DNA from: Candidatus Woesearchaeota archaeon
Lineage (GTDB): Archaea; Nanobdellota; Nanobdellia; SCGC-AAA011-G17; JACPNG01
Length of the DNA stretch: 64,000 nt
Reading direction: 5' to 3'
NCBI GenBank assembly: GCA_016185615.1
Contig: JACPNE010000003.1
Span: forward strand, 6,265 to 70,264
Positions 1 through 64,000 of this stretch are shown one piece after another. A model generated the notes under the pieces. The model saw nothing but the letters and a program-made list of their open reading frames with translations. It had not been told where the DNA came from and ran no database searches. Positions within the stretch are counted from its first letter, which is position 1, and every line of letters begins with the position of its first letter. The position numbers and the translations under genes were made by a program.

Positions 1-1414
1 TTTGACTAACCTCATTAAAATCTTCTCCTATCATCTCAGAGGTGAATATGTCACACCCAGTATTAGAGCTTTTAAATAGTTTAGAGTCCGAAGGGCAGAT
101 AAAATCATTTATGCATGTTCCTCCGACTCCATTACATGTTTGTGTTTGTTGCTGTGTTTTCCTTGTTTCACAAGATCTTGATTCCAGATTAAAGCTACAT
201 TGTGGGTTTATTTCGCATCTATCTTGTGTTAACCTTGTACAGTCAGTTCTTTGAACGCACCTACTTCCAGATAAAGTGCATACATCAAAGTTTACACAAT
301 TGTTAACAGTTAAATCTTCACAGATAATTTGTTGTAATGACAATAATTTAGAATCTCTTGTTTGTTTATTTCTAATTAATACTTCCTTTGTTTGATTATC
401 TTTTATCCTTATATCCTCTACTATCCAGTTAGATCCTGAATATAAGCTACTTCCTTTAGATACAACACTAACCGAAAATTCATTTTTTGAATTTTGATAT
501 ATAAGGAATTTTGCCTTCTCTCCAACACTTCTTATATCATTGACCCTTATTCTAAACCTATTAAATAAATTGCCAAATCTTGAATATCCTCCGTTTAATA
601 TAACTCCAGATGTCCTGCCTCTTTGGATAGTTATTGCCCTACTGTTCAATAAGTTCATATTATTATCATAAAGAACAAAACTTGCACTATCTCCCTTGAC
701 TTCAGATGCCCTTATAAAACCTCCAAAAAAGCTATGCTGGTCTTTCTCTCCCAACCACTCATGCTCAGTCTGCTCAATCAGAACATCCTCTCTGGGGCCA
801 AATCCTAATCCTTCAGAAACATCAAAGCTGATGACTGCATCCAAACTGATTTTTATTGTTTCTGGGACATCCTCTTCCTTAGGAATTCTTCTTATTGTAG
901 TTTGGATAAATCCCAAATTATCATAAGTTGGATCTGATCTTACTTGCATGGTTGAAAACCCAGCTAATAACCTTGGATTTATATATCTTGAACTAACACT
1001 CACTTTTTTTCCTTCAGGAACTGTAGTTACATTAGCTATTCTTATCCTTACATCCCTTATCCTTGGAACTGTTATAGATGGGTTAGATGGGTATCCCAAT
1101 AATAAAGACCTTACATAAACGTCTTGTTTTTCTAACAAAGAAGCTCTTATCCTATCTGGAACGTTCTGTTCAATATTAATTACAATATCCTCTCCAAGAT
1201 TTCTCTCTTGGGTTGGTCCCAAGACGATAGAATCTCCACCAAGTTCAAATCCCGTTCTTAACCTTGGATCTCCTAATGATAAGGAGCTACTAAATCTTGG
1301 ATCTGTGTATATATTTGTGTTTGTTTGTATATTAGATTGAGCATAAACTTGTATTGTTGAGATATTGCTAAATATTAAAATCGTTATAAAAAATATTGAT
1401 AACCCCTTTTTCAT
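1..1414 (-). CDS. secreted hypothetical protein, 3' end cut by window edge (Sec-type signal peptide, Cys-rich distal region)
   Basis: Absent from the ORF track because no stop lies in the window. Manual translation from ATG at 1414 gives MKKGLSIFFITILIFSNISTIQVYAQS... and stays open to position 2. Its ATG overlaps the stop of the upstream gene (ATGA at 1411-1414). The last ~95 aa in the window contain 12 Cys (..IICEDLTVNNCVNFDVCTLSGSRCVQRTDCTRLTQDRCEINPQC..). Confidence 0.6.
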   Translation of the reverse strand, partial: MKKGLSIFFITILIFSNISTIQVYAQSNIQTNTNIYTDPRFSSSLSLGDPRLRTGFELGGDSIVLGPTQERNLGEDIVINIEQNVPDRIRASLLEKQDVYVRSLLLGYPSNPSITVPRIRDVRIRIANVTTVPEGKKVSVSSRYINPRLLAGFSTMQVRSDPTYDNLGFIQTTIRRIPKEEDVPETIKISLDAVISFDVSEGLGFGPREDVLIEQTEHEWLGEKDQHSFFGGFIRASEVKGDSASFVLYDNNMNLLNSRAITIQRGRTSGVILNGGYSRFGNLFNRFRIRVNDIRSVGEKAKFLIYQNSKNEFSVSVVSKGSSLYSGSNWIVEDIRIKDNQTKEVLIRNKQTRDSKLLSLQQIICEDLTVNNCVNFDVCTLSGSRCVQRTDCTRLTQDRCEINPQCSFNLESRSCETRKTQQQTQTCNGVGGTCINDFICPSDSKLFKSSNTGCDIFTSEMIGEDFNEVSQ

Positions 1415-3381
1415 CTTGAAAACTCTGGTTGTATTACTTGATTAGTGTCAATCTTATTATAAATATTATTTAGTTCATTAACATTTGCTGGAATTCCAAA
1501 GCTGTTAATGAAAAATATAATTTTCTTTGAATTGGACAGATCTTCCCTATTAACACCCCACCCAAAGTTAACTCCACCACTAATAACTTGAGGCAAAGTA
1601 ACTCCATCAACTTGTGTTTTAATGCATTTCTTTTCTGTCAGTCCCATAATTCCGAGTATTCCCTCTCTTGGCTTGTCCAAACATGTTTCAATCTCTTGTC
1701 CAGGAATGAATACTTCTGAATCTAATAATACAAAACCATTAACATTATAATTTCCATCTATAAGTTTTATTGTGTTAATATCTGTAGATGAGATGGTTGT
1801 AACATAATTAGATTGCTCATTTCTAAATGTCAATGTTACCTGCTCATTTTTTGATAAACTTCTTATTACTCCATTTTCATTAATTTTTATCTCGTAATTA
1901 AGCTCATAGATTGGCTCCATTAAAACAGAAATTATTGATTCTTCTGTAGTTGACAATAAAGTTTCACCATTATGATATCCTTCTTTCTCTACAATAAGTT
2001 GTCCATTTGCACATTGTGGGAATTTATCATCTAAGAATATATCTCCCCCAATATTAGTTGTCTCTCCAATATTACATAAAGTAGTTGAACATTTATAAGA
2101 TACTTTAGCTCCATTTAATTCATTTAGATTTCCATCTGGATTTATTCCTAAAGCAAATACTTTTATTCTTGTCAATGGATTTTCACATATAATTGGATTA
2201 GTATCATAATTTTGATCAATTTCAACAGCATTCTCTCTTGGTTGATTATTATCAATTATAACTTGAGTAGCAAACTGGAATGTATAATCCTCTTTTTCTA
2301 AAGTTACTAAAACGGGATATTTTATATCATAAACAAAATTATATTGGTTTAAACAAAAAAATGGTGTTAAAAACCTTCCAATCGATCCTCTGTTAAATGA
2401 TTCCCCCTGTAAAACCTCACCTTCTGGTGTAATGTCTATTAACAATGGCCAATTTTCCGAATACTCAAAATTTATGTTAATCTCTCTTGCTTTATCTAAA
2501 ATGTTTAATACTTGATACTCATTATCTACATCTTCAGAATCTTTAGTGCCTTCAACCCTGAATGAATTTATATTAACATCAAGAATGCTCTTCAGATCGG
2601 TAATAACTTCTTCTTTACTCCATCTTCTAGGACTACATTCAAAATCAACATCGTTATAGGGAATTTCATCGTACACATTTATGAAATCTAAAGTTTTTTC
2701 TTCCAAGAATAAATTTTCATTTTCCTTGTTTATTATTTCCATTGCTGCTTCATATAACTCACCAATCGGAACATCTAAATTTACATTAAAATCCCTTAAT
2801 CTAAAGTTTTTTCCTTCAAAGTCAATTTCTAAAGGATATTCAACATTTACTCTTACTCTCTCATCTAATATATTAACCTGGCTTTCTACGCTTCCTGAAA
2901 CAATATTAAAATTTAGATTTGAAAAATCAACACAATTTTCTAGATTAGCATCTATATAATTTTTCAATTCTTGCTCCATTCTTTGTCTTGGTGGCATTAA
3001 AGAATCAACTACTCCATTTGCCTTCTGATAAAACCAGTAAGCTACATTGATATTAGACCCCGGAAATATCTCCAATTTATTGGATAAAGGGTTTGCTGGA
3101 GTTATAATTGGATCATTAGGCAGGATTATATATCCACCTTGCTGACCCATTATTTCTAATCCTGCTCTTGAAACCTCTTCTATGCATGAGGTTATTATGT
3201 TACTAACCCCCTTTACCTCATTTGGCAAAGCAGTAGACTCAAATAACCCTATTTCACTTAATTCACCAAATATAACATCCCTATAATAATAAGATAGCAA
3301 TAATAGCGAGACAGTTATTAACCCAACTATAACAAAAATGGTTACTTGTGCTTTTTTATCCTCTCTTTTTTTGGATTTCAT
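1411..3381 (-). CDS. large extracellular protein with prepilin-like (class III signal-like) N-terminus
   Basis: 656-aa ORF. N-terminus MKSKKREDKKA-QVTIFVIVGLITVSLLLL is a basic stretch, then A/Q, then ~20 hydrophobic residues. Residues ~55-200 resemble the whole 195-aa protein at 57693-58280. No enzymatic motif recognised. Confidence 0.7.
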   Translation of the reverse strand: MKSKKREDKKAQVTIFVIVGLITVSLLLLSYYYRDVIFGELSEIGLFESTALPNEVKGVSNIITSCIEEVSRAGLEIMGQQGGYIILPNDPIITPANPLSNKLEIFPGSNINVAYWFYQKANGVVDSLMPPRQRMEQELKNYIDANLENCVDFSNLNFNIVSGSVESQVNILDERVRVNVEYPLEIDFEGKNFRLRDFNVNLDVPIGELYEAAMEIINKENENLFLEEKTLDFINVYDEIPYNDVDFECSPRRWSKEEVITDLKSILDVNINSFRVEGTKDSEDVDNEYQVLNILDKAREININFEYSENWPLLIDITPEGEVLQGESFNRGSIGRFLTPFFCLNQYNFVYDIKYPVLVTLEKEDYTFQFATQVIIDNNQPRENAVEIDQNYDTNPIICENPLTRIKVFALGINPDGNLNELNGAKVSYKCSTTLCNIGETTNIGGDIFLDDKFPQCANGQLIVEKEGYHNGETLLSTTEESIISVLMEPIYELNYEIKINENGVIRSLSKNEQVTLTFRNEQSNYVTTISSTDINTIKLIDGNYNVNGFVLLDSEVFIPGQEIETCLDKPREGILGIMGLTEKKCIKTQVDGVTLPQVISGGVNFGWGVNREDLSNSKKIIFFINSFGIPANVNELNNIYNKIDTNQVIQPEFSR

Positions 3382-3503
3382 TTATCCTCTTTAACCCTTT
3401 TTTTAATAAGCTCCATTATCTCTGTATTAATATCATTTTTAATCTTAGATTTAAATTTCTGCCATAAACTCTCATCCTCTATTAGAAGAAGGTATTTTTT
3501 CAT
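3378..3503 (-). CDS. 41-aa ribbon-helix-helix-like small protein (putative transcriptional regulator)
   Basis: Unlisted ORF, translated manually: MKKYLLLIEDESLWQKFKSKIKNDINTEIMELIKKRVKEDK. It shows a beta-strand/helix/helix pattern of CopG/Arc-type RHH. Its TGA overlaps the ATG of the 656-aa gene (ATGA at 3378-3381). Palindromic repeats lie just upstream. Confidence 0.45.
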   Translation of the reverse strand: MKKYLLLIEDESLWQKFKSKIKNDINTEIMELIKKRVKEDK

Positions 3504-3547
3504 TATGATTATATATAAATTAAGATATTTAAAGATTTCTTAGTTAA

Positions 3548-3570
3548 TTACTTAGTAACTTACTTAGTAA
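3548..3570. promoter_or_regulatory. tandem 11-bp palindromes TTACTtAGTAA x2 (12-bp period), candidate operator
   Basis: ttacttagtaa occurs at 3548-3558 and again at 3560-3570. Each is a 5+1+5 inverted repeat. They lie 45-67 nt upstream of the RHH-like ORF start, just distal to AT-rich TATA-like sequence (tttaaatat). Confidence 0.35.
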
Positions 3571-3579
3571 GTATTAATC

Positions 3580-4344
3580 TTATTTATGAAGAACCCTAAT
3601 ATAAGAATATAGTAATAAAGCAAAATTGATGGAATTCATATTAATTTGATAGGCTTTGTCTACTCCTTGTTTTATTTCCAAAACTCCTTCTTTTATCTTT
3701 TCAGAAGTCAATAATAATTCTTGTGGTATTCTCAGTTTTATAACATTAAATTTCGTTTTAGCTAATTCTTCTTCTAATCTAACATGAAATAAAAATCCAT
3801 TATCAATCATATTATATAAATCTTTAATATGGGATGTATGAACTTCATTTATTAAATCATTATAGTTAAAAGAGAAGTCTCTATTCCTTAATATGTGGTT
3901 AAAAAGCTCATTAATCCTATCATTTAATTTTCTTTTGTCTTCGATATTAATTGTATTTGGTAATAAATTTATTATATTGAATAATTCATCAAAAATATCT
4001 TGTTTTCTGTTTAAAAGATTTTTAGAATATTCTATATTATTCTTCAAAGGATTTGGAATTTCCTCGACTAATTTTATTGCCCTAGCAATATTTATCTGTT
4101 CATAAGTCGGATTTTTTTCATTGTATATCTTAATAAGATCTTCTAATAAAATATCAACAGCCCTTAACGAATTTTCCATAAGAGTTAAATTTTCATCTTT
4201 AACATAATATTCTATAAAAGAAGATTCTATACTTTCATTTGTTAATGGAAAATTAATTTTGTCCTTAATATTTCTAATAATTGGAATAACCTCTATATCT
4301 GCAATTTTTGGAGATAATTGACTTAATTTATGTATATAAATCAT
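3580..4344 (-). CDS. hypothetical protein (helical, cytoplasmic)
   Basis: 254-aa ORF with no TM segment or recognised motif. The antisense ORF 3893-4105 is low-complexity. Confidence 0.55.
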   Translation of the reverse strand: MIYIHKLSQLSPKIADIEVIPIIRNIKDKINFPLTNESIESSFIEYYVKDENLTLMENSLRAVDILLEDLIKIYNEKNPTYEQINIARAIKLVEEIPNPLKNNIEYSKNLLNRKQDIFDELFNIINLLPNTINIEDKRKLNDRINELFNHILRNRDFSFNYNDLINEVHTSHIKDLYNMIDNGFLFHVRLEEELAKTKFNVIKLRIPQELLLTSEKIKEGVLEIKQGVDKAYQINMNSINFALLLYSYIRVLHK

Positions 4345-4387
4345 AGGATTATTCTAATATATTAAAACTTAAATATTTTACTAAGTA

Positions 4388-4459
4388 TGGGCCTGGCAGG
4401 ATTCGAACCTGCGACCTTTTCCACGTCAAAGAAATGTCATACCACTAGACCACAAGCCC
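4388..4459 (-). tRNA. tRNA-Val (anticodon GAC)
   Basis: The reverse complement folds as a cloverleaf: acceptor GGGCTTG/CAGGCCC, anticodon stem TTTCT/GGAAA, loop TTGACGT, T-arm GCAGG-TTCGAAT-CCTGC. No encoded CCA. Confidence 0.85.
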
Positions 4460-4498
4460 ATCGCTTATTTTTTGACTATTTAGGTTTTCATATTAAAA

Positions 4499-4592
4499 AG
4501 CCCCAGGGAGGATTTGAACCCCCGACCTACTGCTCTCTTATGAATAATATACTCAGTACAAGGCAATTGCTCTACCACTGAGCTACTGAGGC
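4499..4592 (-). tRNA. tRNA-Thr (anticodon UGU) with 22-nt intron at 37/38 (intron 4535-4556)
   Basis: Reverse complement: acceptor GCCTCAG/CTGGGGC, D-arm GCTC-AGTGGTA-GAGC, anticodon stem ATTGC/GCAGT, loop CTTGTA|intron|A, T-arm GGGGG-TTCAAAT-CCTCC. The intron can form a bulge-helix-bulge (CTTG:TAAG helix flanked by 3-nt bulges TA|C and AG|A). Confidence 0.8.
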
Positions 4593-5132
4593 ATAAAAGA
4601 ATTCTCCTCTTAGATAATTTAAAACATATATTGATTTTATCTTCTCTCTTAATGCCCTTTGTAAAGTATTATGGGCTATCAGATTAATCAAATCATTATA
4701 ATCATACTTCTTCACTTCTTCTGTTAAAAATTCCCTAACACTTTTTCTTATATTTTTTAACACACCTTTATTAGTTTTATATCTTGTTATGATCAATGGT
4801 TTGATGATTACTTTTGTATTATCTTTTGTGTCATATATAAAAGAGTCAACTACTTTATTTGAGCCTTTTCTAATTAGTCTTTTTACATAAGATAAAGTCA
4901 ATTCATATCCAACAACATCAGCAATGACATTATTGTCTTTTATATCTTTTATTTTAAAAACCATCCTAACATTTTGGCTTTTAGGATCATTTGTCAAGCT
5001 CATATAGTTAACATCAAGCTTTCTATTAACAAGATCTTTCTCATCAGAACCTAAAGTTTCACCTATTATAGCATTCTTAAAAGTAGGTGAAACCACGCTA
5101 TACCATTTTTTCTTTGTTTTTCCTACAGCCAT
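4572..5132 (-). CDS. rps3ae: 30S ribosomal protein S3Ae (eS1)
   Basis: 186 aa. MAVGKTKKKWYSVVSPTFKN... and the overall basic profile are typical of S3Ae. The 3' 21 nt of the ORF run into the tRNA-Thr gene. Confidence 0.85.
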   Translation of the reverse strand: MAVGKTKKKWYSVVSPTFKNAIIGETLGSDEKDLVNRKLDVNYMSLTNDPKSQNVRMVFKIKDIKDNNVIADVVGYELTLSYVKRLIRKGSNKVVDSFIYDTKDNTKVIIKPLIITRYKTNKGVLKNIRKSVREFLTEEVKKYDYNDLINLIAHNTLQRALREKIKSIYVLNYLRGEFFYASVAQW

Positions 5133-5166
5133 ATTTCCTCACTATATGAAAAGCTTATAAAAATTT

Positions 5167-6564
5167 CTATTGTAAGATTGTATTAATCTCTGAAATTGCC
5201 TTTATAAATTCTTCCTCCTTGTCTTTTGGGATTGAAGCCCCGCATGCACTCTTATGACCACCACAAGGATAATCTCCGATTTTTAAAACAACATCTTTTA
5301 AGGCACTTCTTAGATCAAAATCACTATTTCCTGACACTCTGGCTGATATTTTTATTTCATCATTTTCTTTATGTGCCATCGCAAATATTACCGTTCCATC
5401 TTCATAAAGCTTAGACTTAGTGATAATTGATGCTAATGTCCCAATCATTGTATCTTTTATATTATCTTTAGCATTTATTATTATTTTACCATTACTCATA
5501 AAGCTGTCTTTGTTTTCATTAAACCAAGTTAACATTTCTACAATTTCTGATTTGTATGAACTCAAAACTTCCATTGATTCTTTTTTAGCTTCTTCATTTT
5601 TCAAACATAAGCTTATTCCTAAAGATGTTTTTCCAAATCTTCCGACAGCATTCAACAAAGTCGCAAATTCTTTTAAATCCTTTAATGGTGTTCCATTCTC
5701 TTCTTCTTTTAAGATGTAATGATTGCCAAATATATCTTCTGGATTTTCTTCATTCAATCTATTAATTATTATCCCAGAAGTTATTTTTTTAATATCCTCT
5801 TCATCCAATTCTATCAATTTCTTAAAATTTCCATTACTCTCCCTTGCATTTATTCCAAGATCATCTAAGAACTTTATTGCTCCTTCACTGCTTCCAGTAA
5901 CATTTGGGATAAAAGGATCAGTACAATATTCAAGAACTTTATTTATTGGTCTAGTTTGCATCCCAAAAAATCTTGGTCCTATATTAACATCTAATATCTC
6001 TTCAGCATCTTTTAGTATCAAAGAGTTCAATCCAATAAATCCATTTTTCTCCTGCATGTCACCCATTGCTCCAGCAAGGGCTAGATGGGCTAAATCTTTA
6101 TTCCCTTCATTTAAACATTTAGCAAATAAATAACATACTCCAGAGCTTGATATCTCCCTATATTCTAAATCAAAGATTGTTGGGTTTACAACTGTTATTT
6201 TTGTTTCAGAACTTTCAAATCTATGATGATCTAAAATGAAAACTGTTTTATTGGTCTTCTTTTCTATATCTTTTATATTTTCACTTCCCAAATCCAAGAA
6301 AAATAAAACATCAAAATCATCTTTTAAAATTTCATCTAAAATATTTTTGTCTAGCTGTTTAACATTCATAACCGAAAATCTGAAATCCTCTCTTTCCAAT
6401 GCTTTTACTATAATAGAAGTTGATGATATTCCATCACAGTCTATATGTCCTATTATTTTTATGAAACTGTTTTTGTTTAGAAGTTTGAACTTATTGGCTG
6501 AATCACTAATAAGGCTAAGAAAATCAGATTTAGTATATCTTTCCTTTTTCATATGTCCAGTCAT
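5167..6564 (-). CDS. DHH/DHHA1 phosphoesterase, archaeal RecJ/Cdc45 (GAN)-like nuclease
   Basis: DHH motifs GHIDCDGISS, FFLDLG, ILDHHR and DHHA1 motif GGHKSACGA. The start may be the internal MKKERY, since the first 35 nt overlap the S15 gene. Confidence 0.8.
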   Translation of the reverse strand: MTGHMKKERYTKSDFLSLISDSANKFKLLNKNSFIKIIGHIDCDGISSTSIIVKALEREDFRFSVMNVKQLDKNILDEILKDDFDVLFFLDLGSENIKDIEKKTNKTVFILDHHRFESSETKITVVNPTIFDLEYREISSSGVCYLFAKCLNEGNKDLAHLALAGAMGDMQEKNGFIGLNSLILKDAEEILDVNIGPRFFGMQTRPINKVLEYCTDPFIPNVTGSSEGAIKFLDDLGINARESNGNFKKLIELDEEDIKKITSGIIINRLNEENPEDIFGNHYILKEEENGTPLKDLKEFATLLNAVGRFGKTSLGISLCLKNEEAKKESMEVLSSYKSEIVEMLTWFNENKDSFMSNGKIIINAKDNIKDTMIGTLASIITKSKLYEDGTVIFAMAHKENDEIKISARVSGNSDFDLRSALKDVVLKIGDYPCGGHKSACGASIPKDKEEEFIKAISEINTILQ

Positions 6565-6973
6565 TTTGTAGTATTCCTTCTCTTTTGTAGTATTTGATTA
6601 GTCTAAGAATTTTACTTGTTGTTAATCTTAATCCTCTTTTGCTAGGCATATCTTTTTTATTAATTTCCATATGTTTCATTATTTGTGATTCTCTTTTTAT
6701 TAATGAATGTAAATCTTCTGGAATTTCTGGATTAAGTTTATTTTCTTCAAGTATTGTTGATATTCTTTTATTTGTTATGCTTTTAACGCTTGGGACCCCA
6801 TACGAGTCTCTTAAGATAACCCCTATCTTGCTAGGAGGATTTCCAGCTTTAGCTAACTTCAATACTAATTGCTCTATCTCTTTTGGAGCATGATCTATCC
6901 AACTAGGTTTAGTTTTCTTAACTGGTTTTTTGCTTCCTGATTTTCCTTTCTTTCCTGAATACATCCTTGCCAT
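6530..6973 (-). CDS. rps15: 30S ribosomal protein S15 (uS15/S13e type)
   Basis: 147 aa. MARMYSGKKGKSGSKKP... with basic N-terminus and C-terminal S15 helical region (..RGLRLTTSKILRLIKYYK..). Confidence 0.9.
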   Translation of the reverse strand: MARMYSGKKGKSGSKKPVKKTKPSWIDHAPKEIEQLVLKLAKAGNPPSKIGVILRDSYGVPSVKSITNKRISTILEENKLNPEIPEDLHSLIKRESQIMKHMEINKKDMPSKRGLRLTTSKILRLIKYYKREGILQNDWTYEKGKIY

Positions 6974-7058
6974 ATTAAATCCACCTAGAACTAATCTAGG
7001 TATAAGTAAGCCTAAACTGACTCATCCTAAAATTTAATCAAAATAACTATTTATAAAT

Positions 7059-7310
7059 CTATTCCTTAAAGACCTCATCATTGGGTCTTACTCTGTCTAC
7101 TACTTTTATTCCTACAGAACTTCCTTTTTTTGCTTCCTTTACTTCTTTATGCTCTACCTGCATAGAATCTACTGTTTGGGTAAAATCAGTTGTGGTTCCT
7201 TTTATATGAATCATCTCTCCAGATTTGAGACTTCCATCTGTTAATTGGATTGCTGCTACACCTATGTTGGCATAATAGCTGAATACTGTTCCAATCTTTT
7301 TTTCTGCCAT
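7059..7310 (-). CDS. small EF-Tu domain-2-like beta-barrel protein (translation-factor-like)
   Basis: 83 aa. IGTVFSYYANIGVAAIQLTDGSLKSGEMIHIKG...SVGIKV resembles stand-alone elongation-factor domain II proteins. Confidence 0.5.
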   Translation of the reverse strand: MAEKKIGTVFSYYANIGVAAIQLTDGSLKSGEMIHIKGTTTDFTQTVDSMQVEHKEVKEAKKGSSVGIKVVDRVRPNDEVFKE

Positions 7311-7355
7311 TTTTGACCATTTATTAGAAGTGTAGACTAATATATAAAAATTTGT

Positions 7356-7428
7356 ATAGCCCTACCTGGATTCGAACCAGGGTCACTAGCTCCAAAGGCT
7401 AGTGTGCTTGACCACTACACCATAGGGC
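7356..7428 (-). tRNA. tRNA-Gln (anticodon UUG)
   Basis: Reverse complement: acceptor AGCCCTA/TAGGGCT, anticodon stem CTAGC/GCTAG, loop CTTTGGA, T-arm CCTGG-TTCGAAT-CCAGG. Confidence 0.85.
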
Positions 7429-7446
7429 TATAAACTAATTACCTCT

Positions 7447-8055
7447 TTATTGTTTATTTAAATGCTTTTTCTTATATCTTCCTCTGGATTCAACTTTTTC
7501 TAATCTATCCAAAACCTCTTTAAAATTCTTTGATTTTTTATATCCCTCAATAATACAATCAAAACATAATTCATGGTCCTTATGGTGTTTTGCTTTTAAC
7601 ACCTCTTTTAATAAATGCAAATCAACGGCTTTGTCCTCTGGTTTTTTAGAAAAAAAACTCAGTCCAAAATCAATGAAATAAACTTTATCTTTCTTTATCA
7701 TATTAGAGGTTGTTAAATCCCCATGGATTATATCATTATTATGCATTTCAGCTATCTTTTCCCCTATAGAGGAGCATAATTTCTTCTTTTCTGTTAAATC
7801 AGATCTGTCAAATAGTTTAGTAAGAATTTCTCCATCAATATACTCTGTCTCTATAGTCATATCTTTATCTGAAAACTTGATTAATTTTGGGGCATTATCT
7901 ACTTTTTCAATGACTTTTGCTTCCCTTCTTGTTCTAAATTTTCTAATTTTATCATCAATTAAATTTATTCTATAATTTTTCTTAATTCTTTTTTTTATTA
8001 TTTTATTTTCATCTAAATATATATTCGCTTCTGCTCCTTGTTTTATTAATATCAT
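7447..8055 (-). CDS. bud32: Bud32/PRPK-type small RIO-like kinase (KEOPS subunit)
   Basis: 202 aa. Catalytic loop HGDLTTSNM and FIDFGLS (DFG) motif. The size and glycine-poor N-lobe are typical of Bud32. Confidence 0.8.
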   Translation of the reverse strand: MILIKQGAEANIYLDENKIIKKRIKKNYRINLIDDKIRKFRTRREAKVIEKVDNAPKLIKFSDKDMTIETEYIDGEILTKLFDRSDLTEKKKLCSSIGEKIAEMHNNDIIHGDLTTSNMIKKDKVYFIDFGLSFFSKKPEDKAVDLHLLKEVLKAKHHKDHELCFDCIIEGYKKSKNFKEVLDRLEKVESRGRYKKKHLNKQ

Positions 8056-8056
8056 T

Positions 8057-9415
8057 TTAGAATTTCAATCCAGGAATTTTTCCTTTAAATTTCCTCATGA
8101 CTTTATCCATTCCTTTTTCAGTTGAAGCTCCTTTCATTATTTTAACCAACTTTTTACTTTGTTTATATTGCTTCAATAGATCTCTTATTTCACTTGGATT
8201 TACTCCAGCCCCTTTAGCTATTCTCTCTACCCTATTTCTATCTATAGATTCAGGATCTTCTAATTCTTCTTTTGTGCAACTATCCATAATATATTTCCAT
8301 CGCTTTAATTTATCTTCCTGTACATCCAATAATTCTTTTGGAATGTTAGCATTCGACATTCCGGGTATTAATTCCATTATTTTGCTTAATGGGCCTAATT
8401 TTTTCATACTCTCCATCTGATCATACAAATCAACCAAATTATAATCTCCCTTCAATAATCTTTTTCCTAATTCTTCAGCTTTTTCTTGAGAAACTTCAGT
8501 TTTTACTTTCTCCAATAATGATTCTAAATCTCCCATTCCTAACAATCTAGAAACAAATCCTTTTGGATTAAATTGTTCTAAATCATCAACTTTTTCTCCT
8601 ATTCCTATAAACTTGACTTTTGCTTCTGTAGCAGCGCATGCACTTAGTGCTCCTCCACCCTTAGCAGTTCCATCCAATTTAGTTATTATAACCCCAGTTA
8701 TTTTACAACTATCATGGAAAGCCTTAGCTTGTGTCTGTGCGGCTTGTCCTATATCTGAACTTATAACCAATAATCTTTCTTCTGGCTTTATTGATTCATT
8801 TAATCTCTTGATTTCTTCAATTAAGTCATTGCTTAATGCATCTCTTCCAGCTGTATCAATTATTAACAAATCATATTTATTAAATTCATTTTTAAATTTC
8901 TCATAAATCTTTAAGGGATTTTTCTCTTTTTTGTCTATGAAATAAGGAACATTAACTTGTTTGCTTATTTGTTCTAATTGGTCAAAAGCTGCTGGTCTAT
9001 AAACATCTAACCCCAAGGTTGCGACTTTATATCCCCTTTTAGTGTAAAACTTTGATAATTTTCCTACTGTAGTGGTTTTTCCAGATCCAAATAATCCAAC
9101 TAACATTATTTTGAATGGTTTTTTCTTTTCTAGAATAATCTCTTCTTTTTCTCCACCCAAAAAATTTACTAATTCTTCATAAACAATGTTTACAATATGT
9201 GCTCTTTGATCAAGTTTCTTAGTAACTTCATTAAGAGCTCTTTCCTTAATCCTCTTTGTTAAGTCAAAAACTAATTGTACATTCACATCAGCTTTTAGCA
9301 ATGCCTTTTGTATCTCTTTAACCAGTTCATTTATTAAAGTGTCATCAACAAACATGCTATTAGCTATCTTTTTCAATGTATTTTTCAATGAACTGCTTAA
9401 TGTATCTAATACCAT
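8057..9415 (-). CDS. srp54: signal recognition particle protein SRP54
   Basis: G-domain motifs GLFGSGKTTT, DTAGR and TKLDGTAKGG, followed by a Met/Lys-rich M domain. Confidence 0.95.
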   Translation of the reverse strand: MVLDTLSSSLKNTLKKIANSMFVDDTLINELVKEIQKALLKADVNVQLVFDLTKRIKERALNEVTKKLDQRAHIVNIVYEELVNFLGGEKEEIILEKKKPFKIMLVGLFGSGKTTTVGKLSKFYTKRGYKVATLGLDVYRPAAFDQLEQISKQVNVPYFIDKKEKNPLKIYEKFKNEFNKYDLLIIDTAGRDALSNDLIEEIKRLNESIKPEERLLVISSDIGQAAQTQAKAFHDSCKITGVIITKLDGTAKGGGALSACAATEAKVKFIGIGEKVDDLEQFNPKGFVSRLLGMGDLESLLEKVKTEVSQEKAEELGKRLLKGDYNLVDLYDQMESMKKLGPLSKIMELIPGMSNANIPKELLDVQEDKLKRWKYIMDSCTKEELEDPESIDRNRVERIAKGAGVNPSEIRDLLKQYKQSKKLVKIMKGASTEKGMDKVMRKFKGKIPGLKF

Positions 9416-9453
9416 TAATATTTCTTAGAATCAGTGTTTAAAAAACTAATTAT

Positions 9454-9825
9454 CTATCTAGCATATAAGTTATCATAACTATCTTCAGCCATAACCTCTA
9501 TTTTAATCTTTTCTTCTGTAGGGATATTAGATTCTAAAGGAATATATTCTGTTCTCATGATTATACATTCAAGCATTTCTCTACTTATTTTTTTACTGTA
9601 TGATGTGATAGCTAAAAGACGGCAATCACCAAAATCCCCAATTGATATTAGTTCATTGGAATTAGGTATTTGATAACAATCTATCCCGATCTTCTTTTCT
9701 CTATGTTCTAAAAGAAAGCCATCCGCCCTATTTTCATTAGCTAAAAGAAGTGAACATTGAGAACTTAAATCTTGTTTTATCCTAGGAATATTTGACTCAA
9801 GGAAAGCCATATTGGTATAAACCAT
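9454..9825 (-). CDS. hypothetical protein
   Basis: 123-aa ORF between srp54 and ftsY on the same strand. No motif recognised. Confidence 0.45.
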   Translation of the reverse strand: MVYTNMAFLESNIPRIKQDLSSQCSLLLANENRADGFLLEHREKKIGIDCYQIPNSNELISIGDFGDCRLLAITSYSKKISREMLECIIMRTEYIPLESNIPTEEKIKIEVMAEDSYDNLYAR

Positions 9826-9862
9826 TAAATATAGAATATTTTTAAATATTTAAATATTTATA

Positions 9863-10975
9863 TTAAAGTCCTAATGATTTAACAACTTCTTTGGAATCAA
9901 ATTCTTTTAAATCATCATATTCTTGCCCAACTCCAAAATATAGAATTGGTTCTTGTGTAATAAAACTAACAGATATTGCTGCCCCCCCTTTCTCATCAAC
10001 ATCAGCCTTAGTTAAAATAATTCCATCTATCTTAATTGCTTCATTAAATTGTTTTGCCTGTTCAATGCAATCATTCCCAGTAATAGACTCTCCAATAAAT
10101 ATCTTTAAATTAGGATTTGCAACTTTTATTATTTTTTTCATCTCATTCATAAGATTTTTGTTGCTTTGTAGTCTTCCTGCTGTATCAACAAGAACAACAT
10201 CAATGTTTTTGGCTTCTGCGTGTTTTATTCCATCAAATGCAACTGCCGCTGGATCTGATCCATAATCGTGTTTTATTACCTTGATTCCAAGTCTTTTGCC
10301 ATGTTCCTCTAATTGCTGGATTGCAGCAGCCCTAAAAGTATCAGCAGCCACCATTACAGAACTTATCTTGTTTTTCTTTAATATATTGGCTATCTTAGCT
10401 ATTGTAGTAGTTTTACCTCCACCATTAACTCCGACAAAAACAATAACAAATGGCTTTTTTCCTTCTTTAATAATTTTTAAGAAATTTTTTTGATTTATAA
10501 AAAGAGAGTCGATACTCTCTCTAAGACTTTCTTTTATTATCTCTTCAATCTTGCCTCTTTTCAATGGCTTGTCAACCAAATCAGATTTTAAATCATCCTT
10601 AATTTTGTCAATTACTTCAGATGCAACATTATTTTCAAGCATTATCAATTCTAAATCCCAAAATAAATCTTCAAATTTATTTTCTGAAATTTTTGTTGTT
10701 ATAATTTTTTCTTTTATTTTTCCAAAGAATGATTTCTTCTCTTCTACGTCTTCAATTAAATCATCTTTTTTCTTTATTATCTCTTTTTGGGTTGATTTTT
10801 TTTGAATTTCTTCTTTGGTTTCTTCTATTTCTTCTATTCCTTCTATAACTCCCTGTACTTCTTCTTTTATTTCTGGTTGTTTTTCTAATTTTTCTTCAGT
10901 TTCTTTAGATTCTTCTACTTTAGAACTAAATTTTGAGATTGTATCTTTTAATTTATCTTTCAAAAATTTAAACAT
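9863..10975 (-). CDS. ftsY: signal recognition particle receptor FtsY
   Basis: Acidic/Lys-rich N-terminal region, then NG domain with GVNGGGKTTT, DTAGR and TKADVDEKGG. Confidence 0.95.
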   Translation of the reverse strand: MFKFLKDKLKDTISKFSSKVEESKETEEKLEKQPEIKEEVQGVIEGIEEIEETKEEIQKKSTQKEIIKKKDDLIEDVEEKKSFFGKIKEKIITTKISENKFEDLFWDLELIMLENNVASEVIDKIKDDLKSDLVDKPLKRGKIEEIIKESLRESIDSLFINQKNFLKIIKEGKKPFVIVFVGVNGGGKTTTIAKIANILKKNKISSVMVAADTFRAAAIQQLEEHGKRLGIKVIKHDYGSDPAAVAFDGIKHAEAKNIDVVLVDTAGRLQSNKNLMNEMKKIIKVANPNLKIFIGESITGNDCIEQAKQFNEAIKIDGIILTKADVDEKGGAAISVSFITQEPILYFGVGQEYDDLKEFDSKEVVKSLGL

Positions 10976-11005
10976 AAACTAATAGTAAGAGCTAAATTTA
11001 TAAAA

Positions 11006-11986
11006 TTAACCGAACATCTTTTTAACAACTAAAGTTGCATAGCTTCCAGGCGGTAAAGAAAATTCCAAAATTGCTTTCAATTTTCCTTTACTTGATTCAT
11101 CTTTTTCATAAGTACATTTTAAGTTTTTGATTTTTACTATCAAATCTCTCTCATTACCCTCACTGCTTATTTCTGGAATTTGTTTTATTATAAAATCCTC
11201 TTTTTTTATTTTATATTTGTTCATTAATTCATTATATAATAATTCTATCTCATTATTCTCAAACTCTGTTAAAAATCCCAATATTGGAACTTTTATATTG
11301 TTTATATTTTCATTGGAAAAAATAAATTCTCCATATTCATATTCTATTTCCTTAAATTCTTTGTATTTTTTAGAAAAATATATGTTTAATACTTCATTAA
11401 ACAATAAACTCTGATATGAATTAATATAAAATCTTAATAATTTTTTTCCTAAATTCCTTAACGGATTTACATAATCTCCTTTATCCCATTTCAATTTAAG
11501 TGTATAACAAGCTTTCCTAAATTCTTTTTTTATTAATGCGTTTCCTACAATTGGATTTATATTTCCAAATCTCTGGTCATCAAAATAATTTTCAATAAAA
11601 TCAATTTTTTCAGCTTCCCTATCTAAATTTCTGACAACAATTATAAATCTATTAGACTTAATTTGTCCTAACTTTAGCCTTTCATTAGAATATCCAATAA
11701 ATTGTAATGTCAAACCCTTTATGTTAACATTTTCAATCTCTTTTCTACTAATTTTGTACACAGAAACATATTGTCTAGTAATAGCCTTCTTATCTTTAAT
11801 GCCAGCCACATTAATTCTATTTGGTTTTATTCTAAGCTTAGAGGCTATTGCTTTTATAGCATCATTAGTATTCCAATCTCTCTTTTCAAGTATAAAATAT
11901 GTATAATCCCTAATATTACTAGATAAGTCTAATTCAATCTCTTCTTCAACGAAGAAATCATCCATTTTTTGCTTTATTTTGTACAT
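11006..11986 (-). CDS. truD: tRNA pseudouridine synthase TruD/Pus7 family
   Basis: 326 aa. AGIKDKKAITRQY motif containing the catalytic Asp, characteristic of TruD. Confidence 0.75.
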   Translation of the reverse strand: MYKIKQKMDDFFVEEEIELDLSSNIRDYTYFILEKRDWNTNDAIKAIASKLRIKPNRINVAGIKDKKAITRQYVSVYKISRKEIENVNIKGLTLQFIGYSNERLKLGQIKSNRFIIVVRNLDREAEKIDFIENYFDDQRFGNINPIVGNALIKKEFRKACYTLKLKWDKGDYVNPLRNLGKKLLRFYINSYQSLLFNEVLNIYFSKKYKEFKEIEYEYGEFIFSNENINNIKVPILGFLTEFENNEIELLYNELMNKYKIKKEDFIIKQIPEISSEGNERDLIVKIKNLKCTYEKDESSKGKLKAILEFSLPPGSYATLVVKKMFG

Positions 11987-12054
11987 TATTTAACCTTAAA
12001 AATAATCATTTAAGAATAAGAAAGATTTTAAAAAACTATTCAACACAGATTAGT

Positions 12055-12672
12055 ATGGATGGAGAGATAATAACCTATGAAGTGCTGTATGACATACTAA
12101 GAAAAGAGAAGTATAATCAAGAATTACAGCGTCTAGACAAAGATTTCTTTGAAAAGGTAACAAAGTACATTAATGAAAAGATGTCTATATTAGAATCGCA
12201 AGAACAGAAAACAAGTATATTTGCCTCAACAGAGCTACAGAAAACAAGAAAACAATTAGAAAATATTAGTAAAATATTAAAAGATTTATATGAAAGAAGG
12301 GAAAATAAGATTATTCAAATTGCCTTGTTTGCATCTAAAACTAAAGAAAAGCCAGATTTGTCAGTATTATTGCCTGACGAACAAGGATTTTATAATTCAA
12401 TAATACTTATCCTAAACCAGTATAGGATGAATATCTTATTTAATGTATTAGAAGGCAAAGCACCAAGAATAGTAGAAGTAGAGAAACCAAAAGAATTAAA
12501 AAGCCAAAATAAGGATAAAGAAAACAAAACAATAATGTTTACTGAAAACGTGCCTAAGTTTATGGGTGATGACCTTAGTATATATGGTCCATTTAAACAA
12601 GAGGATATAGCCTCATTGCCAAAAATGATTGTTGAAATATTAGTAAGCAAGGGAAAAGCAAGGGAAATATGA
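12055..12672 (+). CDS. hypothetical protein, possibly GINS (Sld5/Gins51-like) replication factor
   Basis: 205 aa. The N-terminal helical pattern ITYEVLYDILRKEKYNQELQRLDKDFFEKVTKYI...RRENKIIQIAL resembles archaeal GINS A-domains. This is a weak, motif-level call only. Confidence 0.4.
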   Translation: MDGEIITYEVLYDILRKEKYNQELQRLDKDFFEKVTKYINEKMSILESQEQKTSIFASTELQKTRKQLENISKILKDLYERRENKIIQIALFASKTKEKPDLSVLLPDEQGFYNSIILILNQYRMNILFNVLEGKAPRIVEVEKPKELKSQNKDKENKTIMFTENVPKFMGDDLSIYGPFKQEDIASLPKMIVEILVSKGKAREI

Positions 12673-12980
12673 AAATTCCAAAGATAATTAACACTTATTG
12701 TAAATATTGTAAAAAGCATACGGCCCACAGTGTTAGCCAAGCAAGGGTAAAAGAAAGAGGTTCTTTAAAGAAGGGTTCAATTCAAAGGGCCATGAAAAGA
12801 GGACTTGGTAAAGGGCATGGTAATCTTGGGAAATACGGCTCAAAGCCAGCAATCTCAAAATGGAAAAGAACTGGGGCAAAGGGATCAAAGAGAGTAGATT
12901 TAAGATTAAAGTGTAATGTGTGTAATAAAACAACAGTAAAAGCAACAAGATCAAGAGTCAAGAAATTCTCCCTAGAATAA
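12669..12980 (+). CDS. rpl44e: 50S ribosomal protein L44e (eL42)
   Basis: 103 aa, very basic, with zinc ribbon CKYCKKHT...CNVCNK. ATGA overlap with the upstream ORF. Confidence 0.9.
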   Translation: MKIPKIINTYCKYCKKHTAHSVSQARVKERGSLKKGSIQRAMKRGLGKGHGNLGKYGSKPAISKWKRTGAKGSKRVDLRLKCNVCNKTTVKATRSRVKKFSLE

Positions 12981-13014
12981 AAAGTTTTTTAAATTATCTT
13001 AAATTTTTTGTAAT

Positions 13015-13203
13015 ATGCAAGAATACATAAAAGAAACAAAAAGTAAGTTTATAAAACTAAGATGTCCTAAATGTAAGAACGAACAAGTTATGTTTGGCAA
13101 AACAGCTACCAAAGTAAAATGTTTGGTATGCGGCAAATTGCTTGCTGTTCCTACTGGCGGAAAGGCTAAGATAAAATCCCAAATATTGGAGATATTGGAA
13201 TAA
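13015..13203 (+). CDS. rps27e: 30S ribosomal protein S27e
   Basis: 62 aa. C4 zinc ribbon CPKCKNEQ...CLVCGK typical of S27e. Confidence 0.9.
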   Translation: MQEYIKETKSKFIKLRCPKCKNEQVMFGKTATKVKCLVCGKLLAVPTGGKAKIKSQILEILE

Positions 13204-13988
13204 TGTTTTATAAGAAAGAAGGACTTCCAGGAGACTCAGAATTAGTTTTATGTACTGTAAAAAAAGTCCTTGATCATTCTGTTTTTGTTTCATTGGATGA
13301 ATATAAAGAATTAGATGGGATGATACACATATCTGAAGTATCTCCTGGTAGAATCAGAAATATAAGGGATTTTGTAAAAGAAGGTAAAACAATAGTATGT
13401 AAAGTACTTAGAATCAATAGAGAAAAGAAGCATGTTGATTTGTCATTAAGAAGAGTTTCCTCGTCAATGAGGAAAAGAAAAAGTAATGAGTATAAGCAGG
13501 AGCAAAGAGCAGAAAAGATATTGGAAATAGTTGCTAAGAAGTTAAAGATAGATTTAGAAAAAATGTATCAAAATGCGGGCTATTCATTAATAGAAGAATT
13601 TGGATCATTATATGAATCATTCACCCAAATATTAAAAGATAAAAATGTTGCTAAGAAGTTAAAGGTAAAAGATAAATATCTAAAACCACTTATAGAAGAA
13701 ATAGAAAATAATATTAAGCCTCCCGAAATAAATAAAACTGCAACATTATTCCTAAGAACTACATCTCCTGAGGGGGTTGAAGTAATAAAAGCATGTATAA
13801 AAGAATTATTAAATTTAGCAAAACAAAAAAGTTATAATATAAGGGTGTCTTATATAAGTTCGCCTAAATATAAAATAGATGTCAAATCTCATGATTATAA
13901 AACTGCTGAGAATATATTAAAAGAGGTTTCTCAAGTAGCAATAAAATATATAGAAAAAAATAAAGGCAAGGGACAACTAATAGAATGA
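13203..13988 (+). CDS. eif2a: translation initiation factor 2 subunit alpha (aIF2-alpha)
   Basis: N-terminal S1 domain (ELVLCTVKKVLDHSVFVSLDEY..GMIHISEVSPGRIRNIRDFVKEG). 261 aa. Conserved L44e-S27e-aIF2a-Nop10 gene order. Confidence 0.9.
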   Translation: MFYKKEGLPGDSELVLCTVKKVLDHSVFVSLDEYKELDGMIHISEVSPGRIRNIRDFVKEGKTIVCKVLRINREKKHVDLSLRRVSSSMRKRKSNEYKQEQRAEKILEIVAKKLKIDLEKMYQNAGYSLIEEFGSLYESFTQILKDKNVAKKLKVKDKYLKPLIEEIENNIKPPEINKTATLFLRTTSPEGVEVIKACIKELLNLAKQKSYNIRVSYISSPKYKIDVKSHDYKTAENILKEVSQVAIKYIEKNKGKGQLIE

Positions 13989-14137
13989 TATTAAGATGTA
14001 AGATCTGTGGGGGATATACAATGGACAAAACTTGCCCTAAATGCAAGGAAGAAACGTTAACAGTTAAGCCTGCAAAATATTCTCCAGAAGATAAGTATGG
14101 GCATTATAGGAGATTAGCAAAGAAAAATGAACTATAA
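13985..14137 (+). CDS. nop10: H/ACA RNP protein Nop10
   Basis: Unlisted 50-aa ORF: MILRCKICGGYTMDKTCPKCKEETLTVKPAKYSPEDKYGHYRRLAKKNEL. It has a zinc ribbon plus the PAKYSPEDKY signature. ATGA overlap with the aIF2a stop. Confidence 0.85.
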   Translation: MILRCKICGGYTMDKTCPKCKEETLTVKPAKYSPEDKYGHYRRLAKKNEL

Positions 14138-14891
14138 ATTTAAACAAATAGCAAAACTGAATAAGCTAAATGATGCAATTTTGATAGAAGGACTTCCAGG
14201 AATAGGCAATGTTGGGAAGATAGCAGTAGATTTTATGATTGATAATCTCAAAGCAAAAAAAATCTATCAAATATACTCGCATAGCTTTCCTCATGCTGTT
14301 TTTATAAATGAAGAAAATTTAGTTGAACTCCCAAGAATAGAAATATATTACAAAAAAGTAAAGAATAAAGATGTACTATTATTGGCTGGAGATATACAAC
14401 CAATTGATGAATCATCATGTTATGATTTTTGCGAAAGTGTATTAGACAATGTATCAAAATACAAAGTTAAAGAAATAATCACAATAGGCGGGATTGGATT
14501 ACAGCATATTCCTCAAAATCCAAAAGTATATTGCACCTCAAATGATAAAGACATTGTTAAAAAGTATAAATCAAAAAATCTGACAAATAATATTTTCGGT
14601 GTTGTGGGTCCAATAATCGGTGTGTCTGGATTATTGGTTGGATTAGCTCAGCAAAGAAATATTCCTGCAATGGCATTATTAGCAGAGACATTTCATCACC
14701 CAACATATTTAGGAATAAAAGGTGCAAGAGAAGTCTTAAAAATTATAGATGATAAACATAAATTGGGCTTAGAACTGGGAAAACTAGATGATGAGATATT
14801 TGAGATTGAAAAGGAAATAAAAACAAAGACTAAAGAATTCTCAAAACTTCAACAAAGAAAAGATAATACTAGAACAGATTATATAGGTTAA
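14127..14891 (+). CDS. PAC2-family proteasome assembly chaperone-like protein
   Basis: 254 aa. LIEGLPGIGNVGKIAVDFMI near the N-terminus is typical of COG1938/PAC2 proteins, which usually follow nop10 in archaea. Confidence 0.7.
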   Translation: MNYKFKQIAKLNKLNDAILIEGLPGIGNVGKIAVDFMIDNLKAKKIYQIYSHSFPHAVFINEENLVELPRIEIYYKKVKNKDVLLLAGDIQPIDESSCYDFCESVLDNVSKYKVKEIITIGGIGLQHIPQNPKVYCTSNDKDIVKKYKSKNLTNNIFGVVGPIIGVSGLLVGLAQQRNIPAMALLAETFHHPTYLGIKGAREVLKIIDDKHKLGLELGKLDDEIFEIEKEIKTKTKEFSKLQQRKDNTRTDYIG

Positions 14892-16123
14892 AATTCTCTT
14901 AAAGTTTTTTGCTCTTTTTTGTTAATTATTCCTGATTCCTCAAGTACAATTTCCCCATATTCTCCATCATATCCTGGATTGATTTTTAGTTTATCTTCTC
15001 TGTTTAAAATAATAACCTTTGCCATTTTTTCCGGGACAACTTTAATAAGTTCATTATAATCTACATTCAATAAGACATTAAATTCACTCCCAAATTTGTT
15101 TATTATTGTGTTATATACCCCCCATACTTTCTTAGAGGTTATCTGATTTGTATTATAGACTTTAATTATTAGTTCATGTAAAGGTATTAATCTCTTGTAT
15201 TGTATTGGATTTTTTGGTTCATATCCTTCTTTTTCTTTGGCTAATTCCTCAATCCTATATTGTACCCCAATTGTTAATGGTTGTCCGCATTTGGGACATA
15301 TTCCTTTTAATTTTCTTGTTTCTTCAGGATTTAATCTAATGTTACAACCTTTATGACCATCATAATGGTATCTCCCATAATCCGGAACAGTTTCAATAGT
15401 AAAAGAAAATCCTTTCCTTGTCCTTATTGCTTCTAAGATATTTTTATAGCTTAAATCACAATCAAAAGCGGTAGCTTCTCTTCCTAGCCTCCATGGCCAA
15501 TAACTATGCGCATCTGAAAATGAAACTATATTTACATCCTCTTTTAAGCGCCATAACATTGGGGGATCTGCACTCATTCCTGATTCTATAGCATGAATGT
15601 GTTTAGTATTATCCTTAAAACAATCTTTCAGTGAATCAAATCCTGTCTTAGACCCATATAATCCAAAATATGGTGTCATACAATGTGCTGGAACAATCTC
15701 AATATCATTACTAATATTCCTCATAAAATCAACTAGTTCTATAGAAGAAAAGCCAAATATTGGTCTGCCATCATAATCCAATCTTCCTTTGCTCCCCAAA
15801 AATGCAATTATCTGATCAGCAACTTCCCCATTGGGAGCGAAGATTAAATGATGAATTCTCCTGCCCTTCCCATCTTGTCTGTACATTAAGCTTATTTCTG
15901 TTTGCCAGATAAAAGGAAATTTTGTGCTACTCCACAAGATTCCATTTTCATCTTCCTTCAATTTTTCTTTTATTTCTTTATTCCACAATGGATGCTGAAA
16001 ATCGCCTGTTCCTAATAAATCTAAACCTTTTATTCTCGCATATTTTTCAAGAAGGTCTAAAGTAGTATTTTTACTACAAGCAGCAGCATATCTGCTATGT
16101 ATTTGTAGATCAGCTATTATCAT
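14888..16123 (-). CDS. PHP-domain endonuclease Q (EndoQ)-like protein
   Basis: 411 aa. N-terminal PHP motif DLQIHSRYAAA, GTGDFQHP, SDAHS, internal zinc finger CPKCGQP and C-terminal PGYDGEYGEI, matching the EndoQ (COG1379) architecture. Confidence 0.65.
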   Translation of the reverse strand: MIIADLQIHSRYAAACSKNTTLDLLEKYARIKGLDLLGTGDFQHPLWNKEIKEKLKEDENGILWSSTKFPFIWQTEISLMYRQDGKGRRIHHLIFAPNGEVADQIIAFLGSKGRLDYDGRPIFGFSSIELVDFMRNISNDIEIVPAHCMTPYFGLYGSKTGFDSLKDCFKDNTKHIHAIESGMSADPPMLWRLKEDVNIVSFSDAHSYWPWRLGREATAFDCDLSYKNILEAIRTRKGFSFTIETVPDYGRYHYDGHKGCNIRLNPEETRKLKGICPKCGQPLTIGVQYRIEELAKEKEGYEPKNPIQYKRLIPLHELIIKVYNTNQITSKKVWGVYNTIINKFGSEFNVLLNVDYNELIKVVPEKMAKVIILNREDKLKINPGYDGEYGEIVLEESGIINKKEQKTLREF

Positions 16124-16149
16124 AATTAACCACGATAAATAATTTGTAT

Positions 16150-17109
16150 TTAAGCTTCTGTATCCTCTACAACAATCTTCTTCTCTGTAGAATCTTTAAA
16201 GAAGTAAGTTAATTCAATTGATAATGGTCTTGTGTGTGCAAATTCTTGTAATCCTGATGTTGATATCTCACAGCTTATTGTCCTTTTTCCATCTATTAAA
16301 TCAATCACTCCTTCGCTACCATCATTTAGTCTGCTACATTTAGCATTTAGTCTTCCAGAAACAGAACTTACTTTTACTAATATTTTATTCTTTTTATCCC
16401 TGTTTTCATCACAAACATCAAAGAAAGTTCCTGGCTCATAAACTTCACCTTTACCTTTCTTTTCTATATCAAATGTGAATGTAACCTCATTAGCCCCGCT
16501 TGGTCTTTGGTTTATTTTAGTTACTTGAATTGGAGCACCCGAATTTTCAATATTTAAATTATCATTATCTAGTTTGCATACATCATTGGTTAATCTTTCA
16601 TTAGCTGTTTTTTTCAAACATAAATCAGTTTGTGCTATTGTTTTATACTCATAACAAACATCTGCTCTTATATTAACAGTAAAGTCAGCGCTAAGATCAA
16701 ACTTATATCTTGCATCTCTGAATTTTAGCTCTATTTCTTCCCCTAATTCTTCTCTATCCCTAAATTTCTTTTTTCCGCCAAGTTCTGTATCGCTTCTCTC
16801 AGATAATGAACGTAAAGAAAATGCTTCTCTGTCTATCCCTTGTAATGAAGCAATAACCTTTCCATCATCAATATCGTGCTCTCCTTCATTCTCAACAACA
16901 ACAACAACATCAAATTCATCCGCACTATTATCTCCAACCCTGGTTGGGGTATCATCACTAAAACTCAATTTTAGCCCATTATCCCCCCCTACAAATCTTT
17001 TACTGGATAAGTTATTAGAATCAGATGCTTTATCGCAACCTGCAATTAATAAAACTCCAAATAGAACTAAGACTAAAAAGTGCTCTTTTTTCATTATATT
17101 AAGTCTCAT
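16150..17109 (-). CDS. lipobox-containing secreted protein (paralogue of 27526-28467)
   Basis: Signal peptide ending in lipobox LLIAG-C. Collinear similarity to the 313-aa protein at 27526-28467, e.g. SGAPIQVTKINQ / NSPVAITSIKQQ and LSIELTYFFK / LIIKLAYPYK. Confidence 0.65.
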   Translation of the reverse strand: MRLNIMKKEHFLVLVLFGVLLIAGCDKASDSNNLSSKRFVGGDNGLKLSFSDDTPTRVGDNSADEFDVVVVVENEGEHDIDDGKVIASLQGIDREAFSLRSLSERSDTELGGKKKFRDREELGEEIELKFRDARYKFDLSADFTVNIRADVCYEYKTIAQTDLCLKKTANERLTNDVCKLDNDNLNIENSGAPIQVTKINQRPSGANEVTFTFDIEKKGKGEVYEPGTFFDVCDENRDKKNKILVKVSSVSGRLNAKCSRLNDGSEGVIDLIDGKRTISCEISTSGLQEFAHTRPLSIELTYFFKDSTEKKIVVEDTEA

Positions 17110-17131
17110 ATTTATTTATTAAAGTTTTCTA

Positions 17132-18424
17132 TCACTCCAAAAATATTGTTAATCTCTCTATTTCAAAGGAAGTTTTTGGTATTATTTTAATTGCATTGTC
17201 TCCTCTTCTTACGAAAGAGGAAATATCTCTTTCATAAAAGCTATCAACAACATCAAAAGATACTGTATCTTCATTTATAGCAATATTTGCTCTTTTTATC
17301 TTAGAGCCTCTTTCATCTTTAAAATCTAATCTTAAGATTATATTTGAATCCCCTTTACAATCAAAGTCAAATTCACAATCTTCTGTACATCTATCAAAAC
17401 AACTATCTGTTCCACAATCAAAATCGCATTCTCTTATGCATCTATCAAATCCAGTTCCACATAATCCAGTAGTTCTATCAAAATCTTCGTCATCTACTTG
17501 AAAGTTATATTTTGGGAAGGATATCTCTCCAATGCTTAATTCAACCTGAATATCATCCAGCTGATAATCTCCTCTGTCAATATTAAACTCAAATCTATTA
17601 AGTCCAGATTTTACCCTATCTGGGGAGATATCTATTTTATTTAATCCTGAATCACAAAACACAAAATCATTGAACAATAGCCTATTATTCAAAGTCATGG
17701 ATAATCTTCCTTGTTCTTTAAGTGATAAGCAATTTACAAAATAAGATAATGTTAATCCTTCCAATCCATTTTTTTCATTATCAGTCAGGGAAAAATCTCT
17801 TGAGGCTACTTTATTATTTGATCTTGTTGTTACAATTAATTTTATATCATTCAATTGATAATCATCTCCAAATCCTCTTGAAGAAATCAATTTCAGTTCA
17901 TTCTTATTTCTCAAACCATTAATTGGAAGACTTATTGGAATTCTGCTTGATTCAATCTCATCTTCAAAAACCAAATTTCCATTCAATTCAATCTTTACCT
18001 TTCCTTTTCCTTTGACAACAAAAAGAAATAATTCAAATTTTTCTATATTCTCAACATCATTTAAATCAAATTCAAAAGATCTATCATTCTCAATAAAAAA
18101 ACTTTTTTCTAATGTCGTTGTTTTTGATAGGTCTATTGTACTTTTTTCTAATCTAGAATATAATAACACTGGAACAAATTCCTTAACTACAGATTCTTCC
18201 CCAAATGGTGTTACTTCGCCGGGAAATGCACTCAATAATACCTTTTCTGAATCAATAAAATCGATTCTATCACCACCATTATTTATTCCACCCGAAGAAG
18301 TTCCAGGCAATAACTCTTCTCTCAAGTCCACAGGAATAGAAACGATATACAAGACAATCAATAATGCAGTTATAAGAATAAGAGCAGCAATATTTGTTCC
18401 CGCCTCTCCCCTTTTACTTTTCAT
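17132..18424 (-). CDS. extracellular protein with prepilin-like N-terminus, two DYQL-motif domains and a Cys/Asp-rich cluster
   Basis: N-terminus MKSKRG-EAGTNIAALILITALLIVL. Internal repeat GDDYQLNDIKLIV / RGDYQLDDIQVEL. Ten Cys within ~36 aa (GLCGTGFDRCIRECDFDCGTDSCFDRCTEDCEFDFDC). Confidence 0.65.
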   Translation of the reverse strand: MKSKRGEAGTNIAALILITALLIVLYIVSIPVDLREELLPGTSSGGINNGGDRIDFIDSEKVLLSAFPGEVTPFGEESVVKEFVPVLLYSRLEKSTIDLSKTTTLEKSFFIENDRSFEFDLNDVENIEKFELFLFVVKGKGKVKIELNGNLVFEDEIESSRIPISLPINGLRNKNELKLISSRGFGDDYQLNDIKLIVTTRSNNKVASRDFSLTDNEKNGLEGLTLSYFVNCLSLKEQGRLSMTLNNRLLFNDFVFCDSGLNKIDISPDRVKSGLNRFEFNIDRGDYQLDDIQVELSIGEISFPKYNFQVDDEDFDRTTGLCGTGFDRCIRECDFDCGTDSCFDRCTEDCEFDFDCKGDSNIILRLDFKDERGSKIKRANIAINEDTVSFDVVDSFYERDISSFVRRGDNAIKIIPKTSFEIERLTIFLE

Positions 18425-18465
18425 CGATTAATAATGAGATTTTTTCTATTTAAATATTTCCACGA

Positions 18466-19533
18466 TTAGTTAAAAAACAGGTATTTTAGAAATTTAAGTA
18501 ATCTTGGTTCTTTTATAAACAATTTAAATGCAAATTTAGCTATATAATCTCTATCATTTTCTTCAAGTATTTTTTTCAATTTATCTTGAGAGAATAAATC
18601 AACAAACTCATTGTAATCTTTTTCATTAAACTTATCCATAACTTTTCGAGCATAAAGTCCAACCAATAAGTCTCTCCCTATTGCTTTTCTCCAGTTTTTA
18701 TCATAATCAGAAAAAGATTTTGTCATCTCTTTTGCAGCTAATAATCCCTGTATGATTCCACCATATGTTGTAGCCTTAACTTGAGTAGCAGAGTCTCCTA
18801 TCAGATAAACATTATTTTTAGTTGTAATAACATTTGGATCATATACTGGAATCATCCCGGATTGATAATTTATTATCGTAGCATTTCTAAGTTTTAATAA
18901 TCTTTCAAAATCTTTAGTTGAGTTGTTATATTCCGCCACCCCTATCCTTGCAATCTTATTATTTTCTGGAACAACCCAACCAAAACACCCATATCCTAGA
19001 TAAAAGTCAATTTTTTCCTCATCACATTTTGTATTACATCTAGCCTGGATGCCATATACAAAATTTCTATTGTTAAACATTCCATTGGTTTTGGCAACAC
19101 TAGAAAATGGGCCATCAGCGCCAACAAGGATATCTGTTTCTCTAAAGCCATTATTAATTTTGATTTTCATTTTACCATTATTTGAACAACCGTTATATCT
19201 GCTTTTTAGATGAAGTTTTGCTCCTTCATTCACAGCGAGATTAGCAATATATCTATCAAATCTGTCTCTGTCAAATACATAATTACTTTTGTTAAGCTTA
19301 ATTTCAATAAAATTGTTGTTTGGTGAGAAAATTCTAGCATATTTTGCTTTATTTAGAACAAAATCATGATCCATATCAAGGATTCCCTTTAATGAGCTTG
19401 TAGTTATTCCAGTACATTGTATTGGACTACCAACGACTGAATGCTCTTCATACAGATTAACCTTTTCTCCCTTCTTTGCTAATAAGTATGCTAAATAACT
19501 TCCGGCTGGGCCTGCCCCTATAATTGAGATCAT
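18466..19533 (-). CDS. geranylgeranyl reductase family FAD-dependent oxidoreductase
   Basis: N-terminal IIGAGPAGSYLA dinucleotide-binding motif. The 355-aa length is typical of archaeal lipid geranylgeranyl reductases. Confidence 0.8.
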   Translation of the reverse strand: MISIIGAGPAGSYLAYLLAKKGEKVNLYEEHSVVGSPIQCTGITTSSLKGILDMDHDFVLNKAKYARIFSPNNNFIEIKLNKSNYVFDRDRFDRYIANLAVNEGAKLHLKSRYNGCSNNGKMKIKINNGFRETDILVGADGPFSSVAKTNGMFNNRNFVYGIQARCNTKCDEEKIDFYLGYGCFGWVVPENNKIARIGVAEYNNSTKDFERLLKLRNATIINYQSGMIPVYDPNVITTKNNVYLIGDSATQVKATTYGGIIQGLLAAKEMTKSFSDYDKNWRKAIGRDLLVGLYARKVMDKFNEKDYNEFVDLFSQDKLKKILEENDRDYIAKFAFKLFIKEPRLLKFLKYLFFN

Positions 19534-19611
19534 ATGCTTATTATGAAAAAAAGACTTATAAAACTAATCATCAGAAAATTATTTAAACAAAAATAGACTT
19601 TTAAGTACATA

Positions 19612-21282
19612 ATGGCCTTTTTTGATGCGTTAAGAGATATTAGAAGAATAAAAAATGTTGTTGGTGTTATGTTCAAGTATGAACTTGGATATTTCTTAGA
19701 AAAATTAGACCTAAAAAATTATCTTCCATTCAATAAAAAACTACAAACAACTAAATTCTCAAAGCCGGATTCTATTCCAAAAAGATTAAGGTTGGCTATT
19801 GACGAGTTGAATGGTGGTTTTGTTAAGTTGGGTCAATTACTAAGCTTAAGACCAGACTTAATTCCAAAAGAATATTGTGAAGAATTCTCAAAACTTCAAG
19901 ACAATGTCAATCCTTTAAGTTATAGACAAGTAAAAGTAGTAATAGAAAATGAATTTAAAATATCATTAAATAAGTTATTTTTAGATTTTGGGAAAGAACC
20001 CATAGCTTCTGCTTCAATAGGGCAAGTCCATAAAGCACAGCTCAAGACAGGAGAATTTGTAGCAGTAAAAGTCCAAAGACCAGATATAGAAAACTTATTT
20101 GAGGCCGATATTGATTTAATGTATAAATTGGCTAAAATTCTAGAAAATAATATTCCAGAGACAAAAATTTATAGACCAATTCAAATTGTAAAAGAGTTTG
20201 AAGATTATACAAAAAAAGAATTGGATTACACTTTAGAAGCTAAAAATATAGATGATTTTTATAATTTAAATAAAGATAAAGAAATTATCGCTCCAAAAGT
20301 TGTATGGGAATATACAAAAAAGAAAGTTCTGACAATGGAATTCATAGAAGGTAAGAAAATTCATGAAATAAAAAATTTTAAGGAAATAAATTCAGACCCA
20401 AAAATTATTATGAAGAACATTGCTTCATCAATAATAAAACAGATTTTAGAATATAAAATATTTCATGCAGATCCCCATCCTGGAAATTTATTATTATTAG
20501 GAAAAAATAAAGTTGCATTACTGGATTTTGGTATTGTGGGGAGATTGAATGATGAGTTAGCTGAAAAAATAGAAAATGTTTTCATAGCATTAATGAAGCC
20601 TGATTCAAAATTATTAACTGAAAGTTTGATAGATTTAAATTTTGCAGAAAGCCATGTATCTCAAAATGAGTTAAAAAATGACTTATCAGTTCATCTGTCA
20701 AGATATTATTCAATAAAATCTGAGAATCTAAATTTATCAGAAGCAATGTATGATTTATTAGCAATAGCAAGAAAACATAATTTACAGCTTCCGGATAATT
20801 TTGTTCTTTTAATCAAAAGTTTAATCACAACAGAGGGATTGGCAAAAATAATCTATCCAGAATTTAATTTTATAGAAGAATTAAGGCCATATACAAATAA
20901 TTTAATAAAGAAAAAGTCATCAACAAGGTATGTTCTGGGCTCATTAAAAGAAATTTTATTAGATTTTAAGAATAGCATTTCAAACGCCCCAAGAGAGATA
21001 AAAAAAACTGTAAAAGCAATACAATCTCCAAAAGTAAAGATTGATATAGATGATACAGACATCCAAAAATTTGTTATAGAATTGGACAGATCAAGTAACA
21101 GAATAACATTTGGTTTGATTATAGCTGCTTTGCTTGTTGGGGCAGCATTGGTATTTGCAGCAGACTTGCCACCATATATATTTAATTTGTCATTAATGGG
21201 GATAATATTTTTAATAGTTGCAATGATTGTTTCTATTATGCTAATATCATCAATACGCAAAGAGGGGAGGTTCAAAAGATGA
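19612..21282 (+). CDS. ABC1/UbiB (AarF) family atypical kinase with C-terminal TM segments
   Basis: Motifs ASASIGQVHKA, VAVKVQRPD, HADPHPGNL, LDFG. Two hydrophobic helices at the C-terminus. Confidence 0.85.
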   Translation: MAFFDALRDIRRIKNVVGVMFKYELGYFLEKLDLKNYLPFNKKLQTTKFSKPDSIPKRLRLAIDELNGGFVKLGQLLSLRPDLIPKEYCEEFSKLQDNVNPLSYRQVKVVIENEFKISLNKLFLDFGKEPIASASIGQVHKAQLKTGEFVAVKVQRPDIENLFEADIDLMYKLAKILENNIPETKIYRPIQIVKEFEDYTKKELDYTLEAKNIDDFYNLNKDKEIIAPKVVWEYTKKKVLTMEFIEGKKIHEIKNFKEINSDPKIIMKNIASSIIKQILEYKIFHADPHPGNLLLLGKNKVALLDFGIVGRLNDELAEKIENVFIALMKPDSKLLTESLIDLNFAESHVSQNELKNDLSVHLSRYYSIKSENLNLSEAMYDLLAIARKHNLQLPDNFVLLIKSLITTEGLAKIIYPEFNFIEELRPYTNNLIKKKSSTRYVLGSLKEILLDFKNSISNAPREIKKTVKAIQSPKVKIDIDDTDIQKFVIELDRSSNRITFGLIIAALLVGAALVFAADLPPYIFNLSLMGIIFLIVAMIVSIMLISSIRKEGRFKR

Positions 21283-21515
21283 TAAGAGAATTTATTAGAA
21301 GAACTTTTGGGTTTGGAGCAAAAACAATATTGGACAATAGAGATTTAGATAGGAAAGATTTGAAAGACATGACAAAAAACGTGATTAATGAGTCAGTAAA
21401 AGAAGAAAAAAGGCTAAAAAATGTAATGAGGAAAGAGGTAAAAAAATCCATCAAAAGAGTTGCTTCTAAAGCAAAAGTTTCCAAAAAGAAAGCTAAAAGA
21501 AAAAAGAGGAGATAG
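21279..21515 (+). CDS. small Lys/Arg-rich hypothetical protein
   Basis: 78 aa. ATGA overlap with the UbiB stop suggests translational coupling. The composition is low-complexity, so the call is uncertain. Confidence 0.35.
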   Translation: MIREFIRRTFGFGAKTILDNRDLDRKDLKDMTKNVINESVKEEKRLKNVMRKEVKKSIKRVASKAKVSKKKAKRKKRR

Positions 21516-22362
21516 ATTGACAATAGAGAATATACTATTGACTGTAGGCATTGTTGGATTAGTGGCTGCTTCTGTTTCTGATATAAAGACAAAAGAAGTT
21601 CCTGACTGGATAAGCTACAGTATGATATTCTCTGGAATATTTCTAAGATTGATCTTTTCAGCAAAAACTTTTATTTGGTCTTTCTTTTTTATTGGACTTT
21701 TGGGATTTTTTAGTATGTTATTGCTTGGAAATCTAATGTACTACACAAAACAATGGGGTGGGGGAGACACAAAAATCATGATGGGTATTGGTGCATTATT
21801 TGCTACCATAAATGAACAAAATTTATTTTTGCTTAATTTGATAATTAATTTACTCATTGTTGGAGCCATATATGGATTAGTATGGAGTATTATACTTGCA
21901 ATCAAAAACAAAGATAAATTTTTGAAAGAAATGCATAAAAAAATGAGAGATAATAAAAGATTGGGTTTAATATTATTAATAATATCAATAATTCTAACAA
22001 TAAATCTTCTCTTTGTACAAAATACAATAGTTAAAATATTTATATTTACAATTGTTTTGTTGGTTGGATTATATTATTATCTATTAATTGTTATAAAAGC
22101 AATTGAAGATTCTTCAATGTACAAGATGATTTCTGTATCTAAGCTAACTGAAGGCGATTGGATAGCACACAATATCAAACTAAATCATAGGATTATATAC
22201 AAAAAATCTAGTTTGGGTGTAACGAAAGACCAACTTAGTCTTATAAAAAAGTCAAAAATAAAGAGAGTATTGATAAAAGAAGGCATTCCATTTATTCCTT
22301 CTATATTTATAGCAACACTAATAACTTTAGTTTATGGGAGTTTAGTTTCTTTATTAGTTTAG
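21460..22362 (+). CDS. type IV prepilin/preflagellin peptidase (A24 aspartic peptidase, PibD/FlaK/EppA-like)
   Basis: Polytopic membrane protein with two Asp motifs in A24 order: AASVSDIKTKEVPD and KQWGGGDTKIMMGIG (GxGD). The true start is probably TTG at 21517, directly after the stop of the preceding small ORF. Confidence 0.75.
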   Translation: MLLKQKFPKRKLKEKRGDRLTIENILLTVGIVGLVAASVSDIKTKEVPDWISYSMIFSGIFLRLIFSAKTFIWSFFFIGLLGFFSMLLLGNLMYYTKQWGGGDTKIMMGIGALFATINEQNLFLLNLIINLLIVGAIYGLVWSIILAIKNKDKFLKEMHKKMRDNKRLGLILLIISIILTINLLFVQNTIVKIFIFTIVLLVGLYYYLLIVIKAIEDSSMYKMISVSKLTEGDWIAHNIKLNHRIIYKKSSLGVTKDQLSLIKKSKIKRVLIKEGIPFIPSIFIATLITLVYGSLVSLLV

Positions 22363-22967
22363 GCCTTTCTTTCTTCTTCCCAATACTCAGTAAGTGTCTT
22401 TTTAGTCAATTTAACCTCTTTATGGGTTGAGATATTCTCTTTTATTTTCTTAGCTAGATTAGACATTTCATCATCACCTATTTTTTTGAAATTCCATTTA
22501 AAATCTATTCCATCATCTTTGTATCTTGGAATTAGATGTATTATTATGTGTGGAGAATTCTGACCAGCTATTTGACCATTGGCAACAAATATATTATTTC
22601 CATCCGCATTTAAACCATTGATCATAGCCAATGATACTTTATTAATAATTTTGAATAAATGTTGCACTTCCGTATCAGAAAGTTGAAATAAGAATTGATG
22701 ATGTTTTTTCGGGAAGATTATCGTGTGCCCTTTGTTTGCCGGATTAATATCAAGAATGCCCATTACAATTCCGTCTTCATAAACAATTTTAGAATCTATT
22801 TTTTTCTCAGCTATACCACAAAATGGGCATTGCTGTTTTGTTAGTTCATGTAATTCTTCCGGTGGCAATTCATTCAGAATTTCTTGTAATTTTTTCTGCT
22901 GCTCTTCAGGACTTAAGTCTTTTATTCTTTCTTGTATCTCTTTTATTCTCTCTTCAGATAATGCCAT
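22359..22967 (-). CDS. HIT-family protein with N-terminal coiled extension and degenerate histidine triad
   Basis: CPFCGI...VYEDG...LDINPANKGHTIIFPKKHH is a HIT fold signature. The triad position reads SPHIIIHLIPR (H-I-I-I-H instead of HxHxH). Confidence 0.75.
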   Translation of the reverse strand: MALSEERIKEIQERIKDLSPEEQQKKLQEILNELPPEELHELTKQQCPFCGIAEKKIDSKIVYEDGIVMGILDINPANKGHTIIFPKKHHQFLFQLSDTEVQHLFKIINKVSLAMINGLNADGNNIFVANGQIAGQNSPHIIIHLIPRYKDDGIDFKWNFKKIGDDEMSNLAKKIKENISTHKEVKLTKKTLTEYWEEERKA

Positions 22968-23007
22968 GATAAGTTAATTATTTAAAGCATTAAAAAACTT
23001 TTCATTA

Positions 23008-23649
23008 ATGATTTCAATTATAATTCCAGCTTATAATGAAGAGAAATATATTGAGAAAACATTAAAATCAATCAAGAAACAAAATTTTAAGCATTATGAG
23101 ATAATAGTTGTATGTAACGGCTGCACTGACAATACAAAAGATATAGCAAAAAAATATGCAGATAAGGTTCTAGTTATAAAAGAAGCAAATGTTATGGCTG
23201 CAAAGAATAAGGGCGCTTCTGTATCAAAGTATAAAAAATTAATTTTTTTGGATGCTGATACTAAATTTAATGATTCTAATGCATTGTACAAAATATCAAA
23301 AGATAAATGGGATATTTCAACATGTTTTTTCTTGCCAAATGATTTCAAATTAAGATATATTCCGTTTTTTATCATCAAAAATTTATCCAATTTTTTCGGG
23401 ACTGCAAACGGAATAATAATCTGTGATAAAGAAAAGTTCCATAAAATTGGGGGATTCAATGTAAAAAGATATCCTTTAGAAAATAGGGATTTGATTATAA
23501 GATTTAAAAGAATTGGTAATTTTCATGTTGTTCCTTTATTTGTTGTTACATCAATGAGAAGGCATGATAAATGGGGACTGTATAGCTTATGGTATTGGAG
23601 CAAAAGTTTAATATTCAACAATAAAGAAAGATATGAAGCAGTAAGATAA
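23008..23649 (+). CDS. family 2 glycosyltransferase
   Basis: IIIPAYNEEKYIEKTLKSI N-terminus and DAD motif (FLDADT). 213 aa. Confidence 0.8.
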   Translation: MISIIIPAYNEEKYIEKTLKSIKKQNFKHYEIIVVCNGCTDNTKDIAKKYADKVLVIKEANVMAAKNKGASVSKYKKLIFLDADTKFNDSNALYKISKDKWDISTCFFLPNDFKLRYIPFFIIKNLSNFFGTANGIIICDKEKFHKIGGFNVKRYPLENRDLIIRFKRIGNFHVVPLFVVTSMRRHDKWGLYSLWYWSKSLIFNNKERYEAVR

Positions 23650-23925
23650 TTAACCAACTGCCCTTCTAACATCAACAACCTCAACAGAATTAACTCCATC
23701 TATTTCTCTAATTTGGTCTTCCAAATCATCTGTTCCACCTTTTGATTCATCCATAATACATATTAGTTTTATGGCTTTTAAACCAAAAGCAATTGGTTCT
23801 ATTTCAGTTTTTCCTACATGAACCCCATAGTCTTCTATTTTAGAGATTGCTTCATCTTTAACAGAGTCTATATCAGTTTCAGGGCTTTCCAGCATAATCT
23901 TAAAAGTTATTACAACATTTGCCAT
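23650..23925 (-). CDS. ef1b: elongation factor 1-beta (aEF-1beta)
   Basis: 91 aa. MANVVITFKIMLESPETD...IAFGLKAIKL...VEVVDVRR is typical of aEF-1beta. Confidence 0.85.
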   Translation of the reverse strand: MANVVITFKIMLESPETDIDSVKDEAISKIEDYGVHVGKTEIEPIAFGLKAIKLICIMDESKGGTDDLEDQIREIDGVNSVEVVDVRRAVG

Positions 23926-23926
23926 T

Positions 23927-24109
23927 TTAATTAGGACCTGAGAATTTACATTCAGGGCAAGTATATCTTGTGGCTATTTTCCTTTCATGTAAGCTTCTTA
24001 TTATAATATATTTTCCACAGTTAGGGCACTTGAATTTAGTAGAACCCTTCTCATTAGTAATTTCTTCCCCACTTGCACTTTTAATCATTTTTAATTCAGC
24101 CATAAACAT
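23927..24109 (-). CDS. Zn-ribbon protein (COG2888-type, commonly paired with aEF-1beta)
   Basis: Two CxxC pairs (CPNCGK...CPECKF), ~58 aa, immediately upstream of ef1b. Confidence 0.7.
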   Translation of the reverse strand: MFMAELKMIKSASGEEITNEKGSTKFKCPNCGKYIIIRSLHERKIATRYTCPECKFSGPN

Positions 24110-24165
24110 TCTCTATAAAATCCATTTATAAAACTTTTTATATTTAAGATTAGTTAAGAACAAAT

Positions 24166-24253
24166 GCCCTTATGGTGTAATCTGGACTAAGCACAGAAGC
24201 TTGCGGTTCTAAGCAAAAAGCTTCAAATCTGGGTTCAAATCCCAGTAGGGGCA
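24166..24253 (+). tRNA. tRNA-Arg (anticodon GCG) with putative 12-nt intron at 37/38 (24207-24218)
   Basis: Acceptor GCCCTTA/TAGGGGC, D-stem GTGT/GCAC, anticodon stem GAAGC/GCTTC, loop TTGCGG|intron|A, T-arm CTGGG-TTCAAAT-CCCAG. TTGC:GCAA helix with 3-nt bulges GG|T and AA|A (relaxed BHB). Confidence 0.7.
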
Positions 24254-24332
24254 ATATCATTCATTTAATTGTAAAAGAAGATACATAATAAATTATCCAA
24301 GTATTAATATATTTTAATTTTTTATTTGATGT

Positions 24333-24647
24333 ATGCAGATTAGAAGGAGTTTTGATAATTTAGTAGATAAAATATTGAAAGAAGTTTCTATAAAAATAGC
24401 TAAACATGAATTTGAAGAAGCAATTAGATATACTTCAGATAAGGTTTATTATCGAATTGTCCAGAGCACTAATCCAATATTTTCACATCATAAACCAAGA
24501 GATTTAACTGTTAATGAAAAAGTAAAGAATAGAGTTTATTTCTTCCTAAAAGAATATATTCCTGAATCTTACTTAGATTATGGATGGAAAAAAGTTAAAG
24601 AAGAGGGAAGTAAACCAGTTAAATTAAATTTGTCCCATAATTATTAA
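24333..24647 (+). CDS. hypothetical protein
   Basis: 104-aa ORF with no recognised motif. Converges on radA with a 4-nt overlap. Confidence 0.45.
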   Translation: MQIRRSFDNLVDKILKEVSIKIAKHEFEEAIRYTSDKVYYRIVQSTNPIFSHHKPRDLTVNEKVKNRVYFFLKEYIPESYLDYGWKKVKEEGSKPVKLNLSHNY

Positions 24648-25603
24648 ACATCCCTAATTCCACCTTCGCTTATCTCAAATATGGCTTCTCCATCAGGCAT
24701 TGCCGGAGCATCTACAAGTTTAGCTACCCTTGTTCCTTTTTTTCCTCTTCTTAAATAAATTCTATAAGTAGATGCATGTGCTAATACATGTCCACCGATA
24801 GCCTCAGTGGGATCTCCAAAGAAGACATCTGGCCTTGCCATAACTTGGTTTGTTATATATACTGCAATATTATACTTATTTGCTAATTTCATCAATGCAT
24901 GCATATGTTTATTCAGTTTTTGTTGTCTATCAGCTAATTGTCCCCTTCCGGAAAAATCACTCCTAAAATGACTCATCAAAGAATCAACAATAATTAATTT
25001 AATTGGTAATCCTTCTTTTATCAAATCTTCAACCTTTTCAGCTAATAACATTTGATGATCTGAATTAAAAGACCTAACTCCTCTAAAATTTCTTAATGCC
25101 TCTTCTCCATTTAATCCCTTTGCTTCTGCTAATTTTTTTATAAATTCTGGTCTTAATGTTGATTCAGAGTCAATCCAGACAGCCATCCCTTCAGCCCCAC
25201 CTTTATCCCTAGGAAGTTGAACATTAACAGCTAATTGATGCGCTAAGGTTGTTTTTCCAGAGCCATATTGTCCATAAGCCTCTGTTATTGCCCCAGTTTC
25301 TACCCCCCCACCAATTAATGAATCAAAAGCTTTACTATTTGTTGTTATTTTTATTATCTGTTCCCTCTTCTTAAGTAAATCTTCTCCACTCTCAAAACCC
25401 ATATCTAATTTTGTCCTAGCTACACTAATTATTCTTTTAGCTACATTATCACCCATGCCACATGCATCAACTAATTCAGCAGGAGATGCAACAGCAATTG
25501 ACATTAAATCTGTATATCCGGACTCCATTAACTTTTCTGCTGTTGCTGATCCAACTCCCGGTAGATCTTGAATAGTAAGTTCTTTAGTTTCTTTTGTTGC
25601 CAT
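24644..25603 (-). CDS. radA: DNA repair and recombination protein RadA
   Basis: N-terminal HhH (LPGVGSATAEKL), Walker A GQYGSGKT, Walker B LIIVDS. 319 aa. Confidence 0.95.
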   Translation of the reverse strand: MATKETKELTIQDLPGVGSATAEKLMESGYTDLMSIAVASPAELVDACGMGDNVAKRIISVARTKLDMGFESGEDLLKKREQIIKITTNSKAFDSLIGGGVETGAITEAYGQYGSGKTTLAHQLAVNVQLPRDKGGAEGMAVWIDSESTLRPEFIKKLAEAKGLNGEEALRNFRGVRSFNSDHQMLLAEKVEDLIKEGLPIKLIIVDSLMSHFRSDFSGRGQLADRQQKLNKHMHALMKLANKYNIAVYITNQVMARPDVFFGDPTEAIGGHVLAHASTYRIYLRRGKKGTRVAKLVDAPAMPDGEAIFEISEGGIRDV

Positions 25604-25605
25604 CT

Positions 25606-25893
25606 TTATTCATCCCCCTCATTTTCTTCTGTGTTTTCCTTTTCTTGCTCTTTATTAACTTCAAAAAACAAATAATCTTGGGCTTTGTTTAATAAAAGTT
25701 GGAGTCTTACAATATCTTGTCTTCTCAAGTTATTAATAACTTCAGACCTCCAGATATCTTCCTTCTTTTTCTTATAGCTCTTTGTTATACTAAAAGTTTT
25801 GTAAGAAAGCTCTCCTCCTTCAAACTCCTTTTTATTATCCCAGATAGATAAGTCCATATTGCCTATCCTCCATTTTTGTATTGGTCTTGTCAT
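25606..25893 (-). CDS. hypothetical small protein co-transcribed with radA (acidic tail; possible nucleic-acid-binding protein)
   Basis: 95 aa. Strong SD-like GGAGG 6 nt upstream of the ATG, and only 2 nt from the radA start. The C-terminus is Glu-rich (EQEKENTEENEGDE), as in many SSB-type tails. Confidence 0.55.
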   Translation of the reverse strand: MTRPIQKWRIGNMDLSIWDNKKEFEGGELSYKTFSITKSYKKKKEDIWRSEVINNLRRQDIVRLQLLLNKAQDYLFFEVNKEQEKENTEENEGDE

Positions 25894-26061
25894 TTTTCCT
25901 CCTTTGCTTTCGCATTTTGTTTCAACAGTCCTAGAAATAGCTCCAATTAGTCTCCCTTTTCGGAACTTATTTCATGAGACTAATAGTATAATATCAAGTT
26001 TATTTATAAATCTGGCGCGTGGTTGTCCGCTGTCCGCTACGTATATACTAGAAAATATATA

Positions 26062-26526
26062 TTAAAAAACATTATTTATTGTAATTGCTATAAACACTAA
26101 TATTGTTGCTAGTAAAGCATATTCTAATATCCCTCCAGTCTTGATAAAACCTTTAAGATGTAAATTATTAAATGGTCTCAGGAAGCTTATTCCTGTAGTT
26201 GTTAATGAGTCTATCAATAAATGGGAAATAAATCCAATCAGAAAAGCAAATCCAACTACTGGGTAGCCAAACAAGCTTATAACTATGAAAATTGCTATTG
26301 GAATATATATTGTATGCATTAATCCCCTGTGCCCAAATAATAATTCTAACAAAAAAGACAAAGGTTTTATTTTAGATCCTATTCTGGAAGACATTTTATC
26401 TAAATCAGCTAAAGCAGCCCCAAATATGACAGCTAAGATAAAGATAGATTGATTTGGAACCTCAATTAGAGTCATAGTTAGTAATGCAACTAAAAATCCG
26501 AAAGCTATATGGGTTATGAACATCAT
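26062..26526 (-). CDS. membrane-bound metal-dependent hydrolase (YdjM/DUF457 family)
   Basis: 154 aa, 4-5 TM. His/Asp-containing motifs THIAFG, ADLDK, GHRGLMHT and SHLLIDSLT are typical of YdjM-like proteins. Confidence 0.65.
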   Translation of the reverse strand: MMFITHIAFGFLVALLTMTLIEVPNQSIFILAVIFGAALADLDKMSSRIGSKIKPLSFLLELLFGHRGLMHTIYIPIAIFIVISLFGYPVVGFAFLIGFISHLLIDSLTTTGISFLRPFNNLHLKGFIKTGGILEYALLATILVFIAITINNVF

Positions 26527-27521
26527 TTTAGCTTGCTTAACAATTCATTCATTGATTCTTTTAGGTTAATCTCCTCTACAGAGTTTGTTATAAACTCTAA
26601 TCTATCAAACATATCATTCCTTACAACCTTACCATTGATTATTATCTGACTTCCCAATAATCTTTCTCTTGCATCAGAAAATTTGTTTATATCCTCTTTT
26701 AAGTTTAAAACTTCTTTATCATCCAACTTTAATATTTTAGAAACATTATCCCTAAAAGCAACTACCCTTATATTATCTGTTCCATCATCAAAGAATAAGT
26801 TTAGGATTGGATTAAAATTCTCCTTGACATTTCCATGTACATCACATTTATACTTGTCTCCATTAAGAGTAAGTTTTTTACTGCATTCTGGGCAAGCCGG
26901 ATAAAATTTAGGCTCAAATAATTGGACTATTGTTCCAACAATAGAAACATTATCTCCTAACTTAAGGTCTTTAATTTTTTTCTTCTGCAGTCTTTTTTGT
27001 AAGTTAATAAAAACATTTCCTACAAACTCATTTTCAGGATTAAGTTGAATAGAACTTGATTTGTTTAGATGTACTTCTTTAAATCCGTTATTTTCCCTTA
27101 TATATCCATTTCTTACTAATAATATATCTCCTTCATTTACTTCTTCCATTGATTTTATCTGTGATTCATCCCATATTACTATCCTTATTGCTCCGGTTTC
27201 ATCCCCAACTAATAAACTCTGCACTTTTCCTTGTCTGTCTTGTTTCTTATATTCTATAACTTCATTCTTTTGAACTATCTTAACAAGAATTTCTATATTT
27301 GAAATTCCAGTCATTAATTCATTAACTTTGTATCTTTTTTTGCTTAAATCAAATATTTTTATTCCTAGTTCATTAGCTACTATATAAGCAGCCCCATCCT
27401 TACTTATCAAATCATTAAGCTGTTTTATTTTAGAATTTACTCTTGATTCTATCTCTTCATTGCTAAGATTCTTTTCTTCTTTTATTCTCTTTACAATGTC
27501 TTCATAAGTCGCTTTGTACAT
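26523..27521 (-). CDS. replication protein A (RPA/RFA) ssDNA-binding protein with zinc finger
   Basis: 332 aa. Two OB-fold-like blocks (..VQSLLVGDETGAIRIVIWD.., ..FFDDGTDNIRVVAFRD..) flank the C4 finger CPECSKK...CDVHG. Confidence 0.8.
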   Translation of the reverse strand: MYKATYEDIVKRIKEEKNLSNEEIESRVNSKIKQLNDLISKDGAAYIVANELGIKIFDLSKKRYKVNELMTGISNIEILVKIVQKNEVIEYKKQDRQGKVQSLLVGDETGAIRIVIWDESQIKSMEEVNEGDILLVRNGYIRENNGFKEVHLNKSSSIQLNPENEFVGNVFINLQKRLQKKKIKDLKLGDNVSIVGTIVQLFEPKFYPACPECSKKLTLNGDKYKCDVHGNVKENFNPILNLFFDDGTDNIRVVAFRDNVSKILKLDDKEVLNLKEDINKFSDARERLLGSQIIINGKVVRNDMFDRLEFITNSVEEINLKESMNELLSKLK

Positions 27522-27525
27522 TTTT

Positions 27526-28467
27526 TCAAAATTGATTAAACTCTTGTTCTACTGCAACAACAGGAATTTGTTTTGTTGCTACAACAGTTTTATATGGATA
27601 AGCTAATTTTATTATTAAAGGATTTTGGAAATAATTAGTTTCTGCTGGTAAACTAACTGTTAAAGTGCAGTAAGCCTCTCTTGTTTTTATCGTATCAGTA
27701 AATTTGATTATATTTTGATTGCAATTAAAAACCCCACTCCCCTCCAGATTAATGGCTCCGGCTATATTCAAACTTCTATCCTCATTATTAATCCGTCCAT
27801 CACTTCCACCAAAATCTTGGAAAGTAATTATTAAAGTTACAAATGCTTGGTCATTAACTGCATCAGTCTGTTGTTTTATGCTAGTTATTGCAACAGGTGA
27901 ATTGCGTGCATCAGGTCCAAGATCATTAATACTAAAGGAAGTTCTCGAAGTACATTCTTGTTCCCTTACATTCGCTTCTTCCCCCTTCACACATAGCTGG
28001 GTTATAAAATCCGCTTCATAGTCATATTCTAACTCTGCTCTTATTGCCGCGTTGGTTAAACTGCTATAAGAATATGCAAAAGTATCAAAATCAATCTCTT
28101 CTTCAACAACGGTTTGTCCAAATTCAGCTTCTCTTCCTTTTATTAAAAAACTTCTTGATATTCTTCCAGGAATAGCTTCTAAATTTCCTGTAGGGGTATC
28201 AGATAAATAAACTATTCCAGAAATATCCTTTGTTCCCCAATTCTGTAATAATGCTTCAACCCTAAAAGGAATCCCAATTCTTATTCTGTCTTGTGGCGGT
28301 TTTCCTTCTACGAATTTTAATGTAACTCCCCTATTAGATAATTGCCCTGGCTGATTAGGATTAACTTCAGTTGCAACATTTCTTGGCTGGGAATTAAAAG
28401 GTAATGTTGCACATCCAGAAACAACTACAACAAGGATTAATACTAATAAAAGAACTATATGCCTCAT
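27526..28467 (-). CDS. lipobox-containing secreted protein (paralogue of 16150-17109), last gene of the pilus-like operon
   Basis: Signal peptide MRHIVLLLVLILVVVVSG-C (lipobox). Collinear similarity to the 319-aa lipoprotein at 16150-17109. Confidence 0.65.
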   Translation of the reverse strand: MRHIVLLLVLILVVVVSGCATLPFNSQPRNVATEVNPNQPGQLSNRGVTLKFVEGKPPQDRIRIGIPFRVEALLQNWGTKDISGIVYLSDTPTGNLEAIPGRISRSFLIKGREAEFGQTVVEEEIDFDTFAYSYSSLTNAAIRAELEYDYEADFITQLCVKGEEANVREQECTSRTSFSINDLGPDARNSPVAITSIKQQTDAVNDQAFVTLIITFQDFGGSDGRINNEDRSLNIAGAINLEGSGVFNCNQNIIKFTDTIKTREAYCTLTVSLPAETNYFQNPLIIKLAYPYKTVVATKQIPVVAVEQEFNQF

Positions 28468-28479
28468 CTAATTAAAAAA

Positions 28480-29994
28480 CTATGGGTTGTTTAAAAGGTT
28501 TTCTGTAAAAAATACTACAGCTCCAGATACACTATTATCTAGTTGTCCAAATAATAAATTTTCAACCTTTCTTATTTCTATAGAAGCATCTTGTGTTACT
28601 CTATAAGTATATCCAGCATCAGCTTGAATTTTATATACTTCTAATAAATCTTGTTCTTGTGGAGCACCTTGTATCATTATTCCACAGTCAAATATTAAAT
28701 TATCCCTAAAACTTGGACATAATTGTGCATCTTTATTGTCAGAGTAGCAATATAATCTTATTCTATCGTTTATATCTTTTATAATTATAGATGATAAGTC
28801 TCCATCAGTAAATGATTCACAACTATCTTGGTTAATCGAAACCCCAGGTTCATTCAATGAACTTATTCTCAAATAATTTAACTTTTCTAAATTTCCACCC
28901 CAAACAAACTTATCTGAAACTGTGTTTATTAATCCAATTTTTATTCTTTCATTTTGTATTGTAAATGGTTGTCTTCCAAATAGTTGAATAGATAAAGGAA
29001 TTGGAGTTCTAGCACCAATTTGTTGTGATCTTATTTCCCCATCCCCTTTCCATAATCCAGAGTTAACTAATCCTTGATATAAATCATTTCTTTCAAATAA
29101 AAGTCTACCTACCCCACTTCTTGCTAAACTATCTTGACTTGTGACATATAGGTCTTGTATTGTTCTAGAGATTACATCATACTTAACATTTAATGTTATT
29201 AGTTTTCCAGTTCTTACTTGATCTTTTACAATACTAAAACTATTTTTTGGAAGAACGCATCTTACTTGCACTTGTCTTGTTATTCCAGAAGCCCCACCCA
29301 TAACAATTGTTGAGACTTCATTTATTCCCTTTGTCCCTTCACCAACTAATTCTATTTGTATTGGACCATTATAATCTTTTGAACTACAAGAGATATCTAA
29401 TCTAATATCATTTTGAACATTTTTTATATTAATTAGTCCATCTAATCTTATTTCTTCATCTTCATTATAAAATCTTCTTAATGATTCAAATTGCTGAATA
29501 ATTACCCCCATCTTCTCAGTAGGTTTTTCTGAGACTACATCTGGATTTTTAAATTCGCCTATCTCTTCTGGATATTTCAAGAATTTTACAAAATTATTAA
29601 CTATTGCGTCTTTTGTAGCTTCAAAGGACCTTCCTAAACTAGCTTCAGCTTTTGAGACAAAAATGTTACATGTTCCTCCTAAATACGGAACAGATTGAAG
29701 AAAAGTTGAACATGAAAAGTAAAAGAAAATTCCGACAATTAATACAACAAAAATCGCTTTTAATAAACTCGGCTTTTTACCATTTCTAACAGTAATGGAG
29801 GTTTGTTGAGGTTGTTGATAAACTGATTGTATTGGTTGAGAAGGTTGAGATTCTCTTCTCCTAAAAGGTGATGTAATAGCATCAAGTGGTTGTTTTGCTA
29901 CTCTCCATCTCCACTGCATTTTTTCCCATCTTCGTCTCTCTAAATTTAATCTTTTTAATTCTTCATCCTCACTTTCCTTTCCCCAAAAAGCCAT
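28480..29994 (-). CDS. membrane-anchored extracellular protein (basic/Gln-rich cytoplasmic N-tail, one TM)
   Basis: The ORF track gives 28480-30024. ATG at 29994 (MAFWGKESEDE...) is preferred because GAGGT precedes it and it clears the upstream stop at 30005-30007. Single TM LLKAIFVVLIVGIFFYF, about 75-90 residues from the N-terminus depending on the start chosen. No known domain recognised. Confidence 0.65.
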   Translation of the reverse strand: MAFWGKESEDEELKRLNLERRRWEKMQWRWRVAKQPLDAITSPFRRRESQPSQPIQSVYQQPQQTSITVRNGKKPSLLKAIFVVLIVGIFFYFSCSTFLQSVPYLGGTCNIFVSKAEASLGRSFEATKDAIVNNFVKFLKYPEEIGEFKNPDVVSEKPTEKMGVIIQQFESLRRFYNEDEEIRLDGLINIKNVQNDIRLDISCSSKDYNGPIQIELVGEGTKGINEVSTIVMGGASGITRQVQVRCVLPKNSFSIVKDQVRTGKLITLNVKYDVISRTIQDLYVTSQDSLARSGVGRLLFERNDLYQGLVNSGLWKGDGEIRSQQIGARTPIPLSIQLFGRQPFTIQNERIKIGLINTVSDKFVWGGNLEKLNYLRISSLNEPGVSINQDSCESFTDGDLSSIIIKDINDRIRLYCYSDNKDAQLCPSFRDNLIFDCGIMIQGAPQEQDLLEVYKIQADAGYTYRVTQDASIEIRKVENLLFGQLDNSVSGAVVFFTENLLNNP

Positions 29995-30004
29995 ATTACC
30001 TCTT

Positions 30005-31246
30005 TTACTCCCTCTCAGGATCAAATTTAAACATTAAAATCATATTTTCTTGGATTAAATTGTTATTTTTGTTTGTTAACAATTTAAAGTTAGTTATAAT
30101 TTCGAATTTAATAAATCTATCTTCTCTATTAAGATTCCATTGAAGTCCTTTTTTATCTTCAATGCAATTGGATAAATCAAAAGTTATGTCTTTCGTTTTT
30201 AGGCATTCTTTAGATTTCATAACTTCACTATGTAACTCATCCAGAATGTTGAAATTAAAATTAATTTTTTCAATGAAAGAAGGATCTCTTTCATATGTTC
30301 CCGTAACTATTGTTTCTCTTTTTATGTCTGAAGATACAACTGATCCTGTTATTCTATTTAATTCGTTATTAACTTTTTTAACATAATTTTGAGTTTCTTT
30401 TAATTCTGGAATTTTTCCTAAACTAGCCACTCTTGATGGACCCGCATTATAAGCAGCTAGTGCTAAATCAATATTTTTGAATTTGTCTAGTTGTAATTTT
30501 AGATAAGCAGTTCCAGTTAAGATATTCAATCTAGGATTAAACTTAGCATCTTCAAAATCCCATTCAACATTAAACTTATTTTTAACATCTTTAAATGCTA
30601 TCTCTCTTATTTGCATCAAACCATATGCATCTTTATTAGAGATTGATGTTGGATTATAATTAGATTCAACATTTATTACAGCCCTTATCAAATTTTCATC
30701 AACATTAAAGGTTTGGCTAGCTTCTTTTATCCAATGATCATATCCAACATCCTTTACAGAAAAATCTATTACTTTCTTTTCTTTTAATGTTATATTATCA
30801 TTGTTTATTTCAAATAAAAGAGAATTTTTAGATTTAACAATGAGATTATTATCTTGAATTGTGTAATCAAAATCCAATTTTGGAATTTTGTTATTTAAAT
30901 TTAAATAATTCTTAAAATTGTTATCAAAGTATAATAGATAGTCTTCTTTATTTGGTTTACATTCATTATTCCAAACAAATTCATTTTCTGATTTACATCC
31001 TTCTTTTCTTAACCCACCATTTTTTCCAAACTCATTTAATGCATCATTGATAGAATTCCTTGCACTCTGTTTTATATATTGCCTAATAAACTCTCCCTTT
31101 TGATATAGTTGAATTATGTCTATTTGATTCTTTCCTGCTTCTCCGGCAATTGATGTATTTGTAGTTAAAACAGTTAATGTGGCATAAGCTAATAAGAACG
31201 CAGTTAATGCAACCAAAGTCGGCAAATAGATTCCTTTTTTGTTCAT
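30005..31246 (-). CDS. prepilin-like N-terminus fused to lytic transglycosylase (SLT, GH23-like) domain
   Basis: N-terminus MNKKG-IYLPTLVALTAFLLAYATL. SLT signatures in order: AVINVESNYNP (catalytic E-S), AYGLMQI, LAAYNAGPSRV. Confidence 0.85.
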   Translation of the reverse strand: MNKKGIYLPTLVALTAFLLAYATLTVLTTNTSIAGEAGKNQIDIIQLYQKGEFIRQYIKQSARNSINDALNEFGKNGGLRKEGCKSENEFVWNNECKPNKEDYLLYFDNNFKNYLNLNNKIPKLDFDYTIQDNNLIVKSKNSLLFEINNDNITLKEKKVIDFSVKDVGYDHWIKEASQTFNVDENLIRAVINVESNYNPTSISNKDAYGLMQIREIAFKDVKNKFNVEWDFEDAKFNPRLNILTGTAYLKLQLDKFKNIDLALAAYNAGPSRVASLGKIPELKETQNYVKKVNNELNRITGSVVSSDIKRETIVTGTYERDPSFIEKINFNFNILDELHSEVMKSKECLKTKDITFDLSNCIEDKKGLQWNLNREDRFIKFEIITNFKLLTNKNNNLIQENMILMFKFDPERE

Positions 31247-31821
31247 GATAATCCTTTAAACAATTTCAGTTTTATATTAACTAAATTCTTTTTATAATCA
31301 GGCAAAGATAATGAATATTCCAGACTATTTCTGAATTTTTTGTCGAATCCAACTAATGGAAGTATTTTTGGTTCAGTTCCAGTAGTTACTATTGCATCTG
31401 TATTAAAAGAGTGTATTATGGGATCATAACCCCCATTCAGGAAGATAGTTTTGTCAGTAAATTTAATTTCTAAATACCATAAGCAGACTTCTTGTGGGTT
31501 ATCTACTAGCATTTTGCTGTCAACTTTGCATATTTTGTTCATTGGTTCTCTTACTTTTTCTTTTATTTTGTCTTTATCGTTTTGATTTAAGATAATAAAT
31601 TCATACAGATTAACATCTTCAATCGGTGTATTCATCAGATTTTTCAATGTCAAACCACCATCATTGCTAACCTTCTTTGAGGTTATTATCTCACTTATAT
31701 TTTTCATATCAGCATATGAAATTTCATTTGCAAACAAAACAAAGAAGACAGTCAATATTATTGCAAGAGTTATTATTGAAAAGCCATCCATTAATCCCTC
31801 TCCCAAAACTCCTTTTTTCAT
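31243..31821 (-). CDS. prepilin-like protein (192 aa)
   Basis: N-terminus MKKG-VLGEGLMDGFSIITLAIILTVFFVLF. ATGA overlaps on both sides. Confidence 0.6.
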   Translation of the reverse strand: MKKGVLGEGLMDGFSIITLAIILTVFFVLFANEISYADMKNISEIITSKKVSNDGGLTLKNLMNTPIEDVNLYEFIILNQNDKDKIKEKVREPMNKICKVDSKMLVDNPQEVCLWYLEIKFTDKTIFLNGGYDPIIHSFNTDAIVTTGTEPKILPLVGFDKKFRNSLEYSLSLPDYKKNLVNIKLKLFKGLS

Positions 31822-32285
31822 TGGACTATTACCTCTGCTTTTAATATATCATAACTAACTTTACCATTATTTGAAACTAGAACATATTGCTGGCTTTTGA
31901 ATAAACATTGTTTTTGTTTATTTCCAACTTGGCAAAGATTAAAAGCATCTCTATAATTTTCTATGTTAGATATTGTTTTTTCATTATTTTCTAACTCTAA
32001 TTTTATTGGATAGTTTAATCCAATACAATTTCTCAATCTTTCTTCAGTAAATTTACTAATATCTATCTCTCCTGGCTCAATAACAACATTTTGCAATGCA
32101 AAACATTCAGAAGAGTAATACAATTTTCTTATTGTTAAGTCTGCTATTGACTCATTAATATTTATCTCTCTAGCTATAGCTGAATTTACTACAAAAAATA
32201 CTGCACCGAGAATGATGATAGTTAACAATATTCTATTTATCCATAATAATGTCTCTCCAGAGATCATATAAGCGCCCTTTTTCAT
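31818..32285 (-). CDS. prepilin-like protein (155 aa)
   Basis: N-terminus MKKG-AYMISGETLLWINRILLTIIILGAVFFVV. ATGA overlaps on both sides. Confidence 0.6.
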   Translation of the reverse strand: MKKGAYMISGETLLWINRILLTIIILGAVFFVVNSAIAREININESIADLTIRKLYYSSECFALQNVVIEPGEIDISKFTEERLRNCIGLNYPIKLELENNEKTISNIENYRDAFNLCQVGNKQKQCLFKSQQYVLVSNNGKVSYDILKAEVIVQ

Positions 32286-33118
32286 GTTATTTTATTCCTC
32301 TCTATAGAATCTTTATAGCTATAAGCATACATATTATCAAAACAATTTGAATTTGATTTGAAAGAAAGGCTATTAGGATCAAAATAATTAATCGGATCCT
32401 CTACTTTTCCATTGATAACAAGTTCAAAATGTAAATGTGGTTCATATTGTGTGTGGCTTTTTGGTCCATGTTGCCCAGATTTAGCTATTAGCTCCCCTTT
32501 TCTAACTTCACAATTTTCTACACAATTAAATCCACTTAATTTTATTTCTTTTGATAATTTATCTAGATGCAAATATCTAGTAATAACTCCATTCCTATGT
32601 TCAATAGTTAACGAATTCTCAGTTCCGGCCCCATTAACATATGTTTTTATTATTCCATCTTCTATAACAAAAACATCTTCATAATTGGCTCTCAAATCTA
32701 CTCCTTCATGATAAGAAGTTCCTTCGCTTATTTGCCTATTACCGAAGCAGGAGGTAACTATTTTTTGATTTACTGGGAAGACAAAATCAGTTGTTCTTAT
32801 GGCAAGATTCTTTTTCTGTTCTCTTATAAGCAAATTTATATTTGGAGAATAAGTTGAAAATATCTTATTTGATGAAATTTTATTTCCACTTATATCAAGA
32901 TTTCTGTCACCATATTGATAATTTAAATTTAGTTTGCCAGGAGAAAGCTGGGCAGTATTTAATAATAATGATGTATCCAAGGACACATACCTATCAGAAA
33001 ATCCAGATGCTTCAGCAGTTCTATCTATCATAAAGATAGTAGTTATAACAACAAATCCAACTAGAAGAAGATAAAAAGCCCACAAGATGGTTCTTTCTTC
33101 TTCACCCCTTTTATCCAT
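32282..33118 (-). CDS. prepilin-like/TM N-terminus fused to M23 (LytM/lysostaphin-type) metallopeptidase domain
   Basis: N-terminus MDKRG-EEERTILWAFYLLLVGFVVITTIF. M23 zinc motifs HxxxD (SYHEGVDL) and HxH (EPHLHFEL), with intervening TIEHRNGVITRYLHL. Confidence 0.85.
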   Translation of the reverse strand: MDKRGEEERTILWAFYLLLVGFVVITTIFMIDRTAEASGFSDRYVSLDTSLLLNTAQLSPGKLNLNYQYGDRNLDISGNKISSNKIFSTYSPNINLLIREQKKNLAIRTTDFVFPVNQKIVTSCFGNRQISEGTSYHEGVDLRANYEDVFVIEDGIIKTYVNGAGTENSLTIEHRNGVITRYLHLDKLSKEIKLSGFNCVENCEVRKGELIAKSGQHGPKSHTQYEPHLHFELVINGKVEDPINYFDPNSLSFKSNSNCFDNMYAYSYKDSIERNKIT

Positions 33119-33136
33119 GTATCTAAACTTATTACT

Positions 33137-33592
33137 TTATTTATTATTGTTTTGGTCTATAGAAACCCCTGAAGAGTCATATCTTATCTTTAGTACTCCT
33201 CCCCCACTTGAAATTTCTCCAGAATTTTTGAATTTTTTGTTGACTTCTTTACATTCAAATTTCTCGCATGATAAATCTAAGCACAGGCATAAACAACTTC
33301 TTAAAGTGCATACTGGAGACTGCTGTTTAATTTTATCGTTTATTGAGTCTGGATTTAAGTATTCTATTAAATATCCGTCTTTTAAGTTGTAATATGTCTC
33401 AATAAACGGATTATTTAGGCTTAATTTATCTATATCTCTGGAAATATATTCAAATGAATTGTAGCTCTGTTTGTCTATTGTGCTATACTGTGGCAATAGA
33501 CCAATAAAAGAACTTGATACATTATAAAGAACAAGAAGGACAATAACCCCAACTATTAATCCAACTACGGCCTTGCCCGTTATTAAAGTCAT
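33137..33592 (-). CDS. prepilin-like protein (151 aa, Cys-containing)
   Basis: N-terminus MTLITGKA-VVGLIVGVIVLLVLY. Distal CTLRSCLCLCLDLSCEKFEC Cys cluster. Confidence 0.55.
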   Translation of the reverse strand: MTLITGKAVVGLIVGVIVLLVLYNVSSSFIGLLPQYSTIDKQSYNSFEYISRDIDKLSLNNPFIETYYNLKDGYLIEYLNPDSINDKIKQQSPVCTLRSCLCLCLDLSCEKFECKEVNKKFKNSGEISSGGGVLKIRYDSSGVSIDQNNNK

Positions 33593-33629
33593 AAATTAAT
33601 GATTTAAAAGAAGTAATTAAATGTTTTTA

Positions 33630-34082
33630 TTAACATGTAATTTCTGGGCAACCAACGCCCAAATCTAAGATACTATTTGATCCATATCTTTCTTTTATTA
33701 AACCCTCATTAGTTCTAGCCTTATCACTACATGTATAAACAGTATCATATTTCCCGTCACTACCTATGTTTGATCTGCCATCTATCACAAAAGCAGTATT
33801 ACAATAAGCTGAATTTTTTCTTAAATTTCCTGTATCTGGTAGTAACTTAGCTTGATCACAAAATTGTTGACAGCTTTGAACAGCTAAAACCTCATCAGTC
33901 CCTGCTGTAGTCGAGTAAAATGTAGATTTTATTCTATCTGTTAGCCCTTTAAAACCACCAAAAAAGAATGTAACAACAACAACTAAAACTAGAATAGCTA
34001 ATATTGCAATTATGATTGTGTTTAGAGTTAAACTTTGACCTCTTTTGTCCATCTTTTTTTGCATAAAGATATTAGTAATCAT
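33630..34082 (-). CDS. candidate major pilin (class III signal KRG-Q, Cys-rich globular part)
   Basis: ..MQKKMDKRG-QSLTLNTIIIAILAILVLVVVVTFFFGG, with Q at +1 as in many archaeal pilins. The start is probably ATG 34064 or 34052, because TATA-like ttttatatata abuts the first ATG. An 89-bp upstream spacer is present. 7 Cys in the C-terminal part. Confidence 0.65.
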   Translation of the reverse strand: MITNIFMQKKMDKRGQSLTLNTIIIAILAILVLVVVVTFFFGGFKGLTDRIKSTFYSTTAGTDEVLAVQSCQQFCDQAKLLPDTGNLRKNSAYCNTAFVIDGRSNIGSDGKYDTVYTCSDKARTNEGLIKERYGSNSILDLGVGCPEITC

Positions 34083-34171
34083 GTATATATAAAAGTTATG
34101 GTAAATTTATTTTCTAAACTTATATGTAAATGATTATGTTTTGTAACAGATAATAAGATTAATGTTTTATA

Positions 34172-35590
34172 CTAATTCGATTTTGCTATACAAGAATCGC
34201 TTTTGATTATACATCCTGTTGCTGAAAATCCACATGGATCTTGTTCACATAAAGGTTGCCATTCATGTGTGCGTAGTCTTGTATCGTGCCCGCTTGGGTT
34301 AATTGATTTGCTACTGTATGCATCGCAACTTTTTAGAGTTATGGTTGCACAGGAGAAACAGCTACCAGTATTGCCTCCAGTCCATCCCCAAGGAGCATAA
34401 TCATTTACAGTATCCTTCCAATAACATCTAAACAACCCATTACCAAATCCTTTATTTTTTCTTTCACAAACTGAATAATCAATATTTTTTGTGTTCTCTA
34501 AACAATCATTTTTAAGACTATTTTTAAAAGTAGTTGATTTGATTCCTAAACTATTTGGAAATTCTTCCAATAGTTTAGAATAGTATAAATAATAAATAGT
34601 TTGATCTTCTGTTATACATCTATCCGCTATTTCTCTTAATGCTTCAGCAAAAATAGGTTTATTCTTATCTTCAACCCCATTATTGTTAATTAAATATAAA
34701 TTTTCATAAGATTTCCTATCAACATATTGTCTTAGTTTAATCTGGAATTCTTGACAACTAGGATTTTGTTTAGCATTTAGAAGAGCAGTTTTATAATTTA
34801 TACTATTCTTAAAAGATTTCATTACTTGTGTATCTTTACTTAATAATTCTCTAAAATTTTCATCATTAGATAAAGTTCTTAATGCTTCTAAAGTATCTGC
34901 TTTTATATAAGCGGATTTTAATTCTTCAAATTTTTTTTCATTTCCTTCAAATGATTTTTGAACTTTTTCTAGTTCTTCCAATCTTTTTTTGATAGAATCT
35001 GGAAGCCCATTAGGGAAATGCTTTAATGCTTCAGATTTAGCTAAATCAATTCTATCTTTTGTAGGATTAGAGATGGCAGCATCTATTAAACTATTTACTA
35101 TAAATAGTTTATCTTCTTGACTGGTTACTCCTGCTCCTAATGAAGCTATACCTTGTAAATTAGAGTTCATTTTATAACAGTTAATTAACTTAATTCTTAA
35201 ATCCCTAGATAACTTTTCTTTGTCAGTCACTTCATGTTTTTTAATTTCATTCAATGCATCATTATACTCTTTAGTTAATTGAACAACATTATCAGAATTA
35301 CATTCTCCACGATCTGCTAATAATGATATAACTTTGTCCCTTCTACCATCTTTGCTTAATAATCCAAAAGTATTATCAATAATTGGTTTTACACCCTCTG
35401 TTAATCCAATAGCTGTATCCCCTAGTTTACCAACCCCTTTTGATAAAGCAGGCCAATATTTAAAGATAAACATAATTATTATAATTAAAACTGCTATTGC
35501 TATTATTCCATTAATAAATTTCCACCATTCTCCTTCTCCTTTTTTGTTCAATTTATTTTTTATATTTCTCTTTTTTTTCATTTCAACCAA
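34172..35590 (-). CDS. large prepilin-like/TM-anchored extracellular protein (472 aa, helical middle, Cys-rich C-terminus)
   Basis: N-terminus ..NKLNKKG-EGEWWKFINGIIAIAVLIIIIMFIF. The C-terminal ~110 aa contain 13 Cys. Confidence 0.6.
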   Translation of the reverse strand: MVEMKKKRNIKNKLNKKGEGEWWKFINGIIAIAVLIIIIMFIFKYWPALSKGVGKLGDTAIGLTEGVKPIIDNTFGLLSKDGRRDKVISLLADRGECNSDNVVQLTKEYNDALNEIKKHEVTDKEKLSRDLRIKLINCYKMNSNLQGIASLGAGVTSQEDKLFIVNSLIDAAISNPTKDRIDLAKSEALKHFPNGLPDSIKKRLEELEKVQKSFEGNEKKFEELKSAYIKADTLEALRTLSNDENFRELLSKDTQVMKSFKNSINYKTALLNAKQNPSCQEFQIKLRQYVDRKSYENLYLINNNGVEDKNKPIFAEALREIADRCITEDQTIYYLYYSKLLEEFPNSLGIKSTTFKNSLKNDCLENTKNIDYSVCERKNKGFGNGLFRCYWKDTVNDYAPWGWTGGNTGSCFSCATITLKSCDAYSSKSINPSGHDTRLRTHEWQPLCEQDPCGFSATGCIIKSDSCIAKSN

Positions 35591-35720
35591 AACTAGTTAA
35601 CTTTAACAAAGCATCTTTTAAGTTATTTATATTTGTTAGAAAAATTATAACCAATACTAAAACTATTAACACAATTATTGCGCTTGCAATTTGCCAAAAT
35701 TCAAATCCTTTTTTATCCAT
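35583..35720 (-). CDS. 45-aa minimal prepilin-like micro-protein
   Basis: Unlisted ORF, translated manually: MDKKG-FEFWQIASAIIVLIVLVLVIIFLTNINNLKDALLKLTSFG. Its start abuts the stop of the preceding micro-ORF. Confidence 0.5.
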   Translation of the reverse strand: MDKKGFEFWQIASAIIVLIVLVLVIIFLTNINNLKDALLKLTSFG

Positions 35721-35861
35721 CTAAAAATTCTCCTTTAGTTTTAATAAGATATTTGACATCTGATCCTTAAATATTATAGCTAAATAAACAACTATTACTA
35801 TTACTATAACCATGATTATTAGTTTAGCAACAGTTTCCCAATGAAATTCTCCTTTTTCCAT
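35721..35861 (-). CDS. 46-aa minimal prepilin-like micro-protein
   Basis: Unlisted ORF: MEKG-EFHWETVAKLIIMVIVIVIVVYLAIIFKDQMSNILLKLKENF. Same architecture as the neighbouring 45-aa ORF (shared ..N.LLKL.. tail). Confidence 0.5.
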   Translation of the reverse strand: MEKGEFHWETVAKLIIMVIVIVIVVYLAIIFKDQMSNILLKLKENF

Positions 35862-35896
35862 TATATCATAATTGTTTGGTTATTTAATAAAATTTG

Positions 35897-36769
35897 TTAT
35901 CTCGCATAACCAGTGCATAATTCTTTAACTCCTTCCGAATCTGTCGCAATAATCAACGAATTAAATCCTTTACTTTGTAGAAGAGCATTAGCTCCCCCAG
36001 TGCCAACAGCCAGTAATCCGCCACCTATAAGCGCATATGGTTTAGATATATATTTGATGCCAGGAATATTTGCAATTATAACTGCTGTAGCTACTGTTGT
36101 AACAGCCCCCCTTCCAATTCTATTTAATATTCCTTCTTTTTTATTCACTATAAACAAAACAAATAATGATTTATCTTTTGTTATTTCAAGATCTTGTAAT
36201 CCAGCAACTAATTGATTTTCTCTTGTACCTGTCCCAGTTATATAATCTAAGTATGTTCTCTTATCAAGGAGTGGTTTCGGCTTATTATCTCTTAAATAAA
36301 TCGCCATTTCCTCATTGCTTATCTTAATCTCATTTTCAGAGCTTATTTTAGAACAGACATAACAAAGATCATTATCCTTAAACCACCCAGTATAATCTAT
36401 GTCACCATAAAAATTAAATTTTCCCTCTCCAAACCTTCCCCAACAGTTTGCCATCTCTTTTGCTATAACCTTTTTAGCTTCTTCTTTGGTTTTTACATTT
36501 TCTGAGTTAGTCTTACAATTAAGATTAAAAGGAGAGTTAACTTGTGGTACAATACTACCTGCAACTGGAGCTTTTTCTAACACAGCACCAACACCATATG
36601 TTTTGCTATATGTTTTTATAACAACACTAGAAAAACATATTGTATCATTAATATTGTCTAAAACAAATGGTTTCCAAAAATATATTAAGATTAAGAATAA
36701 GACAATTAAAGATATTGTTAACCCAATTAATCCAGTAATTATTGAAAATTCTCCTTTTTTTTCAGCCAA
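35897..36769 (-). CDS. prepilin-like protein (290 aa) with additional Gly-rich hydrophobic C-terminal segments
   Basis: TTG start in the ORF track. N-terminus MAEKKG-EFSIITGLIGLTISLIVLFLIL. C-terminal ..AVTTVATAVIIANIPG..ALIGGGLLAVGTGGANALL. Confidence 0.6.
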   Translation of the reverse strand: MAEKKGEFSIITGLIGLTISLIVLFLILIYFWKPFVLDNINDTICFSSVVIKTYSKTYGVGAVLEKAPVAGSIVPQVNSPFNLNCKTNSENVKTKEEAKKVIAKEMANCWGRFGEGKFNFYGDIDYTGWFKDNDLCYVCSKISSENEIKISNEEMAIYLRDNKPKPLLDKRTYLDYITGTGTRENQLVAGLQDLEITKDKSLFVLFIVNKKEGILNRIGRGAVTTVATAVIIANIPGIKYISKPYALIGGGLLAVGTGGANALLQSKGFNSLIIATDSEGVKELCTGYAR

Positions 36770-36869
36770 AACTTTTCACCAATCCATAAATTATCCCAAA
36801 AATCAAGACTATAAAAAATATTATTAATATCAATATTGCTACGGTTTCTAATCCATGCTCATCTTCCAT
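36762..36869 (-). CDS. 35-aa hydrophobic micro-protein (first ORF of the pilin operon)
   Basis: Unlisted ORF: MEDEHG-LETVAILILIIFFIVLIFGIIYGLVKSFG. It ends in SFG like the 45-aa ORF and overlaps the start of the 290-aa gene. TATA-like tttataaatatttaaata lies upstream. Confidence 0.4.
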   Translation of the reverse strand: MEDEHGLETVAILILIIFFIVLIFGIIYGLVKSFG

Positions 36870-36994
36870 AGTTAAATTTTGGTTTATAAATATTTAAATA
36901 TTATGATAAATGTTAGATTTTTATGGGTTTATTAGAAAAAATTGTATCTAAATCAAAATTATTAGCTGCTCAAATTTATCATTATTATTATGTA

Positions 36995-37186
36995 TTAATG
37001 AAATTTATTAATGCTTATTCCATATAATACTGCTATGGCACCTATTCCTACAATAATGATTTGATATGTTGCTCCTGAACTTGGAATTATTTTTACAGCT
37101 TCTGGAATAAATTCATAACTAGATATTAATGGCCATATTCCTCCCAACATTGTTAGGATTCCAACAAATGTTATCATCAGTTTCAT
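36995..37186 (-). CDS. small 2-TM membrane protein
   Basis: 63 aa with two hydrophobic helices. Directly follows the 222-aa membrane protein (1-nt spacer). Confidence 0.5.
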   Translation of the reverse strand: MKLMITFVGILTMLGGIWPLISSYEFIPEAVKIIPSSGATYQIIIVGIGAIAVLYGISINKFH

Positions 37187-37187
37187 T

Positions 37188-37856
37188 TTAAGTTGTTGAT
37201 TTTTTTATTATTCCCCAAACTATTAAAGCTATTGATCCCAAAAATGCTATATTAAACCATGGCATTAAGTCTATAGGAATTGCAGGACTAAAAATAAAAA
37301 AATTAAAACCAGTGTACTGGTCCAATAAACCAAAATAAGCCATATAAAATACAATGTATGCTCCACCCATTCCAATTAATCCTGAACCAGTAGTCTGATC
37401 TAAGATACTATAAACAAAAACTGAAAGTAGGATTATGATTATGAAAAATGCCCAAGGTCCAAAATTTTCTAATAATGAAAATCCGGTTTGTCTTTCCCAA
37501 ATTAACAAAGCTATTGATAAAAATATTCCTAGTCCAACATAAACAGCTTTTCCTCCTCCCTCTAAATGTTTTCCTAAGATTGATTGTCCTAAACCTAAGA
37601 ATATAGCTAAAAATATTCCCAAATCAAAAAAACTTGTATACTGATAATACAATTCTAGAATATCAAATTGATCATAACCTAAACCATATCCCCTATAAAC
37701 TGCTCCAGAAGTAAAATTTCCAGAGATTAAAAATAATACAAATATTCCAAGGAAGATACTCCCAGTTATTGCTATCTTGCTAGAGATATTATGAAGAGTT
37801 ATTCTATACTCTTCTTTTTTCTGAGTCCTCTTTTTCTTCATTATTATCCTAAACAA
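37188..37856 (-). CDS. polytopic membrane protein with internally duplicated LENFG/FD-type motif (family shared with 43471-45119)
   Basis: 222 aa. The segments SFFDLGIFLAIFLGLGQSILGKHLEGG and LLENFGPWAFFIIIILLSVFVYSILDQTTGSG both resemble the N-termini of the three paralogues at 43.5-45.1 kb. Confidence 0.6.
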   Translation of the reverse strand: MFRIIMKKKRTQKKEEYRITLHNISSKIAITGSIFLGIFVLFLISGNFTSGAVYRGYGLGYDQFDILELYYQYTSFFDLGIFLAIFLGLGQSILGKHLEGGGKAVYVGLGIFLSIALLIWERQTGFSLLENFGPWAFFIIIILLSVFVYSILDQTTGSGLIGMGGAYIVFYMAYFGLLDQYTGFNFFIFSPAIPIDLMPWFNIAFLGSIALIVWGIIKKSTT

Positions 37857-37879
37857 TACAAATTATATAAACCTTTCTC

Positions 37880-40045
37880 TCAAGCCACAGAAGTTATAAC
37901 ATTAATTCCATTCGCTAATACATTAAATACAAATATTCCAATTAATGATATAATAAAGTATAATCCAACCCCAAATATTAAACTTTTCCCAAGTTCATAT
38001 TTTCTCATAATCTTATCATCATTATTTTCAATTGCATTCCTTAAAATTGTTAATACAATTATTATTTCTAAGATATAAATTCCTATAACCAATTGAAAAT
38101 GAAAGCTTGGGATTACATCCTCTATCCTTAATATTTCTATTAATCCTTGTAAATTTCCAACCCCTTCCTCATTTGTCAGAGATACTGATTTGAACTGCTC
38201 CCCAAGCTTATTTATTATTGTAACAACCATTGAAGCGACTCCGACAACAATTGCTGCTATCATTGGTGCTAAGAAACTCGCTTGAGATTTCATGCTGCTT
38301 ATTATTTCTGCTAATAAATCTTTCATCCTTTCAGCCACCTTATGAATTCTATCTGCATAAACTGAGATGCTGATAAGACTCTTTGATACAACTTCAGGGC
38401 CTTTCTTAGCACTCTCAATCAAAACTTTCATGCTACTTTCAATTAGTTTAGAAGGAAAGTAAAGCAATGCTCCCCTTTCTTGATTGAATATTGCTTCATT
38501 AACGCTCATTCCCAGTTTTCTAATATTTATATTTACAATTCTAAAGAAGTTTCCTGTTGGCGTTCCTTCCAAGTCTTCTGAAATTTTTCCGAATGCCGAT
38601 TCAACAGGAATTCCACTGCCAACCCTATTTCCTAATTGAAACAAACTTCCTGTAAACTCTCTTTCTAGTTTATCTGTCTCTCTTTTGATGTCAATTAAAT
38701 TTTTTGTGTTTGCTTTGTAATACATTCCAATTGCTAAAGCCAATCCTAATGGGACAAATAAACTAAGTATCAAAGACCAAATCCCATATGGCCCGATGTA
38801 TTTATTACATACCCCATTTATTTCTTCTAAACATTTGTAATCAAGAAGTTTGCCGCCAATCCCCTCCTCCAAGAATCCAACCTGATCAAAATCATTAGTA
38901 ATTAAATGTAGCAAAACGGGCATAAATCCAATTAGTAAAAAAACAAATCCGATTAATAAAGAGATTAATAATGCTGAATCATTTTTATATTTTTTAACTT
39001 CTGGATTATTCTCAAATAAATCACTCTCTCCAAAACCACTAACTCTTTTTGATAAAATATTAATTCCTAATATTAAGACTAAAGGGGGAAGTAAAAAATT
39101 GTAGATAATTGATAAATGCCACCATTTAACTGCACCCCTCAAGAAACTTGAAACTAAAGGAAATATTACAATTCCCAATATTGGCAATATAATTCCAAGC
39201 ATATGTAACATTGTAATTGGAGAATTTAACTCATGTGCAAAATGTAACATCTTGTCATATGTTCCATCAAGCATGACTTCTAAGCTCTTATCAAGCAAAG
39301 CGACTCTTTTTGATTCATTAGGCTCTTGTAAACTTGCTTCAATTAAATGTAAAGATTCTACAAACTCTAAATTATAATTTTTCCATCCCTCTAAATAAAC
39401 ATCAAGACTTTCTTTCATTGTTGAATATTTATCGGTTTCAACATCCCAGAAAACTTTTCTTAAATCCAAAGCCATTGGATTTCCTATGTGCTCCCCAGCA
39501 AATTTAATTGCTCTTTCTAAATTGCTTGTATGTCTCATATACATAACAACATAAAGAATGCATAAAACCATTTGATTACTTGCCTTTAGTCTATATCTGT
39601 TAGCCAAATAATTTGGTATTTTGCTTAATGGCTTTATTATTAATGCTCCTAACAACAACAGGAATAACGGGGTAAAGATTAATATTTCTCCAAGAAAAAA
39701 TGAAACTAAAGCAACTATGGCTGCAATTAGTATTATTATTCCGGCTAAAATAACTGAAAAACTATAAGCCCCAATTGGAGTTATGTCTAAATGTAATATG
39801 TTTATTGATTTTTGTAATTCTTCTTCATCTTTTTGTTGAGGTTTTATCTTGATAATCCCTTCGGAAAAATTGCATAAATTTTCATAAATTGTTGTTTTTT
39901 TATCCAATAATTCTTTTCTGAATATATCATATTCTCTGGAAAACACCTCATTTGTTGGAAGATTTTCAAAAGAAAGATTTGATGTGCTTTCTAATTTTTT
40001 GCTATACTCTCCAAGAATCCTCTTTGTTTTTTCATCAATCTGCAT
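37880..40045 (-). CDS. type IV pilus/archaellum-type platform membrane protein (FlaJ/TadC/PilC-like)
   Basis: 721 aa, with many TM helices interleaved with two soluble helical regions. Immediately downstream of the secretion ATPase (1-nt spacer). The assignment is by architecture and position, not by motif. Confidence 0.65.
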   Translation of the reverse strand: MQIDEKTKRILGEYSKKLESTSNLSFENLPTNEVFSREYDIFRKELLDKKTTIYENLCNFSEGIIKIKPQQKDEEELQKSINILHLDITPIGAYSFSVILAGIIILIAAIVALVSFFLGEILIFTPLFLLLLGALIIKPLSKIPNYLANRYRLKASNQMVLCILYVVMYMRHTSNLERAIKFAGEHIGNPMALDLRKVFWDVETDKYSTMKESLDVYLEGWKNYNLEFVESLHLIEASLQEPNESKRVALLDKSLEVMLDGTYDKMLHFAHELNSPITMLHMLGIILPILGIVIFPLVSSFLRGAVKWWHLSIIYNFLLPPLVLILGINILSKRVSGFGESDLFENNPEVKKYKNDSALLISLLIGFVFLLIGFMPVLLHLITNDFDQVGFLEEGIGGKLLDYKCLEEINGVCNKYIGPYGIWSLILSLFVPLGLALAIGMYYKANTKNLIDIKRETDKLEREFTGSLFQLGNRVGSGIPVESAFGKISEDLEGTPTGNFFRIVNINIRKLGMSVNEAIFNQERGALLYFPSKLIESSMKVLIESAKKGPEVVSKSLISISVYADRIHKVAERMKDLLAEIISSMKSQASFLAPMIAAIVVGVASMVVTIINKLGEQFKSVSLTNEEGVGNLQGLIEILRIEDVIPSFHFQLVIGIYILEIIIVLTILRNAIENNDDKIMRKYELGKSLIFGVGLYFIISLIGIFVFNVLANGINVITSVA

Positions 40046-40046
40046 C

Positions 40047-42308
40047 TTAAAGCTGTCTCATTCTTATTCTTCTTTTTAACCATTCTTCCCAACTAAAAAA
40101 TATTCTCTTATTGTCAAGGTATCCAACTTCTTCTTTCACTATCTCGCTTATCCTATGGAATTGGTCATTCGAGTCTATAACAAACTTAGCTTCTAATAAT
40201 GAATCATTTTTTAGTTTATCTGCATAATTAACTAGTGTTTCTTTTATTTTTGCTCTTAATAATATATTTTCCCAGATAGCATCCCAGTTACCAGCCCACT
40301 CCTTAACATTTCCGCCTATCTCCTTGATTATTTCACTGTCTCCGTTTATCAAGTCATCAGTAGGAATTAGCATGTCTTTCTTTGTATCATATTTCATCAG
40401 ATCAACAAATCCTCTTTCTCTCAATGGATCTTCTTCCCAATGTTTTCTTACTTCAGTTATTTGGGTAATCCTCCTCCATTTATGCAACCCATCCGGACTT
40501 TTCATTGGATTTGCAACAACAATGATGTCTGTTGCTTTAAAGCTAGTTTTTGGAACTTTCAAATCATTTACAACCCTATCAAATACCCCATAAGGAGAAT
40601 CTCCATGTATTGTACCAGCAACGACATTTGCTAATGCACCTATTCTCATAGCTTCATAAAGTGCAAATGCTTCCAAACTTCTTATCTCCCCAATTATTAA
40701 GCTAGAGTCTCCTAATCTTAGTGCTGTTCTTATCCCCTCATCAGCAGCTACTTCAGTTCCTCCTTTTGTCAAAGCACTTCTAACTTTCATCTGTTGGACA
40801 TTATATCCTAATTCTCTTAGGGCATCAACTGGCAATTCTAAAGTATCTTCTAATGTTATTATTCTATACTTTCTCATTATCTCAACCAAAATTGATCCCA
40901 ATAAGCTAGTTTTTCCAGAACTTCTAGTTCCTGCAACTAACATTGTTCTTGAGCCATCTATTAAGAAACTCAATAATCCTGATCCTAATGGACTTATCAT
41001 CCCATTTTTAATGAATAATGGCAAAGTCCAAGGCTTATCTCTATGTCTTCTTAGGGCATAAGCTAATCCATATGGATTTAATGGTCTTTGTATTATTGCA
41101 ACTCTTGCCCTTGAGCTTGGTAAAATTAATTCTGTATCAAGTATTGGATTTGCTTCATCTAATGGTCTTCCACTTAATATCCTAAACTTTGATGCCCATG
41201 ACTCTGCATCCTCATTGCTAGGAACTAAATTTGTTGAACATTCACCATAATCCTCATGAACTAGGAATATTGGTGTTTGTCCTACTGGAGCATTTAACGT
41301 TATATCTTGTACTTTTTTGTCTTCTAATAAAATTTCTAGTACACCAAAGCCAATAGTATATCTAACTAATATTTGTGCTAGTTCATTTAATTCTTCAAAT
41401 GTAACCTCTACATTTCTTGATTCAGCTAATTCTTGTAATAAATCCCTTCCAATATTAAAGAAAGTATTTCTCATTTTTTCTGGCTCTAGGAATTCTTCCT
41501 CTCTGGGCTTGTGTTCTGCTAATACCCCTCTAGCTAAATCCAATAATTCATATTTATCTTCTGTTAATTTAAATTCAGGGGGAGTTAAATGATATAATGA
41601 TTTTATATCTTTCTCAGTATTGTATATTACAACATCGCTTTCTCCGAAAGAATAAACACTTAATTGCTCTCCGTCTAATGGGTGCTGTGCCATTAATCTT
41701 GTAAACATAAAATCTGGGGTAATAATCGGTCTAAAGATAGATGAATACAAACTTCTGTCTCCAATTTTATAAGCTGCTAAATTTTTTCTTGCTACATTGA
41801 TTAATTTTGTTTTATCTAATATCCCGTAGACATATTCTAATATATTGATATAAGACTGTTGAACCTCAACTAAATCAAGAGGAACTTTATTTAATTTTAT
41901 TTTTTCTTCTCTTATTAATCGTCTTAATTCAATATACGCTCCAAGTGGATCTGCTCTAAGTAAATTTATGATTAGATCTTGTAATTTAGTCTGCCATTCA
42001 GCTAAAAAATTCATGGCTCCTGGTTTTGAAGCTATGTCTGCTAAAGTTAAAATTTTTTTCTGTTTAATAAGCATTTTATACAAATTGGCAATCTCAACAA
42101 GCATCTGTGTTTGTTCATATCCATAGCTATAATTTCTTCTTTGAGTAAAAACTATTCTTCCTGTACTTGGAACTTGGACTAAATAGTCTATAGTTTTAGC
42201 CATCACAACAGCATTACCTTCTATACTAGGAACAAAACTCCATTGATTAGCATTTATTCTAAGAATATCCTCTCTTCCCTCTTTTAGAACTTGATAATCT
42301 TCTGTCAT
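40047..42308 (-). CDS. type II/IV secretion-system family ATPase (FlaI/PilB/VirB11 superfamily) with long N-terminal extension
   Basis: Walker A AGTRSSGKTS, Asp-box/Walker B region TLEDTLEL...SSLIIGEIRSLEA, His-box AGTIHG. 753 aa. Confidence 0.85.
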   Translation of the reverse strand: MTEDYQVLKEGREDILRINANQWSFVPSIEGNAVVMAKTIDYLVQVPSTGRIVFTQRRNYSYGYEQTQMLVEIANLYKMLIKQKKILTLADIASKPGAMNFLAEWQTKLQDLIINLLRADPLGAYIELRRLIREEKIKLNKVPLDLVEVQQSYINILEYVYGILDKTKLINVARKNLAAYKIGDRSLYSSIFRPIITPDFMFTRLMAQHPLDGEQLSVYSFGESDVVIYNTEKDIKSLYHLTPPEFKLTEDKYELLDLARGVLAEHKPREEEFLEPEKMRNTFFNIGRDLLQELAESRNVEVTFEELNELAQILVRYTIGFGVLEILLEDKKVQDITLNAPVGQTPIFLVHEDYGECSTNLVPSNEDAESWASKFRILSGRPLDEANPILDTELILPSSRARVAIIQRPLNPYGLAYALRRHRDKPWTLPLFIKNGMISPLGSGLLSFLIDGSRTMLVAGTRSSGKTSLLGSILVEIMRKYRIITLEDTLELPVDALRELGYNVQQMKVRSALTKGGTEVAADEGIRTALRLGDSSLIIGEIRSLEAFALYEAMRIGALANVVAGTIHGDSPYGVFDRVVNDLKVPKTSFKATDIIVVANPMKSPDGLHKWRRITQITEVRKHWEEDPLRERGFVDLMKYDTKKDMLIPTDDLINGDSEIIKEIGGNVKEWAGNWDAIWENILLRAKIKETLVNYADKLKNDSLLEAKFVIDSNDQFHRISEIVKEEVGYLDNKRIFFSWEEWLKRRIRMRQL

Positions 42309-42391
42309 ATTTTGATATAAAGGCTAACGGAACTTTTTTATAGTCTTAAGTTTTATTTAATTTTAATAAGATAAATAGTTTTCGTTTTAAG

Positions 42392-42838
42392 ATGGCTCAA
42401 GAATCAGATCTTTCATATGTTCTAAGCGACCTAAACTCAAGGTTAAGGGTGCTTGAGAGTAGGTACAACATACTTGGGGAAAGACTTCTCGTAATAAATA
42501 AGAACATGATAGAAGAATATAAAAAATTGTTAAATGAGATTAGGGCAATAGACTCAGAATTAAAAGAATTTAAGAATGATTTATTTAATGTTAAAGAAAC
42601 TACAAAAAGGGTTCTTGACGAATTTGGAAGTTTTGCTAAAAAAGAAAACATAAAAGTCCTTGAGAAATATATAAATATGTGGAATCCAATTCAATTTATA
42701 AGGGAAGAAGACGTTGAAAGAATAGTAAGCAAAAAAATGGATAAGTTTGCAACAAAGGAAGATATTCAAAAATTAATAAAAGAGTTAACAACAAAAGAAG
42801 ATGTTAAAAGATTAATACGGGGTGAAAGATTTGGATGA
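42392..42838 (+). CDS. coiled-coil protein, divergent from the pilus ATPase
   Basis: 148 aa. Heptad-rich (LNSRLRVLESRYNILGERLLVINKNMIEEYKKLLNEIRAIDSELKEFKNDL). No TM. Confidence 0.5.
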   Translation: MAQESDLSYVLSDLNSRLRVLESRYNILGERLLVINKNMIEEYKKLLNEIRAIDSELKEFKNDLFNVKETTKRVLDEFGSFAKKENIKVLEKYINMWNPIQFIREEDVERIVSKKMDKFATKEDIQKLIKELTTKEDVKRLIRGERFG

Positions 42839-43481
42839 TATTCCTACTGAAGAAGCCATGGATTTGAATAAAAGGGGACTAAAAAAAGGAGAGATAGTTA
42901 AAAAATTAGAAGAAAAAGGTTACAGACCCCAACAAATAAATGATGCTTTTAACCAAATTGATATCAAAAGTGGGATAAGTGGAAAATATCCTTATGAAGA
43001 TGTTTCTCACCCGGGAATGGAATCTTCCGTATTAAACCTAGAAGAAGAGGCCCCTTCTCCAACACAAATGGAAGAAAGGGAGATTCCTCAGCAAAGGCAA
43101 AATATTTCTACTCCGCAAATACCTCAAGTTACACAACGAGATTATAGTGCAGATACAGAAGAATTGATAGAAGCTGTAATAGAAGAAAAATGGCAGGAGT
43201 TTATGGATAGACTCGGAGATATGGAGTCTTGGAAGATAAGAACCGATGATGATATTACATCAATAAAACAAGAGGTTATTAGATTAGGTAAAAGATTTGA
43301 TAACTTACAAAGTTCAATAGTACAAAAAGTAGGGGAATACAACCAAAATATAATGGATGTAAATACTGAAATTAAAGCACTAGAAAAAGTATTCCAGAAT
43401 ATAATAGATCCTTTAACAAATAATATTAAAGAGCTAGGAAGAATAACAAAAGATTTGAAAGGGAATAAAACTAATTTTTAG
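42822..43481 (+). CDS. coiled-coil protein with small N-terminal helical domain and Pro/Gln-rich linker
   Basis: 219 aa. N-terminal RGLKKGEIVKKLEEKGYRPQQINDAF, a linker rich in P/Q/E, and a C-terminal coiled coil. Overlaps the upstream ORF by 17 nt. Confidence 0.5.
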   Translation: MKDLDDIPTEEAMDLNKRGLKKGEIVKKLEEKGYRPQQINDAFNQIDIKSGISGKYPYEDVSHPGMESSVLNLEEEAPSPTQMEEREIPQQRQNISTPQIPQVTQRDYSADTEELIEAVIEEKWQEFMDRLGDMESWKIRTDDDITSIKQEVIRLGKRFDNLQSSIVQKVGEYNQNIMDVNTEIKALEKVFQNIIDPLTNNIKELGRITKDLKGNKTNF

Positions 43482-44004
43482 CAGAAATTAATCTTACTGC
43501 TTGTGAAGCAATTACTAGAATAAATAATGTCCCCAACATTCTTGGATGGAAGAGTATTCTACCTATATCAAAAGTTATCCCCTCTCTTGCAGTCTCTTCA
43601 GAGCCATACAATCCTTGGATTACTGGACCATAAACTTGGGACATTGCAAATCCAAATATTCCTACAATAGCTATTATTGCTATTGTCCATACAACCCAAT
43701 TTTCTGAAAAAACACTTACAACTAATTTTTCATCCACTCCAACCATCATGAACACTAAGACTAACATTATGATAAAAATAAACATAAATACAAACCATGG
43801 TGTTGCTACATTCAAAACATCTTTTACTCCCGGAGTCAACATAAATAGCATAGCCATAGAAAAAGCAACAACTGTATTTATGTTGGAACTTTTTCCGAAT
43901 AAAGGCACCCTTGCAAGAATAGCATATAATACTCCAAATACAAATAAGAATGTGAATATTGGTTTGAAATAAACTACTAAACTTGTATCTAACACTGTTG
44001 CCAT
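43471..44004 (-). CDS. polytopic membrane protein, paralogue 3 of tandem family
   Basis: 177 aa. FKPIFTFLFVFGVLYAILARVPLFGKSSNINTVVAFSMAMLF aligns with the two upstream paralogues. Confidence 0.6.
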   Translation of the reverse strand: MATVLDTSLVVYFKPIFTFLFVFGVLYAILARVPLFGKSSNINTVVAFSMAMLFMLTPGVKDVLNVATPWFVFMFIFIIMLVLVFMMVGVDEKLVVSVFSENWVVWTIAIIAIVGIFGFAMSQVYGPVIQGLYGSEETAREGITFDIGRILFHPRMLGTLFILVIASQAVRLISAKN

Positions 44005-44016
44005 TTTTAATTACTT

Positions 44017-44574
44017 TTAATTTTTACCCCCTCTAAGCTCAGTTGCTAATTTTTCTAAAATTCCCTCTTCTCCTTGTTTTTTCTCTTCCCTTGTTACAAG
44101 CCAAATGATTATAACAAATACACCAACAAAAATTACGGTTCCTTTCGTTTGATCATCAAGATTAGTCAAATAATCTGGAAGGTCTAATGTTTCTCCTATT
44201 GTATTAGAAGATAATGCCCAGATTATGAATATTAATGAAACAAAAAATGCTACACCCAATAAATTTCCAGTCCATCCTGCATGTTCTTTTCCAACAAATA
44301 TTCCAACTAATAATAAGAACATCAGTATTATTATCATAAATATAGAAACATTAGGTAAAAATCTATTTACTAGTCCAACCAAAGCTTGATTTCTTATGAA
44401 TAATAATGCTATAACAAGTGAAACAACTATATTCAATTGTTTCATCTTTCCCAATATTTTTGATTTGTCTAAAACACCGAATGCTAATGTAAAGACTAAT
44501 AAGAAAGGCAACAATACATCAAAAGCTCCAATCTCTTCACCTAAATTTAATAAATCTCTAAAATCAATTGCCAT
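44017..44574 (-). CDS. polytopic membrane protein, paralogue 2 of tandem family
   Basis: 185 aa. LGEEIGAFDVLLPFLLVFTLAFGVLDKSKILGK...VVSLVIALLF. Confidence 0.6.
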   Translation of the reverse strand: MAIDFRDLLNLGEEIGAFDVLLPFLLVFTLAFGVLDKSKILGKMKQLNIVVSLVIALLFIRNQALVGLVNRFLPNVSIFMIIILMFLLLVGIFVGKEHAGWTGNLLGVAFFVSLIFIIWALSSNTIGETLDLPDYLTNLDDQTKGTVIFVGVFVIIIWLVTREEKKQGEEGILEKLATELRGGKN

Positions 44575-45119
44575 TATGCTTTGTCCTCTTTTGGGGTTCT
44601 TACGATGTATAATATCACCCCAACAATTATTGCTAAGAATATTAATGAGACTATAAAGGTTTGGTCCCAGTTCTCAGCAACATAATCCAAAATCGGGAAT
44701 AACCACCCAATTGAATTCATGAAGACTGCTAACACTGCAACAAATAAAACAAATATCAAAAATAGTTTCCAATTTTTATGTTTATCAAAACTAAATGGTT
44801 CATCCCCACTAACTAATGCTCCTGCTAACATCATAAAACTAACTATTATGACTAAAATTAAGGCTATTTGGGGCATTGATTCCCTTATTGAAAATACAAT
44901 CTCTTTTGTCACAACAACAAATAATGCTATAACAAAAGCAACCATTGAATTGACGCTTTTTCTTGTTACTTGAGCATCTCCCTCTTTCTCCCTACCAAAT
45001 ATTGCCGATTTCTCCAGAATAGCATAAACTATTGTAAAAACAAGTAAGAAAGGAAGTATAACATTAAAAAATCCAAAATTTTCTAAAAAATCTAGTGCGT
45101 TCTCTAAAGGCGTAGCCAT
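44574..45119 (-). CDS. polytopic membrane protein, paralogue 1 of tandem family
   Basis: 181 aa. FLENFGFFNVILPFLLVFTIVYAILEKSAIFGR...MVAFVIALFV. Confidence 0.6.
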   Translation of the reverse strand: MATPLENALDFLENFGFFNVILPFLLVFTIVYAILEKSAIFGREKEGDAQVTRKSVNSMVAFVIALFVVVTKEIVFSIRESMPQIALILVIIVSFMMLAGALVSGDEPFSFDKHKNWKLFLIFVLFVAVLAVFMNSIGWLFPILDYVAENWDQTFIVSLIFLAIIVGVILYIVRTPKEDKA

Positions 45120-45149
45120 AATCTACTAAAGAATAAATAGTATAAAAAT

Positions 45150-45425
45150 TTATTCCTTCTCTTCTTCTTTTTCTTCGTATGAAGGTATGGCTGATTTGCT
45201 AATTATTACTATGTCACCTATTGCCTTAACAAACTGATGAGGCACAATAACCCCTTTTGCTCCACCTAAAACCCTTGTTAAGAATGAATTTTTTGTTGCT
45301 CTAATTCTCCATCCAGAAATCTTATTCATAGTTAAAATGCCTTCTTCTATCTCTCCGAAATAATCTCCAGAATCAGTATAAACCTTCATATCATATGCGT
45401 CACTTATGTGTTTTATCTTTAGCAT
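45150..45425 (-). CDS. PRC-barrel domain protein
   Basis: 91 aa. ..YDMKVYTDSGDYFGEIEEGIL...VIVPHQFVKAIGDIVII is the typical PRC-barrel pattern. Acidic tail. Confidence 0.7.
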   Translation of the reverse strand: MLKIKHISDAYDMKVYTDSGDYFGEIEEGILTMNKISGWRIRATKNSFLTRVLGGAKGVIVPHQFVKAIGDIVIISKSAIPSYEEKEEEKE

Positions 45426-45482
45426 TTTTACCTCCCTATGGTTTTAGAAAGTATTTTAAGTATTTAAAAATTTATCTCCAAA

Positions 45483-46151
45483 ATGGAAACTTACAAAAAC
45501 TTAATTATTATAGGAACATCTCATATTTCAATAGAAAGTGTAAAGGAAGTTGAATCTATAATTATCAACAAAAAACCAGAAATTGTTGCTATAGAACTTG
45601 ATAGATTAAGATATAGGGCATTAACATCAGAAGGCAGAAGGGTTGGTATAAAAGACATTAAATACATAGGTGTAAAGGGATATCTTTTTGGTATGTTTGG
45701 GGCATGGATTGAAAAACAACTTGGGAAGATTGTCAATGTTAAACCAGGTTCTGAGATGATAAAAGCTATAGAATCTGCAAAAAAAGTGGATGCAAAGGTA
45801 GCATTGATAGACCAAGACATAAGAATAACCTTAAAGAAGATATCAAAAGAGCTTACATGGAAAGAGAAATTTAATTTTGTTAAAGATATATTTGTGGGAA
45901 TTTTTTCAAAAAATAAAGTTAAAATTGATTTAAGGAAGGTTCCAGATAAGAAGCTGATAAAAGAGTTAGTAATAAAATTAAAAAAAGATTATCCGACACT
46001 CTATAAAGTTCTTATAGAAGAGAGAAACCAGATAATTGCAAAAAACTTAAATAAACTAATGTCTACTGATAAAAGGATAGTTGCGGTCATTGGTGCGGGA
46101 CATACTGATGATGTGCTTGATATTATAAAAAATGAAAATAAACAAAACTGA
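45483..46151 (+). CDS. TraB/PrgY (GumN-like) family protein
   Basis: LIIIGTSHISIESV, EIVAIELD, GSEM, ERNQIIAKNL and VIGAGHTDDV follow the TraB family motif order. Confidence 0.8.
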   Translation: METYKNLIIIGTSHISIESVKEVESIIINKKPEIVAIELDRLRYRALTSEGRRVGIKDIKYIGVKGYLFGMFGAWIEKQLGKIVNVKPGSEMIKAIESAKKVDAKVALIDQDIRITLKKISKELTWKEKFNFVKDIFVGIFSKNKVKIDLRKVPDKKLIKELVIKLKKDYPTLYKVLIEERNQIIAKNLNKLMSTDKRIVAVIGAGHTDDVLDIIKNENKQN

Positions 46152-46875
46152 GATAAAATATTTTGTTATAACTATTTTCTTCGTTACATTAGCATTAGCA
46201 TTTGATGATAAGATGCAAGAATTTGTATTAAGTAATTGGTTAACAAATTTTTTAGTTATATTAATTTTTGTTACAATCGCTGTTCTAGTCCATTATATTG
46301 GCCACAGATTAATGGCACGAAGATATAAGGTTGAAGTGGAGCACAGCATATGGCAAATGAGTCATTTTTACTTTACAAATTTTTTCTCAACAAGATTAAA
46401 AAAATCTGTACCGATTGGAATAATATTATCGATATTTATAAGTTTAGGTTCATTTGGACAAATGTTCTTTATTGCAATAGAATCATTTAATTTTAAGGAG
46501 AACAAACGTAGAAGAGTAGGTTTTAGATATGCAAATTTAACCGAATATGAAGTAGCTTTGATTTCTGCAGCCGGACCATTAGCCAATTTATTTTTTGCAT
46601 TACTGATAAAATTGGTTAATTTGCCATATCTTAATAATTTAATTTTCATAAATTTGTATTATAGCATCTTTCATATGATCCCATTCTCCGAATTAGATGG
46701 AAGTAAAGCACTTTTCAGCTCTCCTTTAATATATGTCTTTTCATTGTCTTTAATACTAATTTCATTATTGTTATTATACTTCTATTCCTTAACAATAACT
46801 GTAATATTATCATTACTTATTGCAATAATATTTACTACAACCTTTTTTATTGTGGTTTATGGGGATAGTTCATAA
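46132..46875 (+). CDS. M50/site-2-protease-like membrane protein with HYxxH in place of HExxH
   Basis: LVHYIGHRLMA (codons cat tat att ggc cac), ISAAGPLANLFFALL and NLYYSIFHMIPFSELDGSK (NxxPxxxLDG-like) match M50 topology, but the catalytic Glu position is Tyr. Confidence 0.55.
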   Translation: MKINKTEIKYFVITIFFVTLALAFDDKMQEFVLSNWLTNFLVILIFVTIAVLVHYIGHRLMARRYKVEVEHSIWQMSHFYFTNFFSTRLKKSVPIGIILSIFISLGSFGQMFFIAIESFNFKENKRRRVGFRYANLTEYEVALISAAGPLANLFFALLIKLVNLPYLNNLIFINLYYSIFHMIPFSELDGSKALFSSPLIYVFSLSLILISLLLLYFYSLTITVILSLLIAIIFTTTFFIVVYGDSS

Positions 46876-47160
46876 AAAAGTAAAAACTCCTTTTTGCAAA
46901 AGCCAAAGAGCGGCAAGCCATGTAAGTATGTTAACTGTGCCGAAAATCGCCAAAATAAGAAGTGCTCCCGAAGCAATATCAATTAAACTTGTTAAAGATT
47001 TAATGAATATCACCCCCTTGATAATTAGATAAAGGCCGAATATCCAAGCCAGATTAGTTATATTGCTTGTATAAATATCAAAACGGAATAAAATCAGTAA
47101 GACTGCTGATATTAGATCCATAATTCCAAAAATATAAATTAACATTTTGGCATGTTTCAA
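46870..47160 (-). CDS. small membrane protein (3 TM)
   Basis: 96-aa hydrophobic ORF in an otherwise uncovered gap. No motif recognised. Confidence 0.45.
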   Translation of the reverse strand: MKHAKMLIYIFGIMDLISAVLLILFRFDIYTSNITNLAWIFGLYLIIKGVIFIKSLTSLIDIASGALLILAIFGTVNILTWLAALWLLQKGVFTFL

Positions 47161-47197
47161 GATTAATTATATAAATCTATCCATCAATTGATAAAAT

Positions 47198-48703
47198 ATG
47201 AACATAAAAAATTTCATACCAAGAGATTATCAAGAAAGTATAAAGAATACCTGTTTGAATAATAATACTCTTGTCATTTTACCAACCGGTTTAGGAAAAA
47301 CAAAAATAGCGTTATTGACTTCTATAGAGAGATTAAAAAGTTTTCAAGATTCTAAAATATTATTTTTAACTCCTACAAAGCCGTTAGCATCACAAATCTA
47401 CTCTGAATTTATAGATTATACGGACGTTGATAAAGAGAAAATATCAATGTTAACTGGAAAAAATAAACCAGAGGAAAGGATTGTTTTATTCGATAATTCT
47501 AGTATAGTTATAGCAACACCACAGACTATACAAAAAGATATTGAAAATAATAGAATTTCATTAGAAAATGTTTCTTTGTTATGTATAGATGAAGCCCATA
47601 GATCAAGACAAAAATTTGCTAATACAATTGTAGCAAAAAATTTCATTGAAAATTCCAAAAATAAAAGAATAATTGCATTAACCGCTTCTCCGGGGGGAAA
47701 TAGGGAAAAGATAAATGACATAATAAATAATTTGTTTATTGAGTCAGTAGAGATCAGAACAGAGGATAGTGAAGACGTATCTGAATATATACAAAAAAAA
47801 GAGAATGAATGGATTACAATAGAGTTTAGTGGGGCTATTAAAGGATTACATAATGAAATTAAGAAAGTTTATGACAATAAGGTATTGGAATTGAAAAAAT
47901 TCGGAATTTATAAGCCTACAAATCTAATAACAAAGAAGGATCTTCTTGGATTACAAATAAGATTTAGAGATTGGATAAGAGAAAATAATCCATTAGCATA
48001 TCGTGGGATTGTGTTAACTTCGCAATTAATTAAGATTGATTACGCATTAGAATTATTAGAAACTCAGACATTAAAAAGTGCATTAAAATTTTTAGAAAAA
48101 ATTAAAGACGATCCATCAAAGTCTGCTAAATCATTGATAAAAGAGCATTGGTTTGAAGATTGTCTGAAAAAAATAAATAAGATGATGGATGAAGGGATTG
48201 AAAATCCAAAAATAAATAAGATGATAGATATAATAAAAGCACAACTAGAGATAAATAAAGATTCAAAGATAATGATTTTTGTAAATTTCAGAAATACTGT
48301 AGATGAAATAACTGAGAGATTAAATAAAATTCAAGATATAAGAGCAATTAAATTGGTTGGACAAAAAGACGGTGTATCTCAAAAAACCCAAATATCTTCA
48401 ATTAAAAAGTTCGAAGATGGTGTGTTTAATGTATTAGTTGGGACAAGTATCTCGGAAGAAGGATTGAATATTTCTGGAGGATCTGATTTAGCAATATTTT
48501 ATGATAATGTATCAACAAGCATTAGAAGAATACAAAGATCAGGAAGAGTAGGAAGAATAAAAGCGGGAAGAATAATATTCTTAATGAACAAAGATACAAG
48601 AGATATTGCTTATTATTGGAAATCAAAAAAAGAAGAAGGAAAAATGAGGAATATACTAAATAATATGAAAGAGAAAAAGTTTATACAAAGAAATTTAAAA
48701 TGA
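47198..48703 (+). CDS. hef: Hef/FANCM-type SF2 helicase (helicase half of a split Hef)
   Basis: Walker A LPTGLGKT, DEAH box CIDEAH, TAS motif ALTASPG, motif VI RIQRSGRVGR. An inserted helical domain lies between the RecA lobes, as in archaeal Hef. Confidence 0.85.
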   Translation: MNIKNFIPRDYQESIKNTCLNNNTLVILPTGLGKTKIALLTSIERLKSFQDSKILFLTPTKPLASQIYSEFIDYTDVDKEKISMLTGKNKPEERIVLFDNSSIVIATPQTIQKDIENNRISLENVSLLCIDEAHRSRQKFANTIVAKNFIENSKNKRIIALTASPGGNREKINDIINNLFIESVEIRTEDSEDVSEYIQKKENEWITIEFSGAIKGLHNEIKKVYDNKVLELKKFGIYKPTNLITKKDLLGLQIRFRDWIRENNPLAYRGIVLTSQLIKIDYALELLETQTLKSALKFLEKIKDDPSKSAKSLIKEHWFEDCLKKINKMMDEGIENPKINKMIDIIKAQLEINKDSKIMIFVNFRNTVDEITERLNKIQDIRAIKLVGQKDGVSQKTQISSIKKFEDGVFNVLVGTSISEEGLNISGGSDLAIFYDNVSTSIRRIQRSGRVGRIKAGRIIFLMNKDTRDIAYYWKSKKEEGKMRNILNNMKEKKFIQRNLK

Positions 48704-49374
48704 ATAAGATAATTATAGATCATAGAGAAAGACCTTCTGGAATAATCAAAGAATTAGCAAAAAAAGATGTGGAGGTAGAAGTAAAACAGCTTATTGTTGG
48801 TGATTATATAATAAAGAGCAAAGATAGCAATAATAAAGAAGTTGTTATAGGAATAGAAAAAAAGACTCAATCAGACTTTCTTAATTCAATAATAGACAAA
48901 AGAATAATCCAGCAATTAATTACATTAAAAGAAAATTTTGATATCCCAATATTAATCATTGAAGGCTCTGATAATATATATGAAATAAGAAATTTCCATC
49001 CAAATTCAATTAGGGGAATGCTTGCCTCGATAGCCATAGATTACAGAATCCCCATAATATTTACAAAAAATATGCGAGATACAGCATCTTTGATCAGAGT
49101 TATAAACAAAAGGCTTGAAAGACCAATAAAGAATATAGACTTATTAACAAAAAGAAAACCATTAACTAGAAAAGAGCAACAAGAATTTATGATAGGAAGC
49201 CTTCCAGGGATTGGTCCTACAATTTCTAAATCATTGTTAATAAAATTTGGTTCAATAGAGAATATAATCAATGCAAAAAAAGAAGAATTGATGACTGTAG
49301 ACAAAATAGGTAAGAAAAAAGCTGAAGAAATTAAGGAATTGCTTAAAGCCAATTATGATTATGTTAATTTATAA
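48700..49374 (+). CDS. ERCC4/XPF-type nuclease with C-terminal (HhH)2 (nuclease half of split Hef)
   Basis: IIDHRERPSG, VGDYII...GIEKKTQSDF (GDxn-E[RK]K-xxxD signature). HhH pairs LPGIGPTISKSLL and VDKIGKKKAEEI. ATGA overlap with the helicase stop. Confidence 0.85.
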   Translation: MNKIIIDHRERPSGIIKELAKKDVEVEVKQLIVGDYIIKSKDSNNKEVVIGIEKKTQSDFLNSIIDKRIIQQLITLKENFDIPILIIEGSDNIYEIRNFHPNSIRGMLASIAIDYRIPIIFTKNMRDTASLIRVINKRLERPIKNIDLLTKRKPLTRKEQQEFMIGSLPGIGPTISKSLLIKFGSIENIINAKKEELMTVDKIGKKKAEEIKELLKANYDYVNL

Positions 49375-49877
49375 GTCTCTAAAACAGTATATTTCGAACC
49401 ATCTTTTGATAAATCACTCCTAATTAGTTCAAATTCATTGATTAATAATTCCTCTTCAAATTTAATTTTAAGTTTATCCCTAAATTCATCTTTCTTTTTA
49501 ATAAATTTCACCCTGCCTAATGTTATGTGTCCATGAAACTTTTCATCATTTGGAAATAAACTTAATAAATTTCCATCTATCTCTTTTTGTAATTCCATGA
49601 CTTTTCCATTTATTCCAACCCAAACAACTTCAATTTTTTTGTTATTTGGAAAAGAGCCAATATCTTTTATTTTTGTCTTAAAAGAATGAAATTTTGTTTT
49701 ATTTAATCTATTTTTTATTTTGTCCAATAATTCTTCATCAACCTCTCCAAGAAATTTTAATGTACAATGAAATGAGTTTACAAACTTTATTTTTGCTAAT
49801 CCTTTAAATTGTAATTGTATTAATCTGAGTTTTTCTGATATTTCTTTAGGAATTTTTATTGCTATAAACAGTCTCAT
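49359..49877 (-). CDS. thpR: RNA 2',3'-cyclic phosphodiesterase (ThpR/LigT, 2H family)
   Basis: MRLFIAI start and two HxT/S motifs (FHCTLKF and GHITLGR). 172 aa. Confidence 0.8.
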   Translation of the reverse strand: MRLFIAIKIPKEISEKLRLIQLQFKGLAKIKFVNSFHCTLKFLGEVDEELLDKIKNRLNKTKFHSFKTKIKDIGSFPNNKKIEVVWVGINGKVMELQKEIDGNLLSLFPNDEKFHGHITLGRVKFIKKKDEFRDKLKIKFEEELLINEFELIRSDLSKDGSKYTVLETYKLT

Positions 49878-49908
49878 ATTAATTAAGGGATATTAGAACA
49901 AATAAAGT

Positions 49909-51033
49909 TTATCCAAACATTGATATGTGGTCACTTTGTTCTTCTGATCTAACTTTTTTTATCGACTCAACAAAATCATTATTATTTACATTATATCTAT
50001 TTTTTCTTATTGCGATATAACCTGCCTCCGTGCATATCGCTTTTATTTCTGCTCCAGAAAAACTTTCAGTATTTTTTACTAATTGATTTAGATCAACATT
50101 ATTAAGATTCATATTTTTTATATGTATCTTTAGTATTTCTTCTCTTTCTCTCTCATTTGGCAGATCTATTTCGATCAATCTATCTAATCTTCCCGGTCTT
50201 AAAAGAGCTGGATCTAATACATCAATTCTATTTGTAGCCCCTATAAGCTTAACATTGCTAAGTGGCTCAAATCCATCCAGCTCAGATAAGAACTGCATAA
50301 AGGTCCTCTGCACCTCTCTTTCCCCAGAAGTACCTACATCCATTCTTTCAGAAGCTAAAGCATCTATTTCATCTACAAATATTATGCTTGGTGCTCTCTC
50401 TTTAGCAAGTTTGAATATATCCTTGACTAATTTTGCACCTTCCCCTATATACTTTTGATTTAATTCTGATGCAACTACCTCGATAAATGTGGCTTTTGTT
50501 GAAGCTGCAACTGCTTTGGCTAGTAATGTTTTTCCAGATCCTGGTGGACCATACAATAAAATTCCTTTTGGGGGTTCAATGCCTACTTTTTCAAATATAT
50601 GCGGTTTTGTTAATGGGAGCTCTATAACTTCTTTTATTTCCATTATCTGTTCTTTTAGTCCACCTATGTCCTCCCATGAGATATTTGGTTTTTCTATGAT
50701 AACAAAATTTTCTACATCGTAAGATTTGTGGCTTTCTAACTTATCAACTATCATTAATGATCTCTGCTCGACAAAAACTTCATCATTAACTTTTAGTTTA
50801 CCTACGAGGTGATTAGAAACCTCAACCAAGAAATTATTTCCATTAGGTAGTTTTATTATTATCTTGTCATCTATAATATTTTTTACATGACAGAGTATTA
50901 ATGGTTTTTTTCTAAATTTATTTAATTCATTTTTCAAATGAATAATTGTTGCTTTTAATACTTTATTTTCACTTTCAATAGACAAGTTAGAATTAGTAAT
51001 GACATCGTCATATGATCTGGAGTTTACTTCCAT
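49909..51033 (-). CDS. pan: proteasome-activating nucleotidase PAN (AAA+ ATPase)
   Basis: N-terminal coiled coil, OB region, Walker A GPPGSGKT, Walker B IIFVDEIDA, second region of homology ..ATNRIDVLDPALLRPGRLDR. Confidence 0.9.
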   Translation of the reverse strand: MEVNSRSYDDVITNSNLSIESENKVLKATIIHLKNELNKFRKKPLILCHVKNIIDDKIIIKLPNGNNFLVEVSNHLVGKLKVNDEVFVEQRSLMIVDKLESHKSYDVENFVIIEKPNISWEDIGGLKEQIMEIKEVIELPLTKPHIFEKVGIEPPKGILLYGPPGSGKTLLAKAVAASTKATFIEVVASELNQKYIGEGAKLVKDIFKLAKERAPSIIFVDEIDALASERMDVGTSGEREVQRTFMQFLSELDGFEPLSNVKLIGATNRIDVLDPALLRPGRLDRLIEIDLPNEREREEILKIHIKNMNLNNVDLNQLVKNTESFSGAEIKAICTEAGYIAIRKNRYNVNNNDFVESIKKVRSEEQSDHISMFG

Positions 51034-51102
51034 AATTTAAAATTAAATCCTTATTGTTTATAAAGATTTATCTTACGATTAAACAATTAATATATTATTT
51101 AA

Positions 51103-52122
51103 TTAAGAGTATGCTTCTTTTCTTAATTTTTCTAAAGAGGTCCTATTTTTATTAAATGTTTTTAATAGATTGTTTATTTCTTTTGCCAAAGAAGATTTCA
51201 AATCCTGTGGATGTAATTTTTTATTGATAAAATCATTTTCTATTTCTTCATAGTTGTTATAGACTATATTCCCCCCATATTTCTGGTCTCTTTCTATAAC
51301 AAATTTTTCTTTATTATCTATTTTTATTGGTATTATTACATGCTTCAAAAAAGCTAATAGTCCATTATTCTCAACTATTCCAGCCTCACAATGGGCTTTT
51401 TTCAGTTTAGATACAACTGTTGATTCATTATCTAATAAATCTATTTTACTACTAGGATCAGAAGCACTCATTTTCTTGCCCATTAATCCCGGAATCATTG
51501 GAGTCATAATCTCAATTCTTGGTTTATAACTTAGTTTAGGTAAGTTTTCTCTAGCAAATACTAAAATTTTTCTTTGATCTACTCCACCGTATTGAACATC
51601 AATTCCTAAATACTCTTCATCTAAAGACTGCATTATTGGATAGATTAATCCACTTAATTTTGGATTATCTCCCATTTTAACAACTTCGGATGCTGCTCTT
51701 GTAGTATCATTAATAGTTGTAAATGTGCTCATTCTTAAAACATCAAAAAAATATTTACTACTTAATTGAAAGTCTGATCCTTTGACTATCTCAAAATTTT
51801 TAATGTCAGTATTAATAGATTTAAACATTAGAGGAATTACTTCTTTGTAATATTTAAATCGTTTATCTAACTTGTCCCATGGTGTATTGTCCAATGCTCC
51901 GTGTAAATCTGCTAATAACAATTTGACTTTAAATCCAGCTCTTAAAAAATCAGACAATTTTAATACCCAAATAAAATAAGCTATATGTGGTTGTCCTGTA
52001 ACTGCTGTTCCAAGATAAACTGAGGGTTTTTTCTTTTTGGTTAATAAATCAATTAATTCTTTCTCGGTTATTATCTCTTCCGTATTTCTTTTTATGAGCT
52101 CTAATTTTATTCCAATATCCAT
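51103..52122 (-). CDS. tyrS: tyrosyl-tRNA synthetase (archaeal type)
   Basis: Class I motifs GQPHIAY (HIGH variant) and KMSAS (KMSKS), with LLADLHGALDN. The 339-aa length fits archaeal TyrRS. TrpRS is not formally excluded. Confidence 0.8.
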   Translation of the reverse strand: MDIGIKLELIKRNTEEIITEKELIDLLTKKKKPSVYLGTAVTGQPHIAYFIWVLKLSDFLRAGFKVKLLLADLHGALDNTPWDKLDKRFKYYKEVIPLMFKSINTDIKNFEIVKGSDFQLSSKYFFDVLRMSTFTTINDTTRAASEVVKMGDNPKLSGLIYPIMQSLDEEYLGIDVQYGGVDQRKILVFARENLPKLSYKPRIEIMTPMIPGLMGKKMSASDPSSKIDLLDNESTVVSKLKKAHCEAGIVENNGLLAFLKHVIIPIKIDNKEKFVIERDQKYGGNIVYNNYEEIENDFINKKLHPQDLKSSLAKEINNLLKTFNKNRTSLEKLRKEAYS

Positions 52123-52168
52123 ATAGAAGTATAAAAATTAATTTAAATATAAATCTATCTATGGACAT

Positions 52169-52768
52169 ATGCCATATAGAGAAGATACAAAGTATAATGG
52201 TCCGATTTTGTTATATGGAAAGAAAATTGCTGTTATGGATGATTCTAGATGGGATTTTTTGAATAGACTTAAAATTTTTAAAGATAAGAAAGTTAAAGAT
52301 TTACAATTAGAATTAGAGGTAAGTAGCCTATATTTTCCCGATAAAAATTCCCATAGATCATTATATCTAATCAAACAAAGAAAACCCCCTCAAAAAGAAA
52401 AAGAAAGAATTAGATTAAAAGAAGGAAGAGAAAAAGCAAATTTTTTGTATAAACGTGCAAAAAATAGGATTATAGGGATGTGTAAATGTTATGATTATTT
52501 TGAAGACGTAATCGGAGAAAAATTCAATTTAAAGCGAATCTTCTATTTTAATGGTGTAATACATCTTCCTGATAAAAGTTTTTATGAATTAGAAGATAGA
52601 ATTGATTCCATTGCCAGAGAAGAGAGAAAATATGTGATAGAAGTAATAAAAAATTTAAAATCTGGTGATTTGAGTAAATTGGAAAAAGCAATATTAGACA
52701 ATAAAAGAAGTTTCAAAATATCAATTCCTAAGAATGGTAAACCAGTCATATTAAGGTTTGTCCTATGA
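52169..52768 (+). CDS. hypothetical protein
   Basis: 199-aa basic ORF with no motif. Preferred over the antisense 71-aa ORF 52159-52374. Confidence 0.45.
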   Translation: MPYREDTKYNGPILLYGKKIAVMDDSRWDFLNRLKIFKDKKVKDLQLELEVSSLYFPDKNSHRSLYLIKQRKPPQKEKERIRLKEGREKANFLYKRAKNRIIGMCKCYDYFEDVIGEKFNLKRIFYFNGVIHLPDKSFYELEDRIDSIAREERKYVIEVIKNLKSGDLSKLEKAILDNKRSFKISIPKNGKPVILRFVL

Positions 52769-53112
52769 AAGAATCTACCCTATTAAAAATCTCTTTATGC
52801 TTTTCCTTGATTGGTGTATTTATCATCTTGATTATTGCAGAAACTTTGGAAGTAAAACAATATGGGATTTCATCAATAACAGATAAAGAGGTTGATAAAA
52901 AGGTTAAGATTGTTGGAACTATCTCATCAATCGTTGAAACTCCAGGATTATTTATACTGGATATAATAGATGAAACTGGGAAGATGAAAGTTGTTATATT
53001 TAAGGAAGATGATTTGGGATTTAACAAGTATGATGAGATAGAAGTTACTGGAAAAGTAATAAAATATAGAAATTATCTTGAAATAGAGGCTGAAACAATA
53101 AGTTTATCATGA
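52765..53112 (+). CDS. membrane-anchored OB-fold (tRNA_anti-like) protein
   Basis: N-terminal TM (LLKISLCFSLIGVFIILIIA), then VKIVGTISSIVETPGLFILDIIDETGKMKVVIF...IEVTGKV, an OB-fold pattern. ATGA overlaps on both sides. Confidence 0.55.
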   Translation: MKESTLLKISLCFSLIGVFIILIIAETLEVKQYGISSITDKEVDKKVKIVGTISSIVETPGLFILDIIDETGKMKVVIFKEDDLGFNKYDEIEVTGKVIKYRNYLEIEAETISLS

Positions 53113-54305
53113 TTTTAGAAGTATTTATAGCAATATTAATCGGAATAACTCTCGGAATAATTACAGGCTTAACCCCTGGGGTGCATATAAATTTAGTTGC
53201 TGTTCTTGCCTTAACTTCTTTCCCAATATTATCTGAGTATTTTTCAGTTTTGTCTGTAATAATCGCATTAATATCTATGGCAGTAGCCCATACGTTTTTG
53301 GATTTTATCCCTTCAGTTTATTTGGGCGTACCAGATTCAGATACATCATTATCTGTATTTCCGTCACATAGACTATTATTTGAGGGAGATGGTCATGAAG
53401 CAGTCCAATTAGCAACCTTGGGTAGTTTATTTGGGTTAGTAATTACCATATTTATGACTCCAGTATTAATAATTAGTGTAAGAAACTTTTATCCAGTAAT
53501 TAAACAATATATTCCACTTATATTAATTCTTTCTTCTTCATTTTTAATTTTAAGAGATAGAGACAGAAAATGGTCATTAATCGAATTTTTATTATCGGGC
53601 GTACTAGGATTAGGAGTATTAAGTTTAGATTTAAGTCAGCCATTATTTCCGTTGTTTTCTGGTATGTTTGGGATTAGCACATTATTAATGAGTCTAAAAA
53701 ATAATACAAATTTGCCAACACAAAATATAAAAGATTTATCCATAGACAATAAAGAAACCTTTAAAGCTCTTGGTGGTGGTTTTATAGCTTCTTCATTAGC
53801 TGGATTTCTTCCGGGCCTTGGATCAGCACAAGCAGCAATAATTGCATCTAATATAACTGGAAAATTAAGTTCAAGAGGATTTATAGTATTAATAGGATCG
53901 ATAAACACAATTGTAATGATCATCTCTTTTATAGCATTATATGTTATAGACCGGGCAAGAAATGGAGTAATAGTTGTGGTTTCTAAGATTGGTGGAGTAG
54001 TAGATATGAATCACCTAATACTATTTTTAGGAGTCAGTTTTATTGTAGCAGGATTATCAACATTTTTAACATTAGAGTTATCAAAATTATTTTCTAGAGT
54101 GGTTAGTAAGATAGATTATAAAAAAGTGAGTATCTTGATTATAATTTTAATAATAAGTTTGGTTACGTTTATTACCGGTTTATTAGGATTATTTGTATTA
54201 ACGGTATCAACTTTTGTCGGATTAATTCCTATGCTCAAAAATACAGGAAGAAGTCATTTAATGGGCTCATTAATAATTCCGGTTATACTTTATTTGTTGT
54301 TATAA
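53109..54305 (+). CDS. polytopic membrane protein, TctA/DUF112-like
   Basis: 398 aa, >=9 TM. N-terminal GIITGLTPGVHINL and internal GFLPGLGSAQAA resemble the duplicated DUF112 motif. Confidence 0.55.
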   Translation: MILEVFIAILIGITLGIITGLTPGVHINLVAVLALTSFPILSEYFSVLSVIIALISMAVAHTFLDFIPSVYLGVPDSDTSLSVFPSHRLLFEGDGHEAVQLATLGSLFGLVITIFMTPVLIISVRNFYPVIKQYIPLILILSSSFLILRDRDRKWSLIEFLLSGVLGLGVLSLDLSQPLFPLFSGMFGISTLLMSLKNNTNLPTQNIKDLSIDNKETFKALGGGFIASSLAGFLPGLGSAQAAIIASNITGKLSSRGFIVLIGSINTIVMIISFIALYVIDRARNGVIVVVSKIGGVVDMNHLILFLGVSFIVAGLSTFLTLELSKLFSRVVSKIDYKKVSILIIILIISLVTFITGLLGLFVLTVSTFVGLIPMLKNTGRSHLMGSLIIPVILYLLL

Positions 54306-57300
54306 TTTTTACGATTGAATATTTTCCCGCCAAATAAGCTATTTGATTTCCTATTTGGTTTTGTATCTTCTGATTTTTTATGTGATGAAGAAACTTTCTC
54401 GATTTCTTTTTCATACCATCCAACATTTAATGATTTTGTCTTTAGATAATCCAAATTATATCCTCTTTTTATCCCTTCTTTGAAATAATTTTCTAAATCT
54501 TTTATATTAGAATGCTCATCAAAAGTATTTTTCTTGAATTCAGGCATTGGTTCTATTATGCTTTTTTGTTGGGATTGTTTCATTTTTGATTCAAAATCAA
54601 ATGATGGAATATTAGTTACTTTCTTATCATCTTTTTTACTTTTAATTTTCTTATTTTTCAGATAATAGTATCCAATAGCAGAAATAACTAATAAAGATAT
54701 TAAAATTATAATAAATAATAAAAATAAATTTGAGCTTTCTTTTGTGCTACAGTCTACTTGACAATTGTTTATTGTTTCTGGATATTCTCCAGAATTATCA
54801 CAAATGCCATTTTCATTACATAAAGGAGTTATATCTTCCCTGTCATTTAATCCATCTGTATCTGTATCTGGATTAGAGGGATTATATCCTAATCTTAATT
54901 CTTCATCATCGCTTAAACCATCATTATCAGAGTCTTTTGATGAAATCTGTTGTGTTTGTAATTCTGTTTTTTGTATTTGAGCAACAGGTTCTATACATGT
55001 TCCATCGGGCCTGCATATATTATTAACAGGACATCCGCATATTGCACATTTCTGCTCTAATTTTCCATCATTACAGTATTTTGGTTTATTATTACTACAA
55101 CTATTATCAGAGGTTCCATCAGAGCAGGATTCTCCTGAACCAGAACAATCAGAATCTTTGTTGTCTATCTGTCCATCGCAGTCATTATCTAATTTGTCTA
55201 AACATGAAGTTTCTTGTCTCTCATATTCTTCTAGTGAGTCATAATCGCAAGAATCCCATTCTCCATCTATACAAGTTTGGGTTAACCCCCCACAAATCCC
55301 TTGTGTTAAATCACAAATCCTTGTTTCATCTTCTTCACAACTACAGTCTTCATCTACTGAGCCATCGCAGTCATTATCAATATTATCTTCGCAAACTTCT
55401 TGTATTGGAAGAACCGTTCCTAGACATACACTCCATATATTATTAATGCATTCTTGGGTTCCTAAACTACATGCCCCTATTCCTGTTCCACAATTTTTAG
55501 ATTCTCCTAAATTACAATTACATCCTTCATCTACTGAGCCATCGCAGTCATTATCTGATGAGTCACATATCTCATTTAGTGGTGCAACTGCATTTTTGCA
55601 TATGCCCCATTCCAATAAGTCTCCAGAGAGTTCACATGTTTGGATTCCTTCTTTACATATTCCTTGGTTTGGACCCCCACAACCCCTTGTAACCCCTTCA
55701 TTAGTGCATTCACAATCCTCATCTATTGTATTATCACAATCATTATCTAAATTATCTCCACACATCTCTGTTGTTGGTCCAGTAGAACCCTGGCAACTGC
55801 CCCAACTTCCATCATCCTGACATGTTGTAATGCCTTGATTGCATTCCCCAATAACACTTCCACAAGCCCCCACATCTCCGGGGTTACAACTAGTTTTATC
55901 AAGGCAATCTTGTGAACATGAAATTTCATTCTCATTTGAATTACAAATTCCGTCCCCACAATATCCTTCTGTATCTTCTGCTCCACAATCTGTATCCTCT
56001 TCATCTAATTTTCCATCACAATCATTGTCTTTTCCGTCTTCACATAAATTCTGTTCATTATTATTACAAACACTAAATTCTCCATTCACAAATTTACTGC
56101 ATCCAAAATCTCCATCAGCCAAATATTTATCACAGAAAAATGTAAAGAATCTGTTTAATCCTATGTCATTTTCTTCCGTTTTATATGTACAATTCGCTTC
56201 ATCAGTATTTGTAGAAGTGCTACAATATTCTCCTTGATTACATGCCCCATTAATTATATCCTCATTTTCTCCATCACCCTTACATATAATAATTGATTTC
56301 AGGCATATATCTCCTTCATCCACTTGTCCATTACAATTGTCATCTTTAAAATTACAAACTTCCTGTACATCTTGATAGCTCTCTGAATTATTGTTACAAT
56401 ATTCTCCTTCAGAGGTATAATTGGAAGGCATTGATTCATTATTTGGAATTCTTCCTAAATCTCCAAATGCACTGTATTCAATTATTACTGGAAATCCTCC
56501 AAGCCCTTCATCTGGAATCTCGACTTTGAAACCATTATCTGTTAATGTTGCCCAACCATATATAGAAGAAGTGACACTTACTGGATTATTACCACCCTCT
56601 CCATCATCTGTGTATCCAACAACACAAGTGTCTTTTGATTCTATACACACCCCATTTATCTTAAATCCTTCACTTTTTAAGAGATTATAATTATAAGCAG
56701 TTAACCAGTCTAAAGTGCTTCTATCACATATCGTGCTATTATAAAGATTTACTCTTGTTCCAGTAACGCAATAATCAACTTCGGCACTTTTTGCTTGTGT
56801 TTGGGGGTAATTACATTGTTGTGAGGTCATATCACCTTTGTATATATATCCATAATATAATTCAGTCCATGGTTTATCTGGAAACTGCCCAGCAAGTTCA
56901 GCATTCATGCATGAATAAAGATTTAATGTTAATATTACTAATTTTGGTCTATATCCAAGATCTACTGTATAAGTTGGTCTTCTTACAGAATGCATCCAGA
57001 ACCTATCTGAGTCTACTGCACTACTTATTCTAATATCATTTGAAGAATTTTTTTGGGTACAATCTGAATCAAATTCTCCACAATCCGAATCACATAAATT
57101 ATCGTCTGATAATAAACAACAATCTCCGGAATTAGATGTGCATTCACCGCAATCAGGATCTACTCCTTGGGTACATTTATTGCTGCATATTCCGTCCTCT
57201 GTAGGATTACATCCAGGAATTATTCCGCATAAATTGAATTTTATATCTTCACCAACTTTAACATTGCCATTTTGAGGAATTAAAAAGACCCCATTGCATG

Positions 57301-57715
57301 AAGATTCTAATGCACATTCATTTGTTTTTATTATTGCAAATGTTCCCAATTCATCTATTTGTGTTGTGATAAACTTTTCAGTCCCATTTATGATTATTTG
57401 GCTCTGGAGATTGATCCATTCTTTTTTATCATAATTATATTTAGCTAAAGTTATATCTGTTTTACTATTACATGTATTCCACTCTTCATTATATGGTCCA
57501 TCTGGTGGAAATTGATATGTAAATTCACCAAAATTAGAGGATAAATCCTCATATTTATATATTGGACTTAATACTAAACTGCAATCACTAAAATTGGAAT
57601 TTTTACAGTCTAATATCTTCTCATAATTTATTGTATCTTGCTCCCCATATACTATTTCGAATGATAATAAAATTATTAGTAACGATAATATTTTAACAGG
57701 CAACACAAACATCAC
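54290..57715 (-). CDS. giant Cys-rich surface protein (signal peptide, DNDCDG-type repeats, TSP3-like Ca-binding repeats, C-terminal TM anchor and Lys-rich cytoplasmic tail)
   Basis: 1141 aa. Signal MMFVLPVKILSLLIILLSFEIVYG. At least 5 copies of C-x-D-x2-DNDCDG-x2-DE (residues ~555-855). DSDNDGLSDDEE/NPDTDTDGLNDRED. TM LFLLFIIILISLLVISAIGYYYL (residues ~997-1019), followed by a tail of ~120 aa. Confidence 0.8.
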   Translation of the reverse strand: MMFVLPVKILSLLIILLSFEIVYGEQDTINYEKILDCKNSNFSDCSLVLSPIYKYEDLSSNFGEFTYQFPPDGPYNEEWNTCNSKTDITLAKYNYDKKEWINLQSQIIINGTEKFITTQIDELGTFAIIKTNECALESSCNGVFLIPQNGNVKVGEDIKFNLCGIIPGCNPTEDGICSNKCTQGVDPDCGECTSNSGDCCLLSDDNLCDSDCGEFDSDCTQKNSSNDIRISSAVDSDRFWMHSVRRPTYTVDLGYRPKLVILTLNLYSCMNAELAGQFPDKPWTELYYGYIYKGDMTSQQCNYPQTQAKSAEVDYCVTGTRVNLYNSTICDRSTLDWLTAYNYNLLKSEGFKINGVCIESKDTCVVGYTDDGEGGNNPVSVTSSIYGWATLTDNGFKVEIPDEGLGGFPVIIEYSAFGDLGRIPNNESMPSNYTSEGEYCNNNSESYQDVQEVCNFKDDNCNGQVDEGDICLKSIIICKGDGENEDIINGACNQGEYCSTSTNTDEANCTYKTEENDIGLNRFFTFFCDKYLADGDFGCSKFVNGEFSVCNNNEQNLCEDGKDNDCDGKLDEEDTDCGAEDTEGYCGDGICNSNENEISCSQDCLDKTSCNPGDVGACGSVIGECNQGITTCQDDGSWGSCQGSTGPTTEMCGDNLDNDCDNTIDEDCECTNEGVTRGCGGPNQGICKEGIQTCELSGDLLEWGICKNAVAPLNEICDSSDNDCDGSVDEGCNCNLGESKNCGTGIGACSLGTQECINNIWSVCLGTVLPIQEVCEDNIDNDCDGSVDEDCSCEEDETRICDLTQGICGGLTQTCIDGEWDSCDYDSLEEYERQETSCLDKLDNDCDGQIDNKDSDCSGSGESCSDGTSDNSCSNNKPKYCNDGKLEQKCAICGCPVNNICRPDGTCIEPVAQIQKTELQTQQISSKDSDNDGLSDDEELRLGYNPSNPDTDTDGLNDREDITPLCNENGICDNSGEYPETINNCQVDCSTKESSNLFLLFIIILISLLVISAIGYYYLKNKKIKSKKDDKKVTNIPSFDFESKMKQSQQKSIIEPMPEFKKNTFDEHSNIKDLENYFKEGIKRGYNLDYLKTKSLNVGWYEKEIEKVSSSHKKSEDTKPNRKSNSLFGGKIFNRKNYNNK
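55145..56053 (-). repeat. protein-level tandem Cys-rich repeats (~55-65 aa units ending in DNDCDGxxDE) inside the 1141-aa gene
   Basis: Units read from the translation: ..CEDGKDNDCDGKLDEE.., ..CGDNLDNDCDNTIDEDC.., ..CDSSDNDCDGSVDEGC.., ..CEDNIDNDCDGSVDEDC.., ..CLDKLDNDCDGQIDNKD.. The motif resembles the MopE-type putative metal-binding repeat. Confidence 0.6.
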
Positions 57716-58280
57716 CTGCGCCTTTTAAGTTAAAGCTTACTTTATCACCAATTTTAAAATTCTTCGAAATTCCACCAGTATTGACTGTCTTTGACTCCTG
57801 TGAGATACAATTGTCATAATTATCTACGATTATTGGGAAACAAAAATTAATAAATAGAACATCTTTTGAGATGAAATTATTTAACGAGGTTATCTTACCC
57901 TCTTTCAATATTTTTATTGGCCAAGTAACTTCAACAACCAAATCTTTATTTGGCCTTAGAGTAGATTCTACATTAGTTAATTCTCCTACTTCTATATTAT
58001 AATTTACAAATCTAGAAAAATCATTGCATTTTAAAGGTAAATTAGTTTTAACATAATCTTCTAAGCTAGATTTAAAATTATCAGATTTAACTGCAATCCC
58101 TTGTCCTACCTTAACAACATCATCTAAACATCCTTGAATGTAAGATTCGACATCCGGAAATTCTTCAGGTTGAATATTAATTAATGAGATTTTTCCGCCA
58201 ATAAAATAAAAAATAGCTATAACTGCTAATAATACAATGCCCAATATTATGAAGATTGTAGTCTGTCCTCTTTTTTGCAT
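57693..58280 (-). CDS. prepilin-like protein (195 aa), homologous to the N-terminal domain of the 656-aa protein at 1411-3381
   Basis: N-terminus MQKRG-QTTIFIILGIVLLAVIAIFYF. ..YIQGCLDDVVKVGQ..LEDYVKTNLPLKCNDFSRFVNYNIEVG.. parallels ..IITSCIEEVSRAGL..LKNYIDANLENCVDFSNLNFNIVSG.. in the 656-aa protein. Overlaps the start of the 1141-aa gene by 23 nt. Confidence 0.7.
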   Translation of the reverse strand: MQKRGQTTIFIILGIVLLAVIAIFYFIGGKISLINIQPEEFPDVESYIQGCLDDVVKVGQGIAVKSDNFKSSLEDYVKTNLPLKCNDFSRFVNYNIEVGELTNVESTLRPNKDLVVEVTWPIKILKEGKITSLNNFISKDVLFINFCFPIIVDNYDNCISQESKTVNTGGISKNFKIGDKVSFNLKGAGDVCVAC

Positions 58281-58326
58281 ATATTTATTTAGGATAATGA
58301 TTATTTAAATATAACGAAGATATTAA

Positions 58327-61300
58327 TTAGAACCATTTATTCAATCCTTCTTGTTTATCATCATCCTTGCCAAATACACCCTCTATTCTTCGTTTTGTCA
58401 ATTCTAAGGATTGTTTTAGATAAGTTGAAACATTATAGCGCTCAGCTAACTGCATACTTGGCTCCAAGTATTTAATAATACTTCCTTCAGAAATAGTAAA
58501 TAGAATTTTACCATTACAATTAGGGCATTTCCCAACTAAGGGTGGTCTTCTAAATTTTTCATTGCAATCAACGCATCTGAATTGTTGTGATGAGAATTTT
58601 CTAAGATTACCTTTAATATCCCTTATAAAATGCCTCTCTATAGTCAATCTTGCAACATCCGCCTCATCAACAGCCCTTATCTTATTTGCTATCTCCATCT
58701 GTCCAAGAACTTTATCCATCATAGATGGAATATTTTTGTAAGCACTGCAAAGAACACCAATATTAAGATTAGATATATTGTGTGTAAATCCCCAATTTTC
58801 AAACTGTCCTTCTTTTCCTAATCTCTTCCTTAATTGTTCTATCTCAATTTCCCATGGGTCTTTATATTGTTGGGCTGCCTCATATAATTTTAATGGATAC
58901 TCCCAAACTAAGTCCATATCAAATATCATATCATCTACTTCGCTAGGAGTTAATATAGATGTTAAAACTAAGGGGGTATCTTGTGTTGCTCCTCTGCTAT
59001 TTGGTAAATAATGTCTGGAAAAGTTCAATAATGAGTCCATTAATAACATGACACAATTCTCATCGCCCTCGCAATCTCTTCTCTGGGCAGAATGCCATAA
59101 TGGGTGAGCAAAACATCCCTGGGTTTTACTAAATCCGATTATTCTTCCTATAATGGATGCACTTATGTGTGGTGCTAATCCAATAACTAAATGTCCAATT
59201 AGGTCTTCTCTTGTAGTAATCTTATAAAACTTGTCTAGTCCATAAAGTTGTACTAATAAATCATCAATATAGTTTGCTACCCTAGTAAGAACTTTATCTG
59301 CTCCTTCTTCATTTGAGACTTCGCATGCAGGTAATATAATATCTTGCGGTTTTATCTCTAACAATTGTTCTTCATTCGAAATCTCATTTCCATAAATATC
59401 CTTTTCATACCCTAACTCTTTTAATTTTTCAATAGTTGTAAAAATTTCTTTTGGTTTAAAATGAGTTATTGGCATCTCAGTCATGTCATATCTTATTGTG
59501 CCATCCTTATTTACATTTAAGTTGTATTTTGATCTAAGAATTCCTTTTACCATATTTTCGGGAATATGCTCTTTATTTGAAGTTCCTCTTACTCCCTTTA
59601 TTATTCCCGGATATTCAGTTAATCCAACTTTTTTTAGTGCGTATTTGAAATAATAGTCAACATCAACATTAATTTTTCCAAATCCTTTAAACTCTAATTT
59701 TTCTCCACAAATTTCACACTTAGGATAAATTGTTTGTTTGTTACATTTTTTACAAAAGTAGTTAGAAAATTCTGCTGTTACCTTTCCTTTGGTTAATGCT
59801 GTCTGTAAATTTCTCATCCTCCCGCCTTGTTCTCCGACAGGAAATAACATGTGTGGATTTCCAGTTAATTTTCTAAGTTTTGCTTTTTCAGGTCTTCCCA
59901 TTCTTGCACCAATGAAAGTTCCTGATTTATCTCTAATATTAATTCCAGAAATCTTATTTATATTTTCTAAAGTATTATTTGATATATTATCTAAATTATT
60001 TAGATTGATAAGGTGATATAAAGTATATGCATCATCATCTTCTATAGCAACATATTCCCTTTCAATGACTCTATGTGGAATTCCAAGTAATTCTAAGACT
60101 CTCTTTGGGTCTCTATCTTTTATCTCTGAAGTAAGATCATAAACAAAGGGTAATAATATTTTTTCTTCATTAAGACTTCCTTCTTTATACCAATTAATAA
60201 AACTCTTGAATTGCTCAATATCTATGTCATTCCAATGATATGTATATCTTGGATGTAATGAGACATTATACTTTTTTGATAATTCAAATGATTGCTTTGC
60301 AGTTATCTTGTAAAATCTATCTTGTTTTAATTTTTCTATTAATTCATCTTCTGGATTTAATTGTTTTAGTTCTTGTAAATACCACTCTTCGTTATAACCA
60401 CAAGGAACTAATCTGTGTCCTCTATTAAAGAACTCACCATAATTAACCAAGAAGTCCCCTAAAAATAAGATCTCCTCAACTTGATTTTTGTATAATCTAG
60501 CTTCTTCTTCTGTATTAACAAATATAACGTTTCCATTTTTTAATTTAACAATTGGTCCTTCAATCGTATCACATGGTTCCATAGCACTACTTTTTCCTGG
60601 TCTTTCATATCTCAGCTGTGTTCCAGTAGCAATATAATCATCCAACAAAATCATGGTGGCTGGATGTATTGCCATACTACTCAATCCAGAAATTCTGCTT
60701 CTTCCATATCTCAATCTAAACCCACCCACCCTTAAAGGGTGTGTTAATATTGGTCTGCCAGCAACTAAATCTTTTATATAATTATAATCTGGAGAAACCT
60801 TTCTTGTATCATCTTTTTTTACTTCTTTTCCCTTGGATCTTATCTTCTTTTGTAATGTTATAAAATCATTAATATAATCCCAGTGTTTTAATCCAAATTC
60901 ATCTTTCCATTTGAACATATTCTTCCACATCTTCGGAGCCTTTTGTGCTAATCCCTCTCCTAAAACCAAACATGGACCATTTCTGATGAAATTTGTTTCA
61001 ATTCTTGGAAGATTTTTATAATTGCTGACTTCTATCTTTTCTGATGGGTCTCCAGAAATTTGTAATGATAGATTTCTTACTAAAAATTCTATTTCTTGTT
61101 CGCTTGGAAGATACTGTAGATTTGTTGCACGCTCATGATAATCATATAATTCGGTTATCATTCTTTTTACTTCTTCTTCTGTGGGGTCATATGGTTCATA
61201 GCCCATATTTTTCCTAACATAATCTGCTGATAATAATGTTCCACATATAATTGTAGTTCCTGCACTTCTTATTGGTCCAGAAAACATCAAACAAAAATAT

Positions 61301-61725
61301 TCTTTTCCATCATTTCTTTGTTTTATTTTCAATTCAACAAAACCTTCTAATGGGCTTGAAACAACCCCAGAAGTTAAGTAAGCTAAAGCTACTCTTATTC
61401 CTACTTCCATTGCCTCTTTTTTATCTTTAAATTTACAGAATTTCTCTTGTGCAACTTCTAAAGCAATTTTTAATGCTACTCTCCAGTCTAATTTATTATA
61501 TTCATTTTCCAATTCAAGAATTCTATCAGTCATGCCGCTATTCTTAATTTGGGGGGCAACAGTACTTATTATTCCCTCTACCCTCTCTACCATATTTCTT
61601 GCTAAGATTATCTCTGCTTTTACTTCTGGATCATAACCTAAGATTCTTGCTTTATTAGCTAATTCATAACATGATTTTACGTTTCTTTCAATTTCATCAA
61701 AATATTCATTTATCATTTTCACCAA
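58327..61725 (-). CDS. polC: DNA polymerase II (PolD) large subunit DP2
   Basis: 1132 aa. Conserved FIGARMGRPEKA, and C-terminal zinc fingers incl. CVDCNEKF..CPNCNG. No intein-sized insertion. Confidence 0.95.
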   Translation of the reverse strand: MVKMINEYFDEIERNVKSCYELANKARILGYDPEVKAEIILARNMVERVEGIISTVAPQIKNSGMTDRILELENEYNKLDWRVALKIALEVAQEKFCKFKDKKEAMEVGIRVALAYLTSGVVSSPLEGFVELKIKQRNDGKEYFCLMFSGPIRSAGTTIICGTLLSADYVRKNMGYEPYDPTEEEVKRMITELYDYHERATNLQYLPSEQEIEFLVRNLSLQISGDPSEKIEVSNYKNLPRIETNFIRNGPCLVLGEGLAQKAPKMWKNMFKWKDEFGLKHWDYINDFITLQKKIRSKGKEVKKDDTRKVSPDYNYIKDLVAGRPILTHPLRVGGFRLRYGRSRISGLSSMAIHPATMILLDDYIATGTQLRYERPGKSSAMEPCDTIEGPIVKLKNGNVIFVNTEEEARLYKNQVEEILFLGDFLVNYGEFFNRGHRLVPCGYNEEWYLQELKQLNPEDELIEKLKQDRFYKITAKQSFELSKKYNVSLHPRYTYHWNDIDIEQFKSFINWYKEGSLNEEKILLPFVYDLTSEIKDRDPKRVLELLGIPHRVIEREYVAIEDDDAYTLYHLINLNNLDNISNNTLENINKISGINIRDKSGTFIGARMGRPEKAKLRKLTGNPHMLFPVGEQGGRMRNLQTALTKGKVTAEFSNYFCKKCNKQTIYPKCEICGEKLEFKGFGKINVDVDYYFKYALKKVGLTEYPGIIKGVRGTSNKEHIPENMVKGILRSKYNLNVNKDGTIRYDMTEMPITHFKPKEIFTTIEKLKELGYEKDIYGNEISNEEQLLEIKPQDIILPACEVSNEEGADKVLTRVANYIDDLLVQLYGLDKFYKITTREDLIGHLVIGLAPHISASIIGRIIGFSKTQGCFAHPLWHSAQRRDCEGDENCVMLLMDSLLNFSRHYLPNSRGATQDTPLVLTSILTPSEVDDMIFDMDLVWEYPLKLYEAAQQYKDPWEIEIEQLRKRLGKEGQFENWGFTHNISNLNIGVLCSAYKNIPSMMDKVLGQMEIANKIRAVDEADVARLTIERHFIRDIKGNLRKFSSQQFRCVDCNEKFRRPPLVGKCPNCNGKILFTISEGSIIKYLEPSMQLAERYNVSTYLKQSLELTKRRIEGVFGKDDDKQEGLNKWF

Positions 61726-63157
61726 AATTGATCATACTTACTTCTCTTGTTTTTAGATTTACAATTTGCACCCTTGAAGGCAAAGGATTGTTCCCCATCT
61801 TCTCCTGATAAGGGGTTTTTCCCTGCCAGCATGAACAATTGATTATTGTAGTTCCATTATATGTTAAAGAATCTGGCCTGTGCATCTCACCCAGTACAAA
61901 AAAATCAGGTATGTTATCAATAACTAGTGGATCATCATCTTTGTATGGAACATAAACATTTGATCCATGCGTAGGGGCTAGATGTCTTTTTTGAAGCAAA
62001 AATTTAGAAGCAATACTTGCATTATCTCGAGCATTTCCTAATCTAAGGCTTTCCACATTATCAATAAAATAATGCATACTATTCCCATGGTACATCAAAA
62101 CATTAAAACCTTCAAAATTATCTGATGAGTGAATATTAACTATGGCAGGATTGCTTACTAAAAATGTATTCGGAAGTGCCCATATGTTTTTTGCCATGTC
62201 CTTATCAAGAAATGGTTGTGGTTCACTTAATCTTAGAGCATCATGATTTCCTGGACAGATAATTAAATTAATATCACTTCTTATTTTGCTTAAGTAACAA
62301 GCCAATTGATCATATTGTTTTCTAACATCCAGAATATTAAGTTCTAAATCTTGGTCTGGATAGATCCCAACACCATCAACTAAATCTCCGACAATGAAGA
62401 GATATTTCGTTTTCGCTGCAATATTCTTTTGTCTGTCATCTCCTAACTCCAGATTTATCCATTTCAGGAATTTCTCAAATTCATCTTTCAAGAAAACTTT
62501 ATTCCCGATATGAATATCACTTATAAAAATTGTATAAACCTCTTCTTCAGCTTTCTTTAATTCATTGGTGTGTGGCATATCTGGGAAATAAATTTCGTTA
62601 ACAAATAAAGTTTTATTTCTCATAAATCCTTTAACAGCTATAACCTCATCAAGGACAATATTCTTTGCTATTTCAAAACATTCTTTTTCTGGATTAACAA
62701 CTACTGGAATGCTCCCAGTTGGATCTTCTAATTTTATTGAGATGTTTCCATTCTTTGTTGGGGTTTTATCAAAAACTAATCCTATAAAAGAAACATTTTG
62801 ATTATTCTTTTCTATTCCTTTGCTAATAGAAATTACATCCTGTAAATCCTGTCTATTTGATAGAATATCTTTTATTTTATTATATCTTGCTTTAAAATGT
62901 GATACAAAATCTTTCACTTCTCTTTTTTGTGAATCAGCATTATGACTTTTTATAATCTTAATTCTTCTTTCAGCAGAATCTATCTTAATATCTTCATTAA
63001 CTTCTTTATTTTTGTCTAATAACTCTTTTGTCAATACAATTATTTTATCATAATTTTTTTCATCGATTAAATCAGAATAATTTTCTTCAATCTCACTGAT
63101 AATCTCGGGGCTCAAAAGAATTTTTTTGTCCATGAAATATTTTATTACTTCCTTCAT
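61706..63157 (-). CDS. polB: DNA polymerase II (PolD) small subunit DP1
   Basis: 483 aa. Calcineurin-like phosphoesterase motifs FISDIHIG, VGDLVDGVG and CPGNHD, preceded by an OB-fold region. Confidence 0.95.
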   Translation of the reverse strand: MKEVIKYFMDKKILLSPEIISEIEENYSDLIDEKNYDKIIVLTKELLDKNKEVNEDIKIDSAERRIKIIKSHNADSQKREVKDFVSHFKARYNKIKDILSNRQDLQDVISISKGIEKNNQNVSFIGLVFDKTPTKNGNISIKLEDPTGSIPVVVNPEKECFEIAKNIVLDEVIAVKGFMRNKTLFVNEIYFPDMPHTNELKKAEEEVYTIFISDIHIGNKVFLKDEFEKFLKWINLELGDDRQKNIAAKTKYLFIVGDLVDGVGIYPDQDLELNILDVRKQYDQLACYLSKIRSDINLIICPGNHDALRLSEPQPFLDKDMAKNIWALPNTFLVSNPAIVNIHSSDNFEGFNVLMYHGNSMHYFIDNVESLRLGNARDNASIASKFLLQKRHLAPTHGSNVYVPYKDDDPLVIDNIPDFFVLGEMHRPDSLTYNGTTIINCSCWQGKTPYQEKMGNNPLPSRVQIVNLKTREVSMINFGENDK

Positions 63158-64000
63158 AGACCTAATCCTTCTTTTAATGTATCGTTTATTTTTGGAATTG
63201 TAGAAGACGGGATTGCTAGTCTAATCTCCCTTGTTCTTCCGTATCTTCCCTTGCTTATCACCTTAGCATTTATTATTCCAAGCATATCTAATTCTGCTAT
63301 TATATCTGAAACCCTTCTCTGTGTTAATGGTTTTAATCCACAGCTTTGGCATGCATCTTTGTAAACTTCATAAATATCTCCCGTAAAGATTGGATGTCCA
63401 TTATTATTAGTATTTGAACAAACACTGAAAATTGAGTATAAAGTAAGTTTGAATTGTTTTGGTTGTGAGTTAACCTGTTCTAAAACCCTGTCTCTCTCTA
63501 TTTTATCTTCTGCCTCATCTATGTGCTCAACTTTTATTTTATTCTCATTTTTTCTCTCACTAATCTCTCCCGCAACCCTCAACAATTCTAGCGCTCTTCT
63601 AGCATCACCATGATCACGAGCGGCATATGCGGCACATTTCTCTATTACTCCTTCATCTATTACATCTTTTCTAAATGCTAATTTTGCTCTTTGTCTTAAT
63701 ATTCCTTGTAATTGCATTGCATTATATGGTGGGAAAACTAATTCTTCTTCACTTAAACTGCTTTTTACCCTCGGATCTATATTATCAACAAACAATAAGT
63801 CGTTGCTTATTCCTATCAAAGTAACCTCACTATTTGTCAATTCTGTATTTAATCTTGTTAGATTATATAATATTTCATCTCCTGTCTTATGAACAAGTTG
63901 ATCTATTTCGTCTAAGATTAAGATAAGTAATAATTTTTCTTTGTCTACTTGTTTAACAAATAGTTTGTATATCTCCTCTGTTGGCAATCCTGTTGCCGGA
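63154..64000 (-). CDS. cdc6: Orc1/Cdc6 replication initiator (N-terminus beyond window)
   Basis: The frame is open to the window end (..PATGLPTEEIYKLF..). Walker B LILDEIDQL, sensor-2 HGDARRALELLR, C-terminal winged helix. ATGA overlap with the DP1 start. Confidence 0.9.
   Translation of the reverse strand, partial: PATGLPTEEIYKLFVKQVDKEKLLLILILDEIDQLVHKTGDEILYNLTRLNTELTNSEVTLIGISNDLLFVDNIDPRVKSSLSEEELVFPPYNAMQLQGILRQRAKLAFRKDVIDEGVIEKCAAYAARDHGDARRALELLRVAGEISERKNENKIKVEHIDEAEDKIERDRVLEQVNSQPKQFKLTLYSIFSVCSNTNNNGHPIFTGDIYEVYKDACQSCGLKPLTQRRVSDIIAELDMLGIINAKVISKGRYGRTREIRLAIPSSTIPKINDTLKEGLGL

Follow-up and report, generated by a model that had tools for sequence, protein, structure and literature searches.

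The class III signals of the Sulfolobus bindosome (Bas) are carried by sugar-binding proteins, for whose assembly there is a dedicated ATPase/platform pair. In bacteria, the modules of characterised modular type IV pilins are adhesive (vWA, lectin), and GspK, a member of the GspH-I-J-K set of minor pilins, carries an inserted domain. Archaeal type IV pili and filaments (TFF), such as the Epd- and Aap-pili and 'system 1-4', have been described (Makarova-Koonin-Albers; Sivabalasarma & Albers survey, 2026), while in the modular pilins PilB and PilC of Streptococcus sanguinis a pilin module is fused to a functional module (PMC10191384, PMC9934059). Murein hydrolases have been reported from Woesearchaeota and other archaea (Castelle 2015, AR20; PMC9723730; PMC8204110; PMC12352652), and the bacterial-type GH23/SLT and M23 domains of DPANN genomes have been seen as tools against bacteria, those of Woesearchaeota being taken to indicate that the archaea interact with bacteria (PMC9723730, PMC8204110, PMC12352652). 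The terms 'pili' and 'pilin' do not occur in these last three reports, nor does 'pilus' in two of them or 'class III' in one, and the text of the 2026 survey contains none of the words 'peptidoglycan', 'hydrolase' or 'M23'.

The locus described here occupies positions 27526-42308, on the minus strand, of a 64,000-nt window (the whole stretch of DNA analysed) from contig JACPNE010000003.1 of assembly GCA_016185615.1, which belongs to a tiny archaeon of the Woesearchaeota type (DPANN). It encodes a secretion-type ATPase, a platform protein and a series of prepilin-like proteins that includes enzymes, which confirms the observation made in the first-pass annotation of this DNA. The reading given there, a type-IV-filament-type machine with many prepilin-like proteins, two of them carrying enzymes, is supported by our analysis, and so is the statement that it is not an archaellum, since Pfam and NCBIfam profile searches of the block gave no match to archaellin, FlaF/G or FlaH families.

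The ATPase (40047-42308, 753 aa) has a C-terminal half of the FlaI/GspE2/CpaF type. It matches Pfam T2SSE (8.1e-15, 54.8 bits, cutoff 24.9) and, in both cases well under the equivalog cutoffs, NCBIfam FlaI (8.9e-35) and TadA (2.4e-34); matches in the PDB are Archaeoglobus fulgidus GspE2 (2oap, 9.2e-28), CpaF (7.5e-24) and FlaI (1.2e-15). With a Walker A motif (AGTRSSGKTS) at residue 459, an Asp-box (SSLIIGEIRSLEA) at 535 and a His-box (AGTIHG) at 564, its earlier assignment to the FlaI/PilB/VirB11 type holds. The 721-aa polytopic protein encoded 1 nt downstream (37880-40045) had been placed in the FlaJ/TadC/PilC position. As a single sequence it has no match in Pfam or NCBIfam, T2SSF included; the placement is recovered through its predicted fold and its family. 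The AF2 model (pLDDT 77, pTM 0.71) is matched by Foldseek to the cytoplasmic domains of EpsF (2vmb/3c1q), OutF (5nbg) and PilC (2whn), with probabilities of 0.94-1.0 and TM scores of 0.68-0.74, Pfam T2SSF is matched by 20 of 42 divergent members of the platform family (best 7.4e-9), and the top PDB match of the family profile is EpsF (E 0.021). Predicted fold and transitive homology show that the platform belongs, as a very divergent protein, to the GspF/PilC/TadC (T2SSF) superfamily. Archaeal TFF likewise have a FlaI/GspE-family ATPase, a polytopic platform, an A24 peptidase and many subunits made of a short K/R-G leader and a hydrophobic helix. Unlike in those systems, the platform is one 721-aa protein missed by Pfam and NCBIfam, from a family that stands isolated and comprises about 1,300 clusters (1291 at 50% identity), and the ATPase has an N-terminal extension of about 290 aa. 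Two accessory membrane proteins follow: a polytopic one of 217-222 aa (37188-37856) with no family match in Pfam or NCBIfam, whose orthologues lie directly 3' of the platform gene in many, not all, related loci, and, 1 nt after it, a protein of 63 aa with two helices (36995-37186), kept in a subset of them.

An A/T-rich intergenic spacer of 125 nt (36870-36994) separates this core from the pilin block. It had been proposed to hold a TATA-like promoter for that block, and it does carry TTTAAATATTTATAAA some 20-30 nt ahead of the next ORF, a motif without statistical weight because the GC content of the genome is 29%. The related locus L001 has an insertion of two opposite-strand genes at this very position, so that core and pilin block are separable; the spacer is a possible separate promoter.

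Between 36769 and 30005, ten consecutive minus-strand ORFs have [KR][GA] within residues 3-14 and a hydrophobic stretch directly after it; their N-termini share the form M-x-K-[KR]-[GA] ahead of a hydrophobic helix. The window has 231 ATG-initiated ORFs of 30 aa or more, and 12 of them show this pattern, nine inside this 7-kb block. The first of the series (35897-36769) is a 290-aa protein with a TTG start, the N-terminus (M)AEKKG-EFSIITGLIGL and six Cys; the JGI and ENA pipelines predict the same 290-aa gene, which has orthologues in most loci. Two short subunits follow, one Flp-like, of 46 aa (35721-35861, MEKG-EFHWETVAKLII), conserved in many loci and weakly similar to Pfam Flp1_like (3.6e-5, 23.6 bits, under the cutoff of 33.5), and one of 45 aa (35583-35720, MDKKG-FEFWQIASAII), recognised by its N-terminal motif and in the orthologue survey. 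Next come a 469-aa protein (34172-35581, ...NKKG-EGEWWKFINGIIAIAVL) with a Cys-rich ectodomain (14 Cys) and no match in Pfam or NCBIfam, and one of about 140-150 aa (33630-34082, MDKRG-QSLTLNTIIIAILAIL) with six Cys, which is the most conserved subunit, with orthologues in nearly all loci (1e-6 to 1e-48). The latter shows a weak similarity to archaellin chain 8rh5 (E 0.11) and is the candidate major pilin. A 151-aa protein (33137-33592) has the K-A variant of the motif (MTLITGKA-VVGLIVG), KKA in its L001 orthologue, and the remaining four genes form the cassette described below. The Cys counts of the subunit ectodomains are even, from 2 to 14, versus one Cys in the 753-aa ATPase, and count in favour of an extracellular location of these ectodomains. 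No subunit matches a pilin family of Pfam, the sub-threshold Flp1_like match excepted, and several N-termini have acidic residues at +1 to +3, which we take to be unusual under the FlaFind rule.

Ten such ORFs are fewer than the roughly 12 counted before. A 35-aa ORF (36762-36869, MEDEHG), which had been included, lacks the K/R and is found in 2 of 51 loci (those with enough upstream sequence, the window among them) and was not called by the other pipelines. The two last proteins of the block are not prepilin-like either. One, of 504 aa (28480-29994), has a basic cytoplasmic N-terminus, a single internal membrane anchor and a Cys-containing ectodomain, and gave no match in Pfam or NCBIfam; the other, of 313 aa (27526-28467), has a lipoprotein-type signal, MRHIVLLLVLILVVVVSGC (...VSGC). 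Both are clade-specific, the former with orthologues only in L001, L003 and L004 and the latter with orthologues in L003 and L004.

The presence of enzymes on two prepilin-like proteins was borne out by the four genes that end the series. The first (32282-33118, 278 aa) has a Pfam M23 metallopeptidase match (1.7e-15) at residues ~136-242, with the catalytic strings HEGVD at residue 137 and HLH at 228, whereas residues 1-112 correspond to a conserved subunit. The second (31818-32285, 155 aa), with orthologues in about 30 loci, overlaps each neighbour by 4 nt, and the third (31243-31821, 192 aa) has the N-terminal motif. The last and largest (30005-31246, 413 aa) consists of an N-terminal helix and beta-sheet module (7-156), an SLT/GH23 domain (~170-300; Pfam SLT 9.2e-26) and a C-terminal alpha/beta domain. 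In its AF2 model (pLDDT 78) a long helix at the N-terminus (7-28 and 31-75) leads into beta-sheet, a predicted architecture that is pilin-like, and the SLT domain is flanked by low-confidence linkers; Foldseek retrieves Slt70, MltC and MltE with E values down to 1e-7. The SLT residues E194-S, GLMQ and AYNAG are invariant among eight homologues, and the catalytic residues of both enzymes are intact. The L001 orthologue of the M23 protein is a mere 114 aa long and covers residues 1-110, and that of the SLT protein, of 267 aa, aligns to 12-161 and 297-411, the SLT region being missing. These alignments, around SLT and ahead of M23, show that enzyme domains were grafted onto conserved subunits, the M23 endopeptidase as an addition to one and SLT as an insertion into another.

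As in bacterial modular pilins, a pilin module is fused to a functional one and the scaffold subunit exists free of it in relatives; unlike in those, the modules are enzymes (M23, SLT and Amidase_2 across loci), the organism is archaeal, and one of the modules has been inserted internally, not added at the C-terminus. Across most loci the block ends with four genes of about 130, 160, 165 and 250 aa that overlap by 4-8 nt. By analogy, this conserved cassette resembles a minor-pilin set: like GspH-I-J-K and FimU-PilV-W-X it consists of four coupled subunit genes at the end of the block and, as with GspK, its last subunit in the window is the largest and has an inserted domain. No sequence or fold match between the window cassette and these bacterial sets was obtained.

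Taken as pilus subunits with built-in cell-wall cutters, these proteins suggest a surface device against bacterial walls. We favour, at a probability of roughly 0.6, a Woesearchaeota/Nanoarchaeia version of the archaeal type IV filament (pilus-like) system in which murein hydrolases displayed on a filament, or at its tip, breach bacterial walls. The subunits (the ~140-aa candidate major pilin, the two ~45-aa Flp-like pilins and several larger ones) would be assembled by the FlaI/GspE/CpaF-type ATPase and the divergent, single-gene PilC/TadC-type platform, once their M-x-K-K-G leaders had been cut off by an A24 peptidase whose gene lies 15 kb away. The translationally coupled subunits of the terminal cassette could be the tip or priming set, a position to which their likeness to GspH-K and FimU-PilVWX points, and its first and last members would have become modular pilins, with M23 appended and SLT (GH23) inserted on flexible linkers. 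Once processed, they would become part of the filament, most probably at the tip, and present a glycan-strand cutter and a peptide cutter on contact to the murein of a bacterial host or prey, the enzyme families pointing to bacterial murein as the target; the wall might thus be opened locally, allowing firm attachment and access. The 'attack apparatus' proposed for this locus is in these terms a plausible idea.

The peptidase (21460-22362, plus strand), a class III (prepilin) signal peptidase absent from the first-pass annotation, matches Pfam Peptidase_A24 (3e-12, 47.4 bits, cutoff 26.5) and contains the strings SDIKTKEVPD and GGGD. Translation probably starts at TTG 21517, preceded by a GGAG-like site.

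The same subunits might instead form a bindosome- or T2SS-like surface display, either a short pseudopilus or an envelope array, whose hydrolases digest free murein debris or the walls of dead cells for nutrients and do not breach living cells. We consider this unlikely, though a serious competitor. The bindosome itself is a precedent, as its class III signals deliver functional, non-filament proteins through a dedicated ATPase/platform pair, and the flexible linkers of the enzyme modules would suit display. Widespread 'functionalised' archaeal TFF machineries have also been proposed (2026 survey, 10.64898/2026.04.22.720090), and DPANN archaea are believed to scavenge cell components (PMC9723730). 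Here, however, the cargo consists of wall hydrolases, not solute-binding proteins, of which the Pfam search found none in the block, and NCBIfam BasE reaches 59.9 bits versus a cutoff of 1000. A conserved small candidate major pilin and 45-aa Flp-like pilins are typical of real filaments, and a glycan cutter plus a peptide cutter on structural subunits suits the breaching of walls at least equally well.

Platform homologues were found in 468 species-level Woesearchaeota/Nanoarchaeia genomes. Of the 41 complete loci, 38 have 5-12 prepilin-like genes. The downstream block is conserved in relatives, and the large, heterogeneous pilin set with extra membrane proteins, previously regarded as unusual, is the norm: the machine itself is ordinary for its lineage. 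The distinctive feature is the murein hydrolase cargo on conserved subunits. Loci with enzyme-carrying subunits ('armed' loci; SLT, M23 or Amidase_2) number 7 of 41, that of AR20 (L053) being unarmed, and among the 65 class-III-like proteins with 300 aa or more that these loci encode the sole recurrent enzymatic Pfam domains are SLT (5), M23 (4) and Amidase_2 (1). L003, L004 and L034 have both M23 and SLT, at the same positions; L001, which is nested inside their clade, has neither. In other clades a different scaffold subunit bears SLT and M23 (L077), SLT and Amidase_2 (L038) or SLT alone (L082), and sister loci have unarmed orthologues of these scaffolds. Arming thus had at least three independent origins, and three different scaffold subunits were involved.

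Bacterial loci for secretion systems and pili commonly include lytic transglycosylase genes, and archaea normally lack murein. With SLT and M23 inside the operon, the hydrolases could serve the machine by opening the producer's own wall for the filament, like VirB1, FlgJ and pilus-associated transglycosylases. Such a role is highly improbable: 34 of 41 loci work without hydrolases, which makes the enzymes accessory, and L001 lost both and kept the whole machine, so that they are not needed for assembly. Moreover, they are fused to exported subunits instead of being separate periplasmic proteins, and Woesearchaeota murein hydrolases have been interpreted as anti-bacterial (PMC8204110, PMC12352652).

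In most loci an RPA-like ssDNA-binding gene lies 0-60 nt beyond the end of the pilin block (4 nt in the window, from the last block gene) and is followed by YdjM and RadA. This order, together with the many biosynthetic pathways that DPANN archaea lack according to the literature, could speak for a competence-pilus-like filament used mainly in the uptake of DNA or other macromolecules, with hydrolases that release or reach the substrate and RPA/RadA processing incoming DNA. There is little to recommend it, as RPA and RadA are housekeeping genes whose link is purely positional, and the Pfam search of the block revealed no DNA-binding pilin, ComEC-like channel or retraction ATPase. That the N-termini are ordinary Sec signal anchors, and the downstream ORFs unrelated surface proteins beside an ATPase/platform pair, would fit the lack of curated pilin matches and a synteny that in these small genomes extends to the unrelated housekeeping genes RPA, YdjM and RadA, but is scarcely credible, given that across 83 related loci the motif (consensus M-N-K-K-G, leader of 4-7 residues, right before the helix) occurs in 341 of 584 ORFs with an N-terminal TM downstream of the platform (58%) versus 37 of 540 elsewhere (7%), that ten stand in a row in a window with an A24 peptidase, and that the block accompanies the ATPase/platform pair in 38 of the 41 loci.

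On the other side of the ATPase gene lie two divergent genes for coiled-coil proteins (42392-42838 and 42858-43481, plus strand) and three for paralogous membrane proteins of about 180 aa (43471-44004, 44017-44574 and 44574-45119, minus strand), none with an informative family match in profile searches. As housekeeping synteny is equally conserved, linkage alone is no proof that these neighbours share the function of the machine; they were found in 49-50 of the 51 loci whose upstream sequence is long enough.

The locus (window 27526-42308, minus strand) is a densely packed gene run in a stretch of about 30% GC, which also holds housekeeping genes of archaeal type (those for RadA and an RPA-like protein, plus a 94-nt tRNA at 4499-4592, minus strand, probably intron-containing, for which ARAGORN gave an abnormal 4-base anticodon call). 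The nearest relatives of the window proteins are found in MAGs labelled Candidatus Woesearchaeota or Nanoarchaeia. The parts list is that of a type IV filament: an ATPase, a platform recognized by remote homology, a prepilin peptidase of the A24 family and subunits of class III type. The ATPase (40047-42308, minus strand; 753 aa) belongs to the T2SSE/GspE/FlaI family of secretion ATPases and has Walker A and B, Asp and His boxes; the three motif strings quoted in the first-pass annotation were all found, at residues 459, 535 and 564, and the expected Pfam T2SSE match was obtained above the curated cutoff (8.1e-15). The closest NCBIfam models were FlaI (8.9e-35) and TadA (2.4e-34), both far under their cutoffs (120 vs. 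550 bits and 119 vs. 373 bits, respectively), and the closest solved structures in the PDB were Archaeal GspE2 from A. fulgidus (9.2e-28), CpaF (7.5e-24) and FlaI (1.2e-15). The low FlaI score, along with the absence from the block of any archaellin, FlaF/G, FlaH, FlaC/D/E or FlaX family, led us to reject an archaellum, as had been done from the sequence before. With respect to the Tad/Flp pilus, CpaF is the second-best PDB match of the ATPase. That system has two platform genes (TadB, TadC) where this locus has a single fused one; its Flp pilins measure about 50-60 aa, and the window has two pilin-like genes of 45-46 aa, with a weak, sub-threshold Flp1_like match (23.6 vs. 33.5 bits).

The platform gene (37880-40045, minus strand), 1 nt downstream of the ATPase, encodes a polytopic protein of 721 aa. 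The T2SSF relationship proposed for it did not appear directly, since neither Pfam nor NCBIfam gave a match with the window protein, but it was recovered through remote evidence. Weak T2SSF matches were present in 5 of 33 platform relatives (at least 52% identity; best 0.0093), and a PDB sequence search with a profile of close homologues returned only spurious GPCR matches, regarded as noise. In Foldseek, the AF2 model (pLDDT 77, pTM 0.71) matched EpsF, OutF and PilC over their cytoplasmic domains, with probabilities of 0.94-1.0, target-normalised TM-scores of 0.68-0.74 and rmsd values of around 3 Å over 110-121 columns, the third-ranked match being the PilC chain in a model of the T4aP machine. 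An exhaustive profile search closed the family at 1,291 clusters (50% identity); among 42 divergent members, sharing about 25-37% identity with one another, 20 match Pfam T2SSF (best 7.4e-9) and four match SpoIIIAB, and EpsF was the top PDB match for their profile (E 0.021). The link to GspF thus surfaced only via the fold search and the more divergent family members. Based on these sequence and model comparisons, we conclude that the platform is a very divergent, single-gene protein of the GspF/PilC/TadC type, an assignment that places some 1,300 unannotated membrane-protein clusters in the PilC/GspF platform superfamily. Its sequence gave no sign of a duplication of the T2SSF style: no internal repeat was detected when its halves, or its two cytoplasmic domains, were aligned to each other with hhalign.

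Between the platform and the pilin block lie genes for two small membrane proteins, then an A/T-rich spacer of 125 nt. The TATA-like promoter proposed for this spacer was set aside, since such strings are expected in DNA of 29% GC. Ten ORFs in a row carry [KR][GA] within 3-14 residues of the start, with a hydrophobic helix directly behind it. The consecutive series described in the first-pass annotation therefore stands, but its count of about 12 becomes ten, with three ORFs excluded: the 35-aa ORF at 36762-36869, which has no basic residue, is not called by other pipelines and is present in two of the 51 loci whose upstream sequence is long enough (the window counted); the product of 28480-29994, whose N-terminus is a signal anchor; and that of 27526-28467, which has a lipoprotein-type signal. 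In the 64-kb window, 12 ORFs with an ATG start fit the pattern and nine of these fall in this 7-kb block, so that their clustering is far beyond chance. Across 83 loci, [KR][GA] was located right before the helix in 341 of 584 ORFs with an N-terminal transmembrane segment downstream of the platform, vs. 37 of 540 elsewhere (58% vs. 7%); the leader consensus is MNKKG, with a length of mostly 4-7 residues. When the ten N-terminal segments were compared with Pfam at E values up to 10, no pilin, N_methyl or Class_IIIsignal family was obtained, only noise and the weak Flp1_like match. Cysteine counts in the subunit ectodomains are even, which fits extracellular, disulfide-bonded proteins. The most conserved subunit, of about 140 aa (33630-34082), is a candidate major pilin, and most loci close the block with a series of four genes that overlap one another and encode roughly 130, 160, 165 and 250 aa, represented in the window by 32282-33118, 31818-32285, 31243-31821 and 30005-31246 (minus strand, successive 4-nt overlaps).

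A class III signal peptidase, absent from the earlier account, is encoded inside the window, 15 kb away from the locus (21460-22362, plus strand; Pfam Peptidase_A24 3e-12, 47.4 bits vs. a cutoff of 26.5). Its ORF is non-ATG, with a probable TTG start at 21517, and contains the strings SDIKTKEVPD and GGGD. It is likely the processing enzyme of all class-III-like proteins in the window. Beyond the locus, N-termini of this kind are found in three minus-strand genes: 17132-18424 (MKSKRG-EAGTNIAALILI), which adjoins a lipoprotein-like gene (16150-17109); 1411-3381 (MKSKKREDKKA-QVTIFVIVGL); and 57693-58280 (MQKRG-QTTIFIILGIV), directly upstream of a gene for a 1140-aa surface protein with MopE-type metal-binding and TSP3 repeats (54290-57712).

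The presence of enzymatic cargo in two of the prepilin-like proteins was confirmed, and both enzymes are murein hydrolases located in the closing four-gene cassette. An M23 domain of the lysostaphin type (Pfam 1.7e-15, 57.4 bits vs. a cutoff of 28.7) is present in the product of 32282-33118, with the zinc-binding motifs HxxxD and HxH (HEGVD at 137, HLH at 228), and an SLT domain (GH23 family-1 lytic transglycosylase; Pfam 9.2e-26) in that of 30005-31246, where the motifs E194-S, which holds the catalytic Glu, GLMQ (209) and AYNAG (265) are invariant across eight homologues and Foldseek retrieved Slt70, MltC and MltE (lysozyme-like fold; E down to 1.3e-7). Judging by these sequences, both enzymes are apparently active. 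They are grafts, because in L001, the closest related locus with full context (platform 82% identical), the orthologues align to the scaffold parts alone: the 114-aa orthologue of the M23 subunit covers only residues 1-110, and the 267-aa orthologue of the SLT subunit covers residues 12-161 and then 297-411, exactly skipping the SLT domain. AF2 modelled the SLT subunit (pLDDT 78) with a long helix at its N-terminus (7-28 and 31-75), then a beta-sheet (89-156), the SLT domain (around 170-300) flanked by two low-confidence linkers, and a C-terminal alpha/beta domain. By alignments and model, the M23 and SLT subunits fit the plan of modular type IV pilins, a scaffold (pilin-like in the SLT model) plus a separable module, which have been described in bacteria (PMC10191384, PMC9934059).

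Relatives of the platform gene are present in 468 species-representative genomes, and the titles of the 80 loci listed are nearly all Woesearchaeota, Nanoarchaeia/Nanoarchaeota or "archaeon", with one MAG labelled "bacterium". Where at least 8.5 kb of sequence follows the platform gene (41 non-redundant loci), 5-12 class-III-like ORFs lie behind it on its strand in 38 loci, and one or none in the other three. The set of prepilin-like proteins, previously described as unusually large and heterogeneous, is thus the norm in this lineage. Three loci from Sandtown Nanoarchaeia MAGs (L009, L044, L063) have the ATPase/platform pair with zero or one such ORF in the 10 kb downstream, so their subunit genes must be elsewhere or absent. 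Because the SLT subunit deprived of its SLT domain found only six proteins as a query, loci with and without hydrolase-bearing subunits (armed and unarmed, respectively) were counted in this 41-locus census; seven of the 41 complete loci are armed, and in six of these an enzyme that cuts glycan is paired with one that cuts peptide or amide bonds.

Armed loci are distributed over several clades. M23 and SLT occur at the same two positions as in the window in L004, L003 and L034, whose platforms are 79% (L004) or about 54% (L003, L034) identical to that of the window; in the platform-protein tree these three and the window form one clade with the unarmed L001 nested within, which has therefore probably lost both domains. 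In three other clades (L077, L038, L082) a different scaffold subunit is armed: a 682-aa class-III-like protein with SLT (6.4e-20) and M23 (4.1e-26) in L077 (15192-17237), a 560-aa one with SLT (5.2e-26) and Amidase_2 (5.4e-30; located by sequence pattern, then Pfam) in L038 (14554-16233), and a subunit with SLT only in L082. The scaffold of the two double-hydrolase proteins differs from the armed subunits of the window, and unarmed homologues of their N-terminal parts occur in sister loci (L075, L057 and L080 for L077; L083 for L038). Independent grafting of hydrolases has thus recurred. In a scan of every class-III-like protein in the loci that reaches 300 aa (65 in all), murein hydrolases were the only recurrent enzymatic domains (SLT 5, M23 4, Amidase_2 1), and collagen repeats (n=2) the only other recurrent domain. 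The latter belong to class-III-like proteins of about 730 aa with triple-helix repeats, encoded directly after the platform gene in L019 (12410-14593) and one other locus; this is cargo, or a spacer, of another kind. In L011, the opposite strand immediately past the platform gene (8099-8830, minus strand) encodes a protein that has an SLT domain but no N-terminus of class III type.

In the proposed mechanism, the class III leaders would be cleaved and the subunits would polymerise, with the four-gene cassette working by analogy like the minor-pilin tip/priming sets of bacteria. The last and largest cassette member has an inserted domain, as does GspK of the bacterial minor set, and this likeness suggests that the enzymes may be presented at the filament tip. 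Murein is normally absent from archaea. This, together with the published reading of Woesearchaeota murein hydrolases as anti-bacterial (PMC8204110, PMC9723730, PMC12352652), points to the wall of bacterial partners as their possible substrate. We would tentatively give a probability of roughly 0.4 to the whole reading, an "armed pilus" in which some DPANN archaea would have turned a conserved four-subunit tip set, on at least three independent occasions and with three scaffold subunits and three enzyme classes (lytic transglycosylase, M23 endopeptidase and amidase), into a contact-dependent murein-cutting device for breaching the walls of bacterial hosts or prey. Its strongest rival is surface display of the enzymes for scavenging, on a structure resembling a bindosome or a pseudopilus; regarding the Sulfolobus bindosome, the BasE model reached 59.9 bits in the window vs. 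a cutoff of 1000, and the solute-binding domains that characterize that structure are not present in the block. The idea that the N-termini are ordinary signal anchors, consistent with the null Pfam result, is weak in view of their clustering and of the [KR][GA] enrichment. Remodelling of the cell's own wall, which the hydrolases could in principle serve, is also a weak rival, as is a part in DNA uptake, for which the neighbouring RPA and RadA genes are the sole hint.

Earlier reports had dealt separately with type IV pilus genes of DPANN archaea and with the murein hydrolases of Woesearchaeota. The three hydrolase papers cited here do not connect the enzymes with a delivery structure, and the words "pili" and "pilin" are absent from them; "peptidoglycan", "hydrolase" and "M23" occur nowhere in a 2026 survey of archaeal type IV filaments, and full-text literature searches returned no account of hydrolase-bearing pilins in archaea. 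The system described here is an ordinary, lineage-wide filament machine, with a divergent platform, whose subunits have repeatedly gained wall-cutting modules. The idea of functionalised modular pilins, familiar from bacteria and from adhesion modules, is thereby widened to archaea and to enzymes. The finding also bears on which hosts the Woesearchaeota/Nanoarchaeia have and how these very abundant, uncultured cells attach to them; here, hydrolases built into conserved pilus-type subunits offer a concrete, testable model of how bacteria are engaged. The distinction between armed and unarmed loci could serve as a simple genomic marker to predict bacteria-targeting lineages. If the murein-cutting device were real, it would amount to an organelle for attack across domains, of which no counterpart is described, and the armed state would mark Woesearchaeota lineages living on bacteria, not on archaea.

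The surroundings of the locus are also conserved. The genes for the RPA-like protein, YdjM and RadA (window 26062-27521 and 24644-25603) adjoin the end of the pilin block with 4-nt gaps or overlaps. Most related loci show the same arrangement, so co-transcription of the block's last genes with RPA is possible. Upstream of the ATPase, a block kept in 47-50 of 51 related loci (window 42392-46875) encodes two coiled-coil proteins, three paralogous membrane proteins of about 180 aa, a PRC-barrel protein, TraB/PrgY and an M50 protease. Their membership of the machine is uncertain, since housekeeping genes are equally syntenic here. Finally, the related loci L003 and L085 both come from JGI sample 3300025323, where the window genotype is found with an identical platform protein; two armed Woesearchaeota lineages, the window genotype and the distantly related L003, thus share one metagenome.

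Follow-up and report, generated by a model that had tools for sequence, protein, structure and literature searches.

Introduction

SLT domains have been reported in Woesearchaeota since 2013-2015. In the sections of the literature that concern these enzymes, murein-like lytic transglycosylases of Woesearchaeota and Pacearchaeota are grouped as fam00969 (Castelle et al. 2021, PMC8204110), GH23 is recorded in MAGs from Lake A (Vigneron et al. 2022, PMC9723730), and a lytic transglycosylase is recorded in three ODZ MAGs (PMC10936187). These sections share with the present work the domain, the archaeal group and the proposed target, namely the bacterial walls of hosts or prey; that Woesearchaeal SLT enzymes act against such walls is, as a basic idea, already in print (PMC8204110, PMC9723730). 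The proteins that they describe are either "large extracellular" ones of up to 3000 amino acids or the enzyme alone, whereas the enzyme described here is a 413-amino-acid subunit of a pilus-like locus. The same sections of PMC8204110, PMC9723730 and PMC10936187 do not connect the enzyme with class III signals, with pilin modules or pilus loci, or with an M23 peptidase or amidase encoded alongside it. Such a link appears undescribed so far; a literature search of incomplete coverage found no paper that connects archaeal SLT or M23 domains with class III signals or pilus loci.

A close precedent is found among the modular type IV pilins of bacteria, such as PilB and PilC of Streptococcus sanguinis, which bear a vWA and a lectin module, respectively (Raynaud et al. 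2021, PMC8179133). As in the locus described here, a functional module is grafted onto a pilin module and module-free orthologues exist, and, as is proposed here too, a subunit presumed to be minor and exposed at the tip gives the filament a new function. The survey in PMC8179133 covers bacteria and lists mostly adhesion modules together with one peptidase architecture, with no mention of archaea or of transglycosylases. The present case differs from the bacterial modular pilins in its archaeal class III-type carrier, in its predicted murein glycosidase and peptidase cargo, and in that the SLT domain lies between two modules rather than being appended.

Bacterial trans-envelope machines have specialised peptidoglycan hydrolases (VirB1, BfpH, PilT of R64, EtgA/IagB, FlgJ/BB0259), and the conjugation systems of Gram-positive bacteria combine a glycosidase with a peptidase (CwlT, PrgK, TcpG). 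The VirB1, BfpH and FlgJ type resembles the present locus in that the operon encoding the secretion or pilus apparatus also contains the gene for an SLT-type enzyme, and CwlT and PrgK resemble it in the pairing of a glycan cutter with a peptide cutter. However, all these bacterial enzymes open the sacculus of their own producer, whereas here the producer is an archaeon without known murein, and in 27 of 28 GTDB-derived loci the orthologue of the carrier subunit is SLT-less. In Sulfolobus, the bindosome consists of BasEF together with sugar-binding proteins that bear class III signals. Those proteins, which are not pilins, depend on a membrane protein and an ATPase of the FlaI family, and the enzyme-bearing proteins here likewise have class III-like signals and are encoded with such an ATPase, but the cargo of the bindosome consists of substrate-binding proteins for uptake, not hydrolases, and the composition of the locus is different.

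An archaeal peptidoglycan hydrolase that kills bacteria has been described from Halogranum as "Woldo", which combines M23 with PG_binding_1, and the accompanying screen also recovered M23 in four Nanoarchaeia genomes (PMC12352652). "Woldo", which targets bacteria, shares with the present locus an archaeon-encoded M23 murein peptidase. Enzymes of this type are secreted modular toxins with peptidoglycan-binding domains, whereas no such domain was detected here, and targeting would come instead from the pilus-like apparatus.

The SLT protein

The window is the whole stretch of 64,000 nucleotides that was analysed, from contig JACPNE010000003.1 of a Candidatus Woesearchaeota archaeon, a tiny inhabitant of groundwater (assembly GCA_016185615.1), and all coordinates below are positions within it. 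On its minus strand, positions 30005..31246 encode a protein of 413 amino acids composed of a pilin-like N-module, an SLT (GH23) domain and a C-terminal module. It is identical to MBI2663090.1, a Woesearchaeota entry that NCBI labels "lytic transglycosylase domain-containing protein". The SLT domain occupies residues ~168-300 (30347..30745, minus strand), between the two other modules, and residues 173-287 match PF01464 in the Pfam HMM search with a score of 90.2 bits, where the threshold is 21.3 (E=9.2e-26). A preliminary description of this DNA had recognised the domain from three family-1 signatures, which indeed lie where it placed them and in canonical order: E194-S195 within VINVESNYNP, G209-L-M-Q212 and A265-Y-N-A-G269. 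The codon of the catalytic Glu194 is at 30665..30667 (minus strand).

All three motifs are invariant or nearly so across nine full-length homologues, among which E194 is invariant, and the ES pair is present in 35 of 38 pilin-type SLT domains. When the protein is aligned to MltC by phmmer, E194 falls in the column of the catalytic glutamate, at which the 4cfo sequence has Q. The AF2 model was matched to the PDB entries 4c5f, 1qte, 5ohu and 4hjy, which represent the MltC, Slt70, Slt and MltE folds (E from 3e-7 to 2e-5), and it superposes on Slt70/Slt with an rmsd of ~3 A across ~150 residues. The catalytic domain shares its fold, which is lysozyme-like, and its three motifs (ES, GLMQ, AYNAG) with MltC, Slt70 and MltE of Escherichia coli, but identity in the structural alignments is ~20-28%, the flanking modules are different, and the lipoprotein or periplasmic context is missing here. 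Judged by its sequence, the domain is a family-1 lytic transglycosylase of the bacterial type with intact catalytic motifs, for which activity is predicted.

The N-module spans residues 1 to ~162 (30761..31246, minus strand). It begins with MNKKG/IYLPTLVALTAFLLAYATL (the slash marks the end of the leader throughout), a short basic leader followed by a hydrophobic helix, and is predicted to consist of a long helix (residues 4-75) and a small beta head of 4-5 strands, in which C84 and C96 are conserved. Orthologues of the module were found in 35 loci. The C-terminal alpha/beta module (residues 301-413; 30008..30346, minus strand), with a conserved C348, also occurs in orthologues that have no SLT domain. 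The class III-like pattern of K-[KR]-[GA] followed by hydrophobic residues is kept in orthologues down to 29% identity and across ~30 clusters formed at 50% identity, with leader variants such as MDRKA/, NKKG/ and KRG/. The N-terminus has the prepilin-like pattern noted in the preliminary description.

Curated N-terminal profiles of class III signals and pilins are short and biased by lineage. No such profile in Pfam matched the SLT protein (SLT is its sole match at E<=0.01) or the neighbouring cluster proteins that were scanned (E<=5), and in a Foldseek comparison of the AF2 model of the N-module (pLDDT 67.6) with solved pilins the best E was 0.23, with nothing significant. Eleven ORFs of the window fit the class III-like pattern, and eight of these belong to the pilus-like cluster. 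It is also found on unrelated proteins outside the cluster (1411-3381, 17132-18424 and 57693-58280), and the motif may therefore serve to anchor proteins at the cell surface in general and not to direct filament assembly. The SLT protein is best read as a modular subunit of the minor-pilin-like kind, whose signal would be cleaved and which would be incorporated into a filament.

The pilus-like locus

The SLT gene lies inside an operon of ATPase, platform-like and pilin-like genes, all of which are encoded on the minus strand. Three genes upstream of it is the gene for a 278-amino-acid protein (32282..33118) in which a pilin-like N-module (MDKRG followed by a hydrophobic stretch) is joined to an M23 metallopeptidase domain. 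This domain matches PF01551 in Pfam with E=1.7e-15, and its zinc motifs are intact, with HEGVD (HxxxD) at residue 137 and HLH (HxH) at residue 228; both motifs are likewise intact in all eight loci that bear an M23 domain. It is most similar to Pgp3, MepM and ShyA, all of them murein endopeptidases, and the best match in the PDB is the M23 peptidase 6jmx. Between the M23 and SLT genes are two conserved cluster members encoding pilin-like subunits with MKKG and a hydrophobic stretch, of 155 (31818..32285) and 192 amino acids (31243..31821). Three ATGA overlaps of 4 nt chain these four genes together, as the preliminary description had stated in connecting the SLT gene with three further pilin-like genes; what it overlooked is that the first of them (32282-33118) bears the M23 domain in addition.

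Further upstream, g151 encodes a pilin-like subunit of 151 amino acids (33137..33592), the counterpart of which carries SLT and Amidase_2 domains in other lineages. It is followed by the gene for the candidate major pilin (33630..34082), a protein of 150 amino acids with a canonical class III-like site (KRG/Q) and no match in NCBIfam, and by that for a Cys-rich protein of 472 amino acids (34172..35590) with 14 Cys and the pilin-like N-terminus NKKG/EGEWW. Two tandem genes encode mini-pilins of 45 and 46 amino acids (35583..35861) that consist solely of a leader and a hydrophobic helix with a short tail, and are Flp-like in size. A further conserved cluster member is a pilin-like protein of 290 amino acids beginning AEKKG/EFSII (35897..36769).

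Next in the cluster is g222 (37188..37856), a conserved member encoding a 222-amino-acid membrane protein with six predicted TM segments. An A24 prepilin peptidase was not found among the window ORFs scanned, and g222 was considered for this role and rejected, as inspection revealed no GxGD motif and there was no A24 match. The position of a FlaJ/TadC-like platform is taken by a protein of 721 amino acids with eight predicted TM segments (37880..40045), which has no match to FlaJ, TadC or PilC in Pfam, NCBIfam or PDB profiles and no internal repeat by hhalign. It is followed by a secretion ATPase (T2SSE) of the FlaI/TadA family with 753 amino acids (40047..42308), similar to FlaI (9e-35) and TadA (2e-34) and more weakly to BasE (E=2e-16).

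On the other side of the SLT gene, two genes are confined to eight loci of the window's sublineage. One encodes a single-TM protein of 514 amino acids (28480..30024) and overlaps the SLT stop; the other encodes a lipoprotein-like protein of 313 amino acids (27526..28467) whose signal ends in VSGC. Neither has an informative match in Pfam, NCBIfam or the PDB. Taken as a whole, the locus is best explained as a conserved Woesearchaeal machine of the type-IV-pilus-like kind, in which some ten proteins with class III-like N-termini are combined with a polytopic platform-like protein and an ATPase of the FlaI/TadA family.

Distribution across Woesearchaeota

With the platform-like protein as query, a survey of GTDB recovered the platform-like gene in 387 species genomes. 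Two further searches added nothing to this: a GTDB scan with a five-sequence alignment of the SLT protein matched 143 stretches, of which none was confirmed, and a word-index search with the N-module profile returned 10 proteins and no new architectures. Loci L001-L006 and dozens of GTDB genomes share the entire order of genes.

In most lineages the subunits concerned are present without the enzyme domains. The N-module of the SLT protein occurs in 28 GTDB-derived loci, yet the SLT domain is present in the orthologue of one and absent from that of the other 27; similarly, the N-module of the M23 protein occurs in 31 GTDB-derived loci, and one of these has the M23 domain. In the alignment, residues ~163-295 are cleanly missing from the orthologues in L008, L019 and L013. 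The first of these is a close relative, with a platform protein 82% identical, which is without both the SLT and the M23 domain, while its operon is intact and the 4-nt overlaps are kept. M23 accompanies the SLT-in-N-module architecture in eight of eight loci. In other lineages the enzymes are found on a different subunit, the g151-type protein, which bears SLT together with a MurNAc-L-Ala Amidase_2 domain in two loci (L033, L055) and only SLT in two others (L056, L062). From these alignments, the SLT domain is best read as an insertion into a conserved pilin-like subunit, at the junction of its two modules. It is a separable functional module that orthologous subunits do not have, which is what defines a modular pilin.

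The origin of the domain is less accessible. An NJ tree of the SLT domains and all-against-all BLAST proved unresolvable, the pilin-type domains being as distant from one another as from bacterial ones, so that no donor can be named. Among the matches retrieved there was no bacterial pilin-SLT fusion with an N-terminus of the bacterial GFTLIE type.

Proposed function

We consider it probable that these proteins are enzyme-bearing modular pilins aimed at the murein of foreign bacteria. Murein as substrate, bacteria as target and export by the machine are all inferred from the domains and their setting. The SLT and M23 proteins would enter the membrane through their N-terminal helix, be trimmed after K-[KR]-G by a prepilin peptidase, and be presented on the filament or at its base. 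At the point of contact, they would then cut the glycan strands and the peptide cross-links of the foreign sacculus, which could lead to tight attachment to a bacterial host or prey, to its penetration or to its lysis. That the SLT domain is lacking from the orthologue in 27 of 28 GTDB-derived loci argues against a housekeeping role in the envelope of the producer. The preliminary description had held that a murein glycosidase exported by such a route points outward, and this reasoning gains support from the same absence, from the M23 domain on a second subunit and from the combination of SLT with Amidase_2 elsewhere.

Earlier papers noted SLT domains without a mechanism of delivery, and enzymes carried on pilus-like subunits would provide a concrete one at the site of contact. 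The modular pilin principle, so far one of bacteria and mostly of adhesion, would then hold for archaea and for enzymes as cargo as well. Hydrolase-bearing and bare subunits within one syntenic locus would provide a simple genomic marker that sorts lineages by likely host type, and L008 offers a relative that is a natural "double knockout" for comparison. In cryo-TEM of groundwater from Northern California, ultrasmall cells have pili-like appendages that reach into the cells of their hosts (PMC7906910); the cells were not identified as Woesearchaeota, and enzyme-bearing pilins may explain these images. The proposal bears on the host question for Woesearchaeota, which are among the most widespread DPANN groups, and on whether there are archaea for which bacteria serve as hosts or prey.

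More tentatively, and with the balance of probability somewhat against it, the Woesearchaeal filaments could be cross-domain devices for breaching walls, equipped with interchangeable enzyme modules on minor pilins (SLT with M23, or SLT with the amidase). With these the archaeon could bore into a living bacterium through its sacculus, for attachment, bridging or lysis. The presence or absence of the modules in the otherwise conserved locus would mark lineages that use bacterial hosts as opposed to archaeal hosts or none.

Alternative explanations

The enzymes may instead be surface-anchored exoenzymes for scavenging, with the class III-like N-terminus serving for tethering or export only, as in the substrate-binding proteins of the Sulfolobus bindosome. 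SLT and M23 would then release amino sugars and amino acids from free debris of peptidoglycan, with neither display on a filament nor a specific host. This would fit the class III-like N-termini on unrelated proteins of the window, the lack of pilin support from HMMs or folds, and the similarity of the ATPase to BasE of the bindosome as well; DPANN archaea are, in addition, generally called scavengers (PMC10936187). The carrier modules, however, are core subunits of a syntenic locus and are enzyme-free in most lineages, the enzyme domains occur on several subunits of what appears to be one machine, and both are jointly missing in L008. We regard scavenging as unlikely, though more probable than the readings that follow.

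A self-directed role is improbable. Here the hydrolases would make space for pilus assembly by opening the producer's own wall polymer, in the manner of VirB1, BfpH, EtgA and FlgJ, and the placement of the SLT gene within the operon of the machine is indeed that of the specialised lytic transglycosylases of bacteria. The best NCBIfam match of the SLT protein is likewise the flagellar-assembly lytic transglycosylase of the BB0259 type, with IagB also matched. Against this, the producer is an archaeon and we know of no archaeon that makes murein, while mur genes were not found among the window ORFs scanned. A part needed for assembly is also difficult to reconcile with the SLT-less subunits of nearly all GTDB-derived loci and with the intact operon of L008, from which both enzyme domains are gone.

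Bacterial murein also remains the preferred substrate over other glycans. Pseudomurein has neither MurNAc nor beta-1,4 linkages. The SLT domain has the full set of family-1 murein lytic transglycosylase motifs, and its partner domains are specific for murein peptides (M23 in all eight loci, Amidase_2 in L033 and L055). It is therefore very improbable that the domain acts on chitin or chito-oligosaccharides, on the pseudomurein of a methanogen host or on archaeal surface glycans, although GH23 includes chitinases, one of which (3w6e) was weakly retrieved in the fold search of the AF2 model, and PMC9723730 discusses an earlier proposal that Woesearchaeota live in syntrophy with methanogens.

There is next to no chance that the SLT gene is an artefact of a bacterial or chimeric contig or part of a prophage, and this explanation was rejected. 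SLT domains are typically bacterial or phage-borne, and the nearest domain-only matches include proteins of Bacillus and Lysinibacillus, 39-50% identical across the domain. Yet the gene has archaeal housekeeping genes to either side, and phage genes were not observed. The archaeal genes of the window comprise RadA, RPA, PolD DP2, GINS51, eIF2-alpha, PAN, S3Ae and SRP54, and its GC content is uniform at ~30%; the preliminary description had likewise called the housekeeping genes archaeal. Independent contigs from ENA, JGI, Tara and NCBI show the same arrangement of genes, with RPA immediately downstream, and this recurrent synteny effectively refutes the artefact.

The lytic transglycosylase protein and its contig

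The ORF at 30005-31246 on the reverse strand encodes a protein of 413 aa (the SLT protein), in which PF01464 (SLT) covers residues 173-287 (Pfam, E=9.2e-26), and its matches in a sequence search of the PDB include MltC, MltE and Slt70. That search aligns E194 (VINVESNYNP) with the column of the catalytic Glu, where the 4cfo sequence has a Gln. Across nine full-length homologues E194, S195, G209, L210, Q212, A265, Y266, N267 and G269 are invariant, as are, in the N-terminal part, the leader K4 and two cysteines. In an AF2 model (pLDDT 75.8) the SLT domain (170-300) lies between two linkers; a 72-residue N-terminal helix and then a small beta head come before the first linker, and a C-terminal alpha/beta domain comes after the second. 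By Foldseek the SLT part resembles MltC, Slt70, Slt and MltE. The profile match and invariant motif residues bear out the SLT domain and signatures named in the preliminary description, and the fold and catalytic Glu agree with it as well. No donor of the domain was resolvable by an NJ tree and all-against-all BLAST of domains.

The contig is archaeal, as first proposed from its housekeeping genes. RadA, RPA, PolD DP2, GINS51, eIF2-alpha and PAC2 are carried on both flanks, together with PAN, XPF/Hef, S3Ae, S15 and SRP54/FtsY, and GC is uniform along the window at ~30%. An ARAGORN tRNA call at 4499-4592 on the reverse strand (94 nt, four-base 'anticodon' gtac), adjoining tRNA-Val, is probably an intron-containing archaeal tRNA.

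The pilus-like gene cluster

The SLT gene is a member of a long co-directional cluster, within which the three 4-nt ATGA overlaps reported earlier are real. The order starts with a FlaI/TadA-family ATPase of 753 aa (40047-42308; NCBIfam FlaI 9e-35, TadA 2e-34) and a platform-like protein of 721 aa with 8 TM segments (37880-40045), followed by g222, a 222-aa protein with six predicted TM segments (37188-37856, reverse strand), and a small membrane protein of 63 aa (36995-37186). Next come a pilin-like protein of 290 aa (g290), two tandem mini-pilins of 45 and 46 aa (35583-35861, reverse strand), a Cys-rich pilin-like protein of 472 aa, a candidate major pilin of 150 aa with a canonical KRG|Q site, and a 151-aa subunit (g151). 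A 278-aa protein then joins a pilin-like N-terminus to an M23 peptidase domain (PF01551, E=1.7e-15), and the pilin-like g155 and g192 (155 and 192 aa) separate it from the SLT gene. Proteins of 514 and 313 aa (27526-30024, reverse strand) precede RPA and then YdjM, where the order ends. The M23 protein retains its HxxxD and HxH motifs, with Pgp3, MepM and ShyA as best matches; the neighbours had been described as pilin-like, which holds for their leader and hydrophobic pattern, but the M23 domain in one of them had been missed.

The mini-pilins are about as large as bacterial Flp/Tad pilins, hold little beyond a leader and one hydrophobic helix, and are kept in loci L001, L004 and L008. The 514-aa protein has a single TM segment and the 313-aa protein is lipoprotein-like; no homology was detectable for either, and only the window's sublineage (window, L001-L006, L008) has them inserted between the SLT gene and RPA. 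A g222 paralogue lies upstream of the ATPase at 44017-44574 (region 43471-45119, reverse strand), flanked by two small hydrophobic membrane proteins (43471-44004 and 44574-45119).

Conservation of the locus and variation of its enzymes

Contigs of two SLT-protein homologues, 54% (P0004) and 29% (P0008) identical, show the window gene order from ATPase to RPA/YdjM, M23 gene included. The platform-like protein is encoded by 387 GTDB species genomes; from these matches 80 loci were fetched, nearly all labelled Woesearchaeota, Nanoarchaeota or Nanoarchaeia, and HMMs for each window gene and each separate module of the two enzyme-bearing proteins were run against all ORFs of 86 loci. The recurrent backbone is ATPase, platform, g290, major pilin and g151, then the N-module of the M23 protein, g155, g192, the N-module of the SLT protein, and RPA.

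The enzyme domains are optional. The frequencies are rough, since ORFs were called mechanically, the HMMs were home-made, and 35 of the 80 loci kept from 387 hits were informative: the M23-protein N-module occurs in 31 GTDB-derived loci and the M23 domain in only one (L030), while the SLT-protein N-module occurs in 28 and the SLT domain within that protein again only in L030. Most loci have short orthologues, of ~115-145 aa for the M23 protein and ~235-280 aa for the SLT protein. Alignment of the L008, L019 and L013 orthologues shows residues ~163-295, the SLT domain, to be cleanly absent, with the N- and C-modules aligned. In the closely related L008, whose platform protein is 82% identical, both orthologues (114 and 277 aa) lack enzyme domains and the operon is intact with its 4-nt overlaps. 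The distant lineage L004 carries both domains at the same positions as in the window, and we therefore infer as the simplest history one gain before the L004 split and joint loss in L008.

Other subunits also carry such enzymes. A g151-type subunit of 560 aa in L033 combines a class III-like N-terminus (a basic leader ending in G/A, then a hydrophobic helix) with SLT (E=5e-26) and Amidase_2 (E=5e-30), the latter an N-acetylmuramoyl-L-alanine amidase; L055 has the same architecture, incomplete at the contig end, and L056 and L062 bear SLT on other pilin-like cluster proteins. Different subunits of one conserved machine have therefore received at least two different combinations of a glycan-cutting with a peptide-cutting enzyme (SLT with M23, SLT with Amidase_2), both predicted to be murein-specific. 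In an exhaustive profile search, about 30 clusters at 50% identity had the N-module plus SLT architecture, and every one starts with a basic leader, K-[KR]-[GA] in most cases, and then a hydrophobic stretch; the catalytic ES pair is present in 35 of 38 pilin-type SLT domains. L011 represents a different mode of association: immediately behind the platform gene, its opposite strand encodes a 243-aa SLT-domain protein that has no class III-like N-terminus (8099-8830, reverse strand).

The locus varies elsewhere. Seven lineages (L026, L051, L056, L065, L073, L074, L078) have a tandem-fusion FlaI/TadA-type ATPase of ~1260-1280 aa, with two ATPase matches per ORF, upstream of the platform gene, and others (L018, L025, L031, L036, L038, L046) fill the g222 slot with giant variants of 760-917 aa with extra regions. 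Enlarged g151 or major-pilin subunits of 330-565 aa (L024, L047, L060, L061, L071, L074), in which no Pfam domain was found, may be further unrecognised cargo modules on the common scaffold. Directly after the cluster (24644-27521 in the window), RPA is found in 32 loci and YdjM in 19 (L013, L019, L032, L033, L041-L063, others), and in the window RadA follows ~0.5 kb beyond; this adjacency may reflect nothing more than conserved gene order, or it may hint at a connection with DNA uptake or processing.

Relation to earlier work

The bare SLT observation is already known and annotated: MBI2663090.1 at NCBI is the exact protein, a 'lytic transglycosylase domain-containing protein [Candidatus Woesearchaeota archaeon]'. 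Published work (PMC8204110, PMC9723730 and PMC10936187) already covers SLT domains from Woesearchaeota and Pacearchaeota as well as a proposed bacterial-wall target, and PMC8204110 traces such reports to Rinke 2013 and Castelle 2015. A screen found M23 in Nanoarchaeia (PMC12352652), modular pilins are described in bacteria (PMC8179133), and a 2016 survey of archaeal type IV pili mentions neither DPANN, Woesearchaeota nor transglycosylases (PMC4858521). Our literature search, of incomplete coverage, found nothing on class III-type or pilin-module carriers for SLT or M23/amidase enzymes, on their membership of a conserved pilus-like locus, or on SLT/M23 and SLT/amidase pairings or their gain and loss, and these four aspects therefore seem to be new.

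Target and nature of the apparatus

The best-supported reading, which we consider rather probable, is that these proteins are modular minor-pilin-like subunits with which a pilus-like apparatus would cut foreign murein at the contact site. We know of no archaeon that synthesizes murein, and no mur gene was found among the window ORFs scanned. Most lineages have an enzyme-free machine, and the close relative L008 lacks both domains, so the enzymes are not needed for its assembly. With M23 and Amidase_2 as the recruited partners, murein is a likelier substrate than chitin or pseudomurein. All three points favour the outward target that had been suggested from the SLT gene itself. Cryo-TEM of Northern California groundwater shows pili-like appendages of ultrasmall cells reaching into host cells (PMC7906910), a compatible background that is no evidence for the window organism.

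The prepilin-like N-terminus first noted on the SLT protein is a shared feature: M-x-K-[KR]-G and a hydrophobic helix start nearly all small cluster proteins, and eight of the eleven window ORFs fitting the leader pattern lie inside the cluster. Curated pilin and class-III profiles matched no cluster protein scanned, the platform-like protein showed no detectable homology or internal repeat, and the window ORFs scanned yielded no A24 prepilin peptidase; the N-module modelled alone (pLDDT 67.6) has pilin-like topology without a significant fold match. By analogy with the Sulfolobus bindosome, the class III-like motif may instead be a general surface anchor, for which three unrelated window proteins outside the cluster with such N-termini argue.

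Two of these three, proteins of 656 aa (1411-3381) and 430 aa (17132-18424), both on the reverse strand and without Pfam matches, begin with a basic leader ending in G/A and a hydrophobic helix, so the class III-like N-terminus seems to be widely used for surface proteins in this organism. The third, a pilin-like protein of 195 aa (57693-58280, reverse strand; MQKRG|QTTIFIILGIV...), is encoded directly upstream of, and overlapping, the gene for a 1141-aa protein (54290-57715, reverse strand) with MopE-type metal-binding motifs and bacterial TSP3 repeats, and the two may be another pair of a pilin and a giant surface protein.

What the first reader, a model, noticed from the sequence alone, without database searches (positions are those of the whole stretch)
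32282..33118. M23 (LytM/lysostaphin-type) peptidase domain with prepilin-like anchor in the same operon as the SLT
Residues ~113-246 (nt 32381-32782) show the M23 zinc ligand motifs HxxxD (SYHEGVDL) and HxH (EPHLHFEL), with the typical intervening beta-strand block (TIEHRNGVITRYLHLDKL). The N-terminus MDKRG-EEERTILWAFYLLLVGFVVITTIF matches the operon-wide signature. The operon thus holds both a glycan-strand cleaver (SLT) and a peptide cross-bridge cleaver (M23). That is the minimal toolkit to breach a peptidoglycan sacculus, and here both enzymes appear wired to a pilus-type export route.
Basis: partly seen in the sequence, partly recalled or inferred. Interest (0 to 1): 0.78.

Follow-up and report, generated by a model that had tools for sequence, protein, structure and literature searches.

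The report
Cell-wall-cutting enzyme fused to archaeal pilin
A tiny marine archaeon of the Woesearchaeota group, which has no bacterial-type cell wall of its own, has fused a bacterial-wall-cutting peptidase (M23) and a glycan cutter (SLT) onto pilin-like subunits of its pilus operon, suggesting a pilus-mounted tool for attacking bacteria.

Summary
ORF 32282-33118 (-) is a 278-aa protein with a real Peptidase_M23 domain (Pfam 57.4 bits against a cut-off of 28.7). All five metal and catalytic residues (H137, D141, H184, H228, H230) are intact and invariant in its homologs, and the predicted fold matches LytM.

The window comes from a low-GC Woesearchaeota/Nanoarchaeia (DPANN) archaeon. The gene lies in a tightly packed type IV filament operon: a FlaI/TadA-like ATPase, a platform-like membrane protein, 45/46-aa Flp-like mini-pilins and several M-x-K-[KR]-G + helix proteins. 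It is joined by ATGA overlaps to two such proteins and then to an intact SLT. A class III signal peptidase (Peptidase_A24) is encoded 10 kb away.

New here: residues 1-~105 of the M23 protein are homologous to a conserved ~125-aa protein found in about 30 distant Woesearchaeal operons that lack M23. The SLT domain is an insertion into another conserved ~240-aa operon protein. Other lineages carry SLT on a third scaffold, or M23 on the SLT-type scaffold.

Peptidoglycan hydrolase modules were therefore grafted repeatedly onto pilin-like subunits. The best reading is a filament-displayed device for digesting bacterial cell wall. Signal cleavage, incorporation into a filament and the target are all inferred. 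I rate it a new variant of a known kind.

The parts
32282..33118 (-). The finding: a 278-aa modular protein made of a class-III-like leader, a helix, a scaffold domain and an M23 endopeptidase
   Evidence: ORF; Pfam M23 at 57.4 bits; Pgp3 alignment; invariant H137/D141/H184/H228/H230; model and fold search
33104..33118 (-). Leader M-D-K-R-G (residues 1-5), the putative class III signal-peptidase site after G5
   Evidence: M1, K3 and G5 are the only (near-)invariant columns across a family that is otherwise 15-28% identical. The consensus over 317 operon proteins is M-N-K-K-G
33008..33103 (-). Hydrophobic N-terminal alpha-helix (residues ~6-37), pilin alpha1-like
   Evidence: AF2 helix 3-37 with pLDDT 73-86; hydropathy 2.88
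32792..33007 (-). Scaffold domain (residues ~38-109), homologous to a conserved 111-163-aa operon protein of distant Woesearchaeota
   Evidence: jackhmmer 75-107 bits to about 30 loci; alignment A4; hhalign without the helix gives prob 95.9%, E 5.8e-9, against 3.5% for a reversed control. The AF2 model is of low confidence here
32369..32791 (-). M23 catalytic domain (residues ~110-250) with a family-specific C199-x3-C203 loop
32285..32368 (-). C-terminal tail (residues 251-278) with the conserved SNC..N.YAY motif, which travels with the M23 module on both scaffold types
31818..32285 (-). p155, a pilin-like protein (MKKG + helix); its start overlaps the M23 stop in an ATGA
   Evidence: homologs in 30 distant loci
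31243..31821 (-). p192, a pilin-like protein (MKKG + helix), with ATGA overlaps on both sides
   Evidence: homologs in 18 distant loci
30005..31246 (-). 413-aa SLT protein: a conserved ~240-aa pilin-like scaffold (MNKKG + helix) with an inserted lytic transglycosylase domain
   Evidence: Pfam SLT at 90.2 bits; the flanks match 234-273-aa hydrolase-free proteins; hhalign gives 98.8% for the N flank and 98.2% for the C flank
30365..30751 (-). The inserted SLT (GH23) domain, residues ~166-294, with E194-S, GLMQ and AYNAG
33137..33592 (-). p151, a scaffold protein that carries a C-terminal SLT domain in other lineages (L021, L050, L078, L065, L069/70)
33630..34082 (-). p150, a pilin-like protein with the most canonical archaeal class III signal (MDKRGQSLTLNTIIIAIL...)
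   Evidence: homologs in 35 distant loci
34172..35590 (-). p472 (called as 469 aa in identical contigs), ..NKKGEGEWW + helix, with a large extracellular part
35583..35861 (-). Two mini-pilins of 45 and 46 aa (MDKKG|FEFW..., MEKG|EFHWE...), candidate Flp-like major subunits
   Evidence: homologs in 31-41 distant loci; Pfam Flp1_like at 23.6 bits, below the 33.5 cut-off
35897..36769 (-). p290, a pilin-like protein (MAEKKG + helix)
   Evidence: 47 distant loci
36995..37856 (-). p63 and the 222-aa polytopic membrane protein, conserved accessory components
37880..40045 (-). 721-aa platform-like polytopic membrane protein
   Evidence: No Pfam or PDB sequence hit. It has 2580 homologs, the best 120 of them 50% or more identical (a few are fragments) and every source name Woesearchaeota or Nanoarchaeota. 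The AF2 model (pLDDT 77.5) has local matches to the EpsF/OutF/PilC cytoplasmic domains, prob 0.95-0.99 and TMt 0.63-0.75, but the global E-values are not significant
40047..42308 (-). 753-aa secretion ATPase of the type IV filament superfamily
   Evidence: Pfam T2SSE at 54.8 bits; sub-threshold NCBIfam hits to FlaI (120 bits) and TadA (119 bits)
21460..22362 (+). Class III (prepilin) signal peptidase
   Evidence: Pfam Peptidase_A24 at 47.2 bits against a cut-off of 26.5; six predicted membrane helices; the sequence shows ..SDIKTKEVPD.. and ..GGGDTK..
27526..30024 (-). p514 and a 313-aa lipoprotein, found only in close relatives of the window, all of which carry the hydrolases; function unknown

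Best explanation
The gene encodes a modular, pilin-like subunit of a Woesearchaeal Tad/Flp-like type IV filament system, with an active M23 peptidoglycan endopeptidase as its C-terminal module.

Proposed mechanism:
1. The short leader M-D-K-R-G is removed by the genome's class III signal peptidase (21460-22362).
2. The hydrophobic helix docks the protein into the filament, or into a short pseudopilus or tip complex. That structure is built by the ATPase (40047-42308) and platform protein (37880-40045) from the 45/46-aa mini-pilins and the other M-x-K-K-G proteins.
3. The M23 module, together with the SLT module inserted in a neighbouring subunit (30005-31246), is held outside the archaeal cell.
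4. On contact with a bacterium the two enzymes cut the peptide cross-links and the glycan strands of its peptidoglycan locally. This would allow firm attachment, penetration or release of nutrients.

What is shown:
- the domain identities and the intact catalytic residues;
- the operon linkage;
- the conserved leader motif;
- the presence of the peptidase, the ATPase and a platform-like protein;
- the homology of the non-catalytic parts to conserved hydrolase-free operon proteins;
- the repeated, independent grafting of hydrolase modules.

What is inferred: leader cleavage, incorporation into a filament, enzymatic activity, and that the target is a bacterial host or prey.
For: 1. M23 identity and intact ligands.

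2. Archaeal host genome: RadA, RPA, PolD, Orc1 and intron-containing tRNAs. The platform homologs that carry a source organism name are all Woesearchaeota, Nanoarchaeota or Nanoarchaeia. Archaea lack murein (textbook knowledge; also stated in PMC8204110).

3. Filament machinery: T2SSE ATPase, a platform-like protein with GspF/PilC-like domains, Peptidase_A24, and Flp-like mini-pilins.

4. Leader motif enrichment: 8/14 against 2/68 in the window, and 72% against 10% over about 70 loci. M1, K3 and G5 are the only (near-)invariant columns of the scaffold family.

5. Scaffold homology:
- The M23 N-part matches a ~125-aa conserved protein in about 30 operons.
- The SLT flanks match a ~240-aa conserved protein.

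6. Independent grafts:
- SLT on the p151-type scaffold in L021, L050, L078, L065 and L069/70.
- M23 on the SLT-type scaffold in L095/P0129 and in about 10 other representative clusters.
- M23 on the M23N-type scaffold in at least 10 clusters.

7. The core operon exists without hydrolases in L013 and L014. SLT is present in 4 of 28 informative loci and M23 in 1 of 28. The hydrolases are therefore accessory and are not needed to assemble the machine.

8. Synteny of the whole M23...SLT string is kept at 60-63% protein identity.

9. The GC content of the region is ordinary for the window.
Against: - No known pilin family matches the scaffolds: Pfam and a PDB profile search found nothing.
- The scaffold domain (residues 38-107) is modelled with low confidence, so a pilin fold is not shown.
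- Residues +1 and +2 after G5 are E-E. From my memory of the FlaFind rule for archaeal class III signals this is atypical; I did not test it here.
- One homolog (P0127) starts MADEFEE without K-R-G. P0129 and P0174 start inside the helix as called, which may be a start-codon artefact.
- The platform protein has no sequence match to T2SSF, and the structural matches are only local.
- No host, expression, activity or localisation data exist.
- Some relatives have lost the catalytic residues (L019, P0165), so an enzymatic role is not universal.
Confidence: 0.6

Rival explanations
1. The enzymes are membrane-tethered surface hydrolases. The N-terminal segment is an uncleaved signal-anchor, or is cleaved but stays in the membrane as in the Sulfolobus bindosome proteins. 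The M23 and SLT enzymes then sit on the archaeal cell surface rather than in a filament, and operon membership reflects only co-regulation.
For: There is no sequence or confident structural match to any pilin family. The charged E-E-E-R right after G5 is unusual. A positively charged N-terminus followed by a helix is also what a type II membrane anchor looks like.
Against: G/A (occasionally S) after K/R is near-invariant across families that are otherwise 15-25% identical, and the motif is rare in other N-terminally anchored proteins of the same genomes (10%). A plain anchor would not need it. A dedicated A24 peptidase is present. The hydrolase modules sit specifically on three different conserved subunits of this one operon.
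Confidence: 0.2
2. The role is nutrient scavenging rather than attack. The filament- or surface-displayed hydrolases digest free peptidoglycan debris or dead sacculi, so that an auxotrophic cell can harvest amino sugars and peptides, with no specific host.
For: DPANN archaea have reduced metabolism and are predicted scavengers (PMC9723730; PMC10936187). A 2026 survey proposes that archaeal type IV filaments carry substrate-binding proteins for scavenging (10.64898/2026.04.22.720090).
Against: An SLT produces anhydro-muropeptides, and no uptake or catabolic genes for muropeptides lie next to the operon in the window. Keeping both enzymes tethered rather than secreted fits contact-dependent action better. 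This rival differs from the best explanation only in the purpose of the digestion, not in the molecular set-up.
Confidence: 0.15
3. The enzymes make space in the organism's own wall. As with VirB1, BfpH, FlgJ or EtgA in bacteria, they would open the producer's own envelope so that the filament can be assembled.
For: The SLT's best NCBIfam matches include the flagellar assembly transglycosylase BB0259 and the T3SS protein IagB, both far below their cut-offs. Hydrolase genes inside filament or secretion operons are classic in bacteria (my own knowledge; also the reference list of PMC11452946).
Against: The organism is an archaeon, and no murein synthesis genes are seen in the 64 kb window. The same machine is encoded without any hydrolase in most relatives, including the 737-kb NCBI record CP066683.1 (L014).
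Confidence: 0.04
4. The domain is a catalytically dead LytM-type adaptor. It would bind peptidoglycan or activate another hydrolase, as EnvC and NlpD do, rather than cutting.
For: Degenerate versions exist in relatives: L019 has lost every ligand and P0165 has lost two.
Against: In the window protein and its close homologs all five ligand and catalytic residues are invariant.
Confidence: 0.03

Closest known systems
Modular type IV pilins of Streptococcus sanguinis (PilB with a vWA module, PilC with a lectin module; PMC8179133 and PMC9934059, listed)
   Same: The layout is the same: a class III leader, a hydrophobic helix and a small pilin-like module, followed by a functional module. The gene lies inside the pilus operon as a minor subunit.
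   Different: Here the host is an archaeon, the grafted module is an enzyme that degrades another organism's cell wall, and a pilin fold for the scaffold has not been demonstrated.
Sulfolobus bindosome, and the class-III-signal substrate-binding proteins of archaeal type IV filament systems (bioRxiv 10.64898/2026.04.22.720090)
   Same: These are non-pilin functional proteins of archaea that carry class III signals and depend on a dedicated ATPase/platform pair. The authors' idea is that of a 'functionalised' filament.
   Different: The cargo there is solute-binding proteins. That survey's text contains no occurrence of M23, transglycosylase, hydrolase or peptidoglycan.
Murein hydrolases already reported in DPANN: giant SLT-domain proteins of Woesearchaeota and Pacearchaeota (PMC8204110), GH23 in Woesearchaeota MAGs (PMC9723730), and M23-containing modular hydrolases in four Nanoarchaeia genomes (PMC12352652)
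   Same: The phylum, the enzyme families and the proposed antibacterial or episymbiotic role are the same.
   Different: Those reports describe stand-alone, giant, or cell-wall-binding-domain architectures. The passages I read make no link to pilin-like leaders, pilus operons or scaffold homology.
Specialised lytic transglycosylases in bacterial type IV pilus, T4SS, T3SS and flagellar operons (VirB1, BfpH, IagB, EtgA, FlgJ)
   Same: The hydrolase gene is embedded in a filament or secretion operon. The SLT here has weak NCBIfam similarity to BB0259 and IagB.
   Different: Those enzymes use Sec signals and cut the producer's own wall to make room for assembly. Here the producer has no murein and the machine exists without the enzymes in relatives.
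Phage tail-tip wall-degrading proteins such as phi29 gp13, which combines a lysozyme-like domain with an M23 domain (from my own knowledge, not checked here)
   Same: A glycan cutter is combined with an M23 endopeptidase and mounted at the end of a filamentous or tubular device to pierce peptidoglycan locally. L011 even has M23 and SLT in a single chain.
   Different: The device here is a cellular type IV filament rather than a virion, and the two activities are on separate subunits.
Campylobacter/Helicobacter Pgp3 and Csd, and Vibrio ShyA / E. coli MepM (M23 endopeptidases)
   Same: These are the closest solved structures and named families for the catalytic domain, and the same five ligand/catalytic residues align.
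   Different: Identity is only about 20-35%. All NCBIfam scores are far below the equivalog cut-offs (67 bits against 300 for Pgp3). This family has an extra Cys-containing loop and an SNC..YAY tail, and a different N-terminal architecture.

Membership tests
Peptidase family M23 (Pfam PF01551, lysostaphin/LytM fold) | Profile match above the curated threshold | tested here: met
   57.4 bits against a gathering score of 28.7, covering profile positions 2-96 of 96
Peptidase family M23 (Pfam PF01551, lysostaphin/LytM fold) | Zn ligands HxxxD and the second His of HxH, plus the two catalytic His residues | tested here: met
   H137/D141, H184 and H228/H230 align to the Pgp3 residues and are invariant in 7 homologs
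Peptidase family M23 (Pfam PF01551, lysostaphin/LytM fold) | M23 beta-sheet fold | tested here: met
   The AF2 model has pLDDT of about 75-95 over residues 110-278. Foldseek finds 58 PDB matches at E<=1e-3, including LytM 2b13 at TMt 0.74
Peptidase family M23 (Pfam PF01551, lysostaphin/LytM fold) | Hydrolysis of peptidoglycan peptide bonds | not testable with these tools
   Needs recombinant enzyme and sacculi
Named M23 equivalogs (Pgp3, MepM, ShyA, DipM) | Score above the NCBIfam equivalog or exception cut-off | tested here: not met
   The best hit is Pgp3 at 67 bits against a cut-off of 300; all others fall further short of their cut-offs. The protein is not a member of any named subfamily
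Class III signal peptide / type IV pilin-like proteins | A short basic leader ending in G/A, followed directly by a ~20-residue hydrophobic helix | tested here: met
   MDKRG followed by helix 3-37. M1/K3/G5 are near-invariant in the family
Class III signal peptide / type IV pilin-like proteins | A cognate prepilin (A24) peptidase encoded in the genome | tested here: met
   Window 21460-22362 (+), Peptidase_A24 at 47.2 bits against 26.5
Class III signal peptide / type IV pilin-like proteins | Gene linked to the assembly ATPase and platform genes | tested here: met
   Same strand, tightly spaced, 5-9 kb downstream of the ATPase and platform genes. The arrangement is conserved in L007, L010 and L012
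Class III signal peptide / type IV pilin-like proteins | Match to a known pilin or class III signal profile, or to a pilin fold | tested here: not met
   No Pfam, NCBIfam or PDB-profile hit for the scaffold. The scaffold domain has pLDDT below 50
Class III signal peptide / type IV pilin-like proteins | Leader cleavage and incorporation into a filament | not testable with these tools
   Biochemistry or cryo-EM is needed
Type IV filament (Tad/Flp-like, archaeal TFF) assembly system | Secretion ATPase of the T2SSE/FlaI/TadA family | tested here: met
   PF00437 at 54.8 bits against 24.9. The FlaI and TadA NCBIfam hits of about 120 bits are below their equivalog cut-offs
Type IV filament (Tad/Flp-like, archaeal TFF) assembly system | Platform protein of the T2SSF/PilC/TadBC/FlaJ family | tested here: inconclusive
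   No sequence match even with a 25-sequence profile. The AF2 model has local matches to the EpsF/OutF/PilC cytoplasmic domains, prob 0.95-0.99 and TMt 0.63-0.75, with global E of 1.4-3.9. One JGI record names a homolog TadB
Type IV filament (Tad/Flp-like, archaeal TFF) assembly system | A small major pilin | tested here: inconclusive
   There are 45/46-aa proteins with a leader and a single helix, conserved in 31-41 distant loci. The Pfam Flp1_like match is 23.6 bits, below the 33.5 cut-off
SLT / GH23 lytic transglycosylase (partner enzyme 30005-31246) | Profile match and the catalytic E-S, GLMQ and AYNxG motifs | tested here: met
   PF01464 at 90.2 bits against 21.3; E194-S, GLMQ 209 and AYNAG 265

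The most novel reading that the evidence does not exclude
The conserved Woesearchaeal Tad/Flp-like filament is a contact-dependent organelle for breaching bacterial cell walls. Its minor-subunit (tip) complex would be a modular platform on which peptidoglycan hydrolase cassettes (M23, SLT, or both) are swapped between scaffolds. This would be an archaeal counterpart of phage tail-tip lysins, giving ultra-small archaea physical access to bacterial hosts across domains.
Probability: 0.3. Interest if true: 0.85.

Novelty: new variant of a known kind. Interest (0 to 1): 0.7.

Why it matters
The hosts of Woesearchaeota and Pacearchaeota, and the way these very abundant ultra-small archaea attach to or feed on other cells, are unknown. 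Earlier papers noted murein hydrolase genes in them and guessed at bacterial hosts, but offered no delivery mechanism.

The evidence here ties the hydrolases physically, by fusion to conserved pilin-like subunits, to one specific and widely conserved filament operon. It also shows that this coupling arose several times. That turns a vague 'may attack bacteria' into concrete hypotheses:
- leader cleavage after G5;
- presence of the enzyme in the filament;
- local cutting of D-Ala-mDAP cross-links and of glycan strands at the contact site.

It also supplies genetic markers, namely the operon together with the hydrolase-bearing subunits, for picking lineages likely to be associated with bacteria. 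Finally, it extends the concept of modular pilins to archaea and to enzymatic, inter-domain 'weapon' modules.

Tried and rejected
(1) The genome-contig scan with the M23 alignment returned only one locus, L011, because the patterns it derived were too specific. L011 carries sigma-70-like and RelA-like genes and may be a misbinned bacterial contig, so I did not use it as archaeal evidence.

(2) Sequence searches could not identify the 721-aa membrane protein as T2SSF. Pfam at E up to 10, phmmer against the PDB and a profile search against the PDB gave only spurious GPCR hits. Only the structure comparison gave local support.

(3) Attempts to place the scaffold domains in a known pilin family failed.

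(4) A provirus or mobile-element origin was considered and rejected. GC content is uniform, and the operon sits between housekeeping genes (RPA, RadA, TraB block) in conserved synteny even in distant genomes.

(5) An inactive LytM was considered and rejected for this protein, although it is real for L019.

(6) jackhmmer drift through the hydrophobic helix was a concern. I repeated the comparison with hhalign on regions lacking the helix, with a reversed-sequence control for the M23 scaffold comparison.

(7) The sigma-70 promoter/terminator scan was not used, because it does not apply to archaea.

(8) Five literature searches found no description of pilin-fused murein hydrolases in archaea. The library is incomplete, so absence from it is not proof of novelty.
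Full report
**Observation.** The ORF at 32282-33118 on the minus strand encodes a 278-aa protein. Pfam places Peptidase_M23 on residues 136-242 with E=1.7e-15 and 57.4 bits, against a curated cut-off of 28.7. A search of PDB sequences finds Campylobacter Pgp3 (6jmx) best at E=2e-12. In an alignment of the seven closest database homologs (52-99% identity), H137, D141, H184, H228 and H230 are invariant, as are four cysteines. An AlphaFold2 model built on a 27-sequence alignment is confident over residues 110-278. Foldseek matches it to ShyA, Pgp3, LytM, lysostaphin and other M23 structures, with TM-scores up to about 0.75 normalised to the target.

**Organism and setting.** The window has about 30% GC throughout. 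It encodes RadA, an RPA-type single-strand-binding protein, both PolD subunits, Orc1/Cdc6, PAN, Hef and intron-containing tRNAs. It is therefore archaeal. Identical contigs occur in Logan assemblies SRR12113420-433, and close homologs come from Tara Oceans 0.1-0.22 µm fractions. Homologs of the neighbouring 721-aa membrane protein that carry an organism name are all labelled Woesearchaeota, Nanoarchaeota or Nanoarchaeia. The organism is thus an ultra-small DPANN archaeon.

**The operon.** From 42308 down to 27526 every gene is on the minus strand, with gaps of 0-90 nt apart from one of 225 nt. In order they are:
- a 753-aa ATPase (Pfam T2SSE; sub-threshold FlaI and TadA NCBIfam hits);
- a 721-aa polytopic protein;
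- a 222-aa membrane protein;
- small proteins of 63, 46 and 45 aa;
- proteins of 290, 472, 150 and 151 aa;
- the M23 protein, then proteins of 155 and 192 aa, then a 413-aa SLT protein (Pfam SLT 90.2 bits; E194-S, GLMQ and AYNAG present);
- a 514-aa protein and a 313-aa lipoprotein.

M23, p155, p192 and SLT are joined by ATGA start/stop overlaps.

The 721-aa protein gave no sequence match to T2SSF, even as a 25-sequence profile. Its AlphaFold model (mean pLDDT 77.5) does have local Foldseek matches to the cytoplasmic domains of EpsF, OutF and PilC, with probability 0.95-0.99, TMt 0.63-0.75 and rmsd about 3 Å over 110-121 columns. The global E-values (1.4-3.9) are not significant. I treat it as a probable, very divergent platform protein.

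A class III signal peptidase lies at 21460-22362 (+), with Peptidase_A24 at 47.2 bits against a cut-off of 26.5.

**The N-terminal signature.** In the window, 8 of 14 operon genes begin with [KR]G followed by a strongly hydrophobic 15-mer, against 2 of 68 genes elsewhere. A ninth, the 472-aa protein, has the motif slightly further in. I then looked at about 70 distinct related loci. Of the N-terminally hydrophobic proteins encoded within 9 kb downstream of the platform gene, 72% (317/440) have [KR][GA] in the first 14 residues. Elsewhere the figure is 10% (22/217). Fisher's test gives p=6e-55, and the consensus is M-N-K-K-G. The counts include homologous proteins, so they are not independent. 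In the M23-scaffold family, M1, K3 and G5 are the only invariant or near-invariant columns, although the proteins are otherwise only 15-28% identical. That is the pattern expected of a processing site, not of a plain membrane anchor.

**What the non-catalytic parts are.** I scanned metagenome contigs with an alignment of platform proteins and obtained 80 loci, with the platform protein 47-100% identical to the window's. In local searches, residues 1-~105 of the M23 protein match a 111-163-aa protein in about 30 of these operons at 75-107 bits. These include the NCBI record CP066683.1 (L014, 737 kb), whose operon has no M23. Because the hydrophobic helix could drive such matches, I repeated the comparison as profile against profile on the region after the helix. 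The result was probability 95.9% and E=5.8e-9, against 3.5% for a reversed control. The M23 domain is therefore a C-terminal addition to a conserved small subunit.

The SLT protein is built differently. Its residues 1-165 and 295-413 both align to a conserved 234-273-aa operon protein, and the SLT domain sits between them as an insertion. hhalign gives 98.8% and 98.2% for the two flanks, and four cysteines are (near-)invariant: C84, C96 and C348 in all sequences and C361 in at least 90%.

**Repeated grafting.** Hydrolase modules sit on three different scaffolds:
- SLT on the p151-type scaffold. In L021, L050, L078, L065 and L069/70 an SLT domain is fused to the C-terminus of a homolog of the window's 151-aa protein.
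- M23 on the SLT-type scaffold. In L095 (P0129) an M23 domain with the same SNC..YAY tail is attached to this scaffold, in the same operon slot just before RPA/YdjM.
- M23 on either scaffold, database-wide. An exhaustive HMMER search of 1.84 billion representatives returned 6,592 M23 hits at E<=1e-3. Among the best 150, about 25 are 300-480-aa proteins (one of 716 aa) that start M-x-K-K-[GAS] + helix and carry the M23 on one or other scaffold type.

L019 has an M23 fusion in which every ligand has been replaced.

Conversely, L013 and L014 have the full machine with no hydrolase. Among metagenome loci with at least 7 kb downstream of the platform gene, 4 of 28 carry SLT and 1 of 28 carries M23. 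The full M23...SLT arrangement of the window is conserved in relatives whose M23 is 60-63% identical (L007-L010), and in L012, where the platform is 60% and the M23 37% identical.

**Interpretation.** The hydrolases are accessory, lineage-specific modules mounted on conserved, leader-bearing subunits of one filament system, in an organism with no murein of its own.

- Best explanation (confidence about 0.6): the subunits are processed by the class III peptidase and assembled into a filament or tip complex. The filament would be built from the 45/46-aa Flp-like mini-pilins; p46 has a sub-threshold Flp1_like match. The M23 and SLT activities are thereby presented to bacterial peptidoglycan on contact.
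- Uncleaved or merely membrane-retained surface enzymes remain possible (about 0.2).
- Scavenging of free wall debris differs only in purpose (about 0.15).
- Making space in the producer's own wall (about 0.04) and a dead LytM adaptor (about 0.03) are unlikely for this protein.

Leader cleavage, filament incorporation, catalysis and the target are all untested.

**Comparison with what is known.** Murein transglycosylases in Woesearchaeota and Pacearchaeota have been noted repeatedly (PMC8204110, PMC9723730, PMC10936187). M23-containing modular hydrolases were reported in four Nanoarchaeia genomes (PMC12352652). A 2026 survey of archaeal type IV filament systems describes class-III-signal substrate-binding proteins but does not mention hydrolases. 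Modular pilins are established in Streptococcus sanguinis. Five literature searches found nothing that links archaeal murein hydrolases to pilin-like scaffolds or to this operon, but the library is incomplete.

By family membership, the catalytic domain is a bona fide M23 but belongs to no named equivalog. The 'pilin' label meets the tests for leader, helix, peptidase and linkage. It fails the test of matching a known pilin profile or fold.

**Verdict.** The evidence from related loci makes it stronger and more specific: these are hydrolase-pilin fusions, generated repeatedly. I rate it a new variant of a known kind, with interest 0.7.

Noticed in passing
L019:18936-19757: A homolog of the M23 fusion in which all metal and catalytic residues are replaced (HxxxD to K.GIIL, H184 to A, HLH to LLL). 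This is a degenerate LytM on the same pilin-like scaffold. In that operon the SLT-type scaffold (20737-21543) carries no SLT domain.
   Followed up: partly
L011:3446-5266 (JACRKI010000131.1): A single 606-aa membrane protein carries M23 and SLT in tandem, in a contig binned as Woesearchaeota. The contig also encodes a sigma-70-like protein (9043-10482) and a RelA/SpoT-like protein (10-1179), so it may be a bacterial or CPR contig that was misbinned.
   Followed up: partly
L095:10001-11029 (P0129): An M23 domain is appended to the SLT-type scaffold, in the same operon slot as the window's SLT protein. The called start lies inside the helix. An upstream in-frame GTG would give VNKKSQLF..., with S instead of G/A at position -1.
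   Followed up: partly
window 35583-35720 and 35721-35861 (-): Two adjacent 45- and 46-aa ORFs (MDKKGFEFW..., MEKGEFHWE...) consist of a leader plus one helix and are conserved in 31-41 distant loci. They are probably Flp-like major pilins. They fall below common gene-calling length limits and below the Pfam cut-off (Flp1_like 23.6 bits against 33.5).
   Followed up: partly
window 17132-18424 (-), 57693-58280 (-), 1411-3381 (-): Three more proteins outside the operon have class-III-like N-termini (MKSKRGEAGT..., MQKRGQTTIF..., ...KKAQVTIFVIVG...). They have no Pfam domains and may be further substrates of the same peptidase.
   Followed up: no
window 27526-30024 (-): A 514-aa membrane protein and a 313-aa lipoprotein (lipobox ...VVSGC) lie at the end of the operon. 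Neither has a full-length (>=50% coverage) homolog in any distant locus; their matches (9 and 7 loci) are essentially confined to close relatives of the window, all of which carry the hydrolases. Neither has a Pfam domain. They could be adhesins, inhibitors or immunity factors.
   Followed up: no
window 42392-46151: A conserved block lies upstream of the ATPase: two divergently transcribed coiled-coil proteins, three paralogous 177-185-aa membrane proteins, and a TraB/PrgY-family protein. The same order is seen in L012, L013 and L014, so these may belong to the filament system.
   Followed up: no
window 54290-57715 (-): A 1141-aa cysteine-rich surface protein with repeated MopE-type metal-binding motifs, a TSP3 repeat and a C-terminal membrane helix.
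   Followed up: no
window 4499-4592 (-) and 24166-24253 (+): Two tRNA genes appear to be interrupted. ARAGORN could not assign an anticodon to the first, and the second was found only by Rfam. This fits archaeal tRNA introns.
   Followed up: no
proteins P0170, P0190, P0192, P0197, P0205 and others: Among the nearest non-family M23 domains (33-36% identity) are 2000-4200-aa proteins with acidic N-termini (MAKEKDP..DD..) and the M23 near the C-terminus. Their origin is unknown (giant DPANN/CPR surface proteins or phage proteins), and they might be the source of the module.
   Followed up: no
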